Of a DNA stretch of 64,000 nucleotides, positions 1 to 64,000 are shown in pieces; the first letter of the stretch is position 1; every line of letters begins with the position of its first letter. The stretch spans positions 8,649 to 72,648 of the forward strand of contig CBDCTA010000017.1 of the NCBI GenBank assembly GCA_965221955.1, given 5' to 3'. Origin of the DNA: Gammaproteobacteria bacterium. Its GTDB lineage: Bacteria; Pseudomonadota; Gammaproteobacteria; UBA4575. The notes under the pieces are model-generated. The model did not search any database. It saw nothing but the letters and a program-made list of their open reading frames with translations, and was not told where the DNA came from. A program made the translations under genes and the position numbers.

Positions 1-406
1 CACCGCGACCAGAACCACCACCTTGCATTTGCCGCATGAAGAAAATCCACACGCCAATTAATAGCAACATTGGGAACCAACTAATTAAAATATCCAATAG
101 AAGCGATCGCGGCTTTGCTTCACCTGCTTCTACTTTCACATCATATTTAAGTAGAGTATCTAAAAGTTTGTTATCACCTGGGCTATTGGTTTCAAACTTC
201 TCGCCATTCTGCATGACACCTGTAATTTGACGATTGTCAGGACTGATTAAAACCGATTGAACATTGTTAGATCGAACTTCTTTAATGAACTCAGAGTAAT
301 CAAGTTCATTTGGTGTCTCTGGGCGTGGCGCAAAATTATTAAACACAGTCATCAAGACGACCGCAATCACTGCCCAAAGCAATAAATTTTTAACCATGTC
401 GTTCAA
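1..406 (-). CDS. ftsH: ATP-dependent zinc metalloprotease FtsH, 5' part (runs off window start)
   Basis: Minus-strand translation from TTG at 406: LNDMVKNLLLWAVIAVVLMTVFNNF...ISWFPMLLLIGVWIFFMRQMQGGGSG; GAGG RBS upstream; downstream of rlmE. Confidence 0.95.
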   Translation of the reverse strand, partial: MNDMVKNLLLWAVIAVVLMTVFNNFAPRPETPNELDYSEFIKEVRSNNVQSVLISPDNRQITGVMQNGEKFETNSPGDNKLLDTLLKYDVKVEAGEAKPRSLLLDILISWFPMLLLIGVWIFFMRQMQGGGSGRG

Positions 407-456
407 AAGGTGTACCTCTACTTATAATTCAAACACTTAAACGTTTATCGACCTTA

Positions 457-1065
457 CTATAACTTAATTTGAGTAGCCAGGGCATACATCTCTCGGCTAC
501 GTGACCTGGACGCCTCAGGCTTACGAATCAATACCTTACTGAACTTTGACCGTAACATTTTTACATAATCGTCAAATCCAGCACCTTGAAACACTTTTAC
601 CAGCAGACCGCCGTCAGGTGCTAAAACTTCTAGACTAAAATCAGCGGCTAATTCTGCTAGATATATGGCCTTGGGCTGATCAACACTACTGATACCACTA
701 ATATTGGGGGCCATATCAGATAAAACAAGGTCTATAGGTTTTTGACCGACTAAATCACGTAAAGATTCGTAAATTTCTTGCTCTGTAAAGTCACCCTTAA
801 GGAAATGCACATTATTTATAGCTTCCATATCCAATACATCGATAGCGATAACCTTACCGGTTTTCCCCACATTTTTTGCAGCATATTGACTCCAACCACC
901 CGGCGCTGCGCCTAAATCAACAATATTCATTCCAGACTGAATGAGATTATATTTTTGATCGAGTTCTTCTAATTTATAAACTGCACGCGAACGCCATCCT
1001 TCTTTATGTGCGCGCTGCACAAAAGGATCATCTGAATGCTCTTTGTTCCACTCTTTACTGCGCAC
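457..1065 (-). CDS. rlmE: 23S rRNA Um2552 methyltransferase RlmE (FtsJ)
   Basis: GWRSRAVYKL, DLGAAPGGWSQ, LSDMAPN, KPEASRSRSRE motifs. Confidence 0.97.
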   Translation of the reverse strand: MRSKEWNKEHSDDPFVQRAHKEGWRSRAVYKLEELDQKYNLIQSGMNIVDLGAAPGGWSQYAAKNVGKTGKVIAIDVLDMEAINNVHFLKGDFTEQEIYESLRDLVGQKPIDLVLSDMAPNISGISSVDQPKAIYLAELAADFSLEVLAPDGGLLVKVFQGAGFDDYVKMLRSKFSKVLIRKPEASRSRSREMYALATQIKL

Positions 1066-1099
1066 GAGGAATTACCAGAACTTTCAGAAAAAGCGAAAA

Positions 1100-1219
1100 G
1101 AAGTTCTGATTTATTTTGATACTAGGCAAGAATATTTTTTAAAAACGGAGTTTACTAATTGGTAAATGAGTATTTTAAAAAATATTCTTAACGACGTAGC
1201 AGGATAAATTCAGGACTTC
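1100..1219. repeat. ~120-bp intergenic palindromic (MITE-like) element
   Basis: 1100-1122 pairs imperfectly with 1196-1219; AAGAATATTTTTTAAAA (1128-1144) pairs perfectly with 1173-1189; apical CGGAG-TTTAC-taattg-GTAAA-TGAG. Confidence 0.75.
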
Positions 1220-1223
1220 CTGC

Positions 1224-1700
1224 TCATTCATAGCGGACTTCGACTATTTCATACTCTTTCTGCCCCGCCGGCGCCTCCACAACGGCAATATCCCCTTCTT
1301 CTTTACCAATCATGGCGCGTGCAATGGGCGAGGTAACCGAAATCATACCTTGTTTAATATCGGCTTCGTCTTCTCCAACAATAGTGTAAGTCACTTCTTC
1401 ACCTGTTTCTTCATCGGCTAAATCTACTGTAGTACCAAACACAACTTTGCCGTTAGCATTTAACTTCGTCACATCAATGATTTCAGCATTAGATAGCTTA
1501 CCTTCAATCTCTTTAATTCGGCCTTCTGCAAAAGATTGTTGTTCTCTTGCTGCGTGATATTCAGCATTTTCTTTTAAATCACCATGCGCACGAGCCGTAG
1601 CAATTGCCTCAATAATTTGAGGACGTTTTACATTTTTAAGTTCGTCTAATTCCGCGCGTAATTTTTCTGCGCCTTTAACTGTTAATGGAACTCTATTCAT
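1224..1700 (-). CDS. greA: Transcription elongation factor GreA
   Basis: [29 protein letters not shown]. Confidence 0.98.
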
Positions 1701-1722
1701 ATCAAAAAATTATTAAAATTTA

Positions 1723-4700
1723 TTAATGCTTAGTTTGTTGGTGCAAATCTTGAAGCCTGTAAACCTGATACTGGTCTCGTTTTTGCATAGCATCTTTTAA
1801 AGCCCATGCACCAGCCATGGTTGTGGTGTAGCAAACCTTATGTTGTAAAGCTTCTCTTCTAATTGTAAATGAATCTGCAATAGCTTGCTTACCTTCTGTT
1901 GTATTCACAATGAGATCAATTTTACCATCTATAATCATGTCAACAATATGAGGACGCCCTTCTCTGACTTTATTCACAGGAGTGCATTGTATCCCTTGCT
2001 CTGCGAGGTACCTTGCAGTCCCTTTCGTTGCTACTAAAGTAAAACCCAACTCAACCAGATGTTTTGCAACTTCACTCGCTTGCTGTCTATCTTCCTTGCG
2101 CACACTGATTAATGCGCTCCCTGATTCAGGAAAGGTAGTACCTGCAGCAAACTGTGATTTGCCAAAAGCTTCACCAAAAGTATCACCTACACCCATCACT
2201 TCACCGGTAGATTTCATCTCTGGCCCCAAAATAGGATCAACACCTAAAAATTTGATGAAAGGAAATACTGCTTCTTTAACAGAATAATATTTTGGCGTGA
2301 TTTCTTCAGTTGCCCCCTGATGTTGAAGACTTTGCCCCACCATACAACGCGCTGCAATTTTCGCTAATGGGATCCCAATGGCTTTTGAAACAAAAGGCAC
2401 AGTCCGTGAAGCACGTGGATTGACTTCGATTAAATAAACTTTTTCATTTTTGATTGCGAACTGAATATTCATCAATCCTTTTACTTGTAAAGCTAGCGCA
2501 AGTTTTCGCGCTTGTTCACGCATTTCATTTTGTACTGATTCACTTAAGTTATAAGGCGGCAAAGAACACGCGCTATCACCAGAGTGAATACCGGCTTGCT
2601 CAATATGTTGCATAATTCCACCAATCAAAACATCTTTGCCATCACATATTGCATCCAAATCTACTTCTACCGCATCTGCAAGAAAATGGTCGATCAAAAC
2701 CGGCGCATCATTTGAAACTTTTACTGCCTCACGCATATATCGTTCTAAATCAGCACGGTTATATACAATTTCCATTGCACGCCCACCCAACACATAGGAA
2801 GGTCGAACCACTACAGGATAACCAATTTCATCCGCGGCATTGACTGCTTGCTCTGTGCTGGTAGCGGTTGCATTAGGAGGTTGCAATAACTTTAATTCAT
2901 TGACTAATTGCAAAAAGCGTTCGCGATCTTCTGCCAAATCAATCGAATCTGGAGTTGTTCCAACAATGGGAACTCCTGCTGCCTCTAAGTCTTGCGCGAG
3001 CTTTAATGGCGTTTGCCCGCCAAATTGAACAATCACACCTTGTGGTTGTTCGATACGAACAATTTCTAAAACATCTTCTAAAGTTAACGGCTCGAAATAT
3101 AAACGATCAGAAGTATCATAGTCAGTGGATACGGTTTCAGGATTACAGTTCACCATGATGGTTTCATATCCATCTTCACGCATTGCAAAAGCCGCATGCA
3201 CACAACAATAATCAAATTCGATCCCTTGACCAATTCTATTTGGCCCACCACCTAAAACGATGATTTTTTTCTTATCTGAAGGTTGTGCTTCACATTCTTC
3301 ATCATAGCTTGAATACATATATGCGGTACTGGTCGCAAACTCTGCAGCACAGGTATCCACTCTCTTATATATAGGATGCACTTGCAGCTCAGCTCTCTTT
3401 GCGCGCACATCATTCTCACTACATTGTAGCAACTTGGAAATTCTTCTGTCAGAAAAACCTTTACGTTTTATGTGGCGCATCATTTGCGCATCGATATCAT
3501 CAAGTTTCTTGTTCGAAAGCTCTGCTTCGAGATCAATGAGTTCTTTTAATTGGGCTAAAAACCAAGGATCAATTGCTGTAGAGGCATATAAATCTTCAAC
3601 ACTTTGACCTAAACGCATCGCATCTGCCACGTACCACGCACGATGTGGCCCTGGTTCACGCAACTCTGAAGTCAAAAGACTTAAATGTTCTTCGTCATAC
3701 TCATCATGCATGGGGTCCAAACCATCGACACCAATTTCCAAACCACGCAATGCTTTTTGAAACGATTCTTGAAAAGTCCGCCCAATCGCCATGACTTCTC
3801 CAACTGATTTCATTTGCGTACTTAATTTAGCTTTTGCTTGCGGAAATTTTTCAAAAGTAAAACGAGGAATTTTTGTTACTACATAATCAATACTGGGTTC
3901 AAATGATGCGGGGGTTGCCCCTCCGGTAATTTCATTTTGCAATTCATCCAAGGTATAGCCCACTGCCAGTTTTGCAGCAATTTTTGCAATCGGAAATCCT
4001 GTTGCTTTTGAGGCCAATGCTGAAGAACGTGACACACGCGGATTCATTTCAATGATGATCATGCGCCCATCTTTAGGGTTAATCGAAAACTGCACATTTG
4101 AACCACCGGTATCCACACCAATTTTGCGCAACACCGCTAACGATGCATTACGCATAATCTGATATTCCTTATCCGTTAAGGTTTGTGCAGGTGCAACAGT
4201 AATAGAATCACCTGTGTGCACACCCATAGGATCAAAGTTTTCAATGGAACAAATAATGATGCAGTTGTCATTTTTATCCCGCACCACTTCCATTTCATAT
4301 TCTTTCCAACCTAATAAAGATTCTTCTAATAAAACTTCTGTTGTAGGTGAAAGATCCAAACCATGTTCAACAATGGCTTTAAACTCTTCCAAGTTATACG
4401 CAATTCCGCCACCGCTTCCTCCCATGGTAAAAGAAGGTCGAATAATGGTTGGGAAACCTAAACTTGGTTGTTGTTGAATCGCTTCTTCTAAACTATGCGC
4501 AAGCGCAGAACGTGCAGACTTCAAACCAATTTCATCCATTGCTTTTCGAAACAACTCACGATCTTCAGCCATATCGATCGCTTGTTTATTCGCACCAATC
4601 ATCTGAACACTATATTTTTCTAAAACACCTTCACGATCTAAATCTAATGCACAATTCAATGCTGTTTGCCCACCCATGGTGGGTAACAACACATCAGGCT

Positions 4701-4944
4701 TTTCTTTTTTGATAATTTCTGCAACGGTTTGCCACATGATAGGTTCGATATAAATAGCATCCGCCATTTCAGGATCCGTCATGATGGTTGCAGGATTCGA
4801 ATTCACCAAAATGACGCGATAACCTTCTTCTTTTAACGCTTTACATGCCTGTGCACCGGAATAATCAAATTCACATGCTTGACCAATCACAATAGGTCCA
4901 GCACCAATGATTAAAATACTTTTTATGTCAGTACGCTTTGGCAT
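1723..4944 (-). CDS. carB: Carbamoyl-phosphate synthase large subunit
   Basis: [30 protein letters not shown]; duplicated ATP-grasp domains; 1073 aa. Confidence 0.99.
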
Positions 4945-4949
4945 GTAAC

Positions 4950-6100
4950 TTATCTACTAGCTTTGCTTTTAAATTCTTGCATCATCTTGATGAAATCTTC
5001 GAATAGAGGTTTAACATCTTGCGGACCTGGGACTTGCTTCCGGATGACCCTGAAAACTGTATGCAGGTTTTTGAGTATGACGAATGCCTTGCAAGGAACC
5101 ATCAAATAAAGATCGATGTGTAGCTTCTAATTTTCAGGCAATGTTTTCTCATCTACTGCGAAGCCGTGATTTTGACTACTGATCATCACTGTTTTGGTTT
5201 TTAAATCTTGAACAGGATGGTTTGCACCATGATGACCAAATTTCATTTTGATGGTTTTTGCTCCACAGGCTAAGCCTAATAGTTGGTGACCCAAACAAAT
5301 TCCAAAAGTAGGCACACCTTCTGCAATAATTTCCTGTATGGCTTGAATCGCATAATCACAGGGCTCAGGATCACCGGGTCCATTAGAGAGAAAAACACCA
5401 TCAGGTTTTTTATCAAGTACCTCACTCGCAGAGGTCTTAGCTGGAATCACTTCTATCTCACAACCCAAATCATGAAGAATTCGAAGAATGTTACGTTTCA
5501 CTCCAAAGTCATACGCTAAGACTTTGAATTGCTTTTCATTTAGATTCGCTTGATAGCCTTCAGTTAAATCCCAACAACCTTCATTCCATACGTATGGCTT
5601 TTTTGTAGTGACTTCTTTGGCTAAATCCATGCCTTTCAAACCAGGAAAAGCTTTGGCTGCAGCTAAAGCTTCTTCCTCATTTATTATGCTCACCCAGCCA
5701 TAATCGCGCCATTTTGCGCACCTTTCTCTCTAAGAATTCTTGTAAGTCTTCGCGTATCAATATCCGCAATAGAAACTACATTATGTTTTTGCAAATAAGC
5801 TGATAAATCAGATTCTTGTCGCCAATTACTCACCTGTACTGGTAAGTCACGAATCACCAACCCCGTGGCAAAAATTTGTGCAGATTCTTCATCTTCTGAG
5901 TTGGCACCCACATTACCAATATGCGGATAGGTCAGTGTGATAATTTGTTGTGCATAAGAAGGGTCAGTGAGAATTTCTTGATAGCCCGTCATGGACGTGT
6001 TGAAAACAACTTCCCCTACCGATAAACCCGATATACCAATGGAGCTTCCCCAAAAAAGACTCCCGTCTTCCAAAGCAAGCAAGGCGGGGTGTTGGCTCAA
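4950..6100 (-). CDS. carA: Carbamoyl-phosphate synthase small subunit, broken by three frameshifts (probably assembly errors)
   Basis: ORF 5690-6100 ([21 protein letters not shown]), ORF 5127-5693 ([16 protein letters not shown]), then [15 protein letters not shown]...FQGHPEASP and [12 protein letters not shown] in shifted frames, ending at TAA 4950. Confidence 0.93.
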
Positions 6101-6150
6101 AAACTCATTCTCCTAATTCAAATTAACCCAAAACCACCAGGCGCAGATGT

Positions 6151-6185
6151 AAAAACGGGATGACCAAATGGTCATCCCGTAAAAA
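6151..6185 (-). terminator. Intrinsic terminator hairpin in the carA leader (candidate attenuator)
   Basis: ACGGGATGACC-attt-GGTCATCCCGT followed by a T run on the minus strand, ~50 bp upstream of the carA start. Confidence 0.7.
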
Positions 6186-6357
6186 TCCTGTGTGATCGGT
6201 GTGGACCAAGAGAATTGTACTCAAATCATCGATTTAGTAAAACCAAGATTTTGGGATATTTGAATACCTACAAAATAAGAAGCAAGGTTTGAGCAATGTA
6301 ATCGATTAAAAACTAACCATTGCTATCTACTTGTTAGCAATCATTAACGCTAACGAA

Positions 6358-7551
6358 TCAAATATTACCACCCAGCTCTGTAGCCCATTTTATTGCTTGA
6401 AGATACGCTTTTTGATACGCAGAACGATCGATTAAATGCATGAGCTCATCCCAATTTCCTTGCTCATATAATTTAATATTTCGCAAAACAGCTCCCATTT
6501 CTCCTTCATGAGTATCTAAGGCTGAACTCATTTCTTCTGTTAACGGAAGTGTTTCCAATACTTCTTGTAAAGACATATCTAGCAATGCATCTAAAATTGA
6601 AAACAGACCCACAGCAAAATATTGGTCATTATTTGGTTTTTCACCTGCCAATAATTCAGCCATTTTTGCTCTCATCATACCCATGAGCATTAACTCTTTA
6701 GGCTTTTCATCAGAGAGTCTTAACATCAACATTAAACTGGCCCATTTTCTCACCTCATCTGTGCCAAGCAATGTCAGTGCGTGTTTAATCGATTCAATTT
6801 TTATGCGCAAAGCATAAAAAGCCGAATTCATATAACGAAGCAGATGGTATGCAAGGGTTGCATCATGCCCAATGAGATTTTCAAGCTCATCCATGCTGAC
6901 TTCTGGATTCTGCAGCTCAGAAATAAGTTTAAGCACAATCATTCGATTACCTTCCACACGTTTTCCAATTATCACTTGTGGTTTGCAAAAGAAAAATCCT
7001 TGGAAATAATCAAATCCTAGATCTTTGCATTGCTCATACTTTTCTTGAGTCTCCACTCTTTCGGCTAACAGTTTTATGTTGTGTTTGCGTAATATGTCTA
7101 CATGATTATTTAAGTCCGCATCACTAAGAATACTGACATCCAATTTTACGAATTGTGAAATTTCTAACAAACGATCGAACTTAGGTGTATAAATAAAATC
7201 ATTTAATGCGATACGATAACCAGTGCGCGCTAACTCTTCTAAACCCGTTTGCAGCGCCTCATCTGCAACTTCATTTTCCAACACCTCCAAAACAATTTGT
7301 TCTTGCATTTGCGGTAGCGGTAATTCACCCATTAGAAAACCGCGTGTCATATTAATAAACGCAAAGCGATTTCCAACAATATTTTCTAAACCAATATCGA
7401 CCAGAGCACTGATAATGACATCTGAAGTGGCCTTATCTTCATCCGAAACATCTGCCTGGTCCGTAGCTTTCTTACGATATAAAAGCTCGTATGCAAAAAC
7501 ATTCAGCTGATGATCATAAATAGGTTGCCGCGCAAGAAAAATAGTAGCCAT
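6358..7551 (-). CDS. EAL + HDOD domain signalling protein (YuxH/CdgJ-like)
   Basis: FLARQPIYD, YELLYR, LAERVETQE, FDYFQGFFFCKP, followed by a helical HDOD region. Confidence 0.9.
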   Translation of the reverse strand: MATIFLARQPIYDHQLNVFAYELLYRKKATDQADVSDEDKATSDVIISALVDIGLENIVGNRFAFINMTRGFLMGELPLPQMQEQIVLEVLENEVADEALQTGLEELARTGYRIALNDFIYTPKFDRLLEISQFVKLDVSILSDADLNNHVDILRKHNIKLLAERVETQEKYEQCKDLGFDYFQGFFFCKPQVIIGKRVEGNRMIVLKLISELQNPEVSMDELENLIGHDATLAYHLLRYMNSAFYALRIKIESIKHALTLLGTDEVRKWASLMLMLRLSDEKPKELMLMGMMRAKMAELLAGEKPNNDQYFAVGLFSILDALLDMSLQEVLETLPLTEEMSSALDTHEGEMGAVLRNIKLYEQGNWDELMHLIDRSAYQKAYLQAIKWATELGGNI

Positions 7552-7695
7552 TTGTCTTTTTTTGATACTGCATAGGTATTGCAGCTAATTGAATAAAAAT
7601 TAACTATCACTAATTAAACGGCAAATGTTGATTATTCTTTAAAAATTAATCACGTGTTGGTGATATATAGGTATTTGACCTAGCGAGTATTGGGA

Positions 7696-7745
7696 TATGA
7701 GCGCAAGGATGCGCGAATAGGATACTCATCAGAGCCGATGCAGCA
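7696..7745 (+). repeat. Double-hairpin mini-repeat, copy 1
   Basis: GAGCGC-aaggat-GCGC-GAATA...CATC-agagcc-GATG; 7698-7723 is the exact reverse complement of 8541-8566. Confidence 0.8.
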
Positions 7746-7788
7746 ATATAGTTAGAGGGATTCAAAAATATCTGCTTTCGGCCAATTA

Positions 7789-7849
7789 GTGAGCCCATGG
7801 ATGGGCGAATATGAGTTACAACATGGATGTTGTATCAGATTAAAGTCAG
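7789..7849 (+). repeat. Double-hairpin mini-repeat, copy 2
   Basis: GTGAGCCC-atggat-GGGC-GAATA...CAAC-atggat-GTTG...CAGATTAAAGTCAG; aligns without gaps to the reverse complement of 8507-8567, with compensatory stem changes. Confidence 0.8.
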
Positions 7850-7860
7850 ACTAAATTAAA

Positions 7861-7888
7861 ATGTCCGCTTACGGCCAATAGCGGACAT
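7861..7888. other. 28-bp palindromic site at the 3' flank of cassette 1
   Basis: ATGTCCGCTTA-CGGCCA-ATAGCGGACAT; perfect 9-bp inverted arms. Confidence 0.8.
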
Positions 7889-7899
7889 CCCATATAAAG

Positions 7900-8397
7900 T
7901 TATTTTCTAATAGTCTTTATAGAATTAGTAATACCCTTTGCTCCAAAAATAAGAAAAAGGGCAATTATAAGCTCAAAAAAGGTAGTTACCATCGAGGCTT
8001 TGTTCTCTAATAAGGCAAGCGGTGAATATAACTTTTCTTCACTGATAAATAGTGAATACAAAAACCAGAACACAAGGTCAGAAAGAACAAAAAATAAAAG
8101 ATAAGTCCCCAAGAGTATAAAACCAAGATGATAAAAATTATCTGAATTAAAGTTATGTTTAGGCTCGTCTTCCAATTTGAATGGATATATTCTTTTCGCA
8201 ATCGTAAGAGGAAATTTCCAAAGCAGTATGGATATAAATATAGCTAACCCGCTGACTAGGAAAATGTAGCCATACTTGCGAAATGTTATTGAGTCATTTA
8301 CTAGCCATAAGGCTGAAACTAATTCTCTAACTGTAGTAAGTATTAGCGCAATTGCTAATAATCTTGCTGCTACAGCAATTATTTGTTCTGGTTTCAT
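7900..8397 (-). CDS. Hypothetical 4-TM membrane protein (cassette-like)
   Basis: 165 aa with four hydrophobic segments; AGGGAG RBS; AT-rich; flanked by 28-bp palindromes. Confidence 0.8.
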   Translation of the reverse strand: MKPEQIIAVAARLLAIALILTTVRELVSALWLVNDSITFRKYGYIFLVSGLAIFISILLWKFPLTIAKRIYPFKLEDEPKHNFNSDNFYHLGFILLGTYLLFFVLSDLVFWFLYSLFISEEKLYSPLALLENKASMVTTFFELIIALFLIFGAKGITNSIKTIRK

Positions 8398-8428
8398 AAT
8401 ACAGCTCCCTAATACTTACTTTGTATTA

Positions 8429-8456
8429 ATGTCCGCTTTGGGTCGAAAGCAGTCAT
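8429..8456. other. 28-bp palindromic site at the 5' flank of cassette 1
   Basis: ATGTCCGCTTT-GGGTCG-AAAGCAGTCAT. Confidence 0.8.
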
Positions 8457-8506
8457 AATTATAGACGCAATCTGATATTCCCAACCTGTTCTCCATTCTA
8501 GTTCAA

Positions 8507-8567
8507 CTGACTCTAATCTGTTGCATCGTCCCTGATGGACATCCTATTCGCGCATCCTTGCGCTCAC
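8507..8567 (-). repeat. Double-hairpin mini-repeat, copy 3 (inverted)
   Basis: Reverse complement GTGAGCGC-aaggat-GCGCGAATAGGATGTCCATC-agggac-GATGCAACAGATTAGAGTCAG. Confidence 0.8.
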
Positions 8568-8602
8568 CTCCCTGCGCTTATACTTTGAGCCGAAAAAAAA
8601 CT

Positions 8603-9055
8603 TTATTTAAGCATCGCCTCCAACCTAGAAGCACTGAAACCACTCATTTTTTGATTACCAACCAAGATTAACGGAACACCACTGCCACCTAGTTGCTTAT
8701 ATTTTCTATTTGCACTTTCACTTTTTTCAATATCATATTCTTTGTACTTAATCCCATTACTTTGCATATATCGTCGAGCTTCAGCACAGTATCCACACCA
8801 ACTTGTTGAATACATTATTACTTTCTTTTGTTTAGCCAGTTTCTTTGTTTTTATATCACTTGCTTTTGAATACGCTGAATCACTTAAACCATCAGCATTG
8901 TTAACATTCGTATCAATCTCAACTTGCTCTGCTTTGGGCAGGGGCTTATCTGTGAAGATGACTCGACCGTTTTCGTCAACCGATTTATAGATTTCTGCAC
9001 ATAACACTGTAGGCAACAAAATAACGAGAGGCAAAAATAACTTTTTCATTTTCAA
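8603..9055 (-). CDS. Secreted DUF4124 + glutaredoxin/NrdH-like domain protein
   Basis: Signal peptide; EIYKSVDENGRVIFTDKP; MYSTSWCGYC (CxxC); GVPLILVG. Confidence 0.88.
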   Translation of the reverse strand: MKMKKLFLPLVILLPTVLCAEIYKSVDENGRVIFTDKPLPKAEQVEIDTNVNNADGLSDSAYSKASDIKTKKLAKQKKVIMYSTSWCGYCAEARRYMQSNGIKYKEYDIEKSESANRKYKQLGGSGVPLILVGNQKMSGFSASRLEAMLK

Positions 9056-9276
9056 TATCCTTGCTCTTCCAGTTCTTTCTTACGTTGCTCGGCAGAATCC
9101 ATTATCGTTTGTTCAACACCATTAGCTTTATCCAAAGCCGTTTCGTATCCTTTAAAAACATTATCGTCACTTAACTTTCCAGACTCTGGCTTTTCTTTTT
9201 CAGCCACATAAGATTGATCGCTACACCCTATAACAAGCAGTGAAAAAAGTAGTATTGTTGAAGCGAGATATTTCAT
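9052..9276 (-). CDS. Small lipoprotein
   Basis: Signal peptide with VIGC lipobox; abuts the downstream gene; start uncertain (9276-9288). Confidence 0.7.
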   Translation of the reverse strand: MKYLASTILLFSLLVIGCSDQSYVAEKEKPESGKLSDDNVFKGYETALDKANGVEQTIMDSAEQRKKELEEQGY

Positions 9277-9300
9277 ATACATAACCAACCTGTATAGAAA

Positions 9301-9621
9301 TTATAGGTCCAACCAAAGCTTCTTAGGTTGCCGCATGCCGGCTATTTTGCACCCTTGCTGACCATAACCGTATGGGAAAAGCCCATATACATACTTGCGC
9401 GTCGCTTTCTCAGGCCCCAACTCTTCTTTTAGCTGTTTAAGTATTTTACGTAATTCCGGAACTGCGCCATGATCAGAATAGTATTCTCGAATAAGTCGAA
9501 TTAAATTCCAACGTTCTTCTGTGAGCTCAACGTTTTCTTTTTTTGCAATAAACTCTGCAATTTCTTCTGTCCAATCGTCCGGATCAAGAAGAAAACCATC
9601 AGCGTCAGTATTAATATCCAT
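9301..9621 (-). CDS. TusE/DsrC/DsvC family sulfur-relay protein (lacks the C-terminal Cys)
   Basis: TDADGFLLDPDDWTEEIA, LFPYGYGQQGCKIAGM; likely ATG at 9621. Confidence 0.88.
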   Translation of the reverse strand: MDINTDADGFLLDPDDWTEEIAEFIAKKENVELTEERWNLIRLIREYYSDHGAVPELRKILKQLKEELGPEKATRKYVYGLFPYGYGQQGCKIAGMRQPKKLWLDL

Positions 9622-9625
9622 TTTA

Positions 9626-9988
9626 TTAACTTTTACTAAAGAACAAATAACCTGCGAATGCAATGAGAATGAAAGAGAATATCTTTTTAAAATTAGCAGT
9701 TGAAACATGCTCTAACAAATGCGGGCCAATTTGCGCACCAATGATTCCACCCAAACCTAATGCAATGGCAATTTTAAAATCTACATTAGCAAACTTAGAA
9801 TGCGCAAACACAGCAGAAGCAGAAATGATTAAAATCGCAAGGAACGAAGTACCTACAGCTTTTTGTGCGGTATATCCAAGTGCAATGAGCAATGGCACCA
9901 TGAGAAAACCACCACCAAGCCCAGTGAAAGAAGCAGCAATACCGATGAATAAACCCGAAAACAATAGAATTGCATAGTTGAGTGCCAT
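9626..9988 (-). CDS. Half-size TauE/SafE (TSUP) family membrane protein
   Basis: GLGGGFLMVPLL, AVGTS, GGIIGAQIG; only 120 aa (one repeat). Confidence 0.85.
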   Translation of the reverse strand: MALNYAILLFSGLFIGIAASFTGLGGGFLMVPLLIALGYTAQKAVGTSFLAILIISASAVFAHSKFANVDFKIAIALGLGGIIGAQIGPHLLEHVSTANFKKIFSFILIAFAGYLFFSKS

Positions 9989-10014
9989 AATGACTTCCTT
10001 TACGTTTACCTAAG

Positions 10015-11395
<1,381 letters not shown>

Positions 11396-11451
11396 TTAAA
11401 GCATCCTTATTAAATTAGGGCTGCAGTGTACACGAAACTTTAAGCAATGGA

Positions 11452-12576
11452 TCATTCTTCCCAGAATTTCAAATTATCAAAAAAACCTTTTACGTTGTCT
11501 GTCCACGAATGAGACTTAGGACTATGTCGATCGCCGCCTTTTTCAATATCTTTTGAAAATTCTTCTATAAGCTCTTTTTGTTTTTTAGTTAAGTTCACGG
11601 GTGTCTCAACAATTGCGGTGCACAGCATGTCACCGGTTGCACCACCACGCACAGGTTTAACCCCTTTGCCACGTAATCTAAACAAACGACCCGATTGGGT
11701 TTCACTAGGAATTTTTAATTTCACCTTACCATTAAGTGTTGGCACTTCAATTTCACCGCCCAACGCCGCCATGCTAAAGCTGATCGGCACTTGGCAAAGA
11801 AGATTATTATCCTCTCGTGTAAATAACTCATGTGGCCGCACATTGATCTCGACATAAAGATCCCCTGGCGGTCCATTGTTTGGACCAGCTTCACCTTCAC
11901 CCGACAAACGTATTCGGTCTCCAGTATCTACTCCTGCAGGAACTTTTATGGATAATTTTTTATTTTGTTTGGATCGACCTGAACCATGACAATAGTCACA
12001 AGGAACTTTAATTGTTTTTCCTTTTCCTCTGCACTTTGGACAGGTTTGTTGAATAGAAAAGAAACCTTGTTGCATGCGCACTTGACCTACACCATCACAT
12101 GTCTCACAAGTGTCGATAGATGAGTTTGGTGCAGCACCTGAACCATCACATTTTTCACAAGTACTTTGCTTTGGAATATCTATAGTCGATTCGGCACCGA
12201 AGACTGCCTCTTCAAGGCTTACTTCTAAGCCATACTGTAAATCTGCGCCACGATATACACGTTGTCCTCCACCACGGCCTCCACCGAAGATATCCCCAAA
12301 AATATCACCAAAGATATCACCAAAATCAGCCGAGCCACCCCCCATGCCACCCTGTACACCTGCATGACCGAATTGATCATAGGCTTGACGTTTACTAGGA
12401 TCACCTAAAACTTCATACGCTTCTTTGGCTTCTTTGAACTTCGCTTCGGCTTCTTGATCACCAGGATTACGATCAGGATGATATTTCATTGCTAAACGTC
12501 GGAAGGTTTTTTTTAAATCTCCTTCACTCGCCGTGCGCTCTACCCCAAGCACTTCGTAATAATCTCTTTTTTCCAT
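11452..12576 (-). CDS. dnaJ: Chaperone DnaJ
   Basis: J-domain HPD, G/F region, four CxxCxGxG repeats. Confidence 0.99.
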
Positions 12577-12604
12577 ATTGTTAGATTTTTTTTGGCTAAA
12601 TATG

Positions 12605-12637
12605 AAAAATCCGAGGTCGTTCGCACTCCCTCGGATT
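12605..12637 (-). terminator. Hairpin/terminator between dnaK and dnaJ
   Basis: AATCCGAGG...CCTCGGATT followed by a short T run on the minus strand. Confidence 0.6.
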
Positions 12638-12666
12638 GGTTAGTTAAATTTTAAGTTTGTTAAAAG

Positions 12667-14595
12667 CTATTTATTATCGTCTACTTCTTCAAACTCTGCG
12701 TCTACTACATCATCATCTGCAGCAGCACCTGCATCTTGTGCGCCAGCTCCACCACTCGCATCGCCACCGCCTGCATCATTTTGTGCATACATGCGCTCCG
12801 CTAATTTACTCGAAGCTTCTGCCAATGCTTGTGTCTTCGTTTCGATAATATCTTTATCGTCTTTATCTAACACTTCTTTAAGATCTTTAATAGCATTTTC
12901 AATTTGCATACGTTCTTCTTGCTCAACTTTATCACCCATCTCCTCGAGTGATTTTTCAGTAGCATGAATCATTTGATCAGCAGTGTTACGTGTGGCAACA
13001 AGCTCACTAAACTTCTTATCTTCTTCTGCATGTGCTTCCGCATCTTTAACCATGTTTTCAATTTCATCATCTGATAAACCACTAGAGGCTTTAATCACGA
13101 TGGATTGTTCTTTACCTGTGGCTTTATCTTTAGCCGAAACATTCAAGATACCATTTGCATCAATATCAAAGGATACTTCGATTTGCGGCACACCTCGCTG
13201 TGCTGGAGGAATATCCGTTAAATCAAAACGACCTAATGATTTATTTCCAGTTGCTTGCTCACGCTCACCTTGCAACACATGTACGGTAACCGCAGTTTGA
13301 TTATTTTCTGCAGTTGAAAACACTTGTTGTGCATTAGTAGGAATCGTGGTGTTCTTTTCAATCAATTTGGTCATCACACCACCTAAGGTTTCAATTCCTA
13401 ATGAAAGTGGAGTAACGTCTAGTAGCAATACATCTTTAACATCACCGCCTAATACACCGGCTTGAATTGCAGCACCCACTGCAACGGCTTCGTCAGGGTT
13501 TACATCTTTACGTGGTTCTTTACCGAAAAAGCCTTGTACTGTTTCTTGTACTTTCGGCATACGCGTTTGACCACCCACTAATATCACATCATCAATATCC
13601 GATGCAGATAAACCAGCATCTTTTAATGCTTGCTTACATGGTGGAATCGTACGCTGTACAAGTTCATCAACAAGTGATTCAAGCTTGGCGCGCGTTAATT
13701 TAATATTTAAATGTTTAGGGCCTGATGCATCCGCAGTGATATAAGGAAGATTCACTTCAGTTTGTTGACCAGAAGAGAGTTCAATCTTAGCTTTTTCTGC
13801 TGCTTCTTTAAGCCTTTGCAAGGCAAGTGGGTCATTATGCAAATCGAAACCTTGGTCTTTCTTAAACTCATCAGCAAGATAATCGATTAAACGCATATCG
13901 AAATCTTCACCACCTAGGAAGGTATCACCATTAGTAGATAACACTTCAAACTGATGTTCACCGTCGACTTCTGCAATTTCGATAATTGAAATATCAAAAG
14001 TACCGCCACCTAAGTCATACACCGCAATTTTGCTATCGCCGCGTTTTTTGTCCATACCATAAGCCAATGCAGCTGCAGTCGGCTCATTGATAATTCGCTT
14101 TACTTCTAGTCCAGCGATTTTGCCGGCATCTTTTGTAGCTTGTCTTTGTGAGTCATTAAAATATGCAGGCACAGTGATCACTGCTTCGGTTACTTCTTCA
14201 CCAAGATAATCTTCTGCAGTTTTTTTCATTTTCATTAGTACACGCGCAGAAATTTCAGGTGGGGCCATTTTTTTGCCACCCACTTCTACCCATGCATCGC
14301 CATTGTCGGCTTTAATAATGTTATACGGCACAAGCTTGATATCTTTTTGTACCGCATCTTCTTCATAACGCCGGCCAACTAATCGTTTAATGGCGTATAA
14401 AGTGTTATTAGGATTTGTGACCGACTGACGTTTTGCCGCTTGACCAACAAGCACTTCGTCGTCATCCGTAAATGCCACAATGGAAGGTGTGGTTCGATCG
14501 CCTTCACTATTCTCAATCACTTTAGGTGTAGTACCTTCCATGACCGCTACACACGAGTTGGTGGTACCTAAATCAATTCCAATGATTTTACCCAT
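12667..14595 (-). CDS. dnaK: Chaperone DnaK
   Basis: [27 protein letters not shown]-terminus. Confidence 0.99.
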
Positions 14596-14661
14596 CGTTG
14601 TTCTCCAAAATTCTCAAAATTTAGTTAGTTAACATTTAATCAAAAACATATTTATGCTTAT

Positions 14662-14689
14662 TAATTGGGCCTAAAAAACGGTTTTCAAG
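14662..14689 (-). promoter_or_regulatory. Sigma-32-like promoter of dnaK
   Basis: CTTGAAA-N13-CCCAATTA on the minus strand, against consensus CTTGAAA-N13/14-CCCCATNT. Confidence 0.7.
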
Positions 14690-14754
14690 CATAAAATGGT
14701 AAATAAATTCACTTTTTATGTTTCTTTGATATACCACGCCAGCCCTCAGCCACA

Positions 14755-15309
14755 TTATCCTGCGGCTTTAGAAACAATCACCATAGCGGGGCGAATCAGC
14801 CGTCCATGTAGGGTATAGCCCTTCTGCATAACGGTTAGCACTGTATTAGGCTCATGCTCCGTACTTTCCTGCATCGTCATCGCTTCGTGTAAATTAGGAT
14901 CAAACGCCTTACCGGTTGGATCAATTTCTTCTATAGAAAACTTCTCAAAAGCGTTGCTTAACATTTTCAGCGTTAATTCAGTGCCTTCTTTTAACTTTTC
15001 AAGATCTATATCATCGGTATTTAAACCCAACTCTAAGCTATCTTTGACTTGTAGCAATTCATTCGCAAACTTCTCATTTGCATATTTATGGGCATTCGAA
15101 ACATCACGTTCGGTGCGCTTACGCAAATTTTCCATTTCGGCTTGAGTGCGAATCATTTTATCTTGATACTCGGCTACTTGCTGTTGCGCTTCCTCAAGCT
15201 GTTGCTCAAGCCCATTCAAAGAATGGTCTTGTGATTCTTGATCAGATTCCTTCACGTCGGATTCATCCATATCTGCATTTTGTTCAGTTTCTTGTTCAGT
15301 ATTTGGCAT
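14755..15309 (-). CDS. grpE: Nucleotide exchange factor GrpE
   Basis: AEMENLRKR, FDPNLHEAM, QKGYTLHGRLIRPAMVIV. Confidence 0.98.
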   Translation of the reverse strand: MPNTEQETEQNADMDESDVKESDQESQDHSLNGLEQQLEEAQQQVAEYQDKMIRTQAEMENLRKRTERDVSNAHKYANEKFANELLQVKDSLELGLNTDDIDLEKLKEGTELTLKMLSNAFEKFSIEEIDPTGKAFDPNLHEAMTMQESTEHEPNTVLTVMQKGYTLHGRLIRPAMVIVSKAAG

Positions 15310-15381
15310 AAAGTTCTATGCTAATGTGTAGGCAAATAGTAATTATTCAAGTCTACAATGACAAAATTTTTAAACGTATTT

Positions 15382-16440
15382 CTAGCTGTGACTATTAAGT
15401 GCTTCGCCTAAAAGCTTAGCAGTTAGATCCACAATGGGTATTACTCTTTCGTAAGACATGCGCGTGGGTCCAACTACTGCTAATACGCCCATAATCTCAT
15501 CATCTACCGTATAGGGTGAGGTCACTACGCTGCAATCATCCAAGGCTTTGTGCCCCGATTCCTGGCCAATAAATATTTGTATACCTTCCGCACATATACA
15601 TCGATCTAACAAGTTTAAAAACTCTCGCTTTTGATTAAAAGCATCAAATAATCCTCGTAATTTATAGATATCTGACAACTCTTCGTATTCCATCAAATTG
15701 GTTTGTCCGACAACTACATAATCTGGTTTACCGCTATTCGTGTCAGAAAATATTTTTTCACCCATCTCTACTGCTGAACGCATGAGCTCATTCATATTTT
15801 CACGTACATGGTCGAGTTCTTGCAAAATTTTCTGACGTGCTACAATTAAGTCTTGGCCAGCACATAATTCATTTAAGTAGTTTGCAGCTTGTTGTAGCTC
15901 TGATGGACTGTATTCGCGATCGGTGTGAATAATACGATTCTGAACTTCTTTTTGATTCACAATCAAAATAGCTAACACGCGTTGATCTGATAAAGGTAAA
16001 AACTCTATCTGTCTTAATTCAACACGCTCATGTTTCGGCAAAGTAACTACACCTGCCATACTGGTTAATCCAGAAAGTAAGCCTGATGCGCTTTCAACCA
16101 AACCACTCATACTTAAATTTGGCTGCAAATCTTTTGACACGCGTTTCACCACATCAGAAGTAAGTGGTTGCACAGTTAGCATTGTGTCTACAAATAACCG
16201 ATAACCTTTAGTAGTTGGTACGCGACCCGAAGAAGTATGTGGAGACTCAACAAAACCCAACTCTTCTAAATCTGCCATTACATTTCGAATGGTAGCTGGA
16301 CTGACATCTAAATCGGACATTTTTGCCAGATTGCGTGAACCCATGGGGTGGCCATCTGAAATATAACTTTGCACCAACACTTTTAATAAGTGCTGCGCAC
16401 GTTCATTCAGCGATTTACTAAGATCTTCACTTGAACTCAT
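15382..16440 (-). CDS. hrcA: Heat-inducible transcription repressor HrcA
   Basis: SPATIRNVMADLEELG, PHTSSGRVPT, VGPTRMSY. Confidence 0.97.
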   Translation of the reverse strand: MSSSEDLSKSLNERAQHLLKVLVQSYISDGHPMGSRNLAKMSDLDVSPATIRNVMADLEELGFVESPHTSSGRVPTTKGYRLFVDTMLTVQPLTSDVVKRVSKDLQPNLSMSGLVESASGLLSGLTSMAGVVTLPKHERVELRQIEFLPLSDQRVLAILIVNQKEVQNRIIHTDREYSPSELQQAANYLNELCAGQDLIVARQKILQELDHVRENMNELMRSAVEMGEKIFSDTNSGKPDYVVVGQTNLMEYEELSDIYKLRGLFDAFNQKREFLNLLDRCICAEGIQIFIGQESGHKALDDCSVVTSPYTVDDEIMGVLAVVGPTRMSYERVIPIVDLTAKLLGEALNSHS

Positions 16441-16491
16441 AGTTTGAAGACAGCATTCGTAGTCACCAGATACAGTGGTTAGGCTAAAAAT

Positions 16492-16518
16492 TTAGCACTC
16501 AAGACTAGAGAGTGCTAA
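16492..16518. promoter_or_regulatory. CIRCE operator (HrcA binding site)
   Basis: TTAGCACTC-aagactaga-GAGTGCTAA, an exact match to TTAGCACTC-N9-GAGTGCTAA, 52 bp upstream of hrcA. Confidence 0.97.
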
Positions 16519-16647
16519 AAGTATAATTACAGCCTCACCATTACATGTCAAGAAAGTGTACTTGTTCCAGGGCTTGAGGCTCTCAGCCCATGGTGTCACT
16601 AGATAATCCATGATAGCTTTAATAAAAATCAAAGACATAGACCCATC

Positions 16648-17529
16648 GTGAGCCAATTTTCCAAAATCAGTATTCTCTCCAAACCTGATGATCCCAACAT
16701 TGCTGACACCGTTCGCGCTTTGTACCAATATTTACAGGCACGAAACGTAGAAATTTATGCAGATTCAGTTTCTGCATCTTTCCTAGATAAAGAACCCAGC
16801 AATCCTGAGGAGCTTGCAAGCAATAGTGATCTTGCCATTGTAGTAGGCGGTGACGGAACCATTTTGCATGCCGCACATAGTTTGATTGAAAAAGAAATCC
16901 CTTTACTCGGTATAAACTTGGGGAGACTTGGATTTCTAGCAGAGATAAAGCCTAAGGATATTGAAGAGCAGCTCGACCAAATTCTTGCAGGCGACTATTC
17001 AGAAGAACGCCGTATTGTTTTACAAGCAAGTTTAATCCGTGAAGGTGACTCGATTGGTACATGTTATGCCATTAATGATGTAGTAGTGCATGCTAAACAG
17101 ATGGTACGCATGATCGAAATTGAATCACGTGTCAATGATAAATATGTAAACACGCTTCGCGCAGATGGATATATCGTTGCCACACCAACGGGTTCTACAG
17201 CTTATGCTTTATCTGGTGGCGGTCCTATTTTACATCCCAGCATTGATGCTTTTGTTTTAGTTCCCATTTGTCCACATACCTTAAGTAATCGACCCATTGT
17301 AGTGGATGCCAATAGTCGAGTAGAAATTCTATTGTCCGAAGAGAACCGTCACACTGCTCTCGCATCTGTGGATGGCCAAATTGATATGGATTTTATGCCA
17401 GGTGATACCGTTGTAATCGAAAGAGCTAAACACGACTTAAGGCTCATTCAGCCTAAACATTATGACTACTTTGATGTATTGCGCGTAAAATTACGTTGGA
17501 GTGCTTCACCAGATAGCCATAAAAACTAA
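16648..17529 (+). CDS. nadK: NAD kinase
   Basis: GGDGT, GINLGRLGFL, ATPTGSTAYALSGGGP. Confidence 0.97.
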   Translation: MSQFSKISILSKPDDPNIADTVRALYQYLQARNVEIYADSVSASFLDKEPSNPEELASNSDLAIVVGGDGTILHAAHSLIEKEIPLLGINLGRLGFLAEIKPKDIEEQLDQILAGDYSEERRIVLQASLIREGDSIGTCYAINDVVVHAKQMVRMIEIESRVNDKYVNTLRADGYIVATPTGSTAYALSGGGPILHPSIDAFVLVPICPHTLSNRPIVVDANSRVEILLSEENRHTALASVDGQIDMDFMPGDTVVIERAKHDLRLIQPKHYDYFDVLRVKLRWSASPDSHKN

Positions 17530-17556
17530 TAGCTACTCATAGCTTTTCACAAGCCT

Positions 17557-19230
17557 ATGCTCAAATCCATTTTTATTAAAAACTTTGCCATTATTGATGA
17601 GTTAGAGTTAGATTTTTTTGATGGAATGAGCGTGCTTACAGGAGAAACTGGTGCAGGCAAATCTATTATTATTGATGCACTTAACCTCGCACTCGGTAAT
17701 CGAGCAGATCGTTCCGTTGCGCGCTTAGAAAATAAAAACGTAGAAGTAATCGCTACACTTGATACTAACAGCAGCGAAGAAGCTGCAACCTGGCTTAAAG
17801 AACATGATCTCGATAACGATGATGAATGTGTTTTACGTCGTGTAATTAATGAAGATGGTAAATCTAAAGCTTATATCAACAGTACACCCTCATCAGCAAC
17901 GGCTTTACGCAACCTTGGAAGCTTGTTTGTTGATGTGTATGGTCAACATGAGCATCAATCTTTAATGCGTACAGATATGCAACGCCAACTACTAGATGAT
18001 TTTGCAGGAAACCGCAAAGACATTGACAAACTAAACTCGGTATATCGTCTTTGGCAAAGCTTAAAAAACCAATTGGAACTTGCCGAAACAAGCCAAGAAG
18101 ATACCCAGGCAAAATTAGACTTGTTGCGTTATCAGTTTCAAGAACTAGAATCATTGGACTTGCAAGATAATGAATTTGAAGAAATCAATGAAAGATTTAT
18201 TCGCCTAAATAATTCTAAAGAGCTTAATGAAACAAGTTTGCGTATTTCGCAACAACTTGCCGGTGATGATGAATCATCTGTTTACGACATGCTCAGCTCA
18301 TCAATAAATGATATTGAAAAATATGCAGAACTTGACACACAACTAGAAGAACCTTTAGATGCCTTACGTAATATTCATATACAAACTAAAGAAGTTGCCA
18401 ATAGTTTGCGCAATTATTCTGAAAAAGTTTCTTCTGACCCTCAAGAATTACAAATTTTAGAAGATCGTATTACCGCTATTGAAGAAATTTCTCGAAAACA
18501 TAAAGTAAAGCCACAAGAGCTCACTCTTATGCGTAAATCTATTGAAGAAGAGCTTAAAAACTTGGAAAGCGGTCACGAAGATCCTGAAAAAATCAAAATT
18601 TCCATGCAAGAAGCTGAACAATCTTATCGCACGATTGCAAAAAGAATTAGCACAAGTCGCAAAAAAGCCGCTAACGAGTTAAATGAAAAAATAACAGAGT
18701 CAATGCAATCGCTTGGGATGCAAGGAGGCCGTTTTCATATTTCTGTAGAAGCAAAGAAATCAACTGCATTATCATTGAATGGTTTAGACGAAATACAATT
18801 TCTTGTGCATACTAATCCTGGCCAATCACTACGCCCCTTAAATAAAGTAGCATCAGGCGGAGAACTTTCAAGATTAAGTCTTGCCATACAAATGGCAACC
18901 TCAAATAATTTGAAAATACCCACCTTGATTTTTGATGAAGTTGACACCGGTGTGGGTGGCGCAACCGCCGAAATGGTGGGTAAACATTTACGCAAACTAA
19001 GTAATAATGCACAAGTATTTTGTGTAACACACTTACCACAAGTCGCTGCACAATCCCACCATCATTACAAAGTAGACAAGTTTGAAAAAAATGAATCGAT
19101 TGCTACAAATATTTCGCATCTTACTGAAGAAGCTCGTATTGAAGAGATCGCTCGAATGCTAGGTGGCGTTGAACTAACTAAAAACACTCAGGAGCATGCC
19201 AAAGAAATGCTTCGACAAAGCAAACATTAA
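17557..19230 (+). CDS. recN: DNA repair protein RecN
   Basis: TGETGAGKS, ASGGELSR, IFDEVDTGVGG, VTHLPQVAA. Confidence 0.98.
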   Translation: MLKSIFIKNFAIIDELELDFFDGMSVLTGETGAGKSIIIDALNLALGNRADRSVARLENKNVEVIATLDTNSSEEAATWLKEHDLDNDDECVLRRVINEDGKSKAYINSTPSSATALRNLGSLFVDVYGQHEHQSLMRTDMQRQLLDDFAGNRKDIDKLNSVYRLWQSLKNQLELAETSQEDTQAKLDLLRYQFQELESLDLQDNEFEEINERFIRLNNSKELNETSLRISQQLAGDDESSVYDMLSSSINDIEKYAELDTQLEEPLDALRNIHIQTKEVANSLRNYSEKVSSDPQELQILEDRITAIEEISRKHKVKPQELTLMRKSIEEELKNLESGHEDPEKIKISMQEAEQSYRTIAKRISTSRKKAANELNEKITESMQSLGMQGGRFHISVEAKKSTALSLNGLDEIQFLVHTNPGQSLRPLNKVASGGELSRLSLAIQMATSNNLKIPTLIFDEVDTGVGGATAEMVGKHLRKLSNNAQVFCVTHLPQVAAQSHHHYKVDKFEKNESIATNISHLTEEARIEEIARMLGGVELTKNTQEHAKEMLRQSKH

Positions 19231-19231
19231 A

Positions 19232-19723
19232 ATGAATTATTTAAAAATCTTAACTATTATATTCTCACTCATCTTTTTGACTGCATGTGGAAGCAGATTG
19301 CTAACCGTACATAAGATTGATGTGCAACAAGGCAATGCCTTAGACTCCGAAAAGGTAGACAAAATCACAATTGGGATGAGCCAAGAGCAAGTTAGGTATG
19401 TATTAGGTAGCCCAATAATTTCCGACAGCTTTCACCCTGATCGATGGGATTATGTTTACTTTTTTCTTCCAGGTTACGGCGAAAAACAGCGCAAACAGCT
19501 GACACTAATATTTGACCGTGGCGAAGTCATCGAAATTGCAAAACATAATATTATTGAAGGTAGCGGTGCCGGACTTAAAAACGAGGAAGAGGGTAGTGGT
19601 AACGATGTCAATAAAGAAGAAGAACATCTCAGTGAACGAGAGAAGAAAGAGCTTGAGAAAGCTGAAAAACAAGCCTCTTCTTTAGAAGAAGCTTTGGAAA
19701 CCAATAAAAATCCAGATAATTAA
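19232..19723 (+). CDS. bamE: Outer membrane assembly lipoprotein BamE with charged C-terminal tail
   Basis: LTAC lipobox, IDVQQGN, GMSQEQVRYVLGSP, RWDYVY. Confidence 0.93.
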   Translation: MNYLKILTIIFSLIFLTACGSRLLTVHKIDVQQGNALDSEKVDKITIGMSQEQVRYVLGSPIISDSFHPDRWDYVYFFLPGYGEKQRKQLTLIFDRGEVIEIAKHNIIEGSGAGLKNEEEGSGNDVNKEEEHLSEREKKELEKAEKQASSLEEALETNKNPDN

Positions 19724-19800
19724 ACAAGAGCAAAAAAATTAAATATGCTCAACAAATAAAATTACTCTTTCATGAAAATTAGCATTTCATCAGTGTAGAG

Positions 19801-20229
19801 TTACTCGCAATCCCCTATTCGTTGACCTACCCACTTGGTGCTCATTGTCACCATTTGACCATTAAAGTCCGCCTGCATATCCATACCCCCCGTAATCGAA
19901 TCACCAGAAGATTGTGCATGCCCATTACCAGTCATGGTAACACCTTGGTTGGCACAATTAATCGTCCACTGCATTGAATTTGCATCTACACTTGAATTGG
20001 TCACTTCGCAACCATCAGTATCATCCATCATAGTGTCAGGTGATATTTCAGACTCATCAATGCATTCTTGTGAAACATTTTCGTGCGTGCCCCCTGGGCT
20101 GGTGACAACGCTTTTAGTCTCCCACAAACCAGGCTCAACCTGCATACCACTAGCAGTGACAATGCCTAATAAACTTAGACTGAAATAAATACAAATGATT
20201 GTAATAAGTTTATTAGTTAATTTTGACAT
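19801..20229 (-). CDS. DUF3617-like secreted protein
   Basis: Signal peptide, PGLWETK, C-terminal GQRIGDC. Confidence 0.75.
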   Translation of the reverse strand: MSKLTNKLITIICIYFSLSLLGIVTASGMQVEPGLWETKSVVTSPGGTHENVSQECIDESEISPDTMMDDTDGCEVTNSSVDANSMQWTINCANQGVTMTGNGHAQSSGDSITGGMDMQADFNGQMVTMSTKWVGQRIGDCE

Positions 20230-20311
20230 AAATAAACCTTGGTTAAACAAAATCTTAAGTTACTTCATCAAACAAGCACATGCGTATTGGCACAAGTGTT
20301 TATTGAATTTC

Positions 20312-20608
20312 TTAAACTTCTTTTTGCAAATCTGCACGCGCACGACGTGCTTGCATTGGATCCACAATCAGTGGTCGATAAATTTCCACCCTATCATGCT
20401 CTTGCAATACTTGGTCCAATTGAACAATTTTACCATATATACCAAATGAATTTTTTAAGAGATCAATCTCCCCATATTTCTGCATAATCCCTGAGATTTC
20501 TATGGCTTGCCCAACATTACATTTTATAGGCACTTGTATTGTTATCACTTCCTGTTTGTCTGGAAGAGCGTATACAACAAACACAGAAATAAATTTTACA
20601 TCAACCAT
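20312..20608 (-). CDS. rnfH: RnfH/RatB (YfjF) ubiquitin-like protein
   Basis: VVYALPDKQ, DRVEIYRPLIVDP..ARRAR. Confidence 0.93.
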   Translation of the reverse strand: MVDVKFISVFVVYALPDKQEVITIQVPIKCNVGQAIEISGIMQKYGEIDLLKNSFGIYGKIVQLDQVLQEHDRVEIYRPLIVDPMQARRARADLQKEV

Positions 20609-21032
20609 AAAGTTGACTCGCTCTTTGAGTAAATGCGGAAACTAATTTATTTGCAACTTGGGTAAAGATAGGACCCAGCGTTACTGAATACAAACGGTTT
20701 GAAAATGAAAATTCCATATCTAGCTCCACTTTACAAGACTTTTCATCCAACGTCTGAAATTTCCAAGTACCAATTAAATGTTTAAATGGGCCTTTAACTA
20801 AACGCATTACTATCTCTTTATTTTCTTCTAATTCATTACAAGTAGTAACGGAAGCGTGAATGCCTCGTTTAGCAAAACTCATAGTAGCTTCTATTTCTTC
20901 TACACTTTCCTTATGCACAGTCGTTTCTACACACCAAGGCACAAACTCTGGATAGGAAGCTACATCATTCACCAAACGAAACATCTGTGCTGCAGTATAT
21001 GGCAGCAATGCACTGCGTTGAACCTTAGTCAT
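20601..21032 (-). CDS. ratA: RatA/PasT (Coq10-like START domain)
   Basis: LVNDVASYPEFVPWC, LVKGPFKHL.G.W.F. Confidence 0.93.
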   Translation of the reverse strand: MTKVQRSALLPYTAAQMFRLVNDVASYPEFVPWCVETTVHKESVEEIEATMSFAKRGIHASVTTCNELEENKEIVMRLVKGPFKHLIGTWKFQTLDEKSCKVELDMEFSFSNRLYSVTLGPIFTQVANKLVSAFTQRASQLYG

Positions 21033-21037
21033 AAAAA

Positions 21038-22435
21038 TTACGTAAGGTTAAACTTCTCCAAAATACCTAAAACATGCAAGAAAATAATTATCACGCCAAT
21101 AGGGGTGACATATCTCGCTAAAAAGCGCCACAAATTATACGCACCAGCGTGTTTAATTTTTAATTCATCATGTCGTGACTCTTCTGTCATTATCCAGGCT
21201 GCAAAAATACAAATTAAAATTCCACCAAGTGGCAGCATGATGTTTGAAGTTAAATAATCCAACAAATCAAAAAATGATTTACCCTCTAAAAACGTACCAT
21301 TAAATACTTCAATTTTTTTCCAATTATTAAATGAGTAAACCGTACCCAGACCAAATATCCAAGTCACTACACCACAAATTATGGAAGACGTTAGTCGCGA
21401 AATAGAAAATTTTTCGATCAGCCAAGCTACTGCAGGTTCAATCAATGAGATTGCCGATGTCCATGCCGCGAACACTAATAAAACAAAGAAAATTGTGCCG
21501 AAAATTAAACCACCGGTCATTTGCCCAAACGCAAGCGGTAAGGTATTAAAAATTAAACCTGGCCCTTGCCCTGCTTCTAAACCATTTGCTAATACAATTG
21601 GGAAAATAGCCATACCCGCTAAAATTGCAACTAAGGTGTCTGCAATCGCTACTTGAAAGCTTGTCGTAGCAATGGAAGCGTTATCAGGCAAATAGGACCC
21701 ATACATCATGATGGCCCCCATTCCTAGGCTTAAGCTAAAAAATGCCTGACCCATTGCTTTTAACACCACCTCAGGGCTGAGTTTGCTGAAATCAGGGGCA
21801 AACAAAAATTTTAAACTCGCAATGAAATCGCCATGCAGCATGGCATAGCCGATCATTACAATAATGAGTAAAAATAAAGTCGGCATGAGTATGCGTACTG
21901 CACTTTCTAGGCCTTTACTCACCCCGCGGACGACCACGATCATCGTCAGCACAATAAACAAGGTATGCCAAAATAAAAGACGGTTCGGATTTGAAATTAG
22001 ATTCGTAAATATTTCACCGGCTTTTTCAGCGGTTGCCCCTGTAAACGTTCCTCTTGCAGTGTCCAATACATATGAAAGTGCCCATCCAGCGATCACACTG
22101 TAATAAGAAAGAATCAAGAAACCTGCGAGCACTCCCATCAAACCAAGTAGGCGCCATGCTCCACTGCGGCCTTCATCTTGTGCTAACAAAGACATTGTAT
22201 TAACTGGACTACTACGACCACGCCTTCCAATGAGCACTTCTGACATCATCACTGGAATTCCAAAAAGTGCGATACAGATTAAATACAGTAAAACAAAAGC
22301 ACCGCCACCATTTTCCCCTGCCATGTAAGGAAACTTCCAAATATTGCCCAAACCCACTGCAGAACCGGCAGCCGCCAGCACGAAGGCAAAACGTGATGAC
22401 CAGTAACCGTGGATAGAAGTTCTTATTGCTGCCAT
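21038..22435 (-). CDS. Sodium-dependent transporter, NSS/SNF family
   Basis: WSSRFAFVLAAAGSAVGLGNIWKFPY, GQAFFSLSLG. Confidence 0.95.
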   Translation of the reverse strand: MAAIRTSIHGYWSSRFAFVLAAAGSAVGLGNIWKFPYMAGENGGGAFVLLYLICIALFGIPVMMSEVLIGRRGRSSPVNTMSLLAQDEGRSGAWRLLGLMGVLAGFLILSYYSVIAGWALSYVLDTARGTFTGATAEKAGEIFTNLISNPNRLLFWHTLFIVLTMIVVVRGVSKGLESAVRILMPTLFLLIIVMIGYAMLHGDFIASLKFLFAPDFSKLSPEVVLKAMGQAFFSLSLGMGAIMMYGSYLPDNASIATTSFQVAIADTLVAILAGMAIFPIVLANGLEAGQGPGLIFNTLPLAFGQMTGGLIFGTIFFVLLVFAAWTSAISLIEPAVAWLIEKFSISRLTSSIICGVVTWIFGLGTVYSFNNWKKIEVFNGTFLEGKSFFDLLDYLTSNIMLPLGGILICIFAAWIMTEESRHDELKIKHAGAYNLWRFLARYVTPIGVIIIFLHVLGILEKFNLT

Positions 22436-22541
22436 ATGCTACTCACTCAACTGCTTTCTAAAAATTTAACTTCTTCTTGTAAATTATTGACATAAATAGA
22501 TTATTATCGAATGCTTTGAGCAAATACACCATAATATCGAC

Positions 22542-23015
22542 ATGGCCAAGCCTAAGCATAAAACAGATAACACCATAGCCGTTAACAAAAAAGCCCGACA
22601 TGATTATTTTATCGAGGAAAAAATTGAGGCAGGCTTAGTCTTAGAGGGCTGGGAAGTCAAAAGTCTACGCTCAAAAAGTGTGCAACTAAAAGAAAGCTAC
22701 GTGCTGGTTAAAAATAGGGAGGCATGGCTATTAGGTGCTCACATTAGCCCATTACCTTCAGCCTCTACACATAAATCAACCGACCCCACTCGTACACGTA
22801 AACTGCTTTTACACAAAAACGAATTAGCAAGGCTCATTGGTGCAGTCGAGCGAAAAGGATACACGATCGTACCTTTATCGATGTACTGGAAAAAAGGTAA
22901 GGCCAAGCTTGAAATTGGAATCGCGAAAGGCAAGCAGAAACAAGATAAACGCGCCAGTATCAAAGAACGAGACTGGCAACGAGACAAACAAAGAATTTTA
23001 AAACACAACCGATAA
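22542..23015 (+). CDS. smpB: SsrA-binding protein SmpB
   Basis: [31 protein letters not shown]. Confidence 0.98.
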
Positions 23016-23105
23016 GCCGAGCGCAATAACTGTTCTATTTTCAAGCAATACTTTCTTAAATTAGGTTAACCAAAGTATTTGCTAAGAAGTTATTTTAGCA
23101 GTAAA

Positions 23106-23330
23106 TTATTTTACTCCGCAGTTAAACACACCTGTCTTTGCTTCTTTTTGAGTCGCTTCAACACATTCCTCATATGAGCCGAATTCTCCGATCTCTCTGG
23201 AAGTTGATGAATTAGGCTTATCGTAGACCTCACCAACCCAATTACCGCCCGCTGTGCCTCCATCATCACCACAACCAAAAATAAAAAGTGATAAGGCAAA
23301 TAAAGTGCAAACAAAAAGCTTATGTAACAT
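23106..23330 (-). CDS. Small lipoprotein
   Basis: IFGC lipobox; GGAGAG RBS upstream of ATG 23330. Confidence 0.65.
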   Translation of the reverse strand: MLHKLFVCTLFALSLFIFGCGDDGGTAGGNWVGEVYDKPNSSTSREIGEFGSYEECVEATQKEAKTGVFNCGVK

Positions 23331-23449
23331 GAAATCTCTCCACAATTAGGCGCAGTCTAGTTGCGCTTAAAGCTTGGGTTAGTTAGAAAGAGCAAAATGT
23401 AGCGAAATTCTAGCAAGTCGGCAACTGCTAAGAGCATGCATAAATTGAC

Positions 23450-24166
23450 TTATTCAGCGTTTTCTTCAAGCCATACACAGCCTGACTCGCTTTCCTGCTG
23501 AATTTTATTTAGAAAGGCTTCATGCGCTTGTAACTCGCTCTCATCTGCATAAATCACTTTGAGAGCCTCGCGGTCCCCATCAAGCCCTGCTCTTGATCGC
23601 TTACGTTGAGCTGCGTTATCAGCATTTGCAGATAAACTGAGAGTAGCTTGTCCACCGGTTAACGCTAAATATACATCTGCGAGTATCTGCGCATCTAGTA
23701 ACGCACCGTGAAGCTCACGATGTGAATTATCGATTTCATACCGTTTACAAAGCGCATCTAGATTATTTTTTTGACCAGGATGCATCTTTCTTGCCATCTC
23801 AAGCGAATCAGTCACTTTACAGCAACTATTAATATCCGTAACGCTATGACCCACTAGCGCTAATTCCGCATTGATAAACCCAACATCAAAACTTGCGTTG
23901 TGAATGATCAACTCAGTGTCTGCTATGAATTCAATAAAATCATCCGCAATACTATGAAATTTAGGTTTGTCAGCAAGAAATTCTAAACTAATTCCATGCA
24001 CTTCTTGTGCACCTGCATCGATCTCGCGCTCTGGATTAAGAAATTGATGAAATTTTTGGTCTGTTGTGCGTCTGTGTAAAATCTCAACACAACCAATTTC
24101 AATAATTCGGTGCCCTTGCAAGACTTCTAAACCCGTAGTTTCAGTATCCAGAACAACTTGACGCAT
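23450..24166 (-). CDS. dnaQ: DNA polymerase III epsilon subunit
   Basis: LDTETTGL, HNASFD, LHGALLDA. Confidence 0.98.
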   Translation of the reverse strand: MRQVVLDTETTGLEVLQGHRIIEIGCVEILHRRTTDQKFHQFLNPEREIDAGAQEVHGISLEFLADKPKFHSIADDFIEFIADTELIIHNASFDVGFINAELALVGHSVTDINSCCKVTDSLEMARKMHPGQKNNLDALCKRYEIDNSHRELHGALLDAQILADVYLALTGGQATLSLSANADNAAQRKRSRAGLDGDREALKVIYADESELQAHEAFLNKIQQESESGCVWLEENAE

Positions 24167-24200
24167 AAATCAATCCAAAAATTAAACGTGTATCGAACAA

Positions 24201-24647
24201 CTACAATAACAAATTATCGATCGCTTCATTCGCTAATTGATCCACTATTTCATTTTCTGCATGACCACTATGCCCTTTCACCCATTCCCAAGTCACGCTA
24301 TGTTTTTCAACCAACTTATCCAATTGTTTCCATAAATCTTCATTCTTAACCGGTTTTTTAGCAGCGGTTTTCCAACCATTGCGTTTCCAATTCGCCATCC
24401 ACTGCTGAATTCCATCCATTAAATAGCGCGAATCTGTTGTTATATGTACGTTGCAAGGGCGTGTGAGTTTTTCCAAGGCAGACACTGCAGCCTGTAACTC
24501 CATGCGATTATTGGTCGTGAGCTCTTCAGCCCCCTGAAGTAAAGTTTCTTTCCCTCCATAGCGCAAAATAGCGCCCCAGCCCCCTGGCCCAGGATTCCCC
24601 CTACAGGCTCCGTCAGTGAAGATTTCGACGCGTTGTTCTGTTGGCAT
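24201..24647 (-). CDS. rnhA: Ribonuclease HI
   Basis: [32 protein letters not shown]. Confidence 0.98.
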
Positions 24648-25395
24648 GCTGTCTTGCACTTGGTTCAGTTACATTCACTGGAATAATACGACGACGAGGC
24701 CGCCACGGTTGTGGCAGTGGTGTAAGAGTGAGTTCTCGTTTTTTTGCCACAAATATCTGCAAACCACCAAAACTTCCAAAACCGACACGTTCAGCTTTGC
24801 TAATGAATTGCATACGTTGTTGAAAACGTAAATTTTGAATGGGCGGGCGCATGCCCACATGTTCAATACTCATGACTTTAAAATCGAGTAATGAAAGCCA
24901 GTCTTTTATTCTCCTTGCAGTATAAAAATGTCCTGCCCAGGGTGCGCGCTGACTACGCATGAAAATTAATTTGCTAAATCCCATCATGCTAATCGGATTA
25001 AAACCAATCATGACCAAATGTCCTTCAGAAATTAATACGCGATGTATTTCACGCAACACCTGATGGGGCTCAGGCGAAAAATCTAAAGTATGCGGCAAAA
25101 CAATGAGGTCCAAAGTGTCTTGAGAAAAGGGTAACGCTAAAGGGTTAGCCGCAACATTCCCTTGCTTAGTATCTAGCGTCATGTAAATTTTCTGACCGAT
25201 TGTACTACTCGATAGTAAATCAAGCTCTTCTGATAAACCGCCAATCTGTAAAGCATGATAACCAAACAAACTAGGGAGTAATTGTTCTAATTTAGCCTGT
25301 AGCTCTTTGTATAAAATTTGTCCTGCTGGTGTTATATACCAGCCCTGCAATTGCTGTGTATATTTTGCATAATTAAACTGCACAGATTCTTTCAT
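24613..25395 (-). CDS. YafS-like class I SAM-dependent methyltransferase
   Basis: [28 protein letters not shown]; conserved position upstream of rnhA. Confidence 0.9.
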
Positions 25396-25531
25396 GTGTT
25401 TTATTTTACCTTAAAACAAACATTTGTAACGTAAACTTTTCATACTAGATAAAGACCGCAGTAAATTTAATAAATTCATTTTTAAATTTAGTTGTTGAAC
25501 TATTTATACAGTGTATTTATGCTTCGCGGCG

Positions 25532-26953
25532 ATGAAGAAGAAGCTATTCAATAAAAATGCTTTAGTCATAAGTATATTGGCTTTTTTTATCGTCGCATGT
25601 TCACACGCCCCAACAAAATCTGATCTTACGAATATAACGAATACTAGCAAAATAGTTTTTACCACAACGACACAAAAACCAGATTTAATTATTCCACCAG
25701 CAAGTAATTTACTTAATCACAACATAACTAAAAATAACACAAAAGATCGTCTTATTTGGGAACATATAAGTGACAGTCTTGAACTCACGAAATTTTATTC
25801 CCACCCGCACGTTATCAAACAACAAGAAAAATATTTAGCTGAAAGCGAATATTTATCTATAGTCAGTAAACGCTCAGAGCCATTTATTCATTTTGTTTTA
25901 ACTGAAGTTAAAAAGCGCAAGATGCCAGCCGAGCTTGCGATTTTACCTATCGTTGAGAGTGGCTATTATCCTCGCGCCCGCTCGCGCGCAAAGGCTGAGG
26001 GTTTGTGGCAAATCATGCCGTATACCGGCAAGGAATTAGGGCTCAAACACACGTATCAATACGATGGGCGTCACGATGTATATGCTGCGACTTCTGCAGC
26101 TCTCGATTATCTAGAACAAATGCATCGCCGTTTTGATGGTGACTGGTTACTAGCTCTAGCGGCTTATAATGCAGGTCCGCATCGCGTTAAGCGCGCGCTT
26201 CAACACTCAATACATTCGAAAAACGAAAATTCATATTGGGATTTGCATTTGCCTCGCGAAACACGTCAATACATTCCAAAAATTTTGGCATTAAGTGCAA
26301 TCGTTCAGAACGAAGAATTTAGTGACACCTTATTGTACCCAATTGCTGATAAGCCTTACTTACAAACCATCCAGCTTTCGAAACGAATTTCTCCAGCTAA
26401 GTTAGTCCATGCTACAGATGTAAGTGAAAGTGAAATAAAATTACTTAACCCTGCATTACGAAATTTGAACACCCCAATCCATGCTGGATATCACTTGCTT
26501 GTACCAAAGCATGACGCCGAATTTTTATCTCTTGCAATTGAAAAGATGCCAGAAGATACGCAACCTGTTTTAGCAAAACATATAATCAATCGCGGTGAAT
26601 CGTTAAGTACTATCGCACATCGTTACGGCACTAGTGTAATTGCTTTACGTGAGGCAAATAATTTATATAGCAACACCATTGTGGCTGGACACTCATTATT
26701 CGTGCCTTCGACATCAGATGCAGAAATTATTAAATCCTCCAACAAACCAAAACAACCAAAATCTCCCATACAACGCTCTGCCAACAATACGAACAAATCA
26801 ATCGCAGAACCCTATATGTATGTTGTCGCCATGGGGGATAGCTTTTGGAAAATTGCCCATCGCAATAACACTACAGTTCAACGCCTATATAAAATCAATG
26901 GTCGAAATGGTGATGAACCTCTACTCCCAGGTGAGACCATTCTGGTTGATTAG
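25532..26953 (+). CDS. mltD: Membrane-bound lytic murein transglycosylase D (SLT + LysM)
   Basis: LPIVESGY, GLWQIMP, ALAAYNAG, ETRQYIPKI, C-terminal LysM repeats. Confidence 0.92.
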   Translation: MKKKLFNKNALVISILAFFIVACSHAPTKSDLTNITNTSKIVFTTTTQKPDLIIPPASNLLNHNITKNNTKDRLIWEHISDSLELTKFYSHPHVIKQQEKYLAESEYLSIVSKRSEPFIHFVLTEVKKRKMPAELAILPIVESGYYPRARSRAKAEGLWQIMPYTGKELGLKHTYQYDGRHDVYAATSAALDYLEQMHRRFDGDWLLALAAYNAGPHRVKRALQHSIHSKNENSYWDLHLPRETRQYIPKILALSAIVQNEEFSDTLLYPIADKPYLQTIQLSKRISPAKLVHATDVSESEIKLLNPALRNLNTPIHAGYHLLVPKHDAEFLSLAIEKMPEDTQPVLAKHIINRGESLSTIAHRYGTSVIALREANNLYSNTIVAGHSLFVPSTSDAEIIKSSNKPKQPKSPIQRSANNTNKSIAEPYMYVVAMGDSFWKIAHRNNTTVQRLYKINGRNGDEPLLPGETILVD

Positions 26954-27303
26954 CTTGTAAACCCTGCCCTCGCCCTGTTGCTTGGATGCTCTATGCCTGC
27001 TAAAACTGTGGATTCCTTACATAATCCACTGATTTTAATGGCATTACGTCCCTAAAATTAGATAACTCGTCGCGCTTTTTGCCAGCACTTATGGTGGCAC
27101 TTGCTAGGTCTGTAGTATGCTCCAAGACCTTGAAATACCAATACAATCGCCGTGGAAATCACCTTCGCAAAGACGAAGTACATAGACCTGGAATCGTCAT
27201 TATCCGCCATGAAGCAAATGGACCTTCTTAGCATTGCCCTAAAAGCAAATGATAGACGCACGAGTTTTCTAAAACTTCTCGCCTACATATAACCAAAATT
27301 CAA

Positions 27304-28829
27304 ATGCTCAGAGAAAATAAAATCGACATGAAGTGGTTTGCATTGAGCTTGCTGGGTGTAGTGTTAGTCGCCACAGTATTATGGAACTTGAGCATTTCCC
27401 CATTGATTACCCAAGTTACGATAATTGTTTTAATTTCTATAATTTCGCTCAGCTGGGCTTTTCTGGGTACACCTTCTTCCAGCAATCCACAATCTAAGCA
27501 CAACGATATTTCATATAGATTTGAATCGCGCAATAGTGATCGTAGTGTTGGTCTTAAACTACAAGGGTTAGGTCAACTCAATTTAGCTTTTGAAAAATTT
27601 AAACAATGTCCACATAACCATGACACGGCAAATTTAATTTATAACTTAGCAAGCGATTTTCAAATCAAAGGTGAACCAGAAAATGCTAAAAAAGCATTTT
27701 TATACATTGCAAATTTTGCAGCCAAACTTCAAAGACATTCAGGAGCGAATTGCATCCTTTAACAGCGATCTTATCTTACTTAGAACCTAACGAAGAACAG
27801 GTAGATGCCATTTCTGTAATTGCAGCACTACTTCAAACTCAACAAAATGCACCTGAAAATACGGAAGCGAACCTACTTCTAGCGGACCAATCTACTATTA
27901 TCGAAAAAGCGATTGAAACAGATAAAACGTTAATCATCGCCCCTGATGCAGAGCCAGAAGAGGAGGAAGTAATTGCTGGCGAACTCAACGAATATCCTTC
28001 GCTTTACGGCAGTCGCTATAAAGTTAATAGTGTTCTAGGTCAGGGTACAACTGGGGCAGTATTTAAGGGCAAAGATATTGTTACTGATCAAATAGTAGCC
28101 ATTAAAGTACTCAACCTATCCGATGAATTAGAAGAAAACCAACTAGACGAATATAAATTCCGTTTTCATCGAGAAATCGAAACTGCTGGCAATTTAAGCC
28201 ACCCTAATATCGTTAAAATACTGGATAGCGGCGAAACCGAAGGCTATGCCTATATTGCCATGGAATACGTAGATGGCATTAATTTACGCAATTATGCACG
28301 CGCTGATCAATTACTCCACCCTAGGACTGTGCTCAAAATAATTGCCCAGTGTGCTGATGCACTTGCCTATTCTCACAAGCAAGACCTAATCCACCGTGAT
28401 ATCAAACCAGCAAATATCATATATAACAAAACCGATGATTACGTTAAGCTTACGGACTTTGGTATAGCAAGAATTCCTGATTCTACACGAACTCGTGCAG
28501 GGTCTATTTTGGGAACGCCTTTATATATGTCACCAGAGCAACTTGCGGGGGAGAAATTAGATGCACGCTCTGATCTATATTCTTTAGGAGTCACTCTATA
28601 CCATTTACTAACTGGCTCACCGCCGTTTCGACCTAAAACTATGGCCGAGTTAATGCGCTCTATCACACAAGAACAACACAAAGATATTGCTGAAATTAAT
28701 CCTGACATACCTTCGTGCATTGCATGGTCAGTAAATAAAGCCTTAGAAAAAGATCCTGATAAACGCTTCCAGTCAGCTGCAAGCATGGCCAACAAACTTC
28801 GCGAATGCGAGATGATGATAGATAATTAA
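27304..28829 (+). CDS. Membrane-anchored Hanks-type Ser/Thr protein kinase (frameshifted near 27710-27780)
   Basis: N-terminal TM + TPR-like ORF 27304-27762; intermediate frame reads PNFKDIQERI; kinase ORF 27750-28829 has LGQG, VAIK, HRDIKPAN, DFG, YMSPE. Confidence 0.88.
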
Positions 28830-28830
28830 T

Positions 28831-29658
28831 ATGGATCTTAAAGGCATCTTAGATATCGCAGGTCGCTCGAACACAGGGTTGGTACGTTCTAATAACGAAG
28901 ACAAAATTGGTGAAGATCAAGAAATTGGTTTAGTCGTACTTGCTGATGGTATGGGGGGTTACAAAAGCGGTGAAGTTGCAAGTGAAATTGCAGTCAACAC
29001 GATTCTTGAAGAACTCCGTAAATCCGTACCTGATTTAACGCCTGGCGAAATAGATGAGCAAACAGGCTATACAAAAGAAAGTTTAGCAGCGAGAAATTCA
29101 ATCGTAAAAGCGAATGAAGCGATTTTTTCCATGAGTAGCAGCGAAGCTCAGTATCGCGGCATGGGAACAACATTAGTCATGGGTATTTTTTACGATAACC
29201 AAATTACCATTGCACACGTTGGTGACTCAAGAATGTATCGTTACCGTGATAATAAATTACAACAAATAACAGTTGACCATACCTTACTACAAGAATTAGT
29301 TGACCGTGGTTTTTACACACAAGAAGAAGCAAACACCTCGCTGAATAAAAACTTAGTCACTCGAGCACTAGGCATTGAAGGCAGCATTGCGGTAGACATC
29401 AAAGAAGATTTGGCGATGCCTGGCGATATCTATTTGCTGTGTTCCGACGGTCTGACAGATATGGTCGATGATCAGGAAATTCATGCCACCGTAACGGCGT
29501 TTAGGGATAATCTTGATCAGTTGGCTGACAAGCTTGTCGCGATAGCCAATAACAATGGAGGCCGGGACAATGTCTCGGTTTTATTAGCGCAACCTAATAA
29601 AGAATTCCCCGGAAAGAAAAACTGGAAGTCAAAGTTCGGTAAGTTATTAGCGAAGTAA
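28831..29658 (+). CDS. PP2C-type Ser/Thr phosphatase (Stp1/PrpC-like)
   Basis: RSNNED, LADGMGG, HVGDSR, LCSDGL, GGRDN. Confidence 0.95.
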   Translation: MDLKGILDIAGRSNTGLVRSNNEDKIGEDQEIGLVVLADGMGGYKSGEVASEIAVNTILEELRKSVPDLTPGEIDEQTGYTKESLAARNSIVKANEAIFSMSSSEAQYRGMGTTLVMGIFYDNQITIAHVGDSRMYRYRDNKLQQITVDHTLLQELVDRGFYTQEEANTSLNKNLVTRALGIEGSIAVDIKEDLAMPGDIYLLCSDGLTDMVDDQEIHATVTAFRDNLDQLADKLVAIANNNGGRDNVSVLLAQPNKEFPGKKNWKSKFGKLLAK

Positions 29659-29661
29659 GTT

Positions 29662-30555
29662 ATGAGTACGCCTAAGTTAATTGTAAGCATTGATGAAAAA
29701 GTTGTAGATGAAGTTCCTATCGAAAAGGAAACCATAACAATTGGTAGACGCACTGATAATGATATTTGCTTAGATAACCTAGCAATCAGCGGTTATCATT
29801 CTCAAATTAGCACAGTCTTAGATGACTGTTTTTTAGAAGATTTAAATAGCACGAATGGCACATTCGTAAATTCCAAAATCGTAAAAAAGCATGCGCTTAA
29901 AGATGGCGATATTATCGATATCGGCAATCATAGAATTAAATATGTGAACCATCTTGCCACCACTTCAGCAAATAATGAGTTTGAAAAAACTCTTATCATG
30001 ACTGCAAACTCAGAAAGGAATAACAACCTATCTGATGAACAAGACATAAGCAATTTAGAAAAAGAAATTAATTCACTTGAAGAAGATATAGTCGATGCAA
30101 CAAACGAAGATGAAGTAAATGATCTTTTAGATTCAGCAATAAACTCATCTCGCGAAGATATTGATAAAGTAATTTCTAGCCCTAAAGATCACTCTCTTGA
30201 ACTTTCTGAAGAAGATGATGGTGACACCCAAGAAACAGAAGATGCCAAAATTGATACTGAATTTAATTCACAACCACCTGCTACTGTAAGTATCGGGCGA
30301 ATTCAAATTCTAAATGGTAAAAATAGTGGTAAAGAAATCACCTTAGACAAATCTTTAACAACAGTAGGCAAACCTGATGTTGCAGTCGTTGGTATCACAA
30401 AACGTAATCAAGGCTATTTTATTATCCACATTGATGGTAATCCTGATACACCTTCAAAACTAAACGGCGAAGCAATTGTTGGCAAAGCCCAACCTATAGA
30501 AGACCACGACATCATTGATGTTGCAGGAATTAAGTTAGAATTCTTTGTCGAATGA
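29662..30555 (+). CDS. FHA domain protein
   Basis: IGRRTDND, ISGYHS, DLNSTNGTFVN; acidic linker; degenerate second FHA-like domain. Confidence 0.92.
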   Translation: MSTPKLIVSIDEKVVDEVPIEKETITIGRRTDNDICLDNLAISGYHSQISTVLDDCFLEDLNSTNGTFVNSKIVKKHALKDGDIIDIGNHRIKYVNHLATTSANNEFEKTLIMTANSERNNNLSDEQDISNLEKEINSLEEDIVDATNEDEVNDLLDSAINSSREDIDKVISSPKDHSLELSEEDDGDTQETEDAKIDTEFNSQPPATVSIGRIQILNGKNSGKEITLDKSLTTVGKPDVAVVGITKRNQGYFIIHIDGNPDTPSKLNGEAIVGKAQPIEDHDIIDVAGIKLEFFVE

Positions 30556-30584
30556 TTGCAGCGATACTTGGACAGATCTAAATG

Positions 30585-30609
30585 AAAGCCAGCGTATGCT
30601 GGCTTTTTT
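30585..30609 (+). terminator. Intrinsic terminator of the kinase-phosphatase-FHA operon
   Basis: AAAGCCAGC-gtat-GCTGGCTTT followed by a T run. Confidence 0.85.
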
Positions 30610-30613
30610 GATG

Positions 30614-30641
30614 ATGACTGCTTTAGGCCAATAGCAGTCAT
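30614..30641. other. 28-bp palindromic site at the 3' flank of cassette 2
   Basis: ATGACTGCTTT-AGGCCA-ATAGCAGTCAT; perfect 9-bp inverted arms. Confidence 0.8.
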
Positions 30642-30710
30642 TCAATCCAATGAATTTTCAGTATGAAATACTGATAAATAAATTAAGCCCAATAGTTATT
30701 AATTTATATC

Positions 30711-31551
30711 TCATTTAATCTCAGATAAAAGATCAGGATTTGTGACTAGCTTTCTTACCCCCATGAGCATGATCTTCTTTAAATACATTATCATTACACC
30801 ACTTTCCAAGTGTATTAATATCTAACTTGGCGCACTTAGGACGAACACTCCAAGTGACTTGTAGTGGAGAGCAGACCTGTTCTGTGTATTTAGGACCTGT
30901 CGTAGAACCCAAGAATTCTATGGGCTTCCCTGTATTGGCTGGAATCATCTTAGCTTGATGCAAACCATTTACTTTATTTCCTTCATAAGATATGTCATTA
31001 AAATCAAGTGCAGAATTATCATTCACAAGCGTAAATACTTGCGTCTCAACTCGTAGATTTGGATTTGCACAACTCTCTGATAAGCATGATCCCAAGCCTT
31101 GGCCTGGCATTACATCACATGAACTATGTACCCAATGTACTTCAATCGTGTCTCCAGGATTTAAACCTTTACATACCGTGTCTCCAGGTGGCATCAATTC
31201 TGTTTTGCTGAGTGATTGACTTATATTGCACTTATATCCTCCTCCAGATCCGTTTTCACCATCACCCGCAAAAATTGAGAATGCCTCTGCCTTATGTTCC
31301 GCATTATTATGGAAATGTATATTGCACAAATTCATTTCTTTATAATTGGGCGCTAATGCAAAAACTCTTTTGTTTGTACCAACAACGCTATCAATATCTC
31401 TAGGTGTTTGTGGCCCATAGCCTTGACATGCAGTCGCTTTGATATCATTTGAATGTAATTCAGCATCAGGGAGCTCTTCTTCACCGATACAAACTATTGG
31501 TAGTGAAATTAAGAGAGATGTAATTAATGTTTTAATATTTAGATGCCTCAT
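30711..31551 (-). CDS. Secreted delta-class (TWCA1-like) carbonic anhydrase; +1 G near the 3' end
   Basis: Signal peptide, GYGPQTPRDID, LCNIHFHNNAEHK, IEVHWVHSSC, GSTTGP, CSPLQVTW; removing one G at ~30760 restores HAHGVRKLVTNPDLLSEIK*. Confidence 0.82.
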
Positions 31552-31587
31552 TTTTAGTTCCTAATAGTATTTAAAGTTTATTCGATA

Positions 31588-31712
31588 ATGTTCGCTTTGG
31601 GTCGATAGAAATTTGCTCCTCGACAATTGCTTCCTGCATTGCTCTACCTTCTGCATCCATGCAGTCGTACAATTTCTGCACTTCCACCCTCCATGGTGGT
31701 CGTAGCAGTCAT
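31588..31712. other. 28-bp palindromic site at the 5' flank of cassette 2, split by a 97-bp insertion
   Basis: ATGTTCGCTTT-GGGTCG-ATAG[97 bp]CAGTCAT; TAG occurs at both junctions (31606-31608 and 31703-31705). Confidence 0.75.
31609..31705 (+). repeat. Nested pair of REP-like mini-elements
   Basis: Outer unit AAATTTGCTCCT...ACAATTTCTGCACTTCCACC-ctccat-GGTGGTCGT contains inner unit CGACAATTGCTTCCTGCATTGCTCTACCTTCTGC-atccat-GCAGTCGT. Confidence 0.75.
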
Positions 31713-31799
31713 TTTGAGCCTATACTTTGAATTCTCCAACCTGATCATATTTCTAAATCACTTAACTCTAATCTGTTCACATCATCCAAGATGCGTCTC

Positions 31800-33521
31800 T
31801 TATTCGCGTGTCCCTACGCTCACTTCCATTCGCTCAGGTGGGGCCAACTTAGGAACCGCTGCTAATAATTTCTTTGTGTATTCATGCTGAGGATTCGTCA
31901 ACACTTGCTCCACCTCGCCTTGCTCTACAATTTTACCTTGATACATCACTGCTACACGGTCGGCAAAATAGGCCACGACGGACATGTTGTGGGTAATAAA
32001 CAAGTAACTGATTCCAAATCGTGCTTGAAGATCATTTAATAAATCCAAAATTTGTGCTTGCACTGAAACATCTAATGCACTAGTCGGTTCATCACAAATA
32101 ATTATTTTTGGATTTACTGCTAAGGCTCTGGCAATACATATGCGCTGGCGTTGACCGCCCGAAAATTCATGTGGATATCGTAAGTGTGCATCTTTTGATA
32201 AACCCACTTGTTCTAATAATTCCAACACACGCTTTTTTCTACCTTCAGAATTTGGCACTACATTTAATGCCTTCATTCCTTCTTCAATAATATCACCCAC
32301 CAACATGCGTGGATTCATCGAAGAGTAAGGGTCTTGAAAAACGATTTGCAAATTGGTGCGTTGTTCTAATAATTGTTTTTTATCAATTTTATGAATCGGC
32401 AAGCCTAAATAATGCACCTCTCCCGAAGTGGGCTGCACTAATCGCAAAACTCCTTTACCAACAGTAGTTTTGCCACTGCCTGACTCACCAACTAAGGCGA
32501 CTGTATGACTAGGTGGAATTTCTAATGAAACGCCATCTACAGCTTTCACATAACCCACTGTGTGTTTAAAAATTCCTTTTTTAATTGGAAAATGCACTTT
32601 CAAGTCATCTATCTTTAATGTTTCGTCTTGCTTACTTGCATGAGTGCTTTGAGAACTATCATGCTGTTTGTCTATTCCATTACTTGCAAGTAATGGCTTG
32701 CCTCGTTTCTCCATCGCTGGCAATGCCGCAAACAAGTCCCAGCTATATTGATGTTGCGGTGAAGAGAAAAAGATTTCATTACTAGATTGCTCTACAATTT
32801 TTCCTTGCTTCATTACTGCTACATGATCTGCTACTTGTTTCACCACGGCTAAATCATGAGTAATGAACAAAATAGCCATTTTGAATTTTTCTTGTAGTTC
32901 ATTAATCAAATCCAAAACCCGTGCTTGAATGGTTACATCCAAAGCCGTAGTAGGTTCATCTGCAATAAGAAGTTTTGGTTCACAAGCTAAGGCTATCGCA
33001 ATCATTACACGCTGTTTCATTCCTCCAGACAACTCATGCGCAAACGTGTCAATAGTGTGCGATGGATCTTTGATATTCACCGCATCGAGCAAATCTAAAG
33101 CTCGTTGCCACGCCTGTTTTTTGCTCATATTTTTATGACGGATGAGTACTTCAGAAATTTGTTTCCCAACTTTTACAACTGGATTAAGTGATGTCATCGG
33201 TTCTTGGAAAATCATCGAAATTCCACTGCCACGAATATCACGCATTTCACGCTCAGGTAACGTCAGCAAATCTTTGCCATCAAAATATACTGACCCTGAC
33301 GTAACCCGCGCGGCCTCAGGAAGTAGACGAATTACGGATAATGCCGATACAGATTTGCCACTACCTGATTCACCCACCAGAGCAAACGTTTCACCACGTT
33401 GCACCTCAAAACTAATATTATCTACTGCGGTAACTTTGCGTTGTCCAGTATCAAACACCGTTGTTAAATTTTCTACTCTCAACAAAGGTTGCTTTTGATC
33501 AGTAGTATTTTCGCTGCTCAT
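31800..33521 (-). CDS. Peptide ABC transporter, fused double ATP-binding subunit
   Basis: Two GESGSGK Walker A motifs; LSGGMKQR and FSGGQRQR signatures. Confidence 0.96.
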
Positions 33522-33542
33522 TCTGATATATAGATTATTTAA

Positions 33543-34949
33543 TTATCGTTTTGCGATTCTAGGATCTAATGCATCACGTACAACATCGGCAAACAAATTA
33601 GCAAATAACACCAAAGTAAACATGAAAAATAATGAAGCTGCTAATGACCACCACACCACTGGCTCACGCGCCATTTCAAGACGCGCACTATTGATCATAT
33701 TGCCCCAACTATTCATTGTCGGGTCCACTCCAATGTTGATATAGGACAACACTGCTTCTGCTAACACCAAGCCACTGAAATCCAGCACCAATGTGATCAA
33801 AACAATATGCATCATATTGGGCAAAATATGTCGAAAAATGGTTTGCCCTGAACTCACACCAAACGCTGAAGCCGCTTGCACAAAATCCACTTCTCTTAAT
33901 TTAAGTGTTTCAGCACGAAGCAACCGGCATAGTCCAGTCCAACTCGTTAATCCCAAAATAAGACATAGAAACAAGAGTCGAAGATCAGCACGTTGCGTCA
34001 AACTTGCAAATTCTTCTGCATGCTTACCCATATAAACATTTAGCATGAGAACGGCTGCAGCTATCAGCAACACACCAGGTATGGAATTTAATGTGGTGTA
34101 CAAATACTGAATAACATCATCAATCCAACCACGGAAATATCCCGCCATAATTCCAAGCGTGATGGCAAACGGCAGCATCAACAATGTTGTTAATGTGCCG
34201 ATTACTACTCCGGTGCGAATACTCTTTAAAGCTTGATATAAAACATCTTCACCAACCTTATCTGTACCTAGCACATGGTACTTTGTTGCCCACTCTGAAC
34301 CGATCATTATCACTAGCAAAATTATTGCCAATGTAATCGCTGCTGTTCTCCATGGAATTTCAGACTCTCCACGAGCTATAGTTTTAACAACATTGGCAAA
34401 GGTATTTTTGGTGCGAAAAACTAAAACAAAAGACAATAAAAGCATTAGGACAATCCAAATCACAACAGCTTTTATCGAACCCGTCATTGCTAAATTAAAA
34501 ATGTCAGTATTTTTTTCAGTCGCAGGGTCGTCTAAATGTTTGCCTCCCCAAACTAAACGCGGATACTCTCTTTGTTTGGTTCCGTCTGCTAATTGCACCG
34601 TCTCTTTTGCAAACAAATACGCAGCAAAAGGTGCTGAATAAGTTTTTTCTGTACTATTTCGTATTTCCAAAACCATACGATCAAATACACTATGAATTTC
34701 ACCACTATATTGTGAATCATCGGTTGAATTTTCTAGTTTTGGATGAAAATGAATGGAATCTAAAATGGCAATACCGATGTATAGCAGCAACACCATCATT
34801 GAGATCACACCTGCTTTATTACGCACCACTTGTCTCCATGGCTGGCGTAAATGGGGTTTACGCATCGCATACACGAAAAAAGCAATGATGATAAACACCA
34901 ACGCAAAGATAAGCAGATCAGTAATCAGGAAAACAGGCTTACCAAACAT
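33543..34949 (-). CDS. Peptide ABC transporter permease (DppC/OppC-like)
   Basis: HVLGTDKVGEDV, EAA-like loop FVQAASAFG, RHILPN. Confidence 0.93.
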   Translation of the reverse strand: MFGKPVFLITDLLIFALVFIIIAFFVYAMRKPHLRQPWRQVVRNKAGVISMMVLLLYIGIAILDSIHFHPKLENSTDDSQYSGEIHSVFDRMVLEIRNSTEKTYSAPFAAYLFAKETVQLADGTKQREYPRLVWGGKHLDDPATEKNTDIFNLAMTGSIKAVVIWIVLMLLLSFVLVFRTKNTFANVVKTIARGESEIPWRTAAITLAIILLVIMIGSEWATKYHVLGTDKVGEDVLYQALKSIRTGVVIGTLTTLLMLPFAITLGIMAGYFRGWIDDVIQYLYTTLNSIPGVLLIAAAVLMLNVYMGKHAEEFASLTQRADLRLLFLCLILGLTSWTGLCRLLRAETLKLREVDFVQAASAFGVSSGQTIFRHILPNMMHIVLITLVLDFSGLVLAEAVLSYINIGVDPTMNSWGNMINSARLEMAREPVVWWSLAASLFFMFTLVLFANLFADVVRDALDPRIAKR

Positions 34950-34969
34950 GATCTAATTCACCCTCATAA

Positions 34970-35947
34970 CTAGTTCAACCTAACCCGAGGATCAACAATG
35001 GTGTACGAAATATCAGTCAGCAGTAAACCGATGATGTATAAAAATGCACCTAGAAAAACCATCGACCGTACAATTGAAAAGTCCTGTCGGTTAATTGCAT
35101 CAATGGTATAGCTACCTAAACCAGGAATCCCAAAGAACGACTCCGTAATTAAACTACCCATGAACAAAAGCGGCAGAATAACCACGACACCAGTAAGAAT
35201 TGGAATTAATGCGTTCCTCAATACATGTTTGAATAACACCATTTGTTCTGAAATACCTTTAGCACGCGCGGTGCGCACATAATCTTTATTAATTTCTTCC
35301 AAAAAGATCGTGCGATACCAACGTGTACTCGAACCAATACCTCCGACAATACCAATCAGCACCGGAAGTACTAGAAACTTAATTCCAAATACGCCTTCTT
35401 CGAATCCAGAAATGGGTACTACACGCAAAATTTTACCCATAATGAATTGGCCACCAATGATGTAAAACAAACTGGAAATCGACATCAACGCTACACATAT
35501 AACGACCGCCCAATAATCAATATAGGTTCCACGAAAAAAAGCGATCAACAAAGCAAGCGTGATCGTTACCAATAAACCTATAATTAATTGTGGTACCGCA
35601 ATTGCTAAGCTTGGCCACATACGCTGACTGATATCAAAACTAATATCACGGCCACTATCTGAACGTCCAAAATCAAATACAAACAAACGTATCGATTTTG
35701 TATAAAAAATAGTTTTTGTTATTTTTTCTGAACCTTCTTCTTCTGCATTATAAAAAAGTGGGTAGTGATAACCGCGTTCTGATTTCCAATCCTGAATTTG
35801 TTCTTCAGTGACATGCTTTTGCCCTAAAAACATGCGTGCCATATCATCAGGTGAATTCACAACGAAAAATAATAAAAAAGTAAGGATGTTTACACCGATT
35901 AATATTGGGATTGCATATAAAATGCGGCGGATGATATACGCAATCAT
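34970..35947 (-). CDS. Peptide ABC transporter permease (DppB/OppB-like)
   Basis: YIIRRIL, DYVRTARAKG, KHVLRNALIP. Confidence 0.95.
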   Translation of the reverse strand: MIAYIIRRILYAIPILIGVNILTFLLFFVVNSPDDMARMFLGQKHVTEEQIQDWKSERGYHYPLFYNAEEEGSEKITKTIFYTKSIRLFVFDFGRSDSGRDISFDISQRMWPSLAIAVPQLIIGLLVTITLALLIAFFRGTYIDYWAVVICVALMSISSLFYIIGGQFIMGKILRVVPISGFEEGVFGIKFLVLPVLIGIVGGIGSSTRWYRTIFLEEINKDYVRTARAKGISEQMVLFKHVLRNALIPILTGVVVILPLLFMGSLITESFFGIPGLGSYTIDAINRQDFSIVRSMVFLGAFLYIIGLLLTDISYTIVDPRVRLN

Positions 35948-38169
35948 TTCAATGCACTCCGTTCGCGCTTTCTAAACGCAATAACTGCAGGAATAAACGA
36001 AATTAATAAAAATATTCCAAGATAAACCAATGGCCAATAATTAGGTTTATTCCATTCTTGCCGCTTGATTGCGCGCTCCTTGGCATTCACACGCTTATAT
36101 TTGAGCGTATTATTTGCCATTAAATTAGGCTTCACATTCTTATACCAATCATGAAAAAGCGAAAATGCTTTAGGATGAAATCCCCACAACCAGGGAGCAT
36201 CTTGTTGAGCGATTTTTGTCATTTTTTTAATAATCGCTAAACGCTCTGGGCCATTCTTAATATTCTTCATTTTTTCAAATAAGCGATCAAATTCAGGATT
36301 TGAATAATTTGCCGCATTTTCACCATGGTATTCTACTTTTCCATTAGGCCCATATAATAGAAAAAAGAAATTTTCTGGATCTGGGTAATCTGCATTCCAC
36401 CCCCATTGAAATATCTGGCTCGTTCCGTTACGCATTTTTTCTTGAAAACGATTATAGTCCGTTGCACGAATTACCAATTGAATACCAATTTTCTGGTACT
36501 GTTTACGCATCCAATTTAATTGTGCTTTCGCATCTGGTCCTGCTGCGGGCGTATCAAAATTAAGCACTAATTGTTTTTTTGTTTTTGGATCAATGCCACC
36601 TGCATAACCGGCTTCTACCATCAATTTTTTTGCGATTTCAATATTCTTTCTTTTAGGCTCTCCAAACTTCCATTCATAAACATATGGATTCACACCCTCT
36701 TCGCCTTCAACATTTCCAAAAATCCCTGGTGGAATTGGCCCTTGTGAAGCAACACCTCGTCCGTTAGCAAATATTGAAATATATTCTTCATAATCCACCG
36801 CAATGGAAATTGCGCGACGCAACAAACGTGCAGATTCTGAGTCACCCCCTACAATCGGGTCTAGCATATTAAAACCCATATAAAAGATAGAAGTTGTTAC
36901 AGCTGTCTCCAGCTGGATTCCTTTATCAATCATTAAGTCGGTCAGTTGCAAATCTCCTGTTGAGCCAAATTGAATGGCTTGATCAAAACTGTCGGATGAC
37001 ACACCTGATGTATCGTAATAACCTTGCAAAAACTTATTCCAATATGGAATATTTTCTTTCTCAAGACTGTAGACTGCTTTAGCAACCATTGGCAGTTTCT
37101 TACCAGCATCTTTCAGCAATCCCTTCGCTTTGTCATCAGGCTCACCTTCAGACGGGTAACGCTCATCATGAAAGTTTGGGTTCTTTTCCATCACCATACG
37201 TAAGTTGGGATTATTTTCTGTAAGCATGTATGGCCCAGTACCCACCGGATACCAATTCAACGAAATATTGCGTTCTTCCATTCCATCTTGTGCATAAAAT
37301 TTTTCTGCCTCCCATGGCATTGGAGAAAAAAATGGCATGGCCATCCAATAGATAAGTTGCGGATACTTCCCTTTAATTCGAATACGATATGTATAGCGAT
37401 CTACTACACTCACACCTTTTAGTTTTATCTCACGTAAATCGTGCCAACCTACATTAGGACTAGGATACATTTCGGAAACTTGTTTACGAAATTCATCAAA
37501 TCCTAAAATATATTCACGCATTACACCTGCAATAGGTGAATGCAAGTATGGATTCGCGATTCTTTTAATTTGATATACATAATCTTCAGCAGTCAGTTCA
37601 CGTGTTCCTGTTTCTTCAAAGTCACTCAATACATGAATATCCTCTAAATCTTTTTCAGATACATCAAGATATTTGGAATTACCTTTTTCATCACCAGCAA
37701 ATGCAGGATGTGGTTGAAACATGATGCCTTTAGCGATTTTAATGGTGTACTCAGAATACGCGATGCTATCAATCGCATTTTCATCTACTAAAACTTCATT
37801 TTCTGCATAGTACCGAACTTCAGGCATCTGACTTGCAGTTAGAGGAATCAATGTATAAGGACGTAGCAAGTAATGATATTGCAAGGGAGGTTCATAAATT
37901 TGTGCAATGAACTGATATTCATTTGCACTGTATGAGCTAACTGGATCTAATCGCTTCGGTCGCTCACTGAATGATGAATAAATTACCTCTACATTTTCAC
38001 CATTCTCTGCATCATCGCTTGGATAAGGATTATTCCAAGCACCATCACTACATGCATTAAGTAAAAATGCTAGAAAAAAATAAATGAAAACTATCGAACG
38101 ACTGTTCACAGGATGGTTTAATGTATAATCTATCCGAGAAAGACTATTCTTCCCTGAAATATAATTCAT
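35944..38169 (-). CDS. Peptide ABC transporter substrate-binding lipoprotein (family 5)
   Basis: LNAC lipobox, PVGTGPY, WNADYPDPENF. Confidence 0.92.
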   Translation of the reverse strand: MNYISGKNSLSRIDYTLNHPVNSRSIVFIYFFLAFLLNACSDGAWNNPYPSDDAENGENVEVIYSSFSERPKRLDPVSSYSANEYQFIAQIYEPPLQYHYLLRPYTLIPLTASQMPEVRYYAENEVLVDENAIDSIAYSEYTIKIAKGIMFQPHPAFAGDEKGNSKYLDVSEKDLEDIHVLSDFEETGTRELTAEDYVYQIKRIANPYLHSPIAGVMREYILGFDEFRKQVSEMYPSPNVGWHDLREIKLKGVSVVDRYTYRIRIKGKYPQLIYWMAMPFFSPMPWEAEKFYAQDGMEERNISLNWYPVGTGPYMLTENNPNLRMVMEKNPNFHDERYPSEGEPDDKAKGLLKDAGKKLPMVAKAVYSLEKENIPYWNKFLQGYYDTSGVSSDSFDQAIQFGSTGDLQLTDLMIDKGIQLETAVTTSIFYMGFNMLDPIVGGDSESARLLRRAISIAVDYEEYISIFANGRGVASQGPIPPGIFGNVEGEEGVNPYVYEWKFGEPKRKNIEIAKKLMVEAGYAGGIDPKTKKQLVLNFDTPAAGPDAKAQLNWMRKQYQKIGIQLVIRATDYNRFQEKMRNGTSQIFQWGWNADYPDPENFFFLLYGPNGKVEYHGENAANYSNPEFDRLFEKMKNIKNGPERLAIIKKMTKIAQQDAPWLWGFHPKAFSLFHDWYKNVKPNLMANNTLKYKRVNAKERAIKRQEWNKPNYWPLVYLGIFLLISFIPAVIAFRKRERSALK

Positions 38170-38270
38170 AAGCAGCGCTATTATAGACTGTTTAATAAAA
38201 AAAGTAGTTCAATCTAAGCTTATCTACTAATATTACTTAACTTTAATACTAATACTTTACGGAAAAACGC

Positions 38271-39056
38271 ATGGGATTCTTAGCAGGAAAACGCGCCTTA
38301 ATTGTCGGCATCGCAAGTAATCGCTCTATCGCCTGGGGTATCGCCGAGGCCATGAAACGTGAAGGTGCAGAATTAGCCTTCACCTATCAAAATGAAAAAC
38401 TCAAACCTCGAGTAGAAAAATTTGCTGCGGAATGCGGTGCAGAAATCATACTGCCCTGCGACTTAGGGAGTGATAGCGATATCACCCAATTATTTGAGGA
38501 GTTAGGAAAATCCTGGGATAAATTAGATATTCTTGTTCACTCTGCAGCATTTGCCCCTAAAGAAGAATTAGCCGGTGACTTTGTAGAGCTCACCACACGA
38601 GAAGGATCGAAAATTGCTCATGATATAAGCAGCTATAGCCTTACCGCACTAGCTAAGGCTGCAAGACCCATGATGCAAGGCACCCATGGCGCTATCATCT
38701 CTCTTTCTTATATGGGTGCTGTACGTGCAATGCCAAACTACAATGTCATGGGCCTCGCCAAAGCCAGCCTAGAAGCCAACATCCGCTATATGGCGTACGC
38801 CTTGGGCCCAGATGGTATTCGTGTGAACGGTATTTCTGCAGGCCCTATCCGAACCTTAGCGGCAGCAGGCATTGGCGATTTCAGAAAAATGCTCGACCAT
38901 GTTGAACAAAATGCCCCGCTGCGTAAAAACGTAACCATTGAAGAAGTAGGAAATACTGCTGCATTTTTATGCAGCGACCTAGCAAGCGGAATAACGGGTG
39001 AAATCACCTACGTGGATGCCGGATACAATATTGTCGGTATGACAGGATACGCCTAG
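38271..39056 (+). CDS. fabI: Enoyl-ACP reductase FabI
   Basis: [30 protein letters not shown]. Confidence 0.98.
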
Positions 39057-39079
39057 AACTCTTAAGGCTTTTTCGTCAG

Positions 39080-39427
39080 TTAACAATTTGAAATCACAAA
39101 AAACTTTTTAAACGATTCTTGTATCGTCCATGTTGTTTTAATTCCTTTATCGAAGGAAGCAATATCACCTGCTTGAAGTGTAACTTCTCCACCTTGTGCA
39201 AATTCGATTAAGAGCTTGCCCTCTAAAACATGAATAATTTCATCACCAGGAAATTCATATTCAAAAGTTAATGGCTCACATTTCCATAAACCCGAATATG
39301 TAGGCTCACCACTTGAATTAGCTTGCCCTAACCAATGCACCTCCCCTGCTTGTTTATCGCCAACCATAAATGGCTCATAAGCATTTGTTGAAGTATTTGA
39401 TTTCAAGTAGTTGACTTTATTATTCAT
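39080..39427 (-). CDS. Cupin domain protein (DUF861/EutQ-like)
   Basis: GLWKCEP, EIIHVLEG, LQAGD..F.KG..TW. Confidence 0.85.
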   Translation of the reverse strand: MNNKVNYLKSNTSTNAYEPFMVGDKQAGEVHWLGQANSSGEPTYSGLWKCEPLTFEYEFPGDEIIHVLEGKLLIEFAQGGEVTLQAGDIASFDKGIKTTWTIQESFKKFFVISNC

Positions 39428-39519
39428 AATTTTTCCTTCAGTAAATTAATTACTTTTAATTTTTATATTAGCAGATTAGAGGAGTACAATACTTTAATCC
39501 TACTTTAAGGAGATGTCAC

Positions 39520-39954
39520 ATGTCTGAATCAAATCAAACACCCTGGCACCTTTGGTTGGTTGGCATAATCGCTTTGCTTTGGAACGCTATTGGCGCACTT
39601 GATTACTATATGTCACAGACTAAAAACGAAGCGTATATGAGCATGTTCACCCCTGAACAGCTGGAATTTTTTTATAGCTTTCCGCCTTGGTCAATTGCGT
39701 TATGGGCCATTGCAGTTTGGGGAGGGTTATTAGGATCTATTCTCTTGTTATTCCGTAAACGTGCAGCTGTACCAGTATTTTTAATATCATTAATATGCAT
39801 GGTAATTAACACTATATATATTTATGGATTTACAAATGGCATGGAAGTTATGGGTGATCCATTATCATTAATATTTAGCGTAGTGATTTTTATTGTTGCA
39901 GTATTTTTATACTTTTACTCTAAAAAATTAAGTTCTCGAAATATCCTTACTTAA
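39520..39954 (+). CDS. Hypothetical 4-TM membrane protein
   Basis: PWHLWLVGIIALLWNAIG; AGGAG RBS. Confidence 0.8.
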   Translation: MSESNQTPWHLWLVGIIALLWNAIGALDYYMSQTKNEAYMSMFTPEQLEFFYSFPPWSIALWAIAVWGGLLGSILLLFRKRAAVPVFLISLICMVINTIYIYGFTNGMEVMGDPLSLIFSVVIFIVAVFLYFYSKKLSSRNILT

Positions 39955-39971
39955 AAACATAAGAAATTAGT

Positions 39972-40289
39972 ATGCCTGAATTTATTTTTGCTTATCATGG
40001 TGGGAAATCACCAGAAACACCTGAAGAAGGAGCAAAGGAAATAGAAAAATGGAATAAATGGATAGCAGATCTCGGCGATCAAATGATTAATCCTGGTTCA
40101 CCGGTAGGGATGTCTAAAACAGTAAGCATAGATGGAGTCGAAAACCATGGTGGAGCAAACCCCTTAATGGGCTACTCCATCATCAAGGCAGATAATATGG
40201 AAGCTGTACTAGAAATTGCTAAAAGTTGCCCCTTCTTAAACATGGAAACCGCAACCGTTGAAGTTGCGGAAATTATGCAGCTTCCTTAA
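39972..40289 (+). CDS. YciI/DGPF-like dimeric alpha-beta barrel protein
   Basis: GYSIIKADNMEAVLEIAKSCP, VEVAE. Confidence 0.8.
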   Translation: MPEFIFAYHGGKSPETPEEGAKEIEKWNKWIADLGDQMINPGSPVGMSKTVSIDGVENHGGANPLMGYSIIKADNMEAVLEIAKSCPFLNMETATVEVAEIMQLP

Positions 40290-40328
40290 AAGTTGATTTT
40301 TACTATCCAGTATTTAGTCGCAAATACT

Positions 40329-40559
40329 TTACTTTCGATAAACTTCTAAAATACGGAATTCAAAGTCTTCAATTTGATGTAATGCAACATCAAATTGTAT
40401 CGCTAGCTTTTCAGCAAAGTCTAAAGCTTTCTTTTTGGTCTCCTCTTCGTTGCCGTCTTCCATGCAAAAAATCTGAGTTAATTTCCAGCCTTGCTGTTTA
40501 ATTATCCCAGTATCTTGAGGCTCTAAGGTTTTAATTTTTGCACTTCCATTCGATTCCAT
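40329..40559 (-). CDS. Hypothetical protein
   Basis: 76-aa ORF with AGGT RBS directly after the upstream gene. Confidence 0.55.
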   Translation of the reverse strand: MESNGSAKIKTLEPQDTGIIKQQGWKLTQIFCMEDGNEEETKKKALDFAEKLAIQFDVALHQIEDFEFRILEVYRK

Positions 40560-40571
40560 AGCACCTAATCC

Positions 40572-41075
40572 TTACTCCCAAAATTTCCACCATTTTCTGC
40601 TGTGCTCTTCTCTAGAGGCTTGACCTTGCTCTGAGCCCTTACCTAATTCCTTTCTTTCCTGCTCAGCTTTTTTCGCTTTCTGTTTTTCTAAACCTTTTGA
40701 ATCCTCATATTCATCATCGTCGTCATGATCATCTCGATCATCATCGTAGTCATCCTCATCATCATAATCGTCGTCGTCGTCGTCGTCATGATCATCGTCT
40801 TTTTTACCTTTATGATCACGATCTTTTTTATGCTTTCTATCATGATCATGGTCCTCATCGTCATCATCATGATCGTCATCGTCACTATCGTCATCATCAT
40901 GTTTCATCATTTTATCTTTATGCTTGTGATCTTTTTTCACATGCTCTTTGTCTGGCTTACCTTTTTTATCTTTGTGACTTCCAGCCTGAACAACAGAAAA
41001 AGCTAGAAAAAATGAGAACAACAAAACTAAAATAATTTGCATTAGTGAATTTTGTTTTCTATTGTGACTTTGCAT
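40572..41075 (-). CDS. Secreted Asp/His/Lys-rich low-complexity protein
   Basis: Signal peptide, D/H tracts, C-terminal KWWKFWE; GGAG RBS. Confidence 0.75.
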   Translation of the reverse strand: MQSHNRKQNSLMQIILVLLFSFFLAFSVVQAGSHKDKKGKPDKEHVKKDHKHKDKMMKHDDDDSDDDDHDDDDEDHDHDRKHKKDRDHKGKKDDDHDDDDDDDYDDEDDYDDDRDDHDDDDEYEDSKGLEKQKAKKAEQERKELGKGSEQGQASREEHSRKWWKFWE

Positions 41076-41077
41076 CG

Positions 41078-41497
41078 TTACACTCCTGGATTTTTAGGCA
41101 TTAAAGATTTCGCATTATTAATTCTTTGAATTAATGGTGCACATAATGGCATTAAGTCTTCATCAATAAACTGCTTTGAAGGCTTATGTTTATAAACATA
41201 TTTATTAATGAGATCGACATACATCTGACAAATTGCAATTTCATTTTCATAATTTCTAACGCTTCTAGAGTAGATCGCAGCTAGTTCAAAATGTTCCGGT
41301 GAAGGAACTTCTCCAGCGGACTCAGAACGAGCAATTTCCTCTCTACATGCATTTACGGCTTGGAGTAAATCTGATTCACCTACATCTTCTGCTGCAATTG
41401 ATTTCTCTTCATTCTTTCTACCTTTTTCAAAGATGTTGGTAAGTGTAAAACTACTTTTGCGAATGAGAGAGTTAATAAGTGTGTCTAAAACGGACAT
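41078..41497 (-). CDS. Hypothetical protein
   Basis: 139-aa ORF co-oriented with and 2 bp from the next gene. Confidence 0.6.
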   Translation of the reverse strand: MSVLDTLINSLIRKSSFTLTNIFEKGRKNEEKSIAAEDVGESDLLQAVNACREEIARSESAGEVPSPEHFELAAIYSRSVRNYENEIAICQMYVDLINKYVYKHKPSKQFIDEDLMPLCAPLIQRINNAKSLMPKNPGV

Positions 41498-41674
41498 CTT
41501 CGACGCAATACTTGTTATGTAAGTGGTTGAATATTATCTATAAATTATTTGAAGTGAGATGAATCTAAGGGATTAATGGTAGAAATTACGGATAAATTGA
41601 GCATAAACTCAATAAATACTTGACGATAGTCAACTATCCCAAGACTATTCAGTTACTCAAAATCCATTAGGGCC

Positions 41675-41884
41675 TTATAACACCTCGTCTATCGGTGCAC
41701 CTTCATCGCACTTTTTACATTCAAGTTTATAACCAAGCATTTTTTTACGCCCTTCATTAGTTAGTACCCATGGGCGACTTACCATAGGCGGATTATGTCG
41801 AACATGTTGAAAATGTCCGCACTCAAGTTCCGCTACCCAATGGCTTTCATCATCGAGGTGATATCCCTCTATTCTCTGCTTCAT
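41675..41884 (-). CDS. DUF3565 family protein
   Basis: WVAELECGHFQHVRHNPP...RPWV...CKKC. Confidence 0.88.
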   Translation of the reverse strand: MKQRIEGYHLDDESHWVAELECGHFQHVRHNPPMVSRPWVLTNEGRKKMLGYKLECKKCDEGAPIDEVL

Positions 41885-41893
41885 AAGAGTTCG

Positions 41894-42259
41894 TTAACTT
41901 GCTAACCAAGTTTCCGCTTCATCTTCTTCATCTAAATCAAATGCTTTGATTTTGAGCCCTGGAATCAACGCGCCTTCAATTTCACTAGCTTTTTTCACCC
42001 ATTTTTTATCCACCAGCACTGCCGCACGATCAAATTTCTTAATAAATTTATATGCTTCTGGTAAACGCGAAAATTCCACACCCATCGCACCCAATGTTGG
42101 AATCTCAAAATCGGTTATGCGATATAACATCTTTCCATGCTCAATATCTCGGGCACTACTAAATAATTCATCAAGCGCGACTCTCATTTCATCCTTACCT
42201 AATTTTCCACCAAATTCGATGTCTATTCGATTTTCACCATTTCTAACCACTTCAAACAT
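41894..42259 (-). CDS. SpoIIAA-like / STAS-SEC14 domain protein
   Basis: KFDRAAVLVDKKW, IKAFD...AETWL; likely ATG at 42259. Confidence 0.85.
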   Translation of the reverse strand: MFEVVRNGENRIDIEFGGKLGKDEMRVALDELFSSARDIEHGKMLYRITDFEIPTLGAMGVEFSRLPEAYKFIKKFDRAAVLVDKKWVKKASEIEGALIPGLKIKAFDLDEEDEAETWLAS

Positions 42260-42361
42260 AACAGTCACCAACATGTAAAAACTAAATGCTACTTTATGTA
42301 AGATTGGGTCTGTCCTGACATAAATCAATGCGTATATTAGAAATCTGCATAGAATTATTGC

Positions 42362-42691
42362 ATGGCAACACACCACGCAAGCCCAGGTGAAATTGTTGAC
42401 CTACAAACGTGGGCGGCTGATTTACCCAAAGAACACACTAAGGCTATTGTCAAAACTGACGATATGGAGTTAATTAGACTGGTGTTCCCTGCAGGCAAAG
42501 GATTACCTGATCATAAGGTCGATGGCCCCATTACCGTACACTGCATAGCTGGGAAAATAGCGGTCACTGCAATGGGCAAAACTCAAGAACTGAATTACGA
42601 CCAATTATTACATCTACCGCCAGGTGAAGCGCACTCCTTAAAAGCGGTTTTAGATTCTGTGGTGTTATTAACGATAATTTTTAAAAATTAA
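42362..42691 (+). CDS. Cupin domain protein
   Basis: HKVDGPITVHCIAG, HSLKAVLDSVVLLTI. Confidence 0.85.
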   Translation: MATHHASPGEIVDLQTWAADLPKEHTKAIVKTDDMELIRLVFPAGKGLPDHKVDGPITVHCIAGKIAVTAMGKTQELNYDQLLHLPPGEAHSLKAVLDSVVLLTIIFKN

Positions 42692-42766
42692 CAGCCACTT
42701 ATAAAAGTGTATATAACATATATATACATTTACCTTCACATACATCACACTCAGTGGAAGTTTAGC

Positions 42767-42919
42767 TTATTTACTGGTAAGAATTTCAATCTTCCAAGTC
42801 ATATTAGTGCGACGGCTAACTAATTTGCAGCTTTTGTTATCAATTTTTGTAACCCGATAGCGTTTAAGCAGATTTTTCAAATAATCTTCACCAGAATCGC
42901 TTCCTTTTAATAACTTCAT
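42767..42919 (-). CDS. Possible 50-aa small protein (below the ORF-track cutoff)
   Basis: MKLLKGSDSGEDYLKNLLKRYRVTKIDNKSCKLVSRRTNMTWKIEILTSK* with AAGGA upstream. Confidence 0.35.
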   Translation of the reverse strand: MKLLKGSDSGEDYLKNLLKRYRVTKIDNKSCKLVSRRTNMTWKIEILTSK

Positions 42920-43097
42920 AAACCAACATCCTTGTTGTTGTAGAAGTCTAGTTTCTCAAATACTTCCCAGAAATATTGTGAAAAACACAACGATTTTTGA
43001 AGCCGTTTATCGGTTAACCATAATTAAGGAAACTCAATTCACAAATTCAGCAAAAATACAGGCCCGGATAGTTTCATTTTTTTATTTGTTAGGCTTA

Positions 43098-43511
43098 CTA
43101 ACAAGATGACATATCTTTAGATAACTCTGCAACAAATTTACCGTTTTTATCTAGGTATCTGTATACCATAATAACGCCAAGTTTCTTGAAACTATCTAAT
43201 CCCTCCTTACTACAAAGTGGCGCAATAATCGCGTCATACAAAAGTTTATCTACTTCATTAACATCAAGCTCTTCTACAGTTAGATTTACAAGCGTATTGT
43301 TGTAGATAATGTAGTTAGCTGTAGTCGCTGCACCATCCAACCTTGTTTCCTCATCCAATGCTTTTGGAGATGACTCATTGATCTGCTTAACTGCTTTAGT
43401 TAATTCCGTTGACAGTTTACGTTGATGTTTTGTTTGGAGTTCCTGTGCATGTGTAATTTGGTTAACCACATTTAATACACACATCACTAAAATAAGACCA
43501 AATAATTTCAT
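43098..43511 (-). CDS. Hypothetical secreted protein
   Basis: Signal peptide; P..LDEETRLD, Y.Y.DKNG; AAGG RBS. Confidence 0.7.
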   Translation of the reverse strand: MKLFGLILVMCVLNVVNQITHAQELQTKHQRKLSTELTKAVKQINESSPKALDEETRLDGAATTANYIIYNNTLVNLTVEELDVNEVDKLLYDAIIAPLCSKEGLDSFKKLGVIMVYRYLDKNGKFVAELSKDMSSC

Positions 43512-43676
43512 TTATTTATACCTTTTAATGAGAATTTCTTGAATGGATACAAGTGAATATATAGGAGCACTGATCTTAAACGCCAAATAGCTTTCAGACC
43601 AATGCTTGAGCATTGAAATCATCACATATGGCTTGCTTTTGCAGATAGAATGAAAACAAACTTGCGCAAGATTTCT

Positions 43677-44390
43677 TTACATCACACTCGTAATAAATCG
43701 CATGATTGATATCGCAGCTTCTTTAGGTTGCGTTTGTAACAACATATGGGGAGTGTCAAAATATTCCACCGTTACATTTTTACCTTTTTCTTGAATCCAC
43801 TTCATCGAACTTTCATACACCAAGCGATCTTTTTTTGCTCTAAGATACAAAATAGGCAACTCACTCTGCTCTAAAATATTCGTCACATCCACAGCTGCAA
43901 TTTCTCGTAAGCGATAAAAATACACTTCGCGTGTGAGCTCACGCGTTGCAGCTTGAATATTCTGAATTAATTTTGCATCCGACACGCCATTGGTAAGCAT
44001 AGTTTTAATCCACGCCGCTGGAGTTTCTTTTTGCAAGTGTTTGGGTTTTAAGAAAGGTCGAATAAACTTAGTGAACAATACCTGAGGATTTTTCACAAAT
44101 GAAACGCACAAAATAATGCCTTTTAAGTTTTCATCTGTGTATTTTGAAAGCATCATCGCTAACGGCCCACCAAAAGATTCACCTAAAATGACATATGGCG
44201 AATTCGGCAACTCATCTTTTAAGTAATGACACAAATCAGAATACGTCATCACCTTATCACTAGGGTAAGAGAGAACGATGCTATTAACAGAATCAGATAA
44301 TTCTTTATGAAGCGGAGAAAACAAACGACCCGAACCATCGAAGCCAGGAAGTAAAACGAGCGTTGGTTTCAATATTTCGCTAGTGCCCAC
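43677..44390 (-). CDS. Alpha/beta hydrolase
   Basis: LLPGFDG, GESFGG nucleophile elbow, DRLV, PHMLLQ. Confidence 0.9.
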   Translation of the reverse strand: MGTSEILKPTLVLLPGFDGSGRLFSPLHKELSDSVNSIVLSYPSDKVMTYSDLCHYLKDELPNSPYVILGESFGGPLAMMLSKYTDENLKGIILCVSFVKNPQVLFTKFIRPFLKPKHLQKETPAAWIKTMLTNGVSDAKLIQNIQAATRELTREVYFYRLREIAAVDVTNILEQSELPILYLRAKKDRLVYESSMKWIQEKGKNVTVEYFDTPHMLLQTQPKEAAISIMRFITSVM

Positions 44391-44576
44391 TTTTGGTTAA
44401 TAACAATAAGTAAATAAAACTAAATATTAATCACTGATCTTTACTTTTACACCACTAATCCCTAGATAAAATCAGTTAACGGCAAAGCCGCATACTCTTA
44501 CCCAATAGTGAAATCAACAAAAATGAATAGAGATTCATTACGTTGAGCGGCACGAATCCAAATCAGGAGTCGGAAA

Positions 44577-45515
44577 ATGGATAAAATCAAATTTGTATTG
44601 GTTACGGGATTATTTTTTATTGCCTCAATACTTCTCACTGCATGCGGCGGTGGTGGCGGTGGAGGTTCTTCCAGCAGTGGCCCAGGAACCGGTGAAGTAA
44701 GCTTTGCGATAACCGACTCACCTGTTTCCAATGCAGTAAGCGTTGTTATTCTTGTTGCAGGAATAGAACTGAATCCTGAAAACGGTGAACGCATTAGCTA
44801 TACCTTTGATGAACCCAAGTCCATCGACTTATTACAATTACAAGGGAACGAGTTCGAACAGCTTATTACCGATGAAACCGTAGTTGCAGGAAAATATACT
44901 TGGGCACGGTTAGATGTGATTGCAGAACAAGGTAATGACCAAGACTCGTATATTATTTTAAATGATAACAGTCGCTTTTCTTTACGCATTCCCAGCAACG
45001 AACAATCAGGCTTAAAAGTAAACACCAATTTTGATGTAGAACAAAATGGTTCTACGTATTACACCATCGATTTTGATTTAAAAAAATCAGTACATGACCC
45101 ACAAGGTACACCGGATTACATCCTTCGCCCTACGTTACGCTTAGTAAAAAATGAACTCGTGGGTTCTATTTCAGGTACCGTTGACCCAGAATTAGTTATG
45201 GCAGAGAACTGTGTAGACTCTGGCGGGCAAGATGATGCGGTGTATGTCTATAGTGGTTTACAAGTTTCTCCTGATGACATTGATGGCATCGACCCAGAAC
45301 CGGTAAGCACCGCTAATGTAACGTTAGATCCCAATGATGGTATGTATAAATACACCGCAGGGTTTCTTGAGCAAGGTGATTACACTGTAGCATTTACTTG
45401 CCAAGCATCAAACGACATGCCAGATGTGGACGATGCCATTGAATTTGTAATGCCAATGGATGCACCCGTAGTTGCAGGTGAAACGACAACCGTTAATTTT
45501 GTTGTGGTGCAGTAA
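44577..45515 (+). CDS. DUF4382-like lipoprotein
   Basis: LTAC lipobox, Gly/Ser linker, ITDSP, IDLLQLQG, IDFDLKKS, YILRPTLR. Confidence 0.85.
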   Translation: MDKIKFVLVTGLFFIASILLTACGGGGGGGSSSSGPGTGEVSFAITDSPVSNAVSVVILVAGIELNPENGERISYTFDEPKSIDLLQLQGNEFEQLITDETVVAGKYTWARLDVIAEQGNDQDSYIILNDNSRFSLRIPSNEQSGLKVNTNFDVEQNGSTYYTIDFDLKKSVHDPQGTPDYILRPTLRLVKNELVGSISGTVDPELVMAENCVDSGGQDDAVYVYSGLQVSPDDIDGIDPEPVSTANVTLDPNDGMYKYTAGFLEQGDYTVAFTCQASNDMPDVDDAIEFVMPMDAPVVAGETTTVNFVVVQ

Positions 45516-45519
45516 AATT

Positions 45520-47353
45520 ATCAAAAAGCCCATTGATTTTCTAGATTTTCTACAATTTTTTCGCCTAATGTTTTCTCTAATTCTGATTTATAGTCATTGT
45601 TAAGAATTGAGGTTTGTGGATTATCATAAAGCATTTGTAAAACAACCTATAATTTTGATAGTTCAATATCGTATCGGCCCATTCTTTCAATCCAGCAATA
45701 TACTTGTTGTTACTGTAACACTAGGGATATCTATCAATTAGAACATTTATTGCATCTACATAAATATTAATATCTATTAAATCTTCAATTGTACAATCTT
45801 CACCAATAGAATCAATATTAAGTATTAAATTTACAATACCTGTCACTTTCCTAACTCTTTACGTAAATTTTCTCCTCCAGGATCACAGTCAACTAGATAC
45901 GCTACTGAGTACCAAGAGCATCTAACTTTGGTAAATCTTTTGACTTTACATTTGCTAACCCAGGAACAATTTGAAAACCTAGATGCTCTACACTTGCTTC
46001 CTAAAAAGAGTTGTAATAAAATCATTTCTGTTATCCCCTCAACAACTAGAGCTTTACGTGTTGGGAAAAATGCAAGTGTTTTTGCGCCCATACCTATCAA
46101 TATAGGCATAAACCCAAGATCTTTACTTGCCCAAAATTTATTGATTATTTTGCTTTCAAGATCAACCTCATTTGTTGAAGACACCATCTAACAGAGTTCC
46201 TAAATCTTCAGGCAGGCAGCCTGCAGAATGTGTTTAAACAATTTTTGAGGCAATCTTTTGCCTTGCAAACATTTGTATCAAAGCTTGGCCATCATAATGT
46301 AAATGTTGTTCAGCCTCGTCAACTAAAAGATTGGCAATAGTTAAATCTCGTGAAGTAAATGCTCTCAATGCAACAAACTGCCTAAGGCCATCACTTCTTT
46401 CAGTTAAGGTTGAAATCTTTTTCGAATCTGCATATTTAATATGAATTTTTAAAAGTTCGCTTTCCACATAAAATGCTACTTCTATATAGACTGTGACCAT
46501 GTTTTTCTAAATACTTTTTCTAAATTTCGATTTGCATCTTCTATAATCTGTTGTATTTCCGCAGATGATTTTTTCTTAATAGCATCATTTAAATACTTAA
46601 ATCTTCACCATTACTATTAGATCCAATGGCTTTGGAGGAGCTGATACAACTTGATCAACGACATACTCCTTTTAATTCTCTTTGTTCATTTGTGAAATCA
46701 AGTATTGCCGGCAACCTTTGCTTAAGTATATTTTCAGCAAATTTTGTTGGATTTAGTTTCTTTTCCAACTCAGCAGTTTCTTTTAATTTATCAGGTAATT
46801 CTTTTGCTGCAGCAGGTGCTTTTTTTGATAAATGAGTCTCCAAAAAATAGAAGAGAGACTTTCCATACTATTTGTAACACCAGTGCCTAGATCCTCAGCT
46901 TCTGTAGCTATTTGTTTTGCTAAAGTTTCTTTATATATTTTCGTTGACCTTTTCAAGATCCTTTATTACTTGTTTACTTTTTAATACAACTTCAATGTCT
47001 TTTGGTCTCTATGAGAAATTTCACGTACATTTGGTTTAGGATCAAACACGTAGCTCCTTTGACCATTCTTACTTTTTTCGACACGAAGCCAAGTAGAAAC
47101 GTTTAAATTTGCGTCCTTGAATCAGATTCATTTAAGTAATAATTGCCAACTATCCTAGTTTCATCGTGGTCTCCCCTGGGAATATCTAATGGGTTGATAG
47201 GTTCATTATTATCTAAATGTTGAATTGCCTGTAGCACGGTACTTTTCCCAGCCTCATTCCGACCAAGTAATGCAATTAATTTGCCTGTTAAGGCAAGTTT
47301 TGACGCTTGCCTAAATCTTCTAAATCCACAAATTTCGACTGAAAATAATTCCC
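45520..47353 (-). pseudogene. Decayed OLD-family ABC-ATPase + TOPRIM nuclease gene
   Basis: Fragments in order: ELFSVEICGFRRF...LLGRNEAGKST (Walker A), RSDGLRQF, LLVDEAEQHLH (Walker B), VVEGITE and YLVDCD (TOPRIM); many frameshifts and stops; no start codon. Confidence 0.82.
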
Positions 47354-47419
47354 TTTACTAATTTTTAACTCGTTAATTTAATATTGTTGGTTTTAACCCA
47401 ACCAATAGATTTTTATAAC

Positions 47420-47603
47420 AGCGCATTACATCACACTGAGAAGCGCAAGATATTTTCAGATTAAGGCGAGCAGTGTTTGAGCATAGCGAGTTTGCGAAGC
47501 CGCTGAAAATATCGAGCATCGCAAGATCAAGTGATGTTAGCTCAAATGGTTTTGGGAACTGCCGTAACAAAAGTTCCTCGACCCTGGGTTCGAGAACCCA
47601 GCA
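47420..47603. repeat. Structured MITE-like intergenic element
   Basis: Nested inverted repeats ACATCAC/GTGATGT and GATATTTTCAG/CTGAAAATATC, then GGAACT/AGTTCC and CTGGGTT/AACCCAG hairpins. Confidence 0.65.
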
Positions 47604-47665
47604 ACAAAATAAAAACAACAACCATGCTATTCCCCCTCAACCTTCGTTTAAAAACTCTTCCGCAA

Positions 47666-47712
47666 CAGAAATTATGCTCCTGCAAAGCACTTCCACCCTC
47701 CATGGCGGTCGT
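47666..47712 (+). repeat. REP-like mini-element overlapping the transporter 3' end
   Basis: TGCTCCTGCA..GCACTTCCACC-ctccat-GGCGGTCGT; same family as 31609-31705 and 61737-61787. Confidence 0.8.
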
Positions 47713-48991
47713 TCTTAAAGCCCGTGCTTGCTTGCAATATACCAGTCTCTCCCTCCGTCCTTCCAATAATCACCGCCCCACATGAATCACTAAACACATT
47801 CACTGCGGTTCTGCACATATCCAACACTCTATCCACCGCCAATATCAAACCAATCCCTTCCGCTGGCAAACCTATAGCAGCCAAGATAATCGCAATGGCC
47901 ACTAAACTTGCAGAAGGAATGCCTGCTACACCAATGGAGGTCATGAGCGCCAAAATAACAATCGTTACTTGCATACCTATAGTTAAATCCAGCCCATACG
48001 CTTGTGCAATAAAAATGGCTGCAACACATTCATACAATGCAGTGCCATCCATATTCACTGTGGCACCGAGTGGTAATACAAAACTGGTAACCCTATTTGA
48101 AACCCCTGCACGGTCCTCCACACAATCAATCGTCACCGGAAGCGTTGCGGAAGAGGATGCAGTAGAAAACGCAGTGAGTAACGCCGGCGCCATGGCTTGG
48201 TAATGTTTTAGCGGACTGACACCACCCACAAAACGCAATAACAATGGCATAACGATCACAATATGGATGAGCAGTGCGATAATTACAGTAAAGAAAAATA
48301 CTAACAGCGGTTTAAACGCATCAAAGCCTGAAACCGTGACCACTTTTGCAACGAGTGCAAACACTCCGATGGGCGCAAATTTCATTACTAAATCTGTAAT
48401 GAGCATCATCACATCAAACACACCTTGCCAAAACGTTTGCAGCACTTTTTGTGTGTCGAGTTTTATGCGCGTCATAAAAAAACCAAACAACAAGCTGAAA
48501 AAGATGATGCCGAGCATTTGACCTTCTGCGGCGGCATGCACAATGTTAGTAGGAATCATGCGTAGGAAAATGCCTACAACATCTCCTGCTGTTTTACCTT
48601 CAACTTTTTCCATCACCTCACTGGTGTCTGCACTGAGGCCCAACATATCTTTTGCAGGCTCGCCATCTACTATGCCGGGTTGAACCACATTGACGACTGC
48701 AATACCAATTAAAATTGCGAAGGTGCTGGTGAGCACATAGTAACCAAGTGTTTTGCCTCCTAAACGCCCAAATGATTCACCTGAACCTAAGTTGCTGACC
48801 CCCATAATGATGGAGGAGACAATCAACGGCACGATGATCATCTTCAAGGCATTGAGGAAAAGTTTGCCGACGAAATCGAAAACTGAAACGAGTGATATAC
48901 CGAAAATGCTTGTATCAGGGCTAACTAACCAACCGACAAGCACGGCAAGGAGCAGTGCGATTAAAATTTGCCAATGGAGCTTAAGCTGCAT
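47672..48991 (-). CDS. Dicarboxylate/amino acid:cation symporter (DAACS)
   Basis: FSTASSSATLP, LPLGATVNMDGTALY, DRVLDMCRTAVNV. Confidence 0.95.
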   Translation of the reverse strand: MQLKLHWQILIALLLAVLVGWLVSPDTSIFGISLVSVFDFVGKLFLNALKMIIVPLIVSSIIMGVSNLGSGESFGRLGGKTLGYYVLTSTFAILIGIAVVNVVQPGIVDGEPAKDMLGLSADTSEVMEKVEGKTAGDVVGIFLRMIPTNIVHAAAEGQMLGIIFFSLLFGFFMTRIKLDTQKVLQTFWQGVFDVMMLITDLVMKFAPIGVFALVAKVVTVSGFDAFKPLLVFFFTVIIALLIHIVIVMPLLLRFVGGVSPLKHYQAMAPALLTAFSTASSSATLPVTIDCVEDRAGVSNRVTSFVLPLGATVNMDGTALYECVAAIFIAQAYGLDLTIGMQVTIVILALMTSIGVAGIPSASLVAIAIILAAIGLPAEGIGLILAVDRVLDMCRTAVNVFSDSCGAVIIGRTEGETGILQASTGFKNDRHGGWKCFAGA

Positions 48992-49048
48992 GGGGGCCTA
49001 GTATATAGAAAAACGATCTAGAAGACCTGACAATACTAGAAATTAGAT

Positions 49049-50962
49049 TTATTGAGATATGACTTGGCTTTCGAAGATTTTGACATCGCCTTCGGCTTTG
49101 ATGGCATCAATCACTGCTGAAAATTCACGACGACCATAATTTACGCGCTGCGAAAGTTGTTGAGCTTTAGCGTCGTCCACCTCTGCTGATCCAGGCGTAA
49201 CCGCACTTAATTCAATCAGCGCAAAACTACCATCTGCTTGCGCAACACCTTCTGCACTGGTTTTACCTTCTGCAGGTTTTGGCATTGAGAAGGCACGATC
49301 ACTAATTTGAAATGGCACGCGATTGTCGTCACGGCGGATTGCGCCATGCCCAACCACTTCTAAGTTATTTTCACTCGCGAGTGTATCTAGACTTGCGCCG
49401 CCTTTGAGTTTTAAGAATAGTTCAGAACCTTGTTTGCTCGCATTCTCTGCTGCTTTGCGAATCCTTAACAAATTTTTAATATCATCGCTTATCTCTGCAA
49501 GCGGTTGTTGTTCTGATACTTTATGTTCCGTCACACGAAATGCGATGGCATGACCATCTGCTACTTGAATTAAATCACTGTTCAGTTTTTCAACCAGCAC
49601 GTCATCTGAAAAGGCTAGGTTTTTAATTTTCGGATAAGCAAAAATGCCATCATTATCATTAGAAGTTAAGAATTCCGTTTGTTTGATAGGTAAATCAAAA
49701 CTTTCTGAGGCTTCTTCTAAGTCATCCGGTTGTTCAACCACGAGGTTCGCGATTTCATCTGCAATTTCAATAAAGCGTGCTTGCGCAAGTTGGCCTTTGC
49801 GTTCGTTGATAATTTTTTCACGAACAGATTCAAATGGCTGTTGTTTTGGTTCTTCAATTTCTACGAGTTGTAGTATTTGCACGCCCTGCTCTGTACGCAC
49901 AGGTTTACTATTCTCTCCAATTTCAAGAGCAAATAATGCATCTTCTAAATCTTTGCTCGTGAAATCGCCTGGTGCGATAAAGCCCATGTCACCACCTTTT
50001 TCTGCCGACAAGGTATCTTCAGAATGTTGTTTCGCGAGTTCAGCAAAATCTGCGCCGTCTTTTAATTGTTGAACAAGACCATTTGCCTTTTCCATGGCTT
50101 CGTCCCACTCAATGGCATCTGCACCAAGCTCGCTAGGTACCTTAAACATAATATGACGTGCTTTGCGCAACTCTGCTGACATATAACGCTCAAGCTGAGC
50201 TTCGTAAATGCTTTTTGCCTCATCCGTACTTACATTGATGCTATCGGCAATGTCTTGCTCTTTGAGTTCTACGTAAGCCAATTTCACTTGCTCAGGCGTT
50301 TGAAAGAACTGTTGGTTTTCGTTGTAATACTTTTCAATTTCTTCTTCGCTTACTGTAACTTCATCTGGTTGTACGCTGACTAATGCATATTTAAAGTCAC
50401 GTGTTTGTTCTGTGATGGATTGAAAGCGTTGTAGTTCTGACTTGGGGATAAAAGACGAAGCGGCTAAAGCGTTTTCGAATTGGCGAAGCTTATCCTCTTC
50501 ACGTAATTCATTTTCCCATTGCGCTTGATTCAAACGTTGTGAATCCAGTAAGCGTTTATATAGTTCTGGGTCAAACTTGCCGTCTTTTTGAAACTGTGGA
50601 ATTTGTTGAATGCGTTTAATTAAACCGGTATCGCTAATTGCAAACCCTGCATCATCCACTTCCTGGCGCAACAGTTCGGTTTGCACCATGTCTTGAACCA
50701 CTTGCTGACGCAAGATGTTTTCATCTGGGTATTGCTGTTGATAATTTTCACCCAGAATGGATTGCAACATTTGTTTGCGTTGCTGAACTTGTTGGTTTAA
50801 TTGTGCTGAAGTGATGTCATTACCATTAATCGTAGCGACAGGTCGCGCAGGGCCGCCACCAAAGTATTCTCCAATGCCCCATAGAGCAAAGGACAAAATT
50901 AAAAGGCCAATAATGATATAGGCCACCCAACTGGTGGCCCTATCTCGAATATCTTGCAACAT
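49049..50962 (-). CDS. ppiD: Periplasmic chaperone/PPIase PpiD
   Basis: MLQDIRD N-terminal TM, SurA-N domain, parvulin FAELAKQHSED..GGDMGF; downstream of hupB. Confidence 0.93.
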   Translation of the reverse strand: MLQDIRDRATSWVAYIIIGLLILSFALWGIGEYFGGGPARPVATINGNDITSAQLNQQVQQRKQMLQSILGENYQQQYPDENILRQQVVQDMVQTELLRQEVDDAGFAISDTGLIKRIQQIPQFQKDGKFDPELYKRLLDSQRLNQAQWENELREEDKLRQFENALAASSFIPKSELQRFQSITEQTRDFKYALVSVQPDEVTVSEEEIEKYYNENQQFFQTPEQVKLAYVELKEQDIADSINVSTDEAKSIYEAQLERYMSAELRKARHIMFKVPSELGADAIEWDEAMEKANGLVQQLKDGADFAELAKQHSEDTLSAEKGGDMGFIAPGDFTSKDLEDALFALEIGENSKPVRTEQGVQILQLVEIEEPKQQPFESVREKIINERKGQLAQARFIEIADEIANLVVEQPDDLEEASESFDLPIKQTEFLTSNDNDGIFAYPKIKNLAFSDDVLVEKLNSDLIQVADGHAIAFRVTEHKVSEQQPLAEISDDIKNLLRIRKAAENASKQGSELFLKLKGGASLDTLASENNLEVVGHGAIRRDDNRVPFQISDRAFSMPKPAEGKTSAEGVAQADGSFALIELSAVTPGSAEVDDAKAQQLSQRVNYGRREFSAVIDAIKAEGDVKIFESQVISQ

Positions 50963-51060
50963 GATTACGTTACTTTTTCTACTTTTCTCACTATTCAGCT
51001 GTCACACATGCATTCTGGTAATGCATGCTGATGGGTCGCTATTTATTTTTTGGGAATAAA

Positions 51061-51137
51061 TGGCGGAGTGGACGGGATTCGAACCCGCGACCCCCGGCGT
51101 GACAGGCCGGTATTCTAACCAGCTGAACTACCACTCC
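51061..51137 (-). tRNA. tRNA-Asp(GTC)
   Basis: GGAGTGGTAGTTCAG...CCTGTCACG...GGTTCGAATCCCGTCCACTCCGCCA. Confidence 0.97.
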
Positions 51138-51145
51138 GTCATGCT

Positions 51146-51221
51146 TGGTGGGTGCTGAGGGATTCGAACCCCCGACATCCGCCTTGTAAGGGCGACGCTC
51201 TACCAGCTGAGCTAAGCACCC
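51146..51221 (-). tRNA. tRNA-Val(TAC)
   Basis: GGGTGCTTAGCTCAG...CTTACAAG...GGTTCGAATCCCTCAGCACCCACCA. Confidence 0.97.
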
Positions 51222-51232
51222 CAAAAGGCGCG

Positions 51233-51505
51233 CTAGTTTACGGCATCCTTCAAACCTTTGCCAGCCTTGAAGCTAGGTACTTTTGAAGCTGCAATTTGGA
51301 TTGTCTCGCCGGTACGAGGGTTACGGCCTGTGCGGGCATTACGTTGCTTCACCTGAAAGGTTCCAAAGCCTACTAATGAGACCGTATCACCACTTTTCAG
51401 TGTATTCGTGATGGAATCTATAACCGCATCCAGTGCACGTGCACCATCCGCTTTAGAAAGGCCTGCCGCTTCTGCTACGGCTTCTGCTAGTTCCGATTTA
51501 TTCAT
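51233..51505 (-). CDS. hupB: DNA-binding protein HU
   Basis: [21 protein letters not shown]. Confidence 0.96.
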
Positions 51506-51679
51506 TGAGCCATGCTCCCCTATATAGGTTGATACAGCCGGTTATAGCTGTACGTTGACATAAATGTAAGAGACGGGTGTTCGCAAATCTCTGAGTGACC
51601 ACACGAGATAGGCAAAGAACAGATTGTTGGTCGTTGTATATTGATGATCGCGTAGTTATTTAGATCATTGAACGCAAGT

Positions 51680-51709
51680 GTTATACCAAGCGCTTCCGAG
51701 GCGAGTCAA
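51680..51709 (-). promoter_or_regulatory. Sigma-70 promoter of hupB-tRNA unit
   Basis: TTGACT-N18-TATAAC with extended -10 TG. Confidence 0.6.
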
Positions 51710-51767
51710 CCAAGGAAACGCCTTTATTTACAACAAATTTACTTGAGAAAACTCAACGAGTGTGCCT

Positions 51768-54212
51768 TCAATGAGCCTGAACTGGCTTGTTTTTAGCTCC
51801 GCCTTTTTTGCGTTTTGTTTGCATGCTATCGATCGTATCCGCATCATCAAGTGGTTCTGGCATCTTTACCAGTGCAACTTGAAGCACTTCATCAATCCAC
51901 TGAACTGGAATGATTTCAAGCTTTTGCTTGATATTCTTCGGAATCTCACTTAAATCTTTTTCGTTTTCTTTAGGAATCAAAACGGTTTTGATTTCACCAC
52001 GGTGAGCGGCCAAAAGCTTCTCTTTTAAGCCACCAATTGGTAGCACTTCTCCACGTAAAGTGATCTCTCCGGTCATGGCAACATCTGCACGCACCGGGAT
52101 TTTAGTAAGTGATGAAACGATCGCTGTAGTCATGCCAATACCTGCACTTGGGCCATCTTTCTTCACCGCACCCTCTGGCACGTGGATGTGAATATCGGCT
52201 TTTTCATAAAAATCCGACTCGATGCCAAGCACTGCTGCACGGCTGCGTACCACGGTGTGGGCCACTTGAATGGATTCTTGCATAACATCTTCCAGCTGAC
52301 CGGTGCGACTGGTTTTACCTTTACCTGGCACCACAACGGCTTCGATGGTCAGTAATTCACCACCGACTTCCGTCCATGCCAATCCGGTAACTTGACCGAC
52401 TTGGTCATTATCTTCCGCTAAGCCGTAACGGAAACGTTTTACGCCAAGATATTTTTCTAAGCTGCGTGGTGTGATAGTAATTTTAGATTTATCTTTACCT
52501 TTATCTAAGATAATTGACTTCACTACTTTGCGACAAATTTTTGAAATTTCGCGTTCTAAGTTACGCACACCGGCTTCACGGGTGTAATACCGAATAATGT
52601 CACGCACAGTTGATTCTGAAATTTGAATTTCATCTTCTTTAAGACCGTTCGCTTTCAGCGCTTTTGGCACAAGATAGCGAATCGCAATATTTTTCTTTTC
52701 ATCTTCGGTATAACCCGGCAAACGAATCACTTCCATACGGTCTAACAAAGGACCAGGAATATTCAATGTATTTGCGGTCGCCACAAACATGACATCGGAT
52801 AAATCGTAATCTACTTCTAAGTAATGATCTGCAAACGTATGGTTTTGCTCTGGATCGAGCACTTCCAACATCGCCGATGCGGGATCGCCTCGAAAATCCA
52901 TCGCCATTTTGTCTATTTCATCTAACAAAAATAACGGATTGCGCACTTCAACCTTAGATAGATTCTGAATAATTTTACCCGGCAGTGATCCAATATAGGT
53001 TCTGCGGTGACCGCGAATCTCCGCTTCATCACGCACACCCCCTAAAGACATACGCGAGAACTTGCGATTAGTTGCTCGCGCAATGGATTTACCAATTGAA
53101 GTTTTACCAACACCTGGAGGTCCAACTAAACAAAGAATCGGTCCTTTAGACTTTTTAACTCGTTGCTGTACGGCTAGGTATTCAAGAATTCGCTCTTTTA
53201 CTTTTTCAAGCCCGTAATGATCTTCTTCTAAGATTTCTTCGGCTTTTACAAGATCATTGCGTACCTTTGACTTTTTCTTCCAAGGCACACTTACAAGCCA
53301 ATCAATATAGTTGCGCACCACCGTGGCCTCAGCAGACATGGGTGACATCATCTTTAATTTGTTTAGTTCGGTATCCGCTTTTTCTTTCGCCTCTTTCGAC
53401 ATACCTGCTTTTTCAATCTTCTCAGCCAGTTCATCGACTTCATTAGGCGCTTCTTCCAATTCACCCAGCTCTTTTTGAATGGCTTTCATTTGCTCATTCA
53501 AATAATACTCACGCTGAGATTTTTCCATTTGTTGTTTAACACGACCACGGATACGTTTTTCAATTTGTAAAACGTCTAACTCGCCTTCGATTAAACTAAT
53601 AAGGTGTTCTAAACGAAGCTGTACAGTTCTGATTTCCAACACATGTTGCTTTTCATCTAGCTTTAACGACATGTGTGCCGCAATGGTATCTGCAAGACGT
53701 GAAGGTTCATCAATACCTGCTAACGAAGTTAAAACTTCCGGGGGTACTTTTTTGTTTAGCTTTACGTATTGTTCAAATAAATTGGTTACAGAGCGTGCCA
53801 ATACTTCAAGTTCTTTATCGTCTTCTGTGTCATCACTTTCAATTAAAGCAATATTAGCACTGTAAAATTCTTGATCATCTAAATAACGTGTAACTTCTGC
53901 ACGCTCTACACCTTCTACTAGCACTTTGATCGTGCCATCAGGAAGTTTAAGTAATTGCAGAATGGTTGAGAGTGTTCCGATTTGGTGGATCTCATCAATC
54001 TGTGGATCATCAATTTCAGCACTCTTTTGTGCAACCAATAAAATTTGTTTGTTATCCGACATCGCCGCATCCAACGCTTGAATGGATTTTTCACGGCCGA
54101 CAAACAAAGGAATGACCATGTGCGGATACACCACGACATCGCGTAGTGGTAGCACGGGTACTGTCTGGTTAGACATTATTGGGGTGTCCTTTGATATTGA
54201 ATCTTCACTCAT
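51768..54212 (-). CDS. lon: Lon protease
   Basis: [28 protein letters not shown]. Confidence 0.99.
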
Positions 54213-54297
54213 ATGTTTCGCTTACCTATTTAGGTGATGATTTAGTTGAATAAATCAATTAATAATGAAGTTAAGAGATATGGGTTGATACATCAAA

Positions 54298-54327
54298 ATA
54301 TGGGGATATTTTGAAGGGAATTCAAGG
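54298..54327 (-). promoter_or_regulatory. Sigma-32 promoter of lon
   Basis: CCTTGAA-ttcccttcaaaatat-CCCCATAT on the minus strand. Confidence 0.85.
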
Positions 54328-54391
54328 TCAGCAAGGCTGACTGTGTACATAATTGAGCTCAAAAGAGTCAATTTGCTCAAAATTTGAACAT

Positions 54392-55675
54392 TTAGTCGTC
54401 CGACGCAGCCTTTTCGTATTCACTGCCTTCATAAATCAGATACGGCTTCGAATCGCCCAAAATCACGCCCTCATCGACCACTACCTTACTGATGCTATCT
54501 TGCGAAGGTAAGTCGTACATAGTGTCGAGTAAAACGTTTTCTAGAATGGTTCGTAGACCTCTAGCACCAGTTTTACGATCCATGGCTTTGCGTGCCACGG
54601 CGTACAAGGCGTTTTCACGAAACTCGATATCCACGCCTTCCATTTCAAACAAGCGTTTGTATTGTTTGGTGATTGCATTTTTAGGTTCGGTAAGAATGCG
54701 TACCAAAGCTTCTTCATTTAGCTCTTCAAGAGTTGCCACAACGGGCAAGCGACCCACAAACTCTGGAATCAATCCATAACGGATTAGGTCTTCCGGTTCT
54801 ACGTTATGCAGAATCTCACCAATGTTTTCACGATTGTCTTTACTACGCACTTCTGCAGCGAAGCCAATGCCGCCTTTTTCAGTACGATCACGAATGACTT
54901 TATCTAAACCTGCAAACGCACCACCACAAATAAATAAAATGTTACTGGTATCTACTTGTAAAAATTCTTGTTGTGGATGTTTTCTACCACCTTGAGGAGG
55001 AACCGATGCAATGGTGCCCTCAATTAATTTAAGTAAAGCTTGTTGTACACCTTCACCTGAAACATCGCGTGTAATCGAAGGGTTGTCAGACTTGCGAGAA
55101 ATTTTATCGATCTCATCGATGTAAACAATTCCAGTTTGCGCTTTATCTACATCGTAATCACACTTCTGTAATAACTTTTGGATAATATTTTCTACATCTT
55201 CACCAACATAACCTGCTTCAGTAAGTGTGGTTGCATCAGCAATCGTAAATGGAACATTTAGCAAACGCGCTAAGGTTTCTGCAAGTAATGTTTTACCTGA
55301 ACCAGTAGGACCTACTAAAAGAATATTACTCTTTGCAAGTTCAACTGCATTCTTACTAGAAACTTTTGCATCTAAACGTTTGTAGTGGTTATACACTGCA
55401 ACTGATAAGACTTTCTTTGCGCGATCTTGTCCAATTACGTATTCATCTAGAATCGTATTGATCTCGATTGGTTTTGGAAGTTTTGTTGTGCCTGCAGGAG
55501 ATTGATCTTGCATCTCCTCGCGAATAATGTCGTTACATAGCTCGACACATTCATCGCAGATAAATACAGATGGCCCGGCAATAAGCTTGCGAACTTCGTG
55601 TTGGCTCTTTCCACAAAAAGAGCAATACAGCAGCTTGCCGCTATCCTGGTCCTTGGTTGTTGTATCGTCACTCAT
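54392..55675 (-). CDS. clpX: ClpX ATPase
   Basis: CSFCGKSQ zinc finger, [18 protein letters not shown]. Confidence 0.99.
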
Positions 55676-55949
55676 CGAAGCTTATCGCACATCCTCTGAT
55701 GTACATTAGATGCTTATATTTGAATTAAGTTTAATGTGGAAATATCGATTATCTTTAAAGATAACCCCCTCTAGTTAGTTCTCACTATACGCTTATTTCC
55801 ATCAATATGCAGCGTACCCAAACCACACATTTTGAACAAATTTTGAGCTATTTTACAACTTATTGATTCAAAGTTGGTTCTTGTTTGTACTATATCGTCA
55901 AAATATCGTAAAACTTAAGCAATCACGTGGCTAAATGCTTTAATTTGCT

Positions 55950-56594
55950 TTATTCCTGAGATTTTTCCTTGCGTTTATCGAGCACTTCATCGATTAACCC
56001 ATATTCTTTTGCGGTTTGGCTATCCATAAAGTTATCACGCTCAGTATCTTCTGCTATACGATCAACAGATTGTCCTGTGTGTTTCGCCAAAATATTATTT
56101 AACTCTTCACGAATTTTTAAAATTTCACGCGCATGAATATCAATATCTGTTGCTTGTCCTTGAAAACCACCTAAGGGTTGGTGAATCATGGCTCGCGAAT
56201 GTGGTAATGCATAACGTTTACCTTTTGCACCACCTGCAAGAAGCAGCGCACCCATACTAGCAGCTTGGCCAATACATAAAGTACTAATATCAGGGTTGGT
56301 GAATTGCATGGTGTCATAAATTGCCATGCCAGCCGTTACTGATCCACCAGGTGAATTGATATATACCGAAATATCTTTATCGGGATTTTCAGATTCTAAA
56401 AATAGTAGCTGTGCAACTACTAAGTTGGCCATTTGGTCTTCAATTGGTCCAACAATAAAAATTACACGTTCTTTTAATAAACGCGAATAAATATCATAAG
56501 CACGTTCACCACGCGCAGATTGTTCAACCACCATGGGCACAAGATTAAGTGCCTGCGTATTTAACGCACTATCTTTAGAATTTGAGTTTGCCAT
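55950..56594 (-). CDS. clpP: ClpP protease
   Basis: [20 protein letters not shown]. Confidence 0.99.
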
Positions 56595-56603
56595 ATTCGA
56601 TTC

Positions 56604-57911
56604 CTAAGACTGTTTGTTTACAAAATCGTCAAAACTAAACGCTTTCTTAGTCTGTTTAGCTTTTTCTAACACATAGTCTACCACTTGTTCTTCCATAACC
56701 ATCATTTCAACATTGGCCATAGCTTCACGATTATTACGGTAGTACTGCTTGATCTCATCTGGTTTTCCATAACCAGCAGAAATCATATTGAGTTGCTCTG
56801 CAACCTTATCTTGGTCAAGCTTTATTTCGTTTTTCTGCACAATTTCGCTTATCAACAAACCAAGCGAGATCCTTTTTTTAGCCTCTTCTTCAAACAGATT
56901 ATCCGGCATCATCTCTTCTGGAGATTGGGCTTGCTCGGGAAGCTGCATGTTATTCAGCATCTGATTACGCAAGGTTTGTATTTCCTGTTGAATAAGCGCA
57001 TTCGGTGTTTCAACTTCATTTGCTTCAAACAAACTCTGCATGACATTGTTTTTAGCATACGCTTTCTTTCGTTGCTCTAACTCAAGCGTCATATTTTTTT
57101 TCAGCTGCTGACGGAAGCTTTCTTCTTTACCGTCTTCTATTCCAAATTCTTTGATTAACTCTTCATTAAGCTCAGGCAATTCACCTTCTTCAACTTTTAG
57201 CGCTTCTACTTCAAAAGTTGCGGTTTTTTCTGCTAAATCTTGTTGCATATACTCTTTAGGGAACGTGACATCAAAACTTTTTTTATCCCCTTTTTTAATG
57301 CCTTCAAGTTGTTTTTCAAACTCCGGTAATAAATTGCTTGAACCGATTACAGTTGCAAAATTCTCCTGACTTCCACCCTGAAACGCTTCACCACCAATTT
57401 TACCCACGAAATTAATCGTGACTTGATCTTCTGTCTTAGCGGCTCGATCCACTTCCGTCCAAAGCATTTTTTGTTTAAGAAGTTTGTTGACAATGTCATC
57501 AATATCGCTGTCTGTAACTTCTACTTCCGCCAATTCAACTTCAAGCTGTTCCAAATCATTTAATGTGATTTCCGGGTACACTTCGAATGTAGCAACATAT
57601 TTTAAGTCTTGATTGGCTTCTAAGTTTAACGGCTCAATACTTGGATTGCTTGCAGGCCGGAGTTTTTCTTGAACGATGGCTTCTTGATAACTCATTTGCA
57701 TCGTATCAGCGATAACTTCCTGAGAAACTTTTTTACCAAAGCGTTGGCGCACAACTGTCATTGGAACCTTGCCTGGTCGAAAGCCGGATAACTTTACTTG
57801 CTTACTTAAGTTTTTTAATTTTTCTTCAATGGCACTGCTTACTTTTTCAGCCGGGACTTCTACCGTCATTTTGCGTTCTAAGCCATTGGTTGTTTCGAGT
57901 GATACTTGCAT
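56604..57911 (-). CDS. tig: Trigger factor
   Basis: GFRPGKVP signature, FKBP domain. Confidence 0.98.
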   Translation of the reverse strand: MQVSLETTNGLERKMTVEVPAEKVSSAIEEKLKNLSKQVKLSGFRPGKVPMTVVRQRFGKKVSQEVIADTMQMSYQEAIVQEKLRPASNPSIEPLNLEANQDLKYVATFEVYPEITLNDLEQLEVELAEVEVTDSDIDDIVNKLLKQKMLWTEVDRAAKTEDQVTINFVGKIGGEAFQGGSQENFATVIGSSNLLPEFEKQLEGIKKGDKKSFDVTFPKEYMQQDLAEKTATFEVEALKVEEGELPELNEELIKEFGIEDGKEESFRQQLKKNMTLELEQRKKAYAKNNVMQSLFEANEVETPNALIQQEIQTLRNQMLNNMQLPEQAQSPEEMMPDNLFEEEAKKRISLGLLISEIVQKNEIKLDQDKVAEQLNMISAGYGKPDEIKQYYRNNREAMANVEMMVMEEQVVDYVLEKAKQTKKAFSFDDFVNKQS

Positions 57912-58042
57912 GGAGATTTATTGGTTATTTTTAAAAAATTGAAAATTTGTTTATATGGAATTATGTGTATACTTTTTCAAATTCCTAGTATTAACTGTGA
58001 AAAACCATACGCTTACACTTGTATATTTAGTGCGCTAAACGA

Positions 58043-58128
<86 letters not shown>

Positions 58129-58261
58129 ATACTTCACTACACATGGCGGCCTCATTCACCATATGAACTTGTGACTTTAGTATGAATCAACCAGAATTAT
58201 AACTGAAATAAAATCCTAAAAATCTAACCCCAGCTATATATTCAGACCCATCTTTTGCCCT

Positions 58262-59143
58262 ATGTCTGCACTTTTCATCTTTATCGTCTATTTTGCAATA
58301 GCACTTTTGTGCGGGACGACATTGGCCTATCCCCTGCACTCTATACTGTCAAATTGGTTTGAGCTAGATTTTGACCGCGTTGCCAGTCGCAGCGTGCTCC
58401 TCATTGCAATCCTATTATTCGTGCCATTATTCAAAATACTTAAGTTTAGCTCTTGGCAAGATCTCGGATACAAAACAGAAAGGAAACAATTTTTTGTCGA
58501 TTTAGTTAAAGGCATAGGCTTTGGAATCCTAATCATGTCACCAGTAATTGCTGGCCTTTTGATCACAAGCAACCGTGTTATGGATACAGATTGGGAAGTG
58601 ACCCTAGGAAATATAGCAGGTTTATTTGTTACCTCTTTGTTAGCGGGATTAATTATTGCCTTTATGGAAGAAACACTTTTTCGTGGCGCAATGTTAACCG
58701 CTATTGAAAAACATGGATCAGCTATATGTGCGATAAGCGCGACAAGTTTTATTTATGCACTTGTGCACTTTCTTGAACCCACTATCGAGTTTGATACGAA
58801 TACACTTCATTGGGGCAGTGGTTTTGCGCTATTAAAAAACTCTTTTTTACCCCTTACACAAATCAGTTCTATTTTTGATTCTTTCATTGCACTATTTTTA
58901 GCCGGGGTGTTGCTTGCTCTAGTTAGACTACGTAGCAACCGCATTGCATTTTGTATCGGCATTCACGCTGGTTGGGTAATCGTAATTAAAATGTTTAAAC
59001 GCATAACAGATACGAATGTTCAATCTGAATATGCTTTTTTAACTGGAAGTTATGACAAAGTTATTGGCTACCTGGCAGCAGTATGTATCGTGTTATTTAT
59101 ATTTTTATACTTAAAAACACAAAACAAAAAATTATTACAATAA
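58262..59143 (+). CDS. CPBP/Abi (CAAX-like) intramembrane metalloprotease
   Basis: EETLFRG, YALVHF, IGIHAGW motifs; multi-TM. Confidence 0.9.
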   Translation: MSALFIFIVYFAIALLCGTTLAYPLHSILSNWFELDFDRVASRSVLLIAILLFVPLFKILKFSSWQDLGYKTERKQFFVDLVKGIGFGILIMSPVIAGLLITSNRVMDTDWEVTLGNIAGLFVTSLLAGLIIAFMEETLFRGAMLTAIEKHGSAICAISATSFIYALVHFLEPTIEFDTNTLHWGSGFALLKNSFLPLTQISSIFDSFIALFLAGVLLALVRLRSNRIAFCIGIHAGWVIVIKMFKRITDTNVQSEYAFLTGSYDKVIGYLAAVCIVLFIFLYLKTQNKKLLQ

Positions 59144-59154
59144 TAAATGCAATA

Positions 59155-59787
59155 TTAATGATCTTCTTTTATTACCCGCTTCCAACCAACAAGATAACTA
59201 TCTAATATCCAAATACGATCGTTAATGTTTGCATAGCTGATTTCACGTGCATATTTTCCTTGCCAAGGTGTATTGGCATAATTTTGTTCTGCAACGCGGA
59301 CCTTTTTTTGTTCTTCATTTATAGCCACTATCACAGCTACATGACCAGTACCTAAATATTCTTCACCATAAATCAACAAGTCTCCTCTTTGCGGAACCAT
59401 TGCTGCACCATTCACAATAGAGACAAATTTAAAAGTTTGCTTGCTAGTTGGATTGCTCACTTCTGACAAGGCCCAAATATCTGCAGCAATATCTACATCG
59501 CCAAAAACAACATCATATTCATGCAATAACCATCTCCTGGCATATTCGACACACTGCCACTTAATTCCGGTGTAGGTGTCATTGAGGTGATTAGGCTCAA
59601 AAATCACACAGTTTGAGCTGCAGTTAGAATACGCTGGAATATTTGCTGGAGAAGTTCCCAATACAAGACCATAGTCCGATTCGCAATCTGTCAGACACTG
59701 TTGGGAAAGCTCGCTAGCAGATAAATCAGTGGCATAGCTGTAACCATGCAACAGAATGAATAGAATCAAAGTAAGACGTAGTTTCAT
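59155..59787 (-). CDS. Secreted CHAP-domain amidase (Gsp-amidase-like)
   Basis: Signal peptide; KWQCVEYARRW, GHVAVI, AEQN. Confidence 0.88.
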   Translation of the reverse strand: MKLRLTLILFILLHGYSYATDLSASELSQQCLTDCESDYGLVLGTSPANIPAYSNCSSNCVIFEPNHLNDTYTGIKWQCVEYARRWLLHEYDVVFGDVDIAADIWALSEVSNPTSKQTFKFVSIVNGAAMVPQRGDLLIYGEEYLGTGHVAVIVAINEEQKKVRVAEQNYANTPWQGKYAREISYANINDRIWILDSYLVGWKRVIKEDH

Positions 59788-59962
59788 AAGTGCTGGCTAT
59801 CAGTGAAAATAAACGGAAAGTATAGCGCTAATCGACCAAATTTCGATCAATCTAGACGGTGCTATTAAGTAGACAACCATTGCCAAGCAATATTCAGCAA
59901 ACTTTCCAAATTTTTGTTATAAATTGCAATTCCTACACCCTGATTAAGCATATGGAGTACGC

Positions 59963-60163
59963 GTGGGCCTTAAAGTGAACTGTACTGATTTAGCTGCCAT
60001 ATTTGGTGTCAGCCAAACTAAAATTGATGCCTGGGCAGACCAGGGATTGCCTTACTCTATCAAACCTAAAAAAAATAACTCTCAACCAACTACTTCGAAA
60101 GATTATATTTTTGATACCACTGAAGTGATTGAGTGGTGCATTAAAAATAAAATTTCTCTTTAA
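59963..60163 (+). CDS. Small winged-HTH protein resembling the lambda gpNu1 DNA-binding domain
   Basis: VN..DLAAIFGVS..KIDAW..QGLP...FDT.EVIEW; GGAG RBS before GTG. Confidence 0.65.
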   Translation: MGLKVNCTDLAAIFGVSQTKIDAWADQGLPYSIKPKKNNSQPTTSKDYIFDTTEVIEWCIKNKISL

Positions 60164-60227
60164 CTGTAAAGAATAGTCTGAAGAAATTGTTTGAAACAAT
60201 TTCGGAATATACTTACGTCCGTGTGGC

Positions 60228-60262
60228 TATAAGCCTGTACTTTAATTGAGTACAGGCTTATA
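60228..60262. terminator. Hairpin terminator downstream of the OmpA-family gene
   Basis: TATAAGCCTGTACT...AGTACAGGCTTATA, 14-bp stem between convergent genes. Confidence 0.75.
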
Positions 60263-60278
60263 AGTTAACTAAACAGTA

Positions 60279-61022
60279 TTACTGAGATACTCTCAGTTCA
60301 ACTCTTCTGTTTTGTGCACGACCATCTGCCGTCGCATTATCTGCAACCGGTTGAGATTCACCATAACCTGCAGATGACAAACGAGAACTACTCACACCAC
60401 GAGAAATTAGATAATCTCTTACGGATTTAGCACGTCTTTCTGACAATCCTTGGTTATATGCCGCATCACCTTGACTATCTGTGTGACCAGCAATCTCTAC
60501 TGCAACACCAGGGTTCGCATTCAACGTATCGGCCGTTGCATTAAGCACGGCGATAGACTCACTCTTTAACTCAGCTGAGTCGGTGTGGAATAAAATTCCA
60601 GTAAGGGAAATTGATTTTGCTTTAATTTCACATCCTGTTGCATCTACTTTTACTCCTGCAGGTGTGCCTGGACAAGCATCTTTACTGTCTACGACACCGT
60701 CACCATCGCTATCCAGCTCACAACCATTCGCATCCACTTTCGCACCAGCAGGTGTCCCAGGACATTGATCCCTATCATCGGTCACGCCATCACCATCTGC
60801 ATCCCCAGGAGCAGCAGGGACTGGGGTTTCCACCGAGCTAGGACAAATAACAGCTCCAAGCACTCCCCCAATTGCAGCACCACCAGGGCCAGCACCTGCA
60901 CCCCCCACCATAGCACCTGCAAACCCGCATGCCACACGACCATCGTGGGAACGTGTTGCACAACCTGTGGCCAATGCAATCACGAGCACAAACAAACCTA
61001 ATGTTTTTATACTTTTCATCAT
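60279..61022 (-). CDS. OmpA-family lipoprotein with glycine zipper and TSP3 Ca-binding repeats
   Basis: ATGC lipobox, DxDGDGVxD repeats, GHTDSQG, LSERRA, NRRVEL. Confidence 0.92.
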   Translation of the reverse strand: MMKSIKTLGLFVLVIALATGCATRSHDGRVACGFAGAMVGGAGAGPGGAAIGGVLGAVICPSSVETPVPAAPGDADGDGVTDDRDQCPGTPAGAKVDANGCELDSDGDGVVDSKDACPGTPAGVKVDATGCEIKAKSISLTGILFHTDSAELKSESIAVLNATADTLNANPGVAVEIAGHTDSQGDAAYNQGLSERRAKSVRDYLISRGVSSSRLSSAGYGESQPVADNATADGRAQNRRVELRVSQ

Positions 61023-61271
61023 AGATACTCTCCAACTCCAAGTTAAATTAATCTTTTGAATAGACTTTATAGTATTTCTACCATTAAGTCTTTGCAATTG
61101 TTACAGATTGAAATTACCAAACAAGTGTTGAAATGTTAAATGGAGTAAATCTAGAGAATAGAATTTTTCAAAACGATGTGACACTTCGCGACCAATTCTT
61201 TTGCGAATATATAGATAATACTGAATCGCTGCGCAATAACTTAATTTACGTGGAATGTCCCTACGCAAAGG

Positions 61272-61348
61272 TGGGGTGAGCGATGGGGATCGAACCCACG
61301 ACCACAGGAATCACAATCCTGCGCTCTACCAACTGAGCTACGCTCACC
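61272..61348 (-). tRNA. tRNA-His(GTG)
   Basis: G-1, CAGGA-TTGTGAT-TCCTG anticodon arm, CCA end. Confidence 0.96.
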
Positions 61349-61436
61349 ATAATGGGAATGTGAATAGTAGCGTATTTCTTTACAGATTGAATATGTTACT
61401 TAATAGAGACATACGCACAAATTTAAATCGACAAAT

Positions 61437-61528
61437 GAGAGGATTATTAAATACATCCATGTATTTAACCCTACGGGCCATTGCCTACGGCGATATTCAA
61501 AATTGCTTCAGGCAATTTTGTCGAACCT
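61437..61528. repeat. tRNA-linked structured repeat inserted in a T-arm fragment
   Basis: GAGAGGAT[...]TCGAACCT matches the tRNA-Arg T-arm; insert has TAAATAC-atccat-GTATTTA and CAAAATTGC/GCAATTTTG hairpins. Confidence 0.7.
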
Positions 61529-61560
61529 TAAGATTCGAATTTCTTCCAACATGCCATTTA

Positions 61561-61585
61561 ATTTATAGCCTGGCAGGCTATAAAT
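61561..61585. terminator. Hairpin immediately downstream of tRNA-Arg
   Basis: ATTTATAGCCTG-g-CAGGCTATAAAT palindrome. Confidence 0.5.
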
Positions 61586-61589
61586 TAAA

Positions 61590-61666
<77 letters not shown>

Positions 61667-61708
61667 AATGTGTATTAACTATATTTAATATCGACTTGAA
61701 ATTCTAAC

Positions 61709-61805
61709 TGGCGGTGCCTCGCACCGCATGCTCTATGCAGATTTTTGATCCTTTCAAAATCTGCACTTCCACCATCCCTGGTGGTCGCAGCTAAGCTACG
61801 GGCGC
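61709..61805 (-). pseudogene. Disrupted 5' fragment of tRNA-Arg carrying a REP-like insertion (61737-61787)
   Basis: TGCTCTAT[insert]CAGCTAAGCTACGGGCGC versus intact TGCTCTATCCAGCTGAGCTACGGGCGC. Confidence 0.75.
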
Positions 61806-61817
61806 AAACAGCGGGTG

Positions 61818-61847
61818 ATTGTATCATCAAGCATTAAATTTCGTGAA
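61818..61847 (-). promoter_or_regulatory. Likely sigma-70 promoter of the tRNA cluster
   Basis: TTCACG-N18-TACAAT followed by GC-rich discriminator CACCCGC. Confidence 0.5.
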
Positions 61848-61902
61848 CGCCCAGAATACTCAATTATCAGATAGGCAAGTGAACGCGAGTTGGAAAAAAG
61901 AA

Positions 61903-62193
61903 CTAAAATCTAGATTTATTTCGCATGATGCGAATATGATGCATACGAGAAACAAATTGTGGAAAAAGAAAAATCCAAAGCGCTTTCAGGTGAGTCAAAA
62001 TTGACTCACTAAAATGTATGACAGGAAGCCTGTAATGATACAACTTAGACTCATTATCACGCACATAACTTAGCAAGATCCCTAGAGATAGTATCAGTGC
62101 AATAACAGGCAGGACAAAAATGGATAGCAACATCAAAGCACTTATGATGAATAATTTAATAAGGCTTAAAACTAGATAGATAATCCATTTCAT
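61903..62193 (-). CDS. Hypothetical membrane protein
   Basis: Hydrophobic N-terminal half; GGGAAG upstream. Confidence 0.45.
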   Translation of the reverse strand: MKWIIYLVLSLIKLFIISALMLLSIFVLPVIALILSLGILLSYVRDNESKLYHYRLPVIHFSESILTHLKALWIFLFPQFVSRMHHIRIMRNKSRF

Positions 62194-62402
62194 TTTCGCT
62201 ATCTTCCCTAATTAGCTGCGCTTTTAACTACATACTATATTGACGCTATAAGCATTTAAAAGTTTAGACAGACTTCAAATTACCTGTATTTTTACAAACA
62301 GTTCATCTTGAATATGCTAAAAGTGGCATAATTACTAACGGTTTATATGGCTAATTAGTAAAACTAATAATTACACATATACTTAACAATACACACAACT
62401 TC

Positions 62403-63321
62403 ATGTCTAAGCTTTTAGTAATTTTTATTAAACTGCTTTCGCACTTGCCACTTTGGTTATTACATGGTTTAGCTTGGATAAGTTATGTTTTACTTTTTCA
62501 CGTGTTTAAAGTGCGACGTGAACTCGCACTAAAGAACATTAGAAATTCATTCCCTAATCATCCTGAGTCTGAACATTTCTCGATCGCTAAAAATCATTTT
62601 AAAAGTGCTTGCGCAGCTTTAGCAGAAAGCATCAAAAGTCTAAGCTTTAGCAAATCTCAAATAAAAGACCGGGTGAAATTTAATAACGTACAACTTTTAA
62701 AAAAATATTTAGACAATAATCAATCTGTAATTGTTGTCGGAGCACATTATTGCAATATGGATTGGGCATTACTCTCATGTGCGCAACAAGTTGACTATCC
62801 CATGGATGCTGTCTACCGTGAACAACGTTCAGAATGGCTTGAAGAAGTCTTTTATAAGTTAAGAACTCGTTTTGGAGTGCACCCCATCCCGATGAAATCT
62901 TTTATTGCTGAATCAATGAAGCGAGGGAAAATTACTCGTATGGTCGGCATAGCTGCTGATCAATCTCCTAAAAAAAATGACTCTCCTTATTGGCAAGAAT
63001 TTTTAAACCAAGAGACCGCTTTTCACTCTGGAATTGAAAAATTTTCCCGAGCATTCAAATACCCAATCCTATTTATGTCAATGGAACGTATTCGCGCTGG
63101 GCATTATGAAGCCACCTCTAAAATTATTAGCTGAACCCCCATACAATGATCAAGAACCAAATTACATTATTAAAAAATATGTAGACGAACTAGAAAACAT
63201 GATACACAACAACCCTTCGGATTGGCTCTGGGCCTACAGAAGATGGAAACTTAAAAAGCCAGTTTGCAATTTAATATTCATCGAGTTCAACTATTTTACA
63301 ATATATCGGCATACTTATTAG
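62403..63321 (+). CDS. LpxL/HtrB-like lipid A (lysophospholipid) acyltransferase, frameshift at ~63118
   Basis: KNIRNSFP, AHYCNMD, AADQSP, then PSDWLWAYRRWK in the shifted frame. Confidence 0.88.
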
Positions 63322-63370
63322 TCTTCAGTGACACTATTAAAGATTAGGCTTTCTCTAAGGTTATCTCAAG

Positions 63371-64000
63371 TTGCAAAAATCTCTTTTAAAACTTCTTTCA
63401 TCCATACCACTTGGTTTTTTATATAGTCTTTCTAAACCTATTTATTTTTTGCTTTTTCATGTTTTAAGATTTAGAAGGTCTATTGTAGAAAACAACATAA
63501 AAAACTCATTTCCGCACTTTAGCGACGCAGAAAGAAAACGTTTAATTAAAAAGCATTATCTAAACTTCATTGATGTTGCAATTGAAATCTTAAGAAGTAT
63601 TAGCATCTCTCCTGAGGAACTCTCCAAACATATTCAATTTGAAAATACGCATTTACTAGAAGAAGCGCTAAAACAAAATCAAACCGTAATGCTTTCACTC
63701 GCGCATCATTGCAACCAAGAGTGGGCGCTTTTAGCTATGTCGCAAACATTGCAATTTCCATTGGACGGAATTTATAAGCCATTGCATATTGATTGGCTCA
63801 ACGAATTGGCGATTGAATCTAGATCAAATTTCAACACCACATTAATTCCAGCCAAGACCTGTGTAACCGATTTAATAAAACGCGCCAAACAAACTCGAAT
63901 TATTGCAATTGCTGCTGATCAAGCACCTCGTCGCAGAGACGAAGCTTATTGGACGGAGTTCATGAACCAGCAAACTCCATTTTATTTGGGGCTGGAGAAA
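63371..64000 (+). CDS. Second LpxL/HtrB-like acyltransferase (partial, runs off window end)
   Basis: TTG start; NNIKNSFP, AHHCNQEW, GIYKPLH, IAADQAP, WTEFMNQ. Confidence 0.88.
   Translation, partial: MQKSLLKLLSSIPLGFLYSLSKPIYFLLFHVLRFRRSIVENNIKNSFPHFSDAERKRLIKKHYLNFIDVAIEILRSISISPEELSKHIQFENTHLLEEALKQNQTVMLSLAHHCNQEWALLAMSQTLQFPLDGIYKPLHIDWLNELAIESRSNFNTTLIPAKTCVTDLIKRAKQTRIIAIAADQAPRRRDEAYWTEFMNQQTPFYLGLEK

Follow-up and report, generated by a model that had tools for sequence, protein, structure and literature searches.

Paired 28-bp palindromes delimit cassette-like single-gene modules in a gammaproteobacterial genome

The window, a 64,000-nt stretch of a gammaproteobacterial genome, holds two unrelated accessory genes that are each bracketed by short palindromes of one family. 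The question is whether these palindromes are recombination sites of mobile gene cassettes or intergenic repeats of another kind. The first-pass annotation took the genes for promoterless cassettes moved in trans by a recombinase. The cassette behavior holds up genome-wide, while no recombinase could be identified for it in cis or in trans.

The palindromes consist of two 11-bp inverted arms around a 6-bp centre, 28 bp in total, and the three intact copies at 7861–7888, 8429–8456 and 30614–30641 are exactly as originally written. These three loci give six strand matches in the window against 0.04 expected, and none of 100 shuffles reached six. A scan of the whole genome, as had been advised, goes far beyond the window's four sites. 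It yields about 165 sites in 2.69 Mb where 1 is expected, paired around genes and in arrays. With the threshold of at least 17 of the 22 arm positions, the reversed-genome control gives 1 site versus 165. By their centres, 75 of the 165 sites are class A (CGGCCA), 77 are class B (GGGTCG) and 13 are ambiguous.

The centres are nearly invariant and as conserved as the arms. The strongly conserved arm lies toward the gene and the weaker one outward, a systematic asymmetry that is modest in A and marked in B (consensus counts of 816/847 in the left arm and 709/847 in the right). A and B are one asymmetric site in inverted orientation, their centres being TGGCCG and GGGTCG, respectively, when read from the strong arm. 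This relation escaped the first-pass annotation.

The arm variants had been said to covary, but no covariation was found among the 152 classified sites. Pairing is seen in 78 of them at positions 4/25 and in 81 at 6/23 (Fisher p 0.10–0.70), so about half are mispaired at either, and the strong/weak asymmetry is seen instead. Because of this asymmetry and the lack of compensatory change, the arms appear from their sequences to behave like protein half-sites rather than a stem. The earlier observation is thus borne out in the sites, the polarity and the spacing but not in the covariation.

The first island of the window opens with a degenerate outer-left copy of an outer repeat, O (7690–7747, plus strand), which includes the extended 5′ part with its hairpin and has its counterpart in the O copy at 8506–8566. 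The degenerate half-site reported at 7768 is indeed a truncated A site (7768–7784, plus) with only the left arm and CGGCCA, the next O copy starting in place of the right arm. This inner-left copy comes with a 19-nt leader (7799–7860, plus) that abuts the A site at 7861–7888 (plus, centre CGGCCA). O and the leader also precede terminal A sites elsewhere (C23:10769, C14:8423, C22:24067 and others).

Cassette 1 ends on its 3′ side at this A site, which follows the stop codon of the cargo by 11 nt. The cargo is a 165-aa multi-pass membrane protein without a Pfam family (7900–8397, minus). A 78%-identical paralogue is found in an array at C5:3077-3669. The 5′ boundary is the B site at 8429–8456 (plus, centre GGGTCG), 31 nt before the ATG. 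Next to it is a linker (8457–8505, plus) with the conserved ..GATATTCC/CAACC.. centre, of the type found between B and A in arrays. No A follows here, and the right O copy (8506–8566, minus), inverted relative to the left copies, closes the island.

Cassette 2 has its 3′ boundary at the A site of 30614–30641 (plus, centre AGGCCA), directly after the terminator-like hairpin of a converging FHA-domain gene. Its cargo is a delta carbonic anhydrase, delta-CA (30733–31551, minus; PF10563, E 1.1e-75). The site at 31588, 36 nt before the ATG, is a B site as called, and its detail can be refined. It is split after the 21st base, that is, after the left arm, the centre and four right-arm bases (31588–31608, plus), by an insert of about 90 bp (31609–31697, plus), and resumes at 31698–31712 (plus) with a partial repeat of the centre and then the right arm.

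The insert is a structured repeat, R3, which lies inside a family palindrome in four of its seven aligned copies (the window, C22:168249, C22:41266 and C3:28579). The copies in C23 and C14 have only a partial arm, and the one at C2:219189 has none. The linker, O and R3 are extra repeat modules accompanying the sites that had been missed before.

The shared polarity and short 5′ spacing noted for the two window genes are both confirmed, and the polarity extends to the whole genome. In 33 of the 36 single-ORF intervals bounded by A and B, the start of the gene faces B and its end faces A, the median gaps being 29 nt (B to start codon) and 12 nt (stop codon to A). In gene orientation a module reads B, about 25 nt with a ribosome-binding site, the ORF, about 10 nt and A. 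The rule is broken in the other 3 intervals, and 4 genes occupy the linker position from B to A.

Adjacent cassettes are chained into arrays by linkers of 45 or 55 nt, and 31 short-range site pairs show discrete spacings of 72/73 bp (n = 16), 82/83 bp (n = 13) and 59 bp (n = 2). The arrays reach about 24 sites, and there are many solitary A..B pairs, too. The islands are embedded in O, an outer inverted repeat of about 60 bp. A neighbor lies within 2 kb for 144 of the 165 sites (random mean 35.3, maximum 52 in 200 trials), and 105 sites are on contigs with 28% of the bases. A sigma-70 consensus match occurs in one linker of the C5 array, the whole scan giving 26 matches, below the shuffles (38.9). 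The cargo is typically accessory, including GNAT, OsmC, SnoaL-like, DUF1428, M23 lipoprotein, flavodoxin-like and Na+/H+ exchanger proteins, and 6 of the 20 proteins scanned match no family.

Cassette content differs between ~99%-identical strain variants at two loci, and all six breakpoints are within 12 nt of a site, five of them within 4 nt. The variants are co-assembled in one metagenome-assembled genome with 4.3% contamination and presumably represent alleles. Between C14 and C23, a two-gene segment of 1,034 bp is present only in C14 between two A sites, and a second segment, delimited by an A and a B site, is substituted (1.5 kb versus 11 kb). Between C10 and C29 the substitution comprises 1.4 kb versus 4.0 kb and has terminal A and B sites as its limits. 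The three A sites at the C14/C23 indel differ at too few positions for crossover placement, and breakpoints at 28-bp repeats could also arise by homologous or illegitimate recombination.

In two pairs of paralogous cassettes at unrelated loci, the homology spans the interval between the site edges (offsets 0/0 and +7/−1), and that of a third pair begins at offset 0 from the site edge. A comparison of orthologous loci, also suggested earlier, reveals variable occupancy upstream of the EAL/HDOD gene. Different cassettes are present there in the genome of the window (G000), G004 and G011/G014, only a partial A-like remnant in G007, and no site within the fetched stretch of G012, G006 and G013.

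The delta-CA gene is present in 7 of the 41 relatives searched, patchily across genera. Sites flank it in three genera, G019 and G015 included besides the window, and are absent from its flanks in G006, G008 and G009. As first proposed, the sites delimit single-gene units behaving as cassettes, judging from the arrays, the solitary pairs, the clustering, the strain turnover and the paralogue edges at sites.

We favor, with a probability of about one half, the reading that the palindromes are double-stranded recombination sites of mobile single-gene modules, served by a trans-acting recombinase that is not encoded at the arrays. This would be a dimeric, sequence-specific enzyme with the arms as its binding sites and with strand exchange in the 6-bp centre, presumably the crossover region. 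Recombination would occur only between like centres, A with A and B with B, leading to excision, insertion or swap of gene-plus-site units and sparing a module from inversion between its own A and B. What speaks against this reading is that one simple integration event does not yield both A and B, whose centres differ. Identical 28-mers occur in taxa of 39% and 65% GC, which argues for sequence-specific recognition. We infer that the joints are made by a site-specific enzyme rather than by general recombination. The cassettes and the long arrays are much like those of integrons, yet without an integrase.

The first-pass annotation had looked to a tyrosine recombinase or HUH gene next to a cluster. 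No protein family recurs beside the sites (at most 6 of 113 loci), and a recombinase gene was found beside only one of the arrays, namely the housekeeping xerD with dsbC after it. The search for HUH/Y1 found no gene, the complete site-rich genomes G010, G014 and G019 contain no Y1 transposase, and their IntI-family matches are none beyond two Xer-type recombinases (E ≤ 1e-10). In G000, the one genome with a full tyrosine-recombinase census, no IS110 or rve transposase was found. Every carrier has XerC and XerD, and no other recombinase was found in all of them. The circular junctions that had been anticipated, or other excised forms, were not seen.

The same palindrome family exists in Alpha-, Beta- and Gammaproteobacteria, a spread not noticed in the first-pass annotation. 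The 28-mer with identical arms appears in distant GC-rich taxa, and in arrays in a Caulobacter sp. and Sphingomicrobium. The family being widespread, a REP-like reading is a serious rival, possible although doubtful. The sites would be REP/BIME-type intergenic palindromes, either selfish miniature elements or with a structural or RNA role such as mRNA end protection, accumulating in the narrow gaps between genes of variable islands. Cassettes would in that case be gained, lost and duplicated incidentally, through general recombination between dispersed repeats and without a dedicated recombinase.

The sites share much with REP, BIME and REPIN elements, including the CGTC-tagged REPs as described in the available text of PMC3733652. 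Both are high-copy, short intergenic palindromes, commonly heterodimers with conserved fixed-length spacers, mainly between same-direction genes and with no transposase in evidence. That text describes the CGTC superfamily, of similar habit, as lacking a dedicated transposase and forming mostly head-to-head dimers. Likewise, no dedicated enzyme was found for the sites here, and they are always in mosaic with the linker, O and R3, a hallmark of REP/BIME-type mosaics. Among the B sites listed in G019, 86 of 97 point in the direction of replication and therefore of transcription, which fits an RNA-level element.

However, the mispaired arms speak against this reading, and so do the conservation of the 6-nt centre, the would-be loop, and its division into two classes, one linked to the 5′ and the other to the 3′ side of genes. 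The sites concentrate strongly in variable islands instead of being spread over the genome. All six breakpoints between the strain variants lie at them, as do three edges of paralogy, and their identity spans the two GC contents above. The tagged REP, as worded in the available text of PMC3733652, has an unpaired tag, an 8–9-bp stem starting with AT, a 4–5-nt loop and a CCA tail. By this text description, the sites differ in their 11-bp arms, in TGTC being paired and in having no CCA tail. Also with no RAYT found, RAYT/REP membership was rejected.

In Neisseria, the dRS3 repeats are used as phage attachment sites. The dRS3, which is CGTC-1 in the available text of PMC3733652, and the intergenic mosaic elements resemble the sites in that short inverted repeats bound DNA blocks in mosaic arrays and may act as attachment sites for mobile elements with their own recombinase. 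The Neisseria blocks are non-coding repeat units, whereas here they are genes, and the sequences are unrelated.

Movement of the modules by a large serine recombinase is improbable. This enzyme belongs to a five-gene element of the genome (C26:85304-90595), which would have the palindromes as its attachment sites and which also encodes DUF2924, a terminase-like protein, DUF5681 and a ParB/methylase fusion. Of the 7 viral-collection contigs holding an exact palindrome, 4 carry this element, with palindromes about 70 to 400 bp from the recombinase gene end in L183 and L186 and inverted clusters on both flanks in L183. It occupies one syntenic locus in G000, G019 and G010 beside a site array or cluster. 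The recombinase occurs only in site-bearing genomes (4/20 versus 0/21 without sites), and a 2-bp central crossover would suit a 28-bp site. But 16 of those 20 site-bearing relatives lack it, complete genomes G001 and G014 included, and none of the 80 best viral loci of its relatives (40–58% identity) holds any family palindrome. Moreover, the nearest sites in G000 are weak (15–17 of 22) and 0.3–3 kb away, and the central dinucleotides of A and B differ.

Very improbably, the modules are chromosomal counterparts of the pdif/xrs modules of Acinetobacter plasmids, recombined by the host XerC/XerD. According to the available text of PMC11705084, those sites have the same 28-bp layout of 11-bp arms and a 6-bp centre, with one arm poorer, and the modules have inversely oriented flanking sites with divergent centres and no recombinase of their own, exchange being proposed to require matching centres as it is here. 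The presence of XerC/XerD in every carrier fits as well, and so might the array adjoining xerD, but this is the ordinary xerD-dsbC context at a single locus.

The same text states that the ATAA-centre-TTAT motif determines XerC/XerD binding and cutting (PMC11705084). The sites instead have CTTT-centre-AAAG, ATAG or TTAG, and their arms are unlike the genome's own canonical dif at C4:59807, in agreement with the early statement that they do not match XerC/D arms. Xer/dif-type membership was rejected on these two features. The sites here are also chromosomal, in ~165 copies and arrays of tens, with two sites and a conserved linker between gene modules, and are spread over several Proteobacteria classes.

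The weakest alternative takes the arrays for integrase-less, CALIN-like integron arrays with the A-linker-B composite (101–111 bp) as an aberrant attC. An older description of attC has two simple sites, which the two imperfect ones of the composite recall, and its length is within the attC range. Integron cassettes and CALINs are likewise same-orientation, mostly single-gene accessory units between imperfect palindromic sites, here short ORFs apparently without their own promoters. They too show fast content turnover between close strains, carry small secreted or membrane proteins, GNATs and proteins without known role, and may exist without an adjacent recombinase gene.

Nevertheless, this alternative is hardly credible and integron membership was rejected, as G000 has no IntI above the family cut-off (best 83 bits versus 265) and the GTTRRRY/RYYYAAC cores of attC are absent. 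Of the 25 same-family genomes searched, G000 among them, only 2 have IntI. One of these two, G013, has zero sites, and no site lies within the 18–20 kb fetched around their intI genes or in six intI loci (L139–L144), consistent with the initial view that the system is not an integron. The arrays have no Rfam match, and solitary cassettes have A and B at opposite ends, a 28-bp site at each, not one 3′ attC composite. Unlike attC, the sites have protein-half-site asymmetry without a folded-strand signature, and many units are solitary or in small islands round the chromosome, each inside the outer inverted repeat.

In the accessory islands of Pantoea, Klebsiella and E. coli, palindromes of this family bracket accessory or defence genes. 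Many other bacteria, E. coli among them, have accessory genes marked by relatives of the palindrome.

In the window, each of two accessory genes lies between a B site on its 5′ side and an A site on its 3′ side. The first-pass annotation had claimed three intact 28-bp palindromes, and re-reading places them at 7861-7888, 8429-8456 and 30614-30641; a pattern search hits these 3 loci against 0.04 expected by chance. What it called a half-site at 7768 is a truncated A site, and its fourth site at 31588 is a B site broken after base 21 by ~90 bp, with the remainder at 31698-31712. The first pair encloses the minus-strand gene of a 165-aa membrane protein (7900-8397), where B (GGGTCG) ends 31 nt before the ATG, as annotated, and A (CGGCCA) starts 11 nt past the stop codon. 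Between the second pair lies a delta carbonic anhydrase gene (30733-31551; PF10563, E 1.1e-75). On the plus strand, 27750-30555 encodes a Ser/Thr protein kinase, a PP2C phosphatase and an FHA-domain protein as one block, and a terminator-like hairpin stands at its end directly before the A site at 30614.

The source assembly (G000; 2.69 Mb in 29 contigs, the window being G000:C17:8649-72648) carries 165 sites at 17 or more matches over the 22 arm positions scored, and its reversed sequence 1. By centre, 75 are A, 77 are B and 13 are ambiguous. A neighbour within 2 kb is found for 144 of the 165, whereas 200 random trials give 35.3 on average and never more than 52. Contigs shorter than 100 kb hold 28% of the bases and 105/165 sites. 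The hits both form arrays, on contigs C5 (23 sites in 8.6 kb), C23 (24 sites in 12.5 kb), C26, C11, C14, C10 and C29:132-136 kb, and pair around single genes, with scattered A..B pairs 300-1,300 bp apart on the large contigs.

The units follow a defined grammar. Among intervals of 120-1,600 bp between adjacent sites whose longest ORF covers at least half of the interval, 18 are A+..B+ with a minus-strand gene and 15 are B-..A- with a plus-strand gene, and 3 have the opposite polarity (33/36 canonical). Further A/B intervals have no dominant ORF (8) or no ORF of at least 40 aa (3), and each of the other site-class combinations is seen 1 to 4 times. The ORF of the 33 canonical units has a median length of 125 aa (range 67-234), and the median gaps are 29 nt from B to the start codon and 12 nt from the stop codon to A.

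Neighbouring units are joined at defined distances. The B/A start-to-start spacing is 72/73 bp in 16 pairs, 82/83 bp in 13 and 59 bp in 2, and the resulting linker is 45 or 55 nt long with a conserved centre. A promoter scan gives a TTGGAA-17-TAAAAT match in one linker, and promoter-like matches are overall fewer than in shuffles. In the 31 A-linker-B composites, comparison of intra- with inter-palindrome pairing gives no pattern in favour of one long hairpin.

The arm covariation described in the first-pass annotation is not borne out. Watson-Crick pairing is found at positions 4/25 in 78 of the 152 classified sites and at 6/23 in 81, with Fisher p values of 0.10 to 0.70. The two arms are instead unequal: consensus counts are 816/847 left and 709/847 right for B, and 758/825 right and 731/825 left for A, and the gene-facing arm is the stronger one in both. 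Conservation of the centre equals that of the arms under an A/B classification that permitted two mismatches. With the strong arm as the starting point, A reads TGGCCG at the centre and B reads GGGTCG, and hence the two classes represent a single asymmetric site in opposite orientations, with 2 centre positions differing. Inverted ends of this kind would also be expected of a miniature or cargo transposon, together with a target-site duplication and a matching transposase. A site with strong and weak arms and no covariation is, by the sequence pattern, a predicted double-stranded site bound by a dimer and not a stem-loop maintained by pairing.

Cassette content turns over between strains. Two loci are present in two ~99%-identical versions inside the one assembly and, because its contamination is 4.3%, we read the paired loci as co-assembled strains; the genome is probably a mixture of at least two strains whose assembly breaks at variable islands. 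The contig pairs C14/C23, C10/C29 and C11/C26 are 97-99.7% identical over kilobases and differ only in cassette content. The C14 and C23 loci are both flanked by dsbC-xerD-RDD and, at the opposite end, by lptF/G. A 1,034-bp segment encoding an HxlR-type regulator and a flavodoxin-like reductase lies between two A sites in C14 only, and from the next A to the terminal B, C14 has 1.5 kb versus 11 kb of unrelated cassettes in C23. C10 and C29 have flanks of 8.7 kb and 2.3 kb in common and different cassettes between their terminal sites, 1.4 kb versus 4.0 kb. The distance from a site is at most 12 nt for all six strain-variant breakpoints and at most 4 nt for five of them.

The same boundaries are drawn by paralogous units at unrelated loci, where homology begins or ends at the outer site edges in all three cases. 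Window 7861-8456 and C5:3077-3669 are 78% identical with offsets 0 and 0, C5:749-1535 and C26:69643-70422 are 86% identical with offsets +7 and -1, and C5:25760 and C11:2700 are 97% identical with a start offset of 0.

Between species, the empty alleles that the annotation would look for at orthologous loci were sought and no clean empty site was found, since the relatives are only ~75% identical and have lost synteny. Upstream of the EAL/HDOD gene, different cassettes are present in the source genome, in its relative G004 and in G011/G014; there is only a partial A-like remnant in G007, and no site within the stretch fetched in G012, G006 and G013. The carbonic anhydrase gene occurs in 7 of the 41 genomes searched, flanked by sites in G000, G019 and G015, which represent three genera, and without flanking sites in G006, G008, G009 and G020. 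Contigs from four sequencing runs give only short pieces and joints that are attributable to cross-mapped repeat copies and have no bearing on excision; a B-31 nt-A joint from these runs, for example, is identical to the C5:4551/4610 composite.

The cargo is diverse. Twenty cassette proteins were compared with protein families, and the matches are delta carbonic anhydrase, M23 peptidase lipoprotein, Rieske, two GNATs, SnoaL-like, DUF1428, flavodoxin-like reductase, OsmC, Na+/H+ exchanger, TPR, cytochrome c, alpha/beta hydrolase and GGACT; six of the twenty match no family, and none of the twenty is a recombinase.

The sites extend well beyond this genome. The B pattern with up to 2 mismatches is found in 20 of 41 related genomes, with backwards controls at 0 throughout; by rank, it is found in 13/14 of the same genus, 5/10 of other genera of the family and 1/16 of other families. 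In the complete genome G019 (dif at 1,911,912; dnaA at 585,409), the cassette gene is co-directional with replication for 86 of the 97 B sites listed (105 counted; the sites taken by themselves), a bias that may stem from selection on how genes are oriented or from the mechanism. Mixed-orientation sites in this genome cluster 100-130 kb from dif, and in the source genome three A-class sites (C4:64595, 65484 and 65790) lie 5-6 kb from the canonical dif.

The exact 28-mer is present in at least 113 stretches of species-representative genomes, including, among the matches listed, Lysobacter, Noviluteimonas, Caulobacter, Sphingomonas, Sphingomicrobium, Phenylobacterium, Burkholderiales and a Nitrospinaceae genome, with GC contents of 50-68% compared with 39% in the source genome. 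Arrays with 300-600-bp spacing are found in Sphingomicrobium and in Caulobacter sp., whose genome has 38 sites and one array region of 24 kb.

The same arm core with other centres (TCGCTC and GTGCCA, 40-42 bp apart) divides small accessory modules from one another along 45 kb of a Pantoea megaplasmid, on a Klebsiella plasmid and in E. coli islands, where it brackets single genes (HEPN, DUF4160) and an AAA-ATPase/DUF4435 pair. At least one match is present in 1,312 of 5,426 complete E. coli genomes. On one E. coli chromosome (locus L168, 3154-6067), the AAA-ATPase and DUF4435 pair lies between palindrome dimers and adjoins an ATP-dependent nuclease/UvrD-helicase pair, both of which look like possible anti-phage systems. 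A Pantoea vagans plasmid (locus L169) has two annotated fosfomycin-resistance glutathione transferase genes, 20219-20644 and 31689-32114, in a palindrome-rich patchwork; a palindrome precedes the latter by 84 nt and a dimer follows it after 69 nt.

The palindromes are accompanied by other repeats. The ~60-bp outer repeat O, in inverted pairs, bounds islands and solitary units; window copies are at 7690-7747, 7799-7842 and 8506-8566, and about 35 copies occur genome-wide (for example at C2:219884, C18:29579, C22:45745 and C29:575453), some alone. It has two small hairpins, and one stem varies among copies yet pairs (CATCA/TGATG versus CAACA/TGTTG). Two gene-less elements of ~200 bp, C22:45735-45935 and C29:575440-575610, are O-palindrome-O. 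Rfam has no match to O and gives no family in three arrays or around the first window locus, with chance-level hits only.

The ~90-bp insert R3, which has internal inverted repeats, is found at window 31609-31697, C22:168249-168344, C22:41266-41371, C2:219189-219265, C23:10641-10740, C14:8488-8587 and C3:28579-28637. In 4 of the 7 aligned copies, it lies between two arms of a family palindrome, and R3-bearing palindromes are often at island edges. Either a site variant with a long centre or an element that targets the centre of the site could account for R3. A second short repeat, '..GTCATT.CGAGG....GCAATCC..', adjoins some O copies (C2:219924-219960, C18:29550-29580 and C22:238470-238500), its pattern count being mostly noise; it resembles common alphaproteobacterial REPs.

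This mosaic of linker, O and R3 is the main argument for a REP/BIME-like nature, in which recombination is a by-product of the repeats. By broad criteria the palindromes are REP/BIME-like, as they are short, high-copy and intergenic, form dimers with conserved spacers and are mixed with small motifs. REP dimers with conserved spacers are described, as is one REP superfamily without a dedicated transposase, in the parts of PMC3733652 consulted. By the text of that paper, figures aside, the tagged REPs (GTAG/CGTC) have an unpaired GTAG or CGTC/TGTC tag, an 8-9-bp stem starting with AT, a 4-5-nt loop and a CCA-like tail (PMC3733652), a wording that the sites here do not fit, as their TGTC is paired with GACA, each arm measures 11 bp around a 6-nt centre, and a CCA tail is absent. 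We hold the REP-like nature to be rather unlikely but a serious contender.

RAYT was considered as an enzyme and rejected: PF01797 is unmatched in the source genome (96.6% complete) and in three complete genomes rich in sites, G010, G014 and G019. Without counting G000, 4 of 24 relatives from the same family do have a match, among them G018, which is without sites. The source genome also encodes no IS110, rve or Y1 transposase.

The movement of the modules by a large serine recombinase is very unlikely. The only serine recombinase of the source genome (C26:85304-86926) belongs to a five-gene element with DUF2924, terminase-like, DUF5681 and ParB-N/DNA methylase fusion genes, present at G000:C26:85304-90595, G019:C1:1190216-1195584 and G010:C1:1048792-1055055. 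This element stands beside sites at one syntenic locus in the three genomes, it is on 4 of the 7 viral-collection contigs bearing the exact palindrome, and on two of these contigs (L183 and L186) palindromes adjoin the recombinase gene end. However, the recombinase is encoded by only 4/41 relatives and 4/20 site-bearing ones, and among viral loci that encode relatives of it, the best 80 contain no site. Despite the 4/7 viral contigs, the gene is thus not regularly beside sites. A metallophosphoesterase gene is near the element in the three genomes, and relatives of the element are common on small 'viral' contigs, with 194 candidate stretches.

The 28-bp layout with 11-bp arms and a 6-bp centre resembles the Xer/pdif (xrs) sites, yet action of XerC/XerD on the sites is highly improbable. 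An ATAA-centre-TTAT motif governs XerC/XerD action in the part of PMC11705084 consulted, but the inner arm bases here are CTTT-centre-AAAG, ATAG or TTAG, and the canonical dif at C4:59807 is unlike the sites. The tyrosine recombinases of the source genome are an XerD type (two near-identical copies, on C14 and C23), an XerC type and one 437-aa integrase; the one beside the C14/C23 array turned out to be xerD, followed by dsbC.

An aberrant integron, to which the same-orientation arrays of compact single-gene units (33/36 intervals, ORF median 125 aa) are alike, is next to negligible as a reading. Integrons have attC at the cassette 3′ end, whereas solitary cassettes here have one 28-bp site per end. 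As annotated, the RYYYAAC...GTTRRRY cores of attC are absent, here from the ends of the site profiles and composites. IntI was rejected in the source genome, where the best TIGR02249 score is 83 bits against a cut-off of 265 and the matches are Xer-type proteins skipping profile positions 189-236. IntI exceeds the cut-off in 6 of 41 relatives, and only one of the six, G015, has sites. No sites are near intI in the six intI loci, nor in the 20 kb (G015) and 18 kb (G013) fetched. G013 is both the sole same-genus genome without any family site (0 with both patterns) and the sole one with IntI above the cut-off.

Other neighbourhoods gave no recurrent gene. All-against-all clustering of 1,259 ORFs from the 113 site-bearing loci listed in other genomes finds no family in more than 6 loci. 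The contig of the Caulobacter sp. 24-kb array carries no tyrosine recombinase, and the 5 kb between its opposed halves shows no recombinase-like ORF by eye. The cassette reading of the first-pass annotation is supported in structure and turnover, and no recombinase could be tied to the sites.

Our preferred reading, at a probability of about one half, is that the palindromes are sites for a postulated trans-acting recombinase. More tentatively, and at somewhat less than even odds, these asymmetric 28-bp sites and the postulated enzyme may make up a third gene-cassette system, one without an integrase, beside integrons and Xer/pdif. Single accessory genes of Alpha-, Beta- and Gammaproteobacteria would be packaged by it as exchangeable modules and arrays, among them defence-gene modules of E. 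coli islands and cargo of Pantoea and Klebsiella plasmids, and the miniature O elements would be dispersed integration platforms in this lineage. We rate the cassettes as a variant of pdif-like modules and REP-like mosaics. Full-text literature searches by sequence strings and words give no account of the site or the system; a prior listing is possible in supplements and in the consensus figures of PMC3733652, which lie outside their scope, and the strings GTCCGC and GCGGAC are absent from the text of that paper.

The palindrome family is widespread and extends to E. coli defence islands. If REP-like, the palindromes are a clear example of repeats structuring strain-level gene turnover, and a REP family without any known transposase and with base-level conservation across classes. 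The 28-bp site with its defined grammar is a handle for finding the enzyme and for delimiting accessory modules in genomes and metagenomes, and also a way to account for assembly breaks at variable islands. If the palindromes are true recombination sites, a large share of the small accessory genes of many Proteobacteria would be organised and exchanged as cassettes, in a system that integron finders, IS/REP catalogues and island predictors all overlook, including anti-phage genes of E. coli and cargo of large plasmids.
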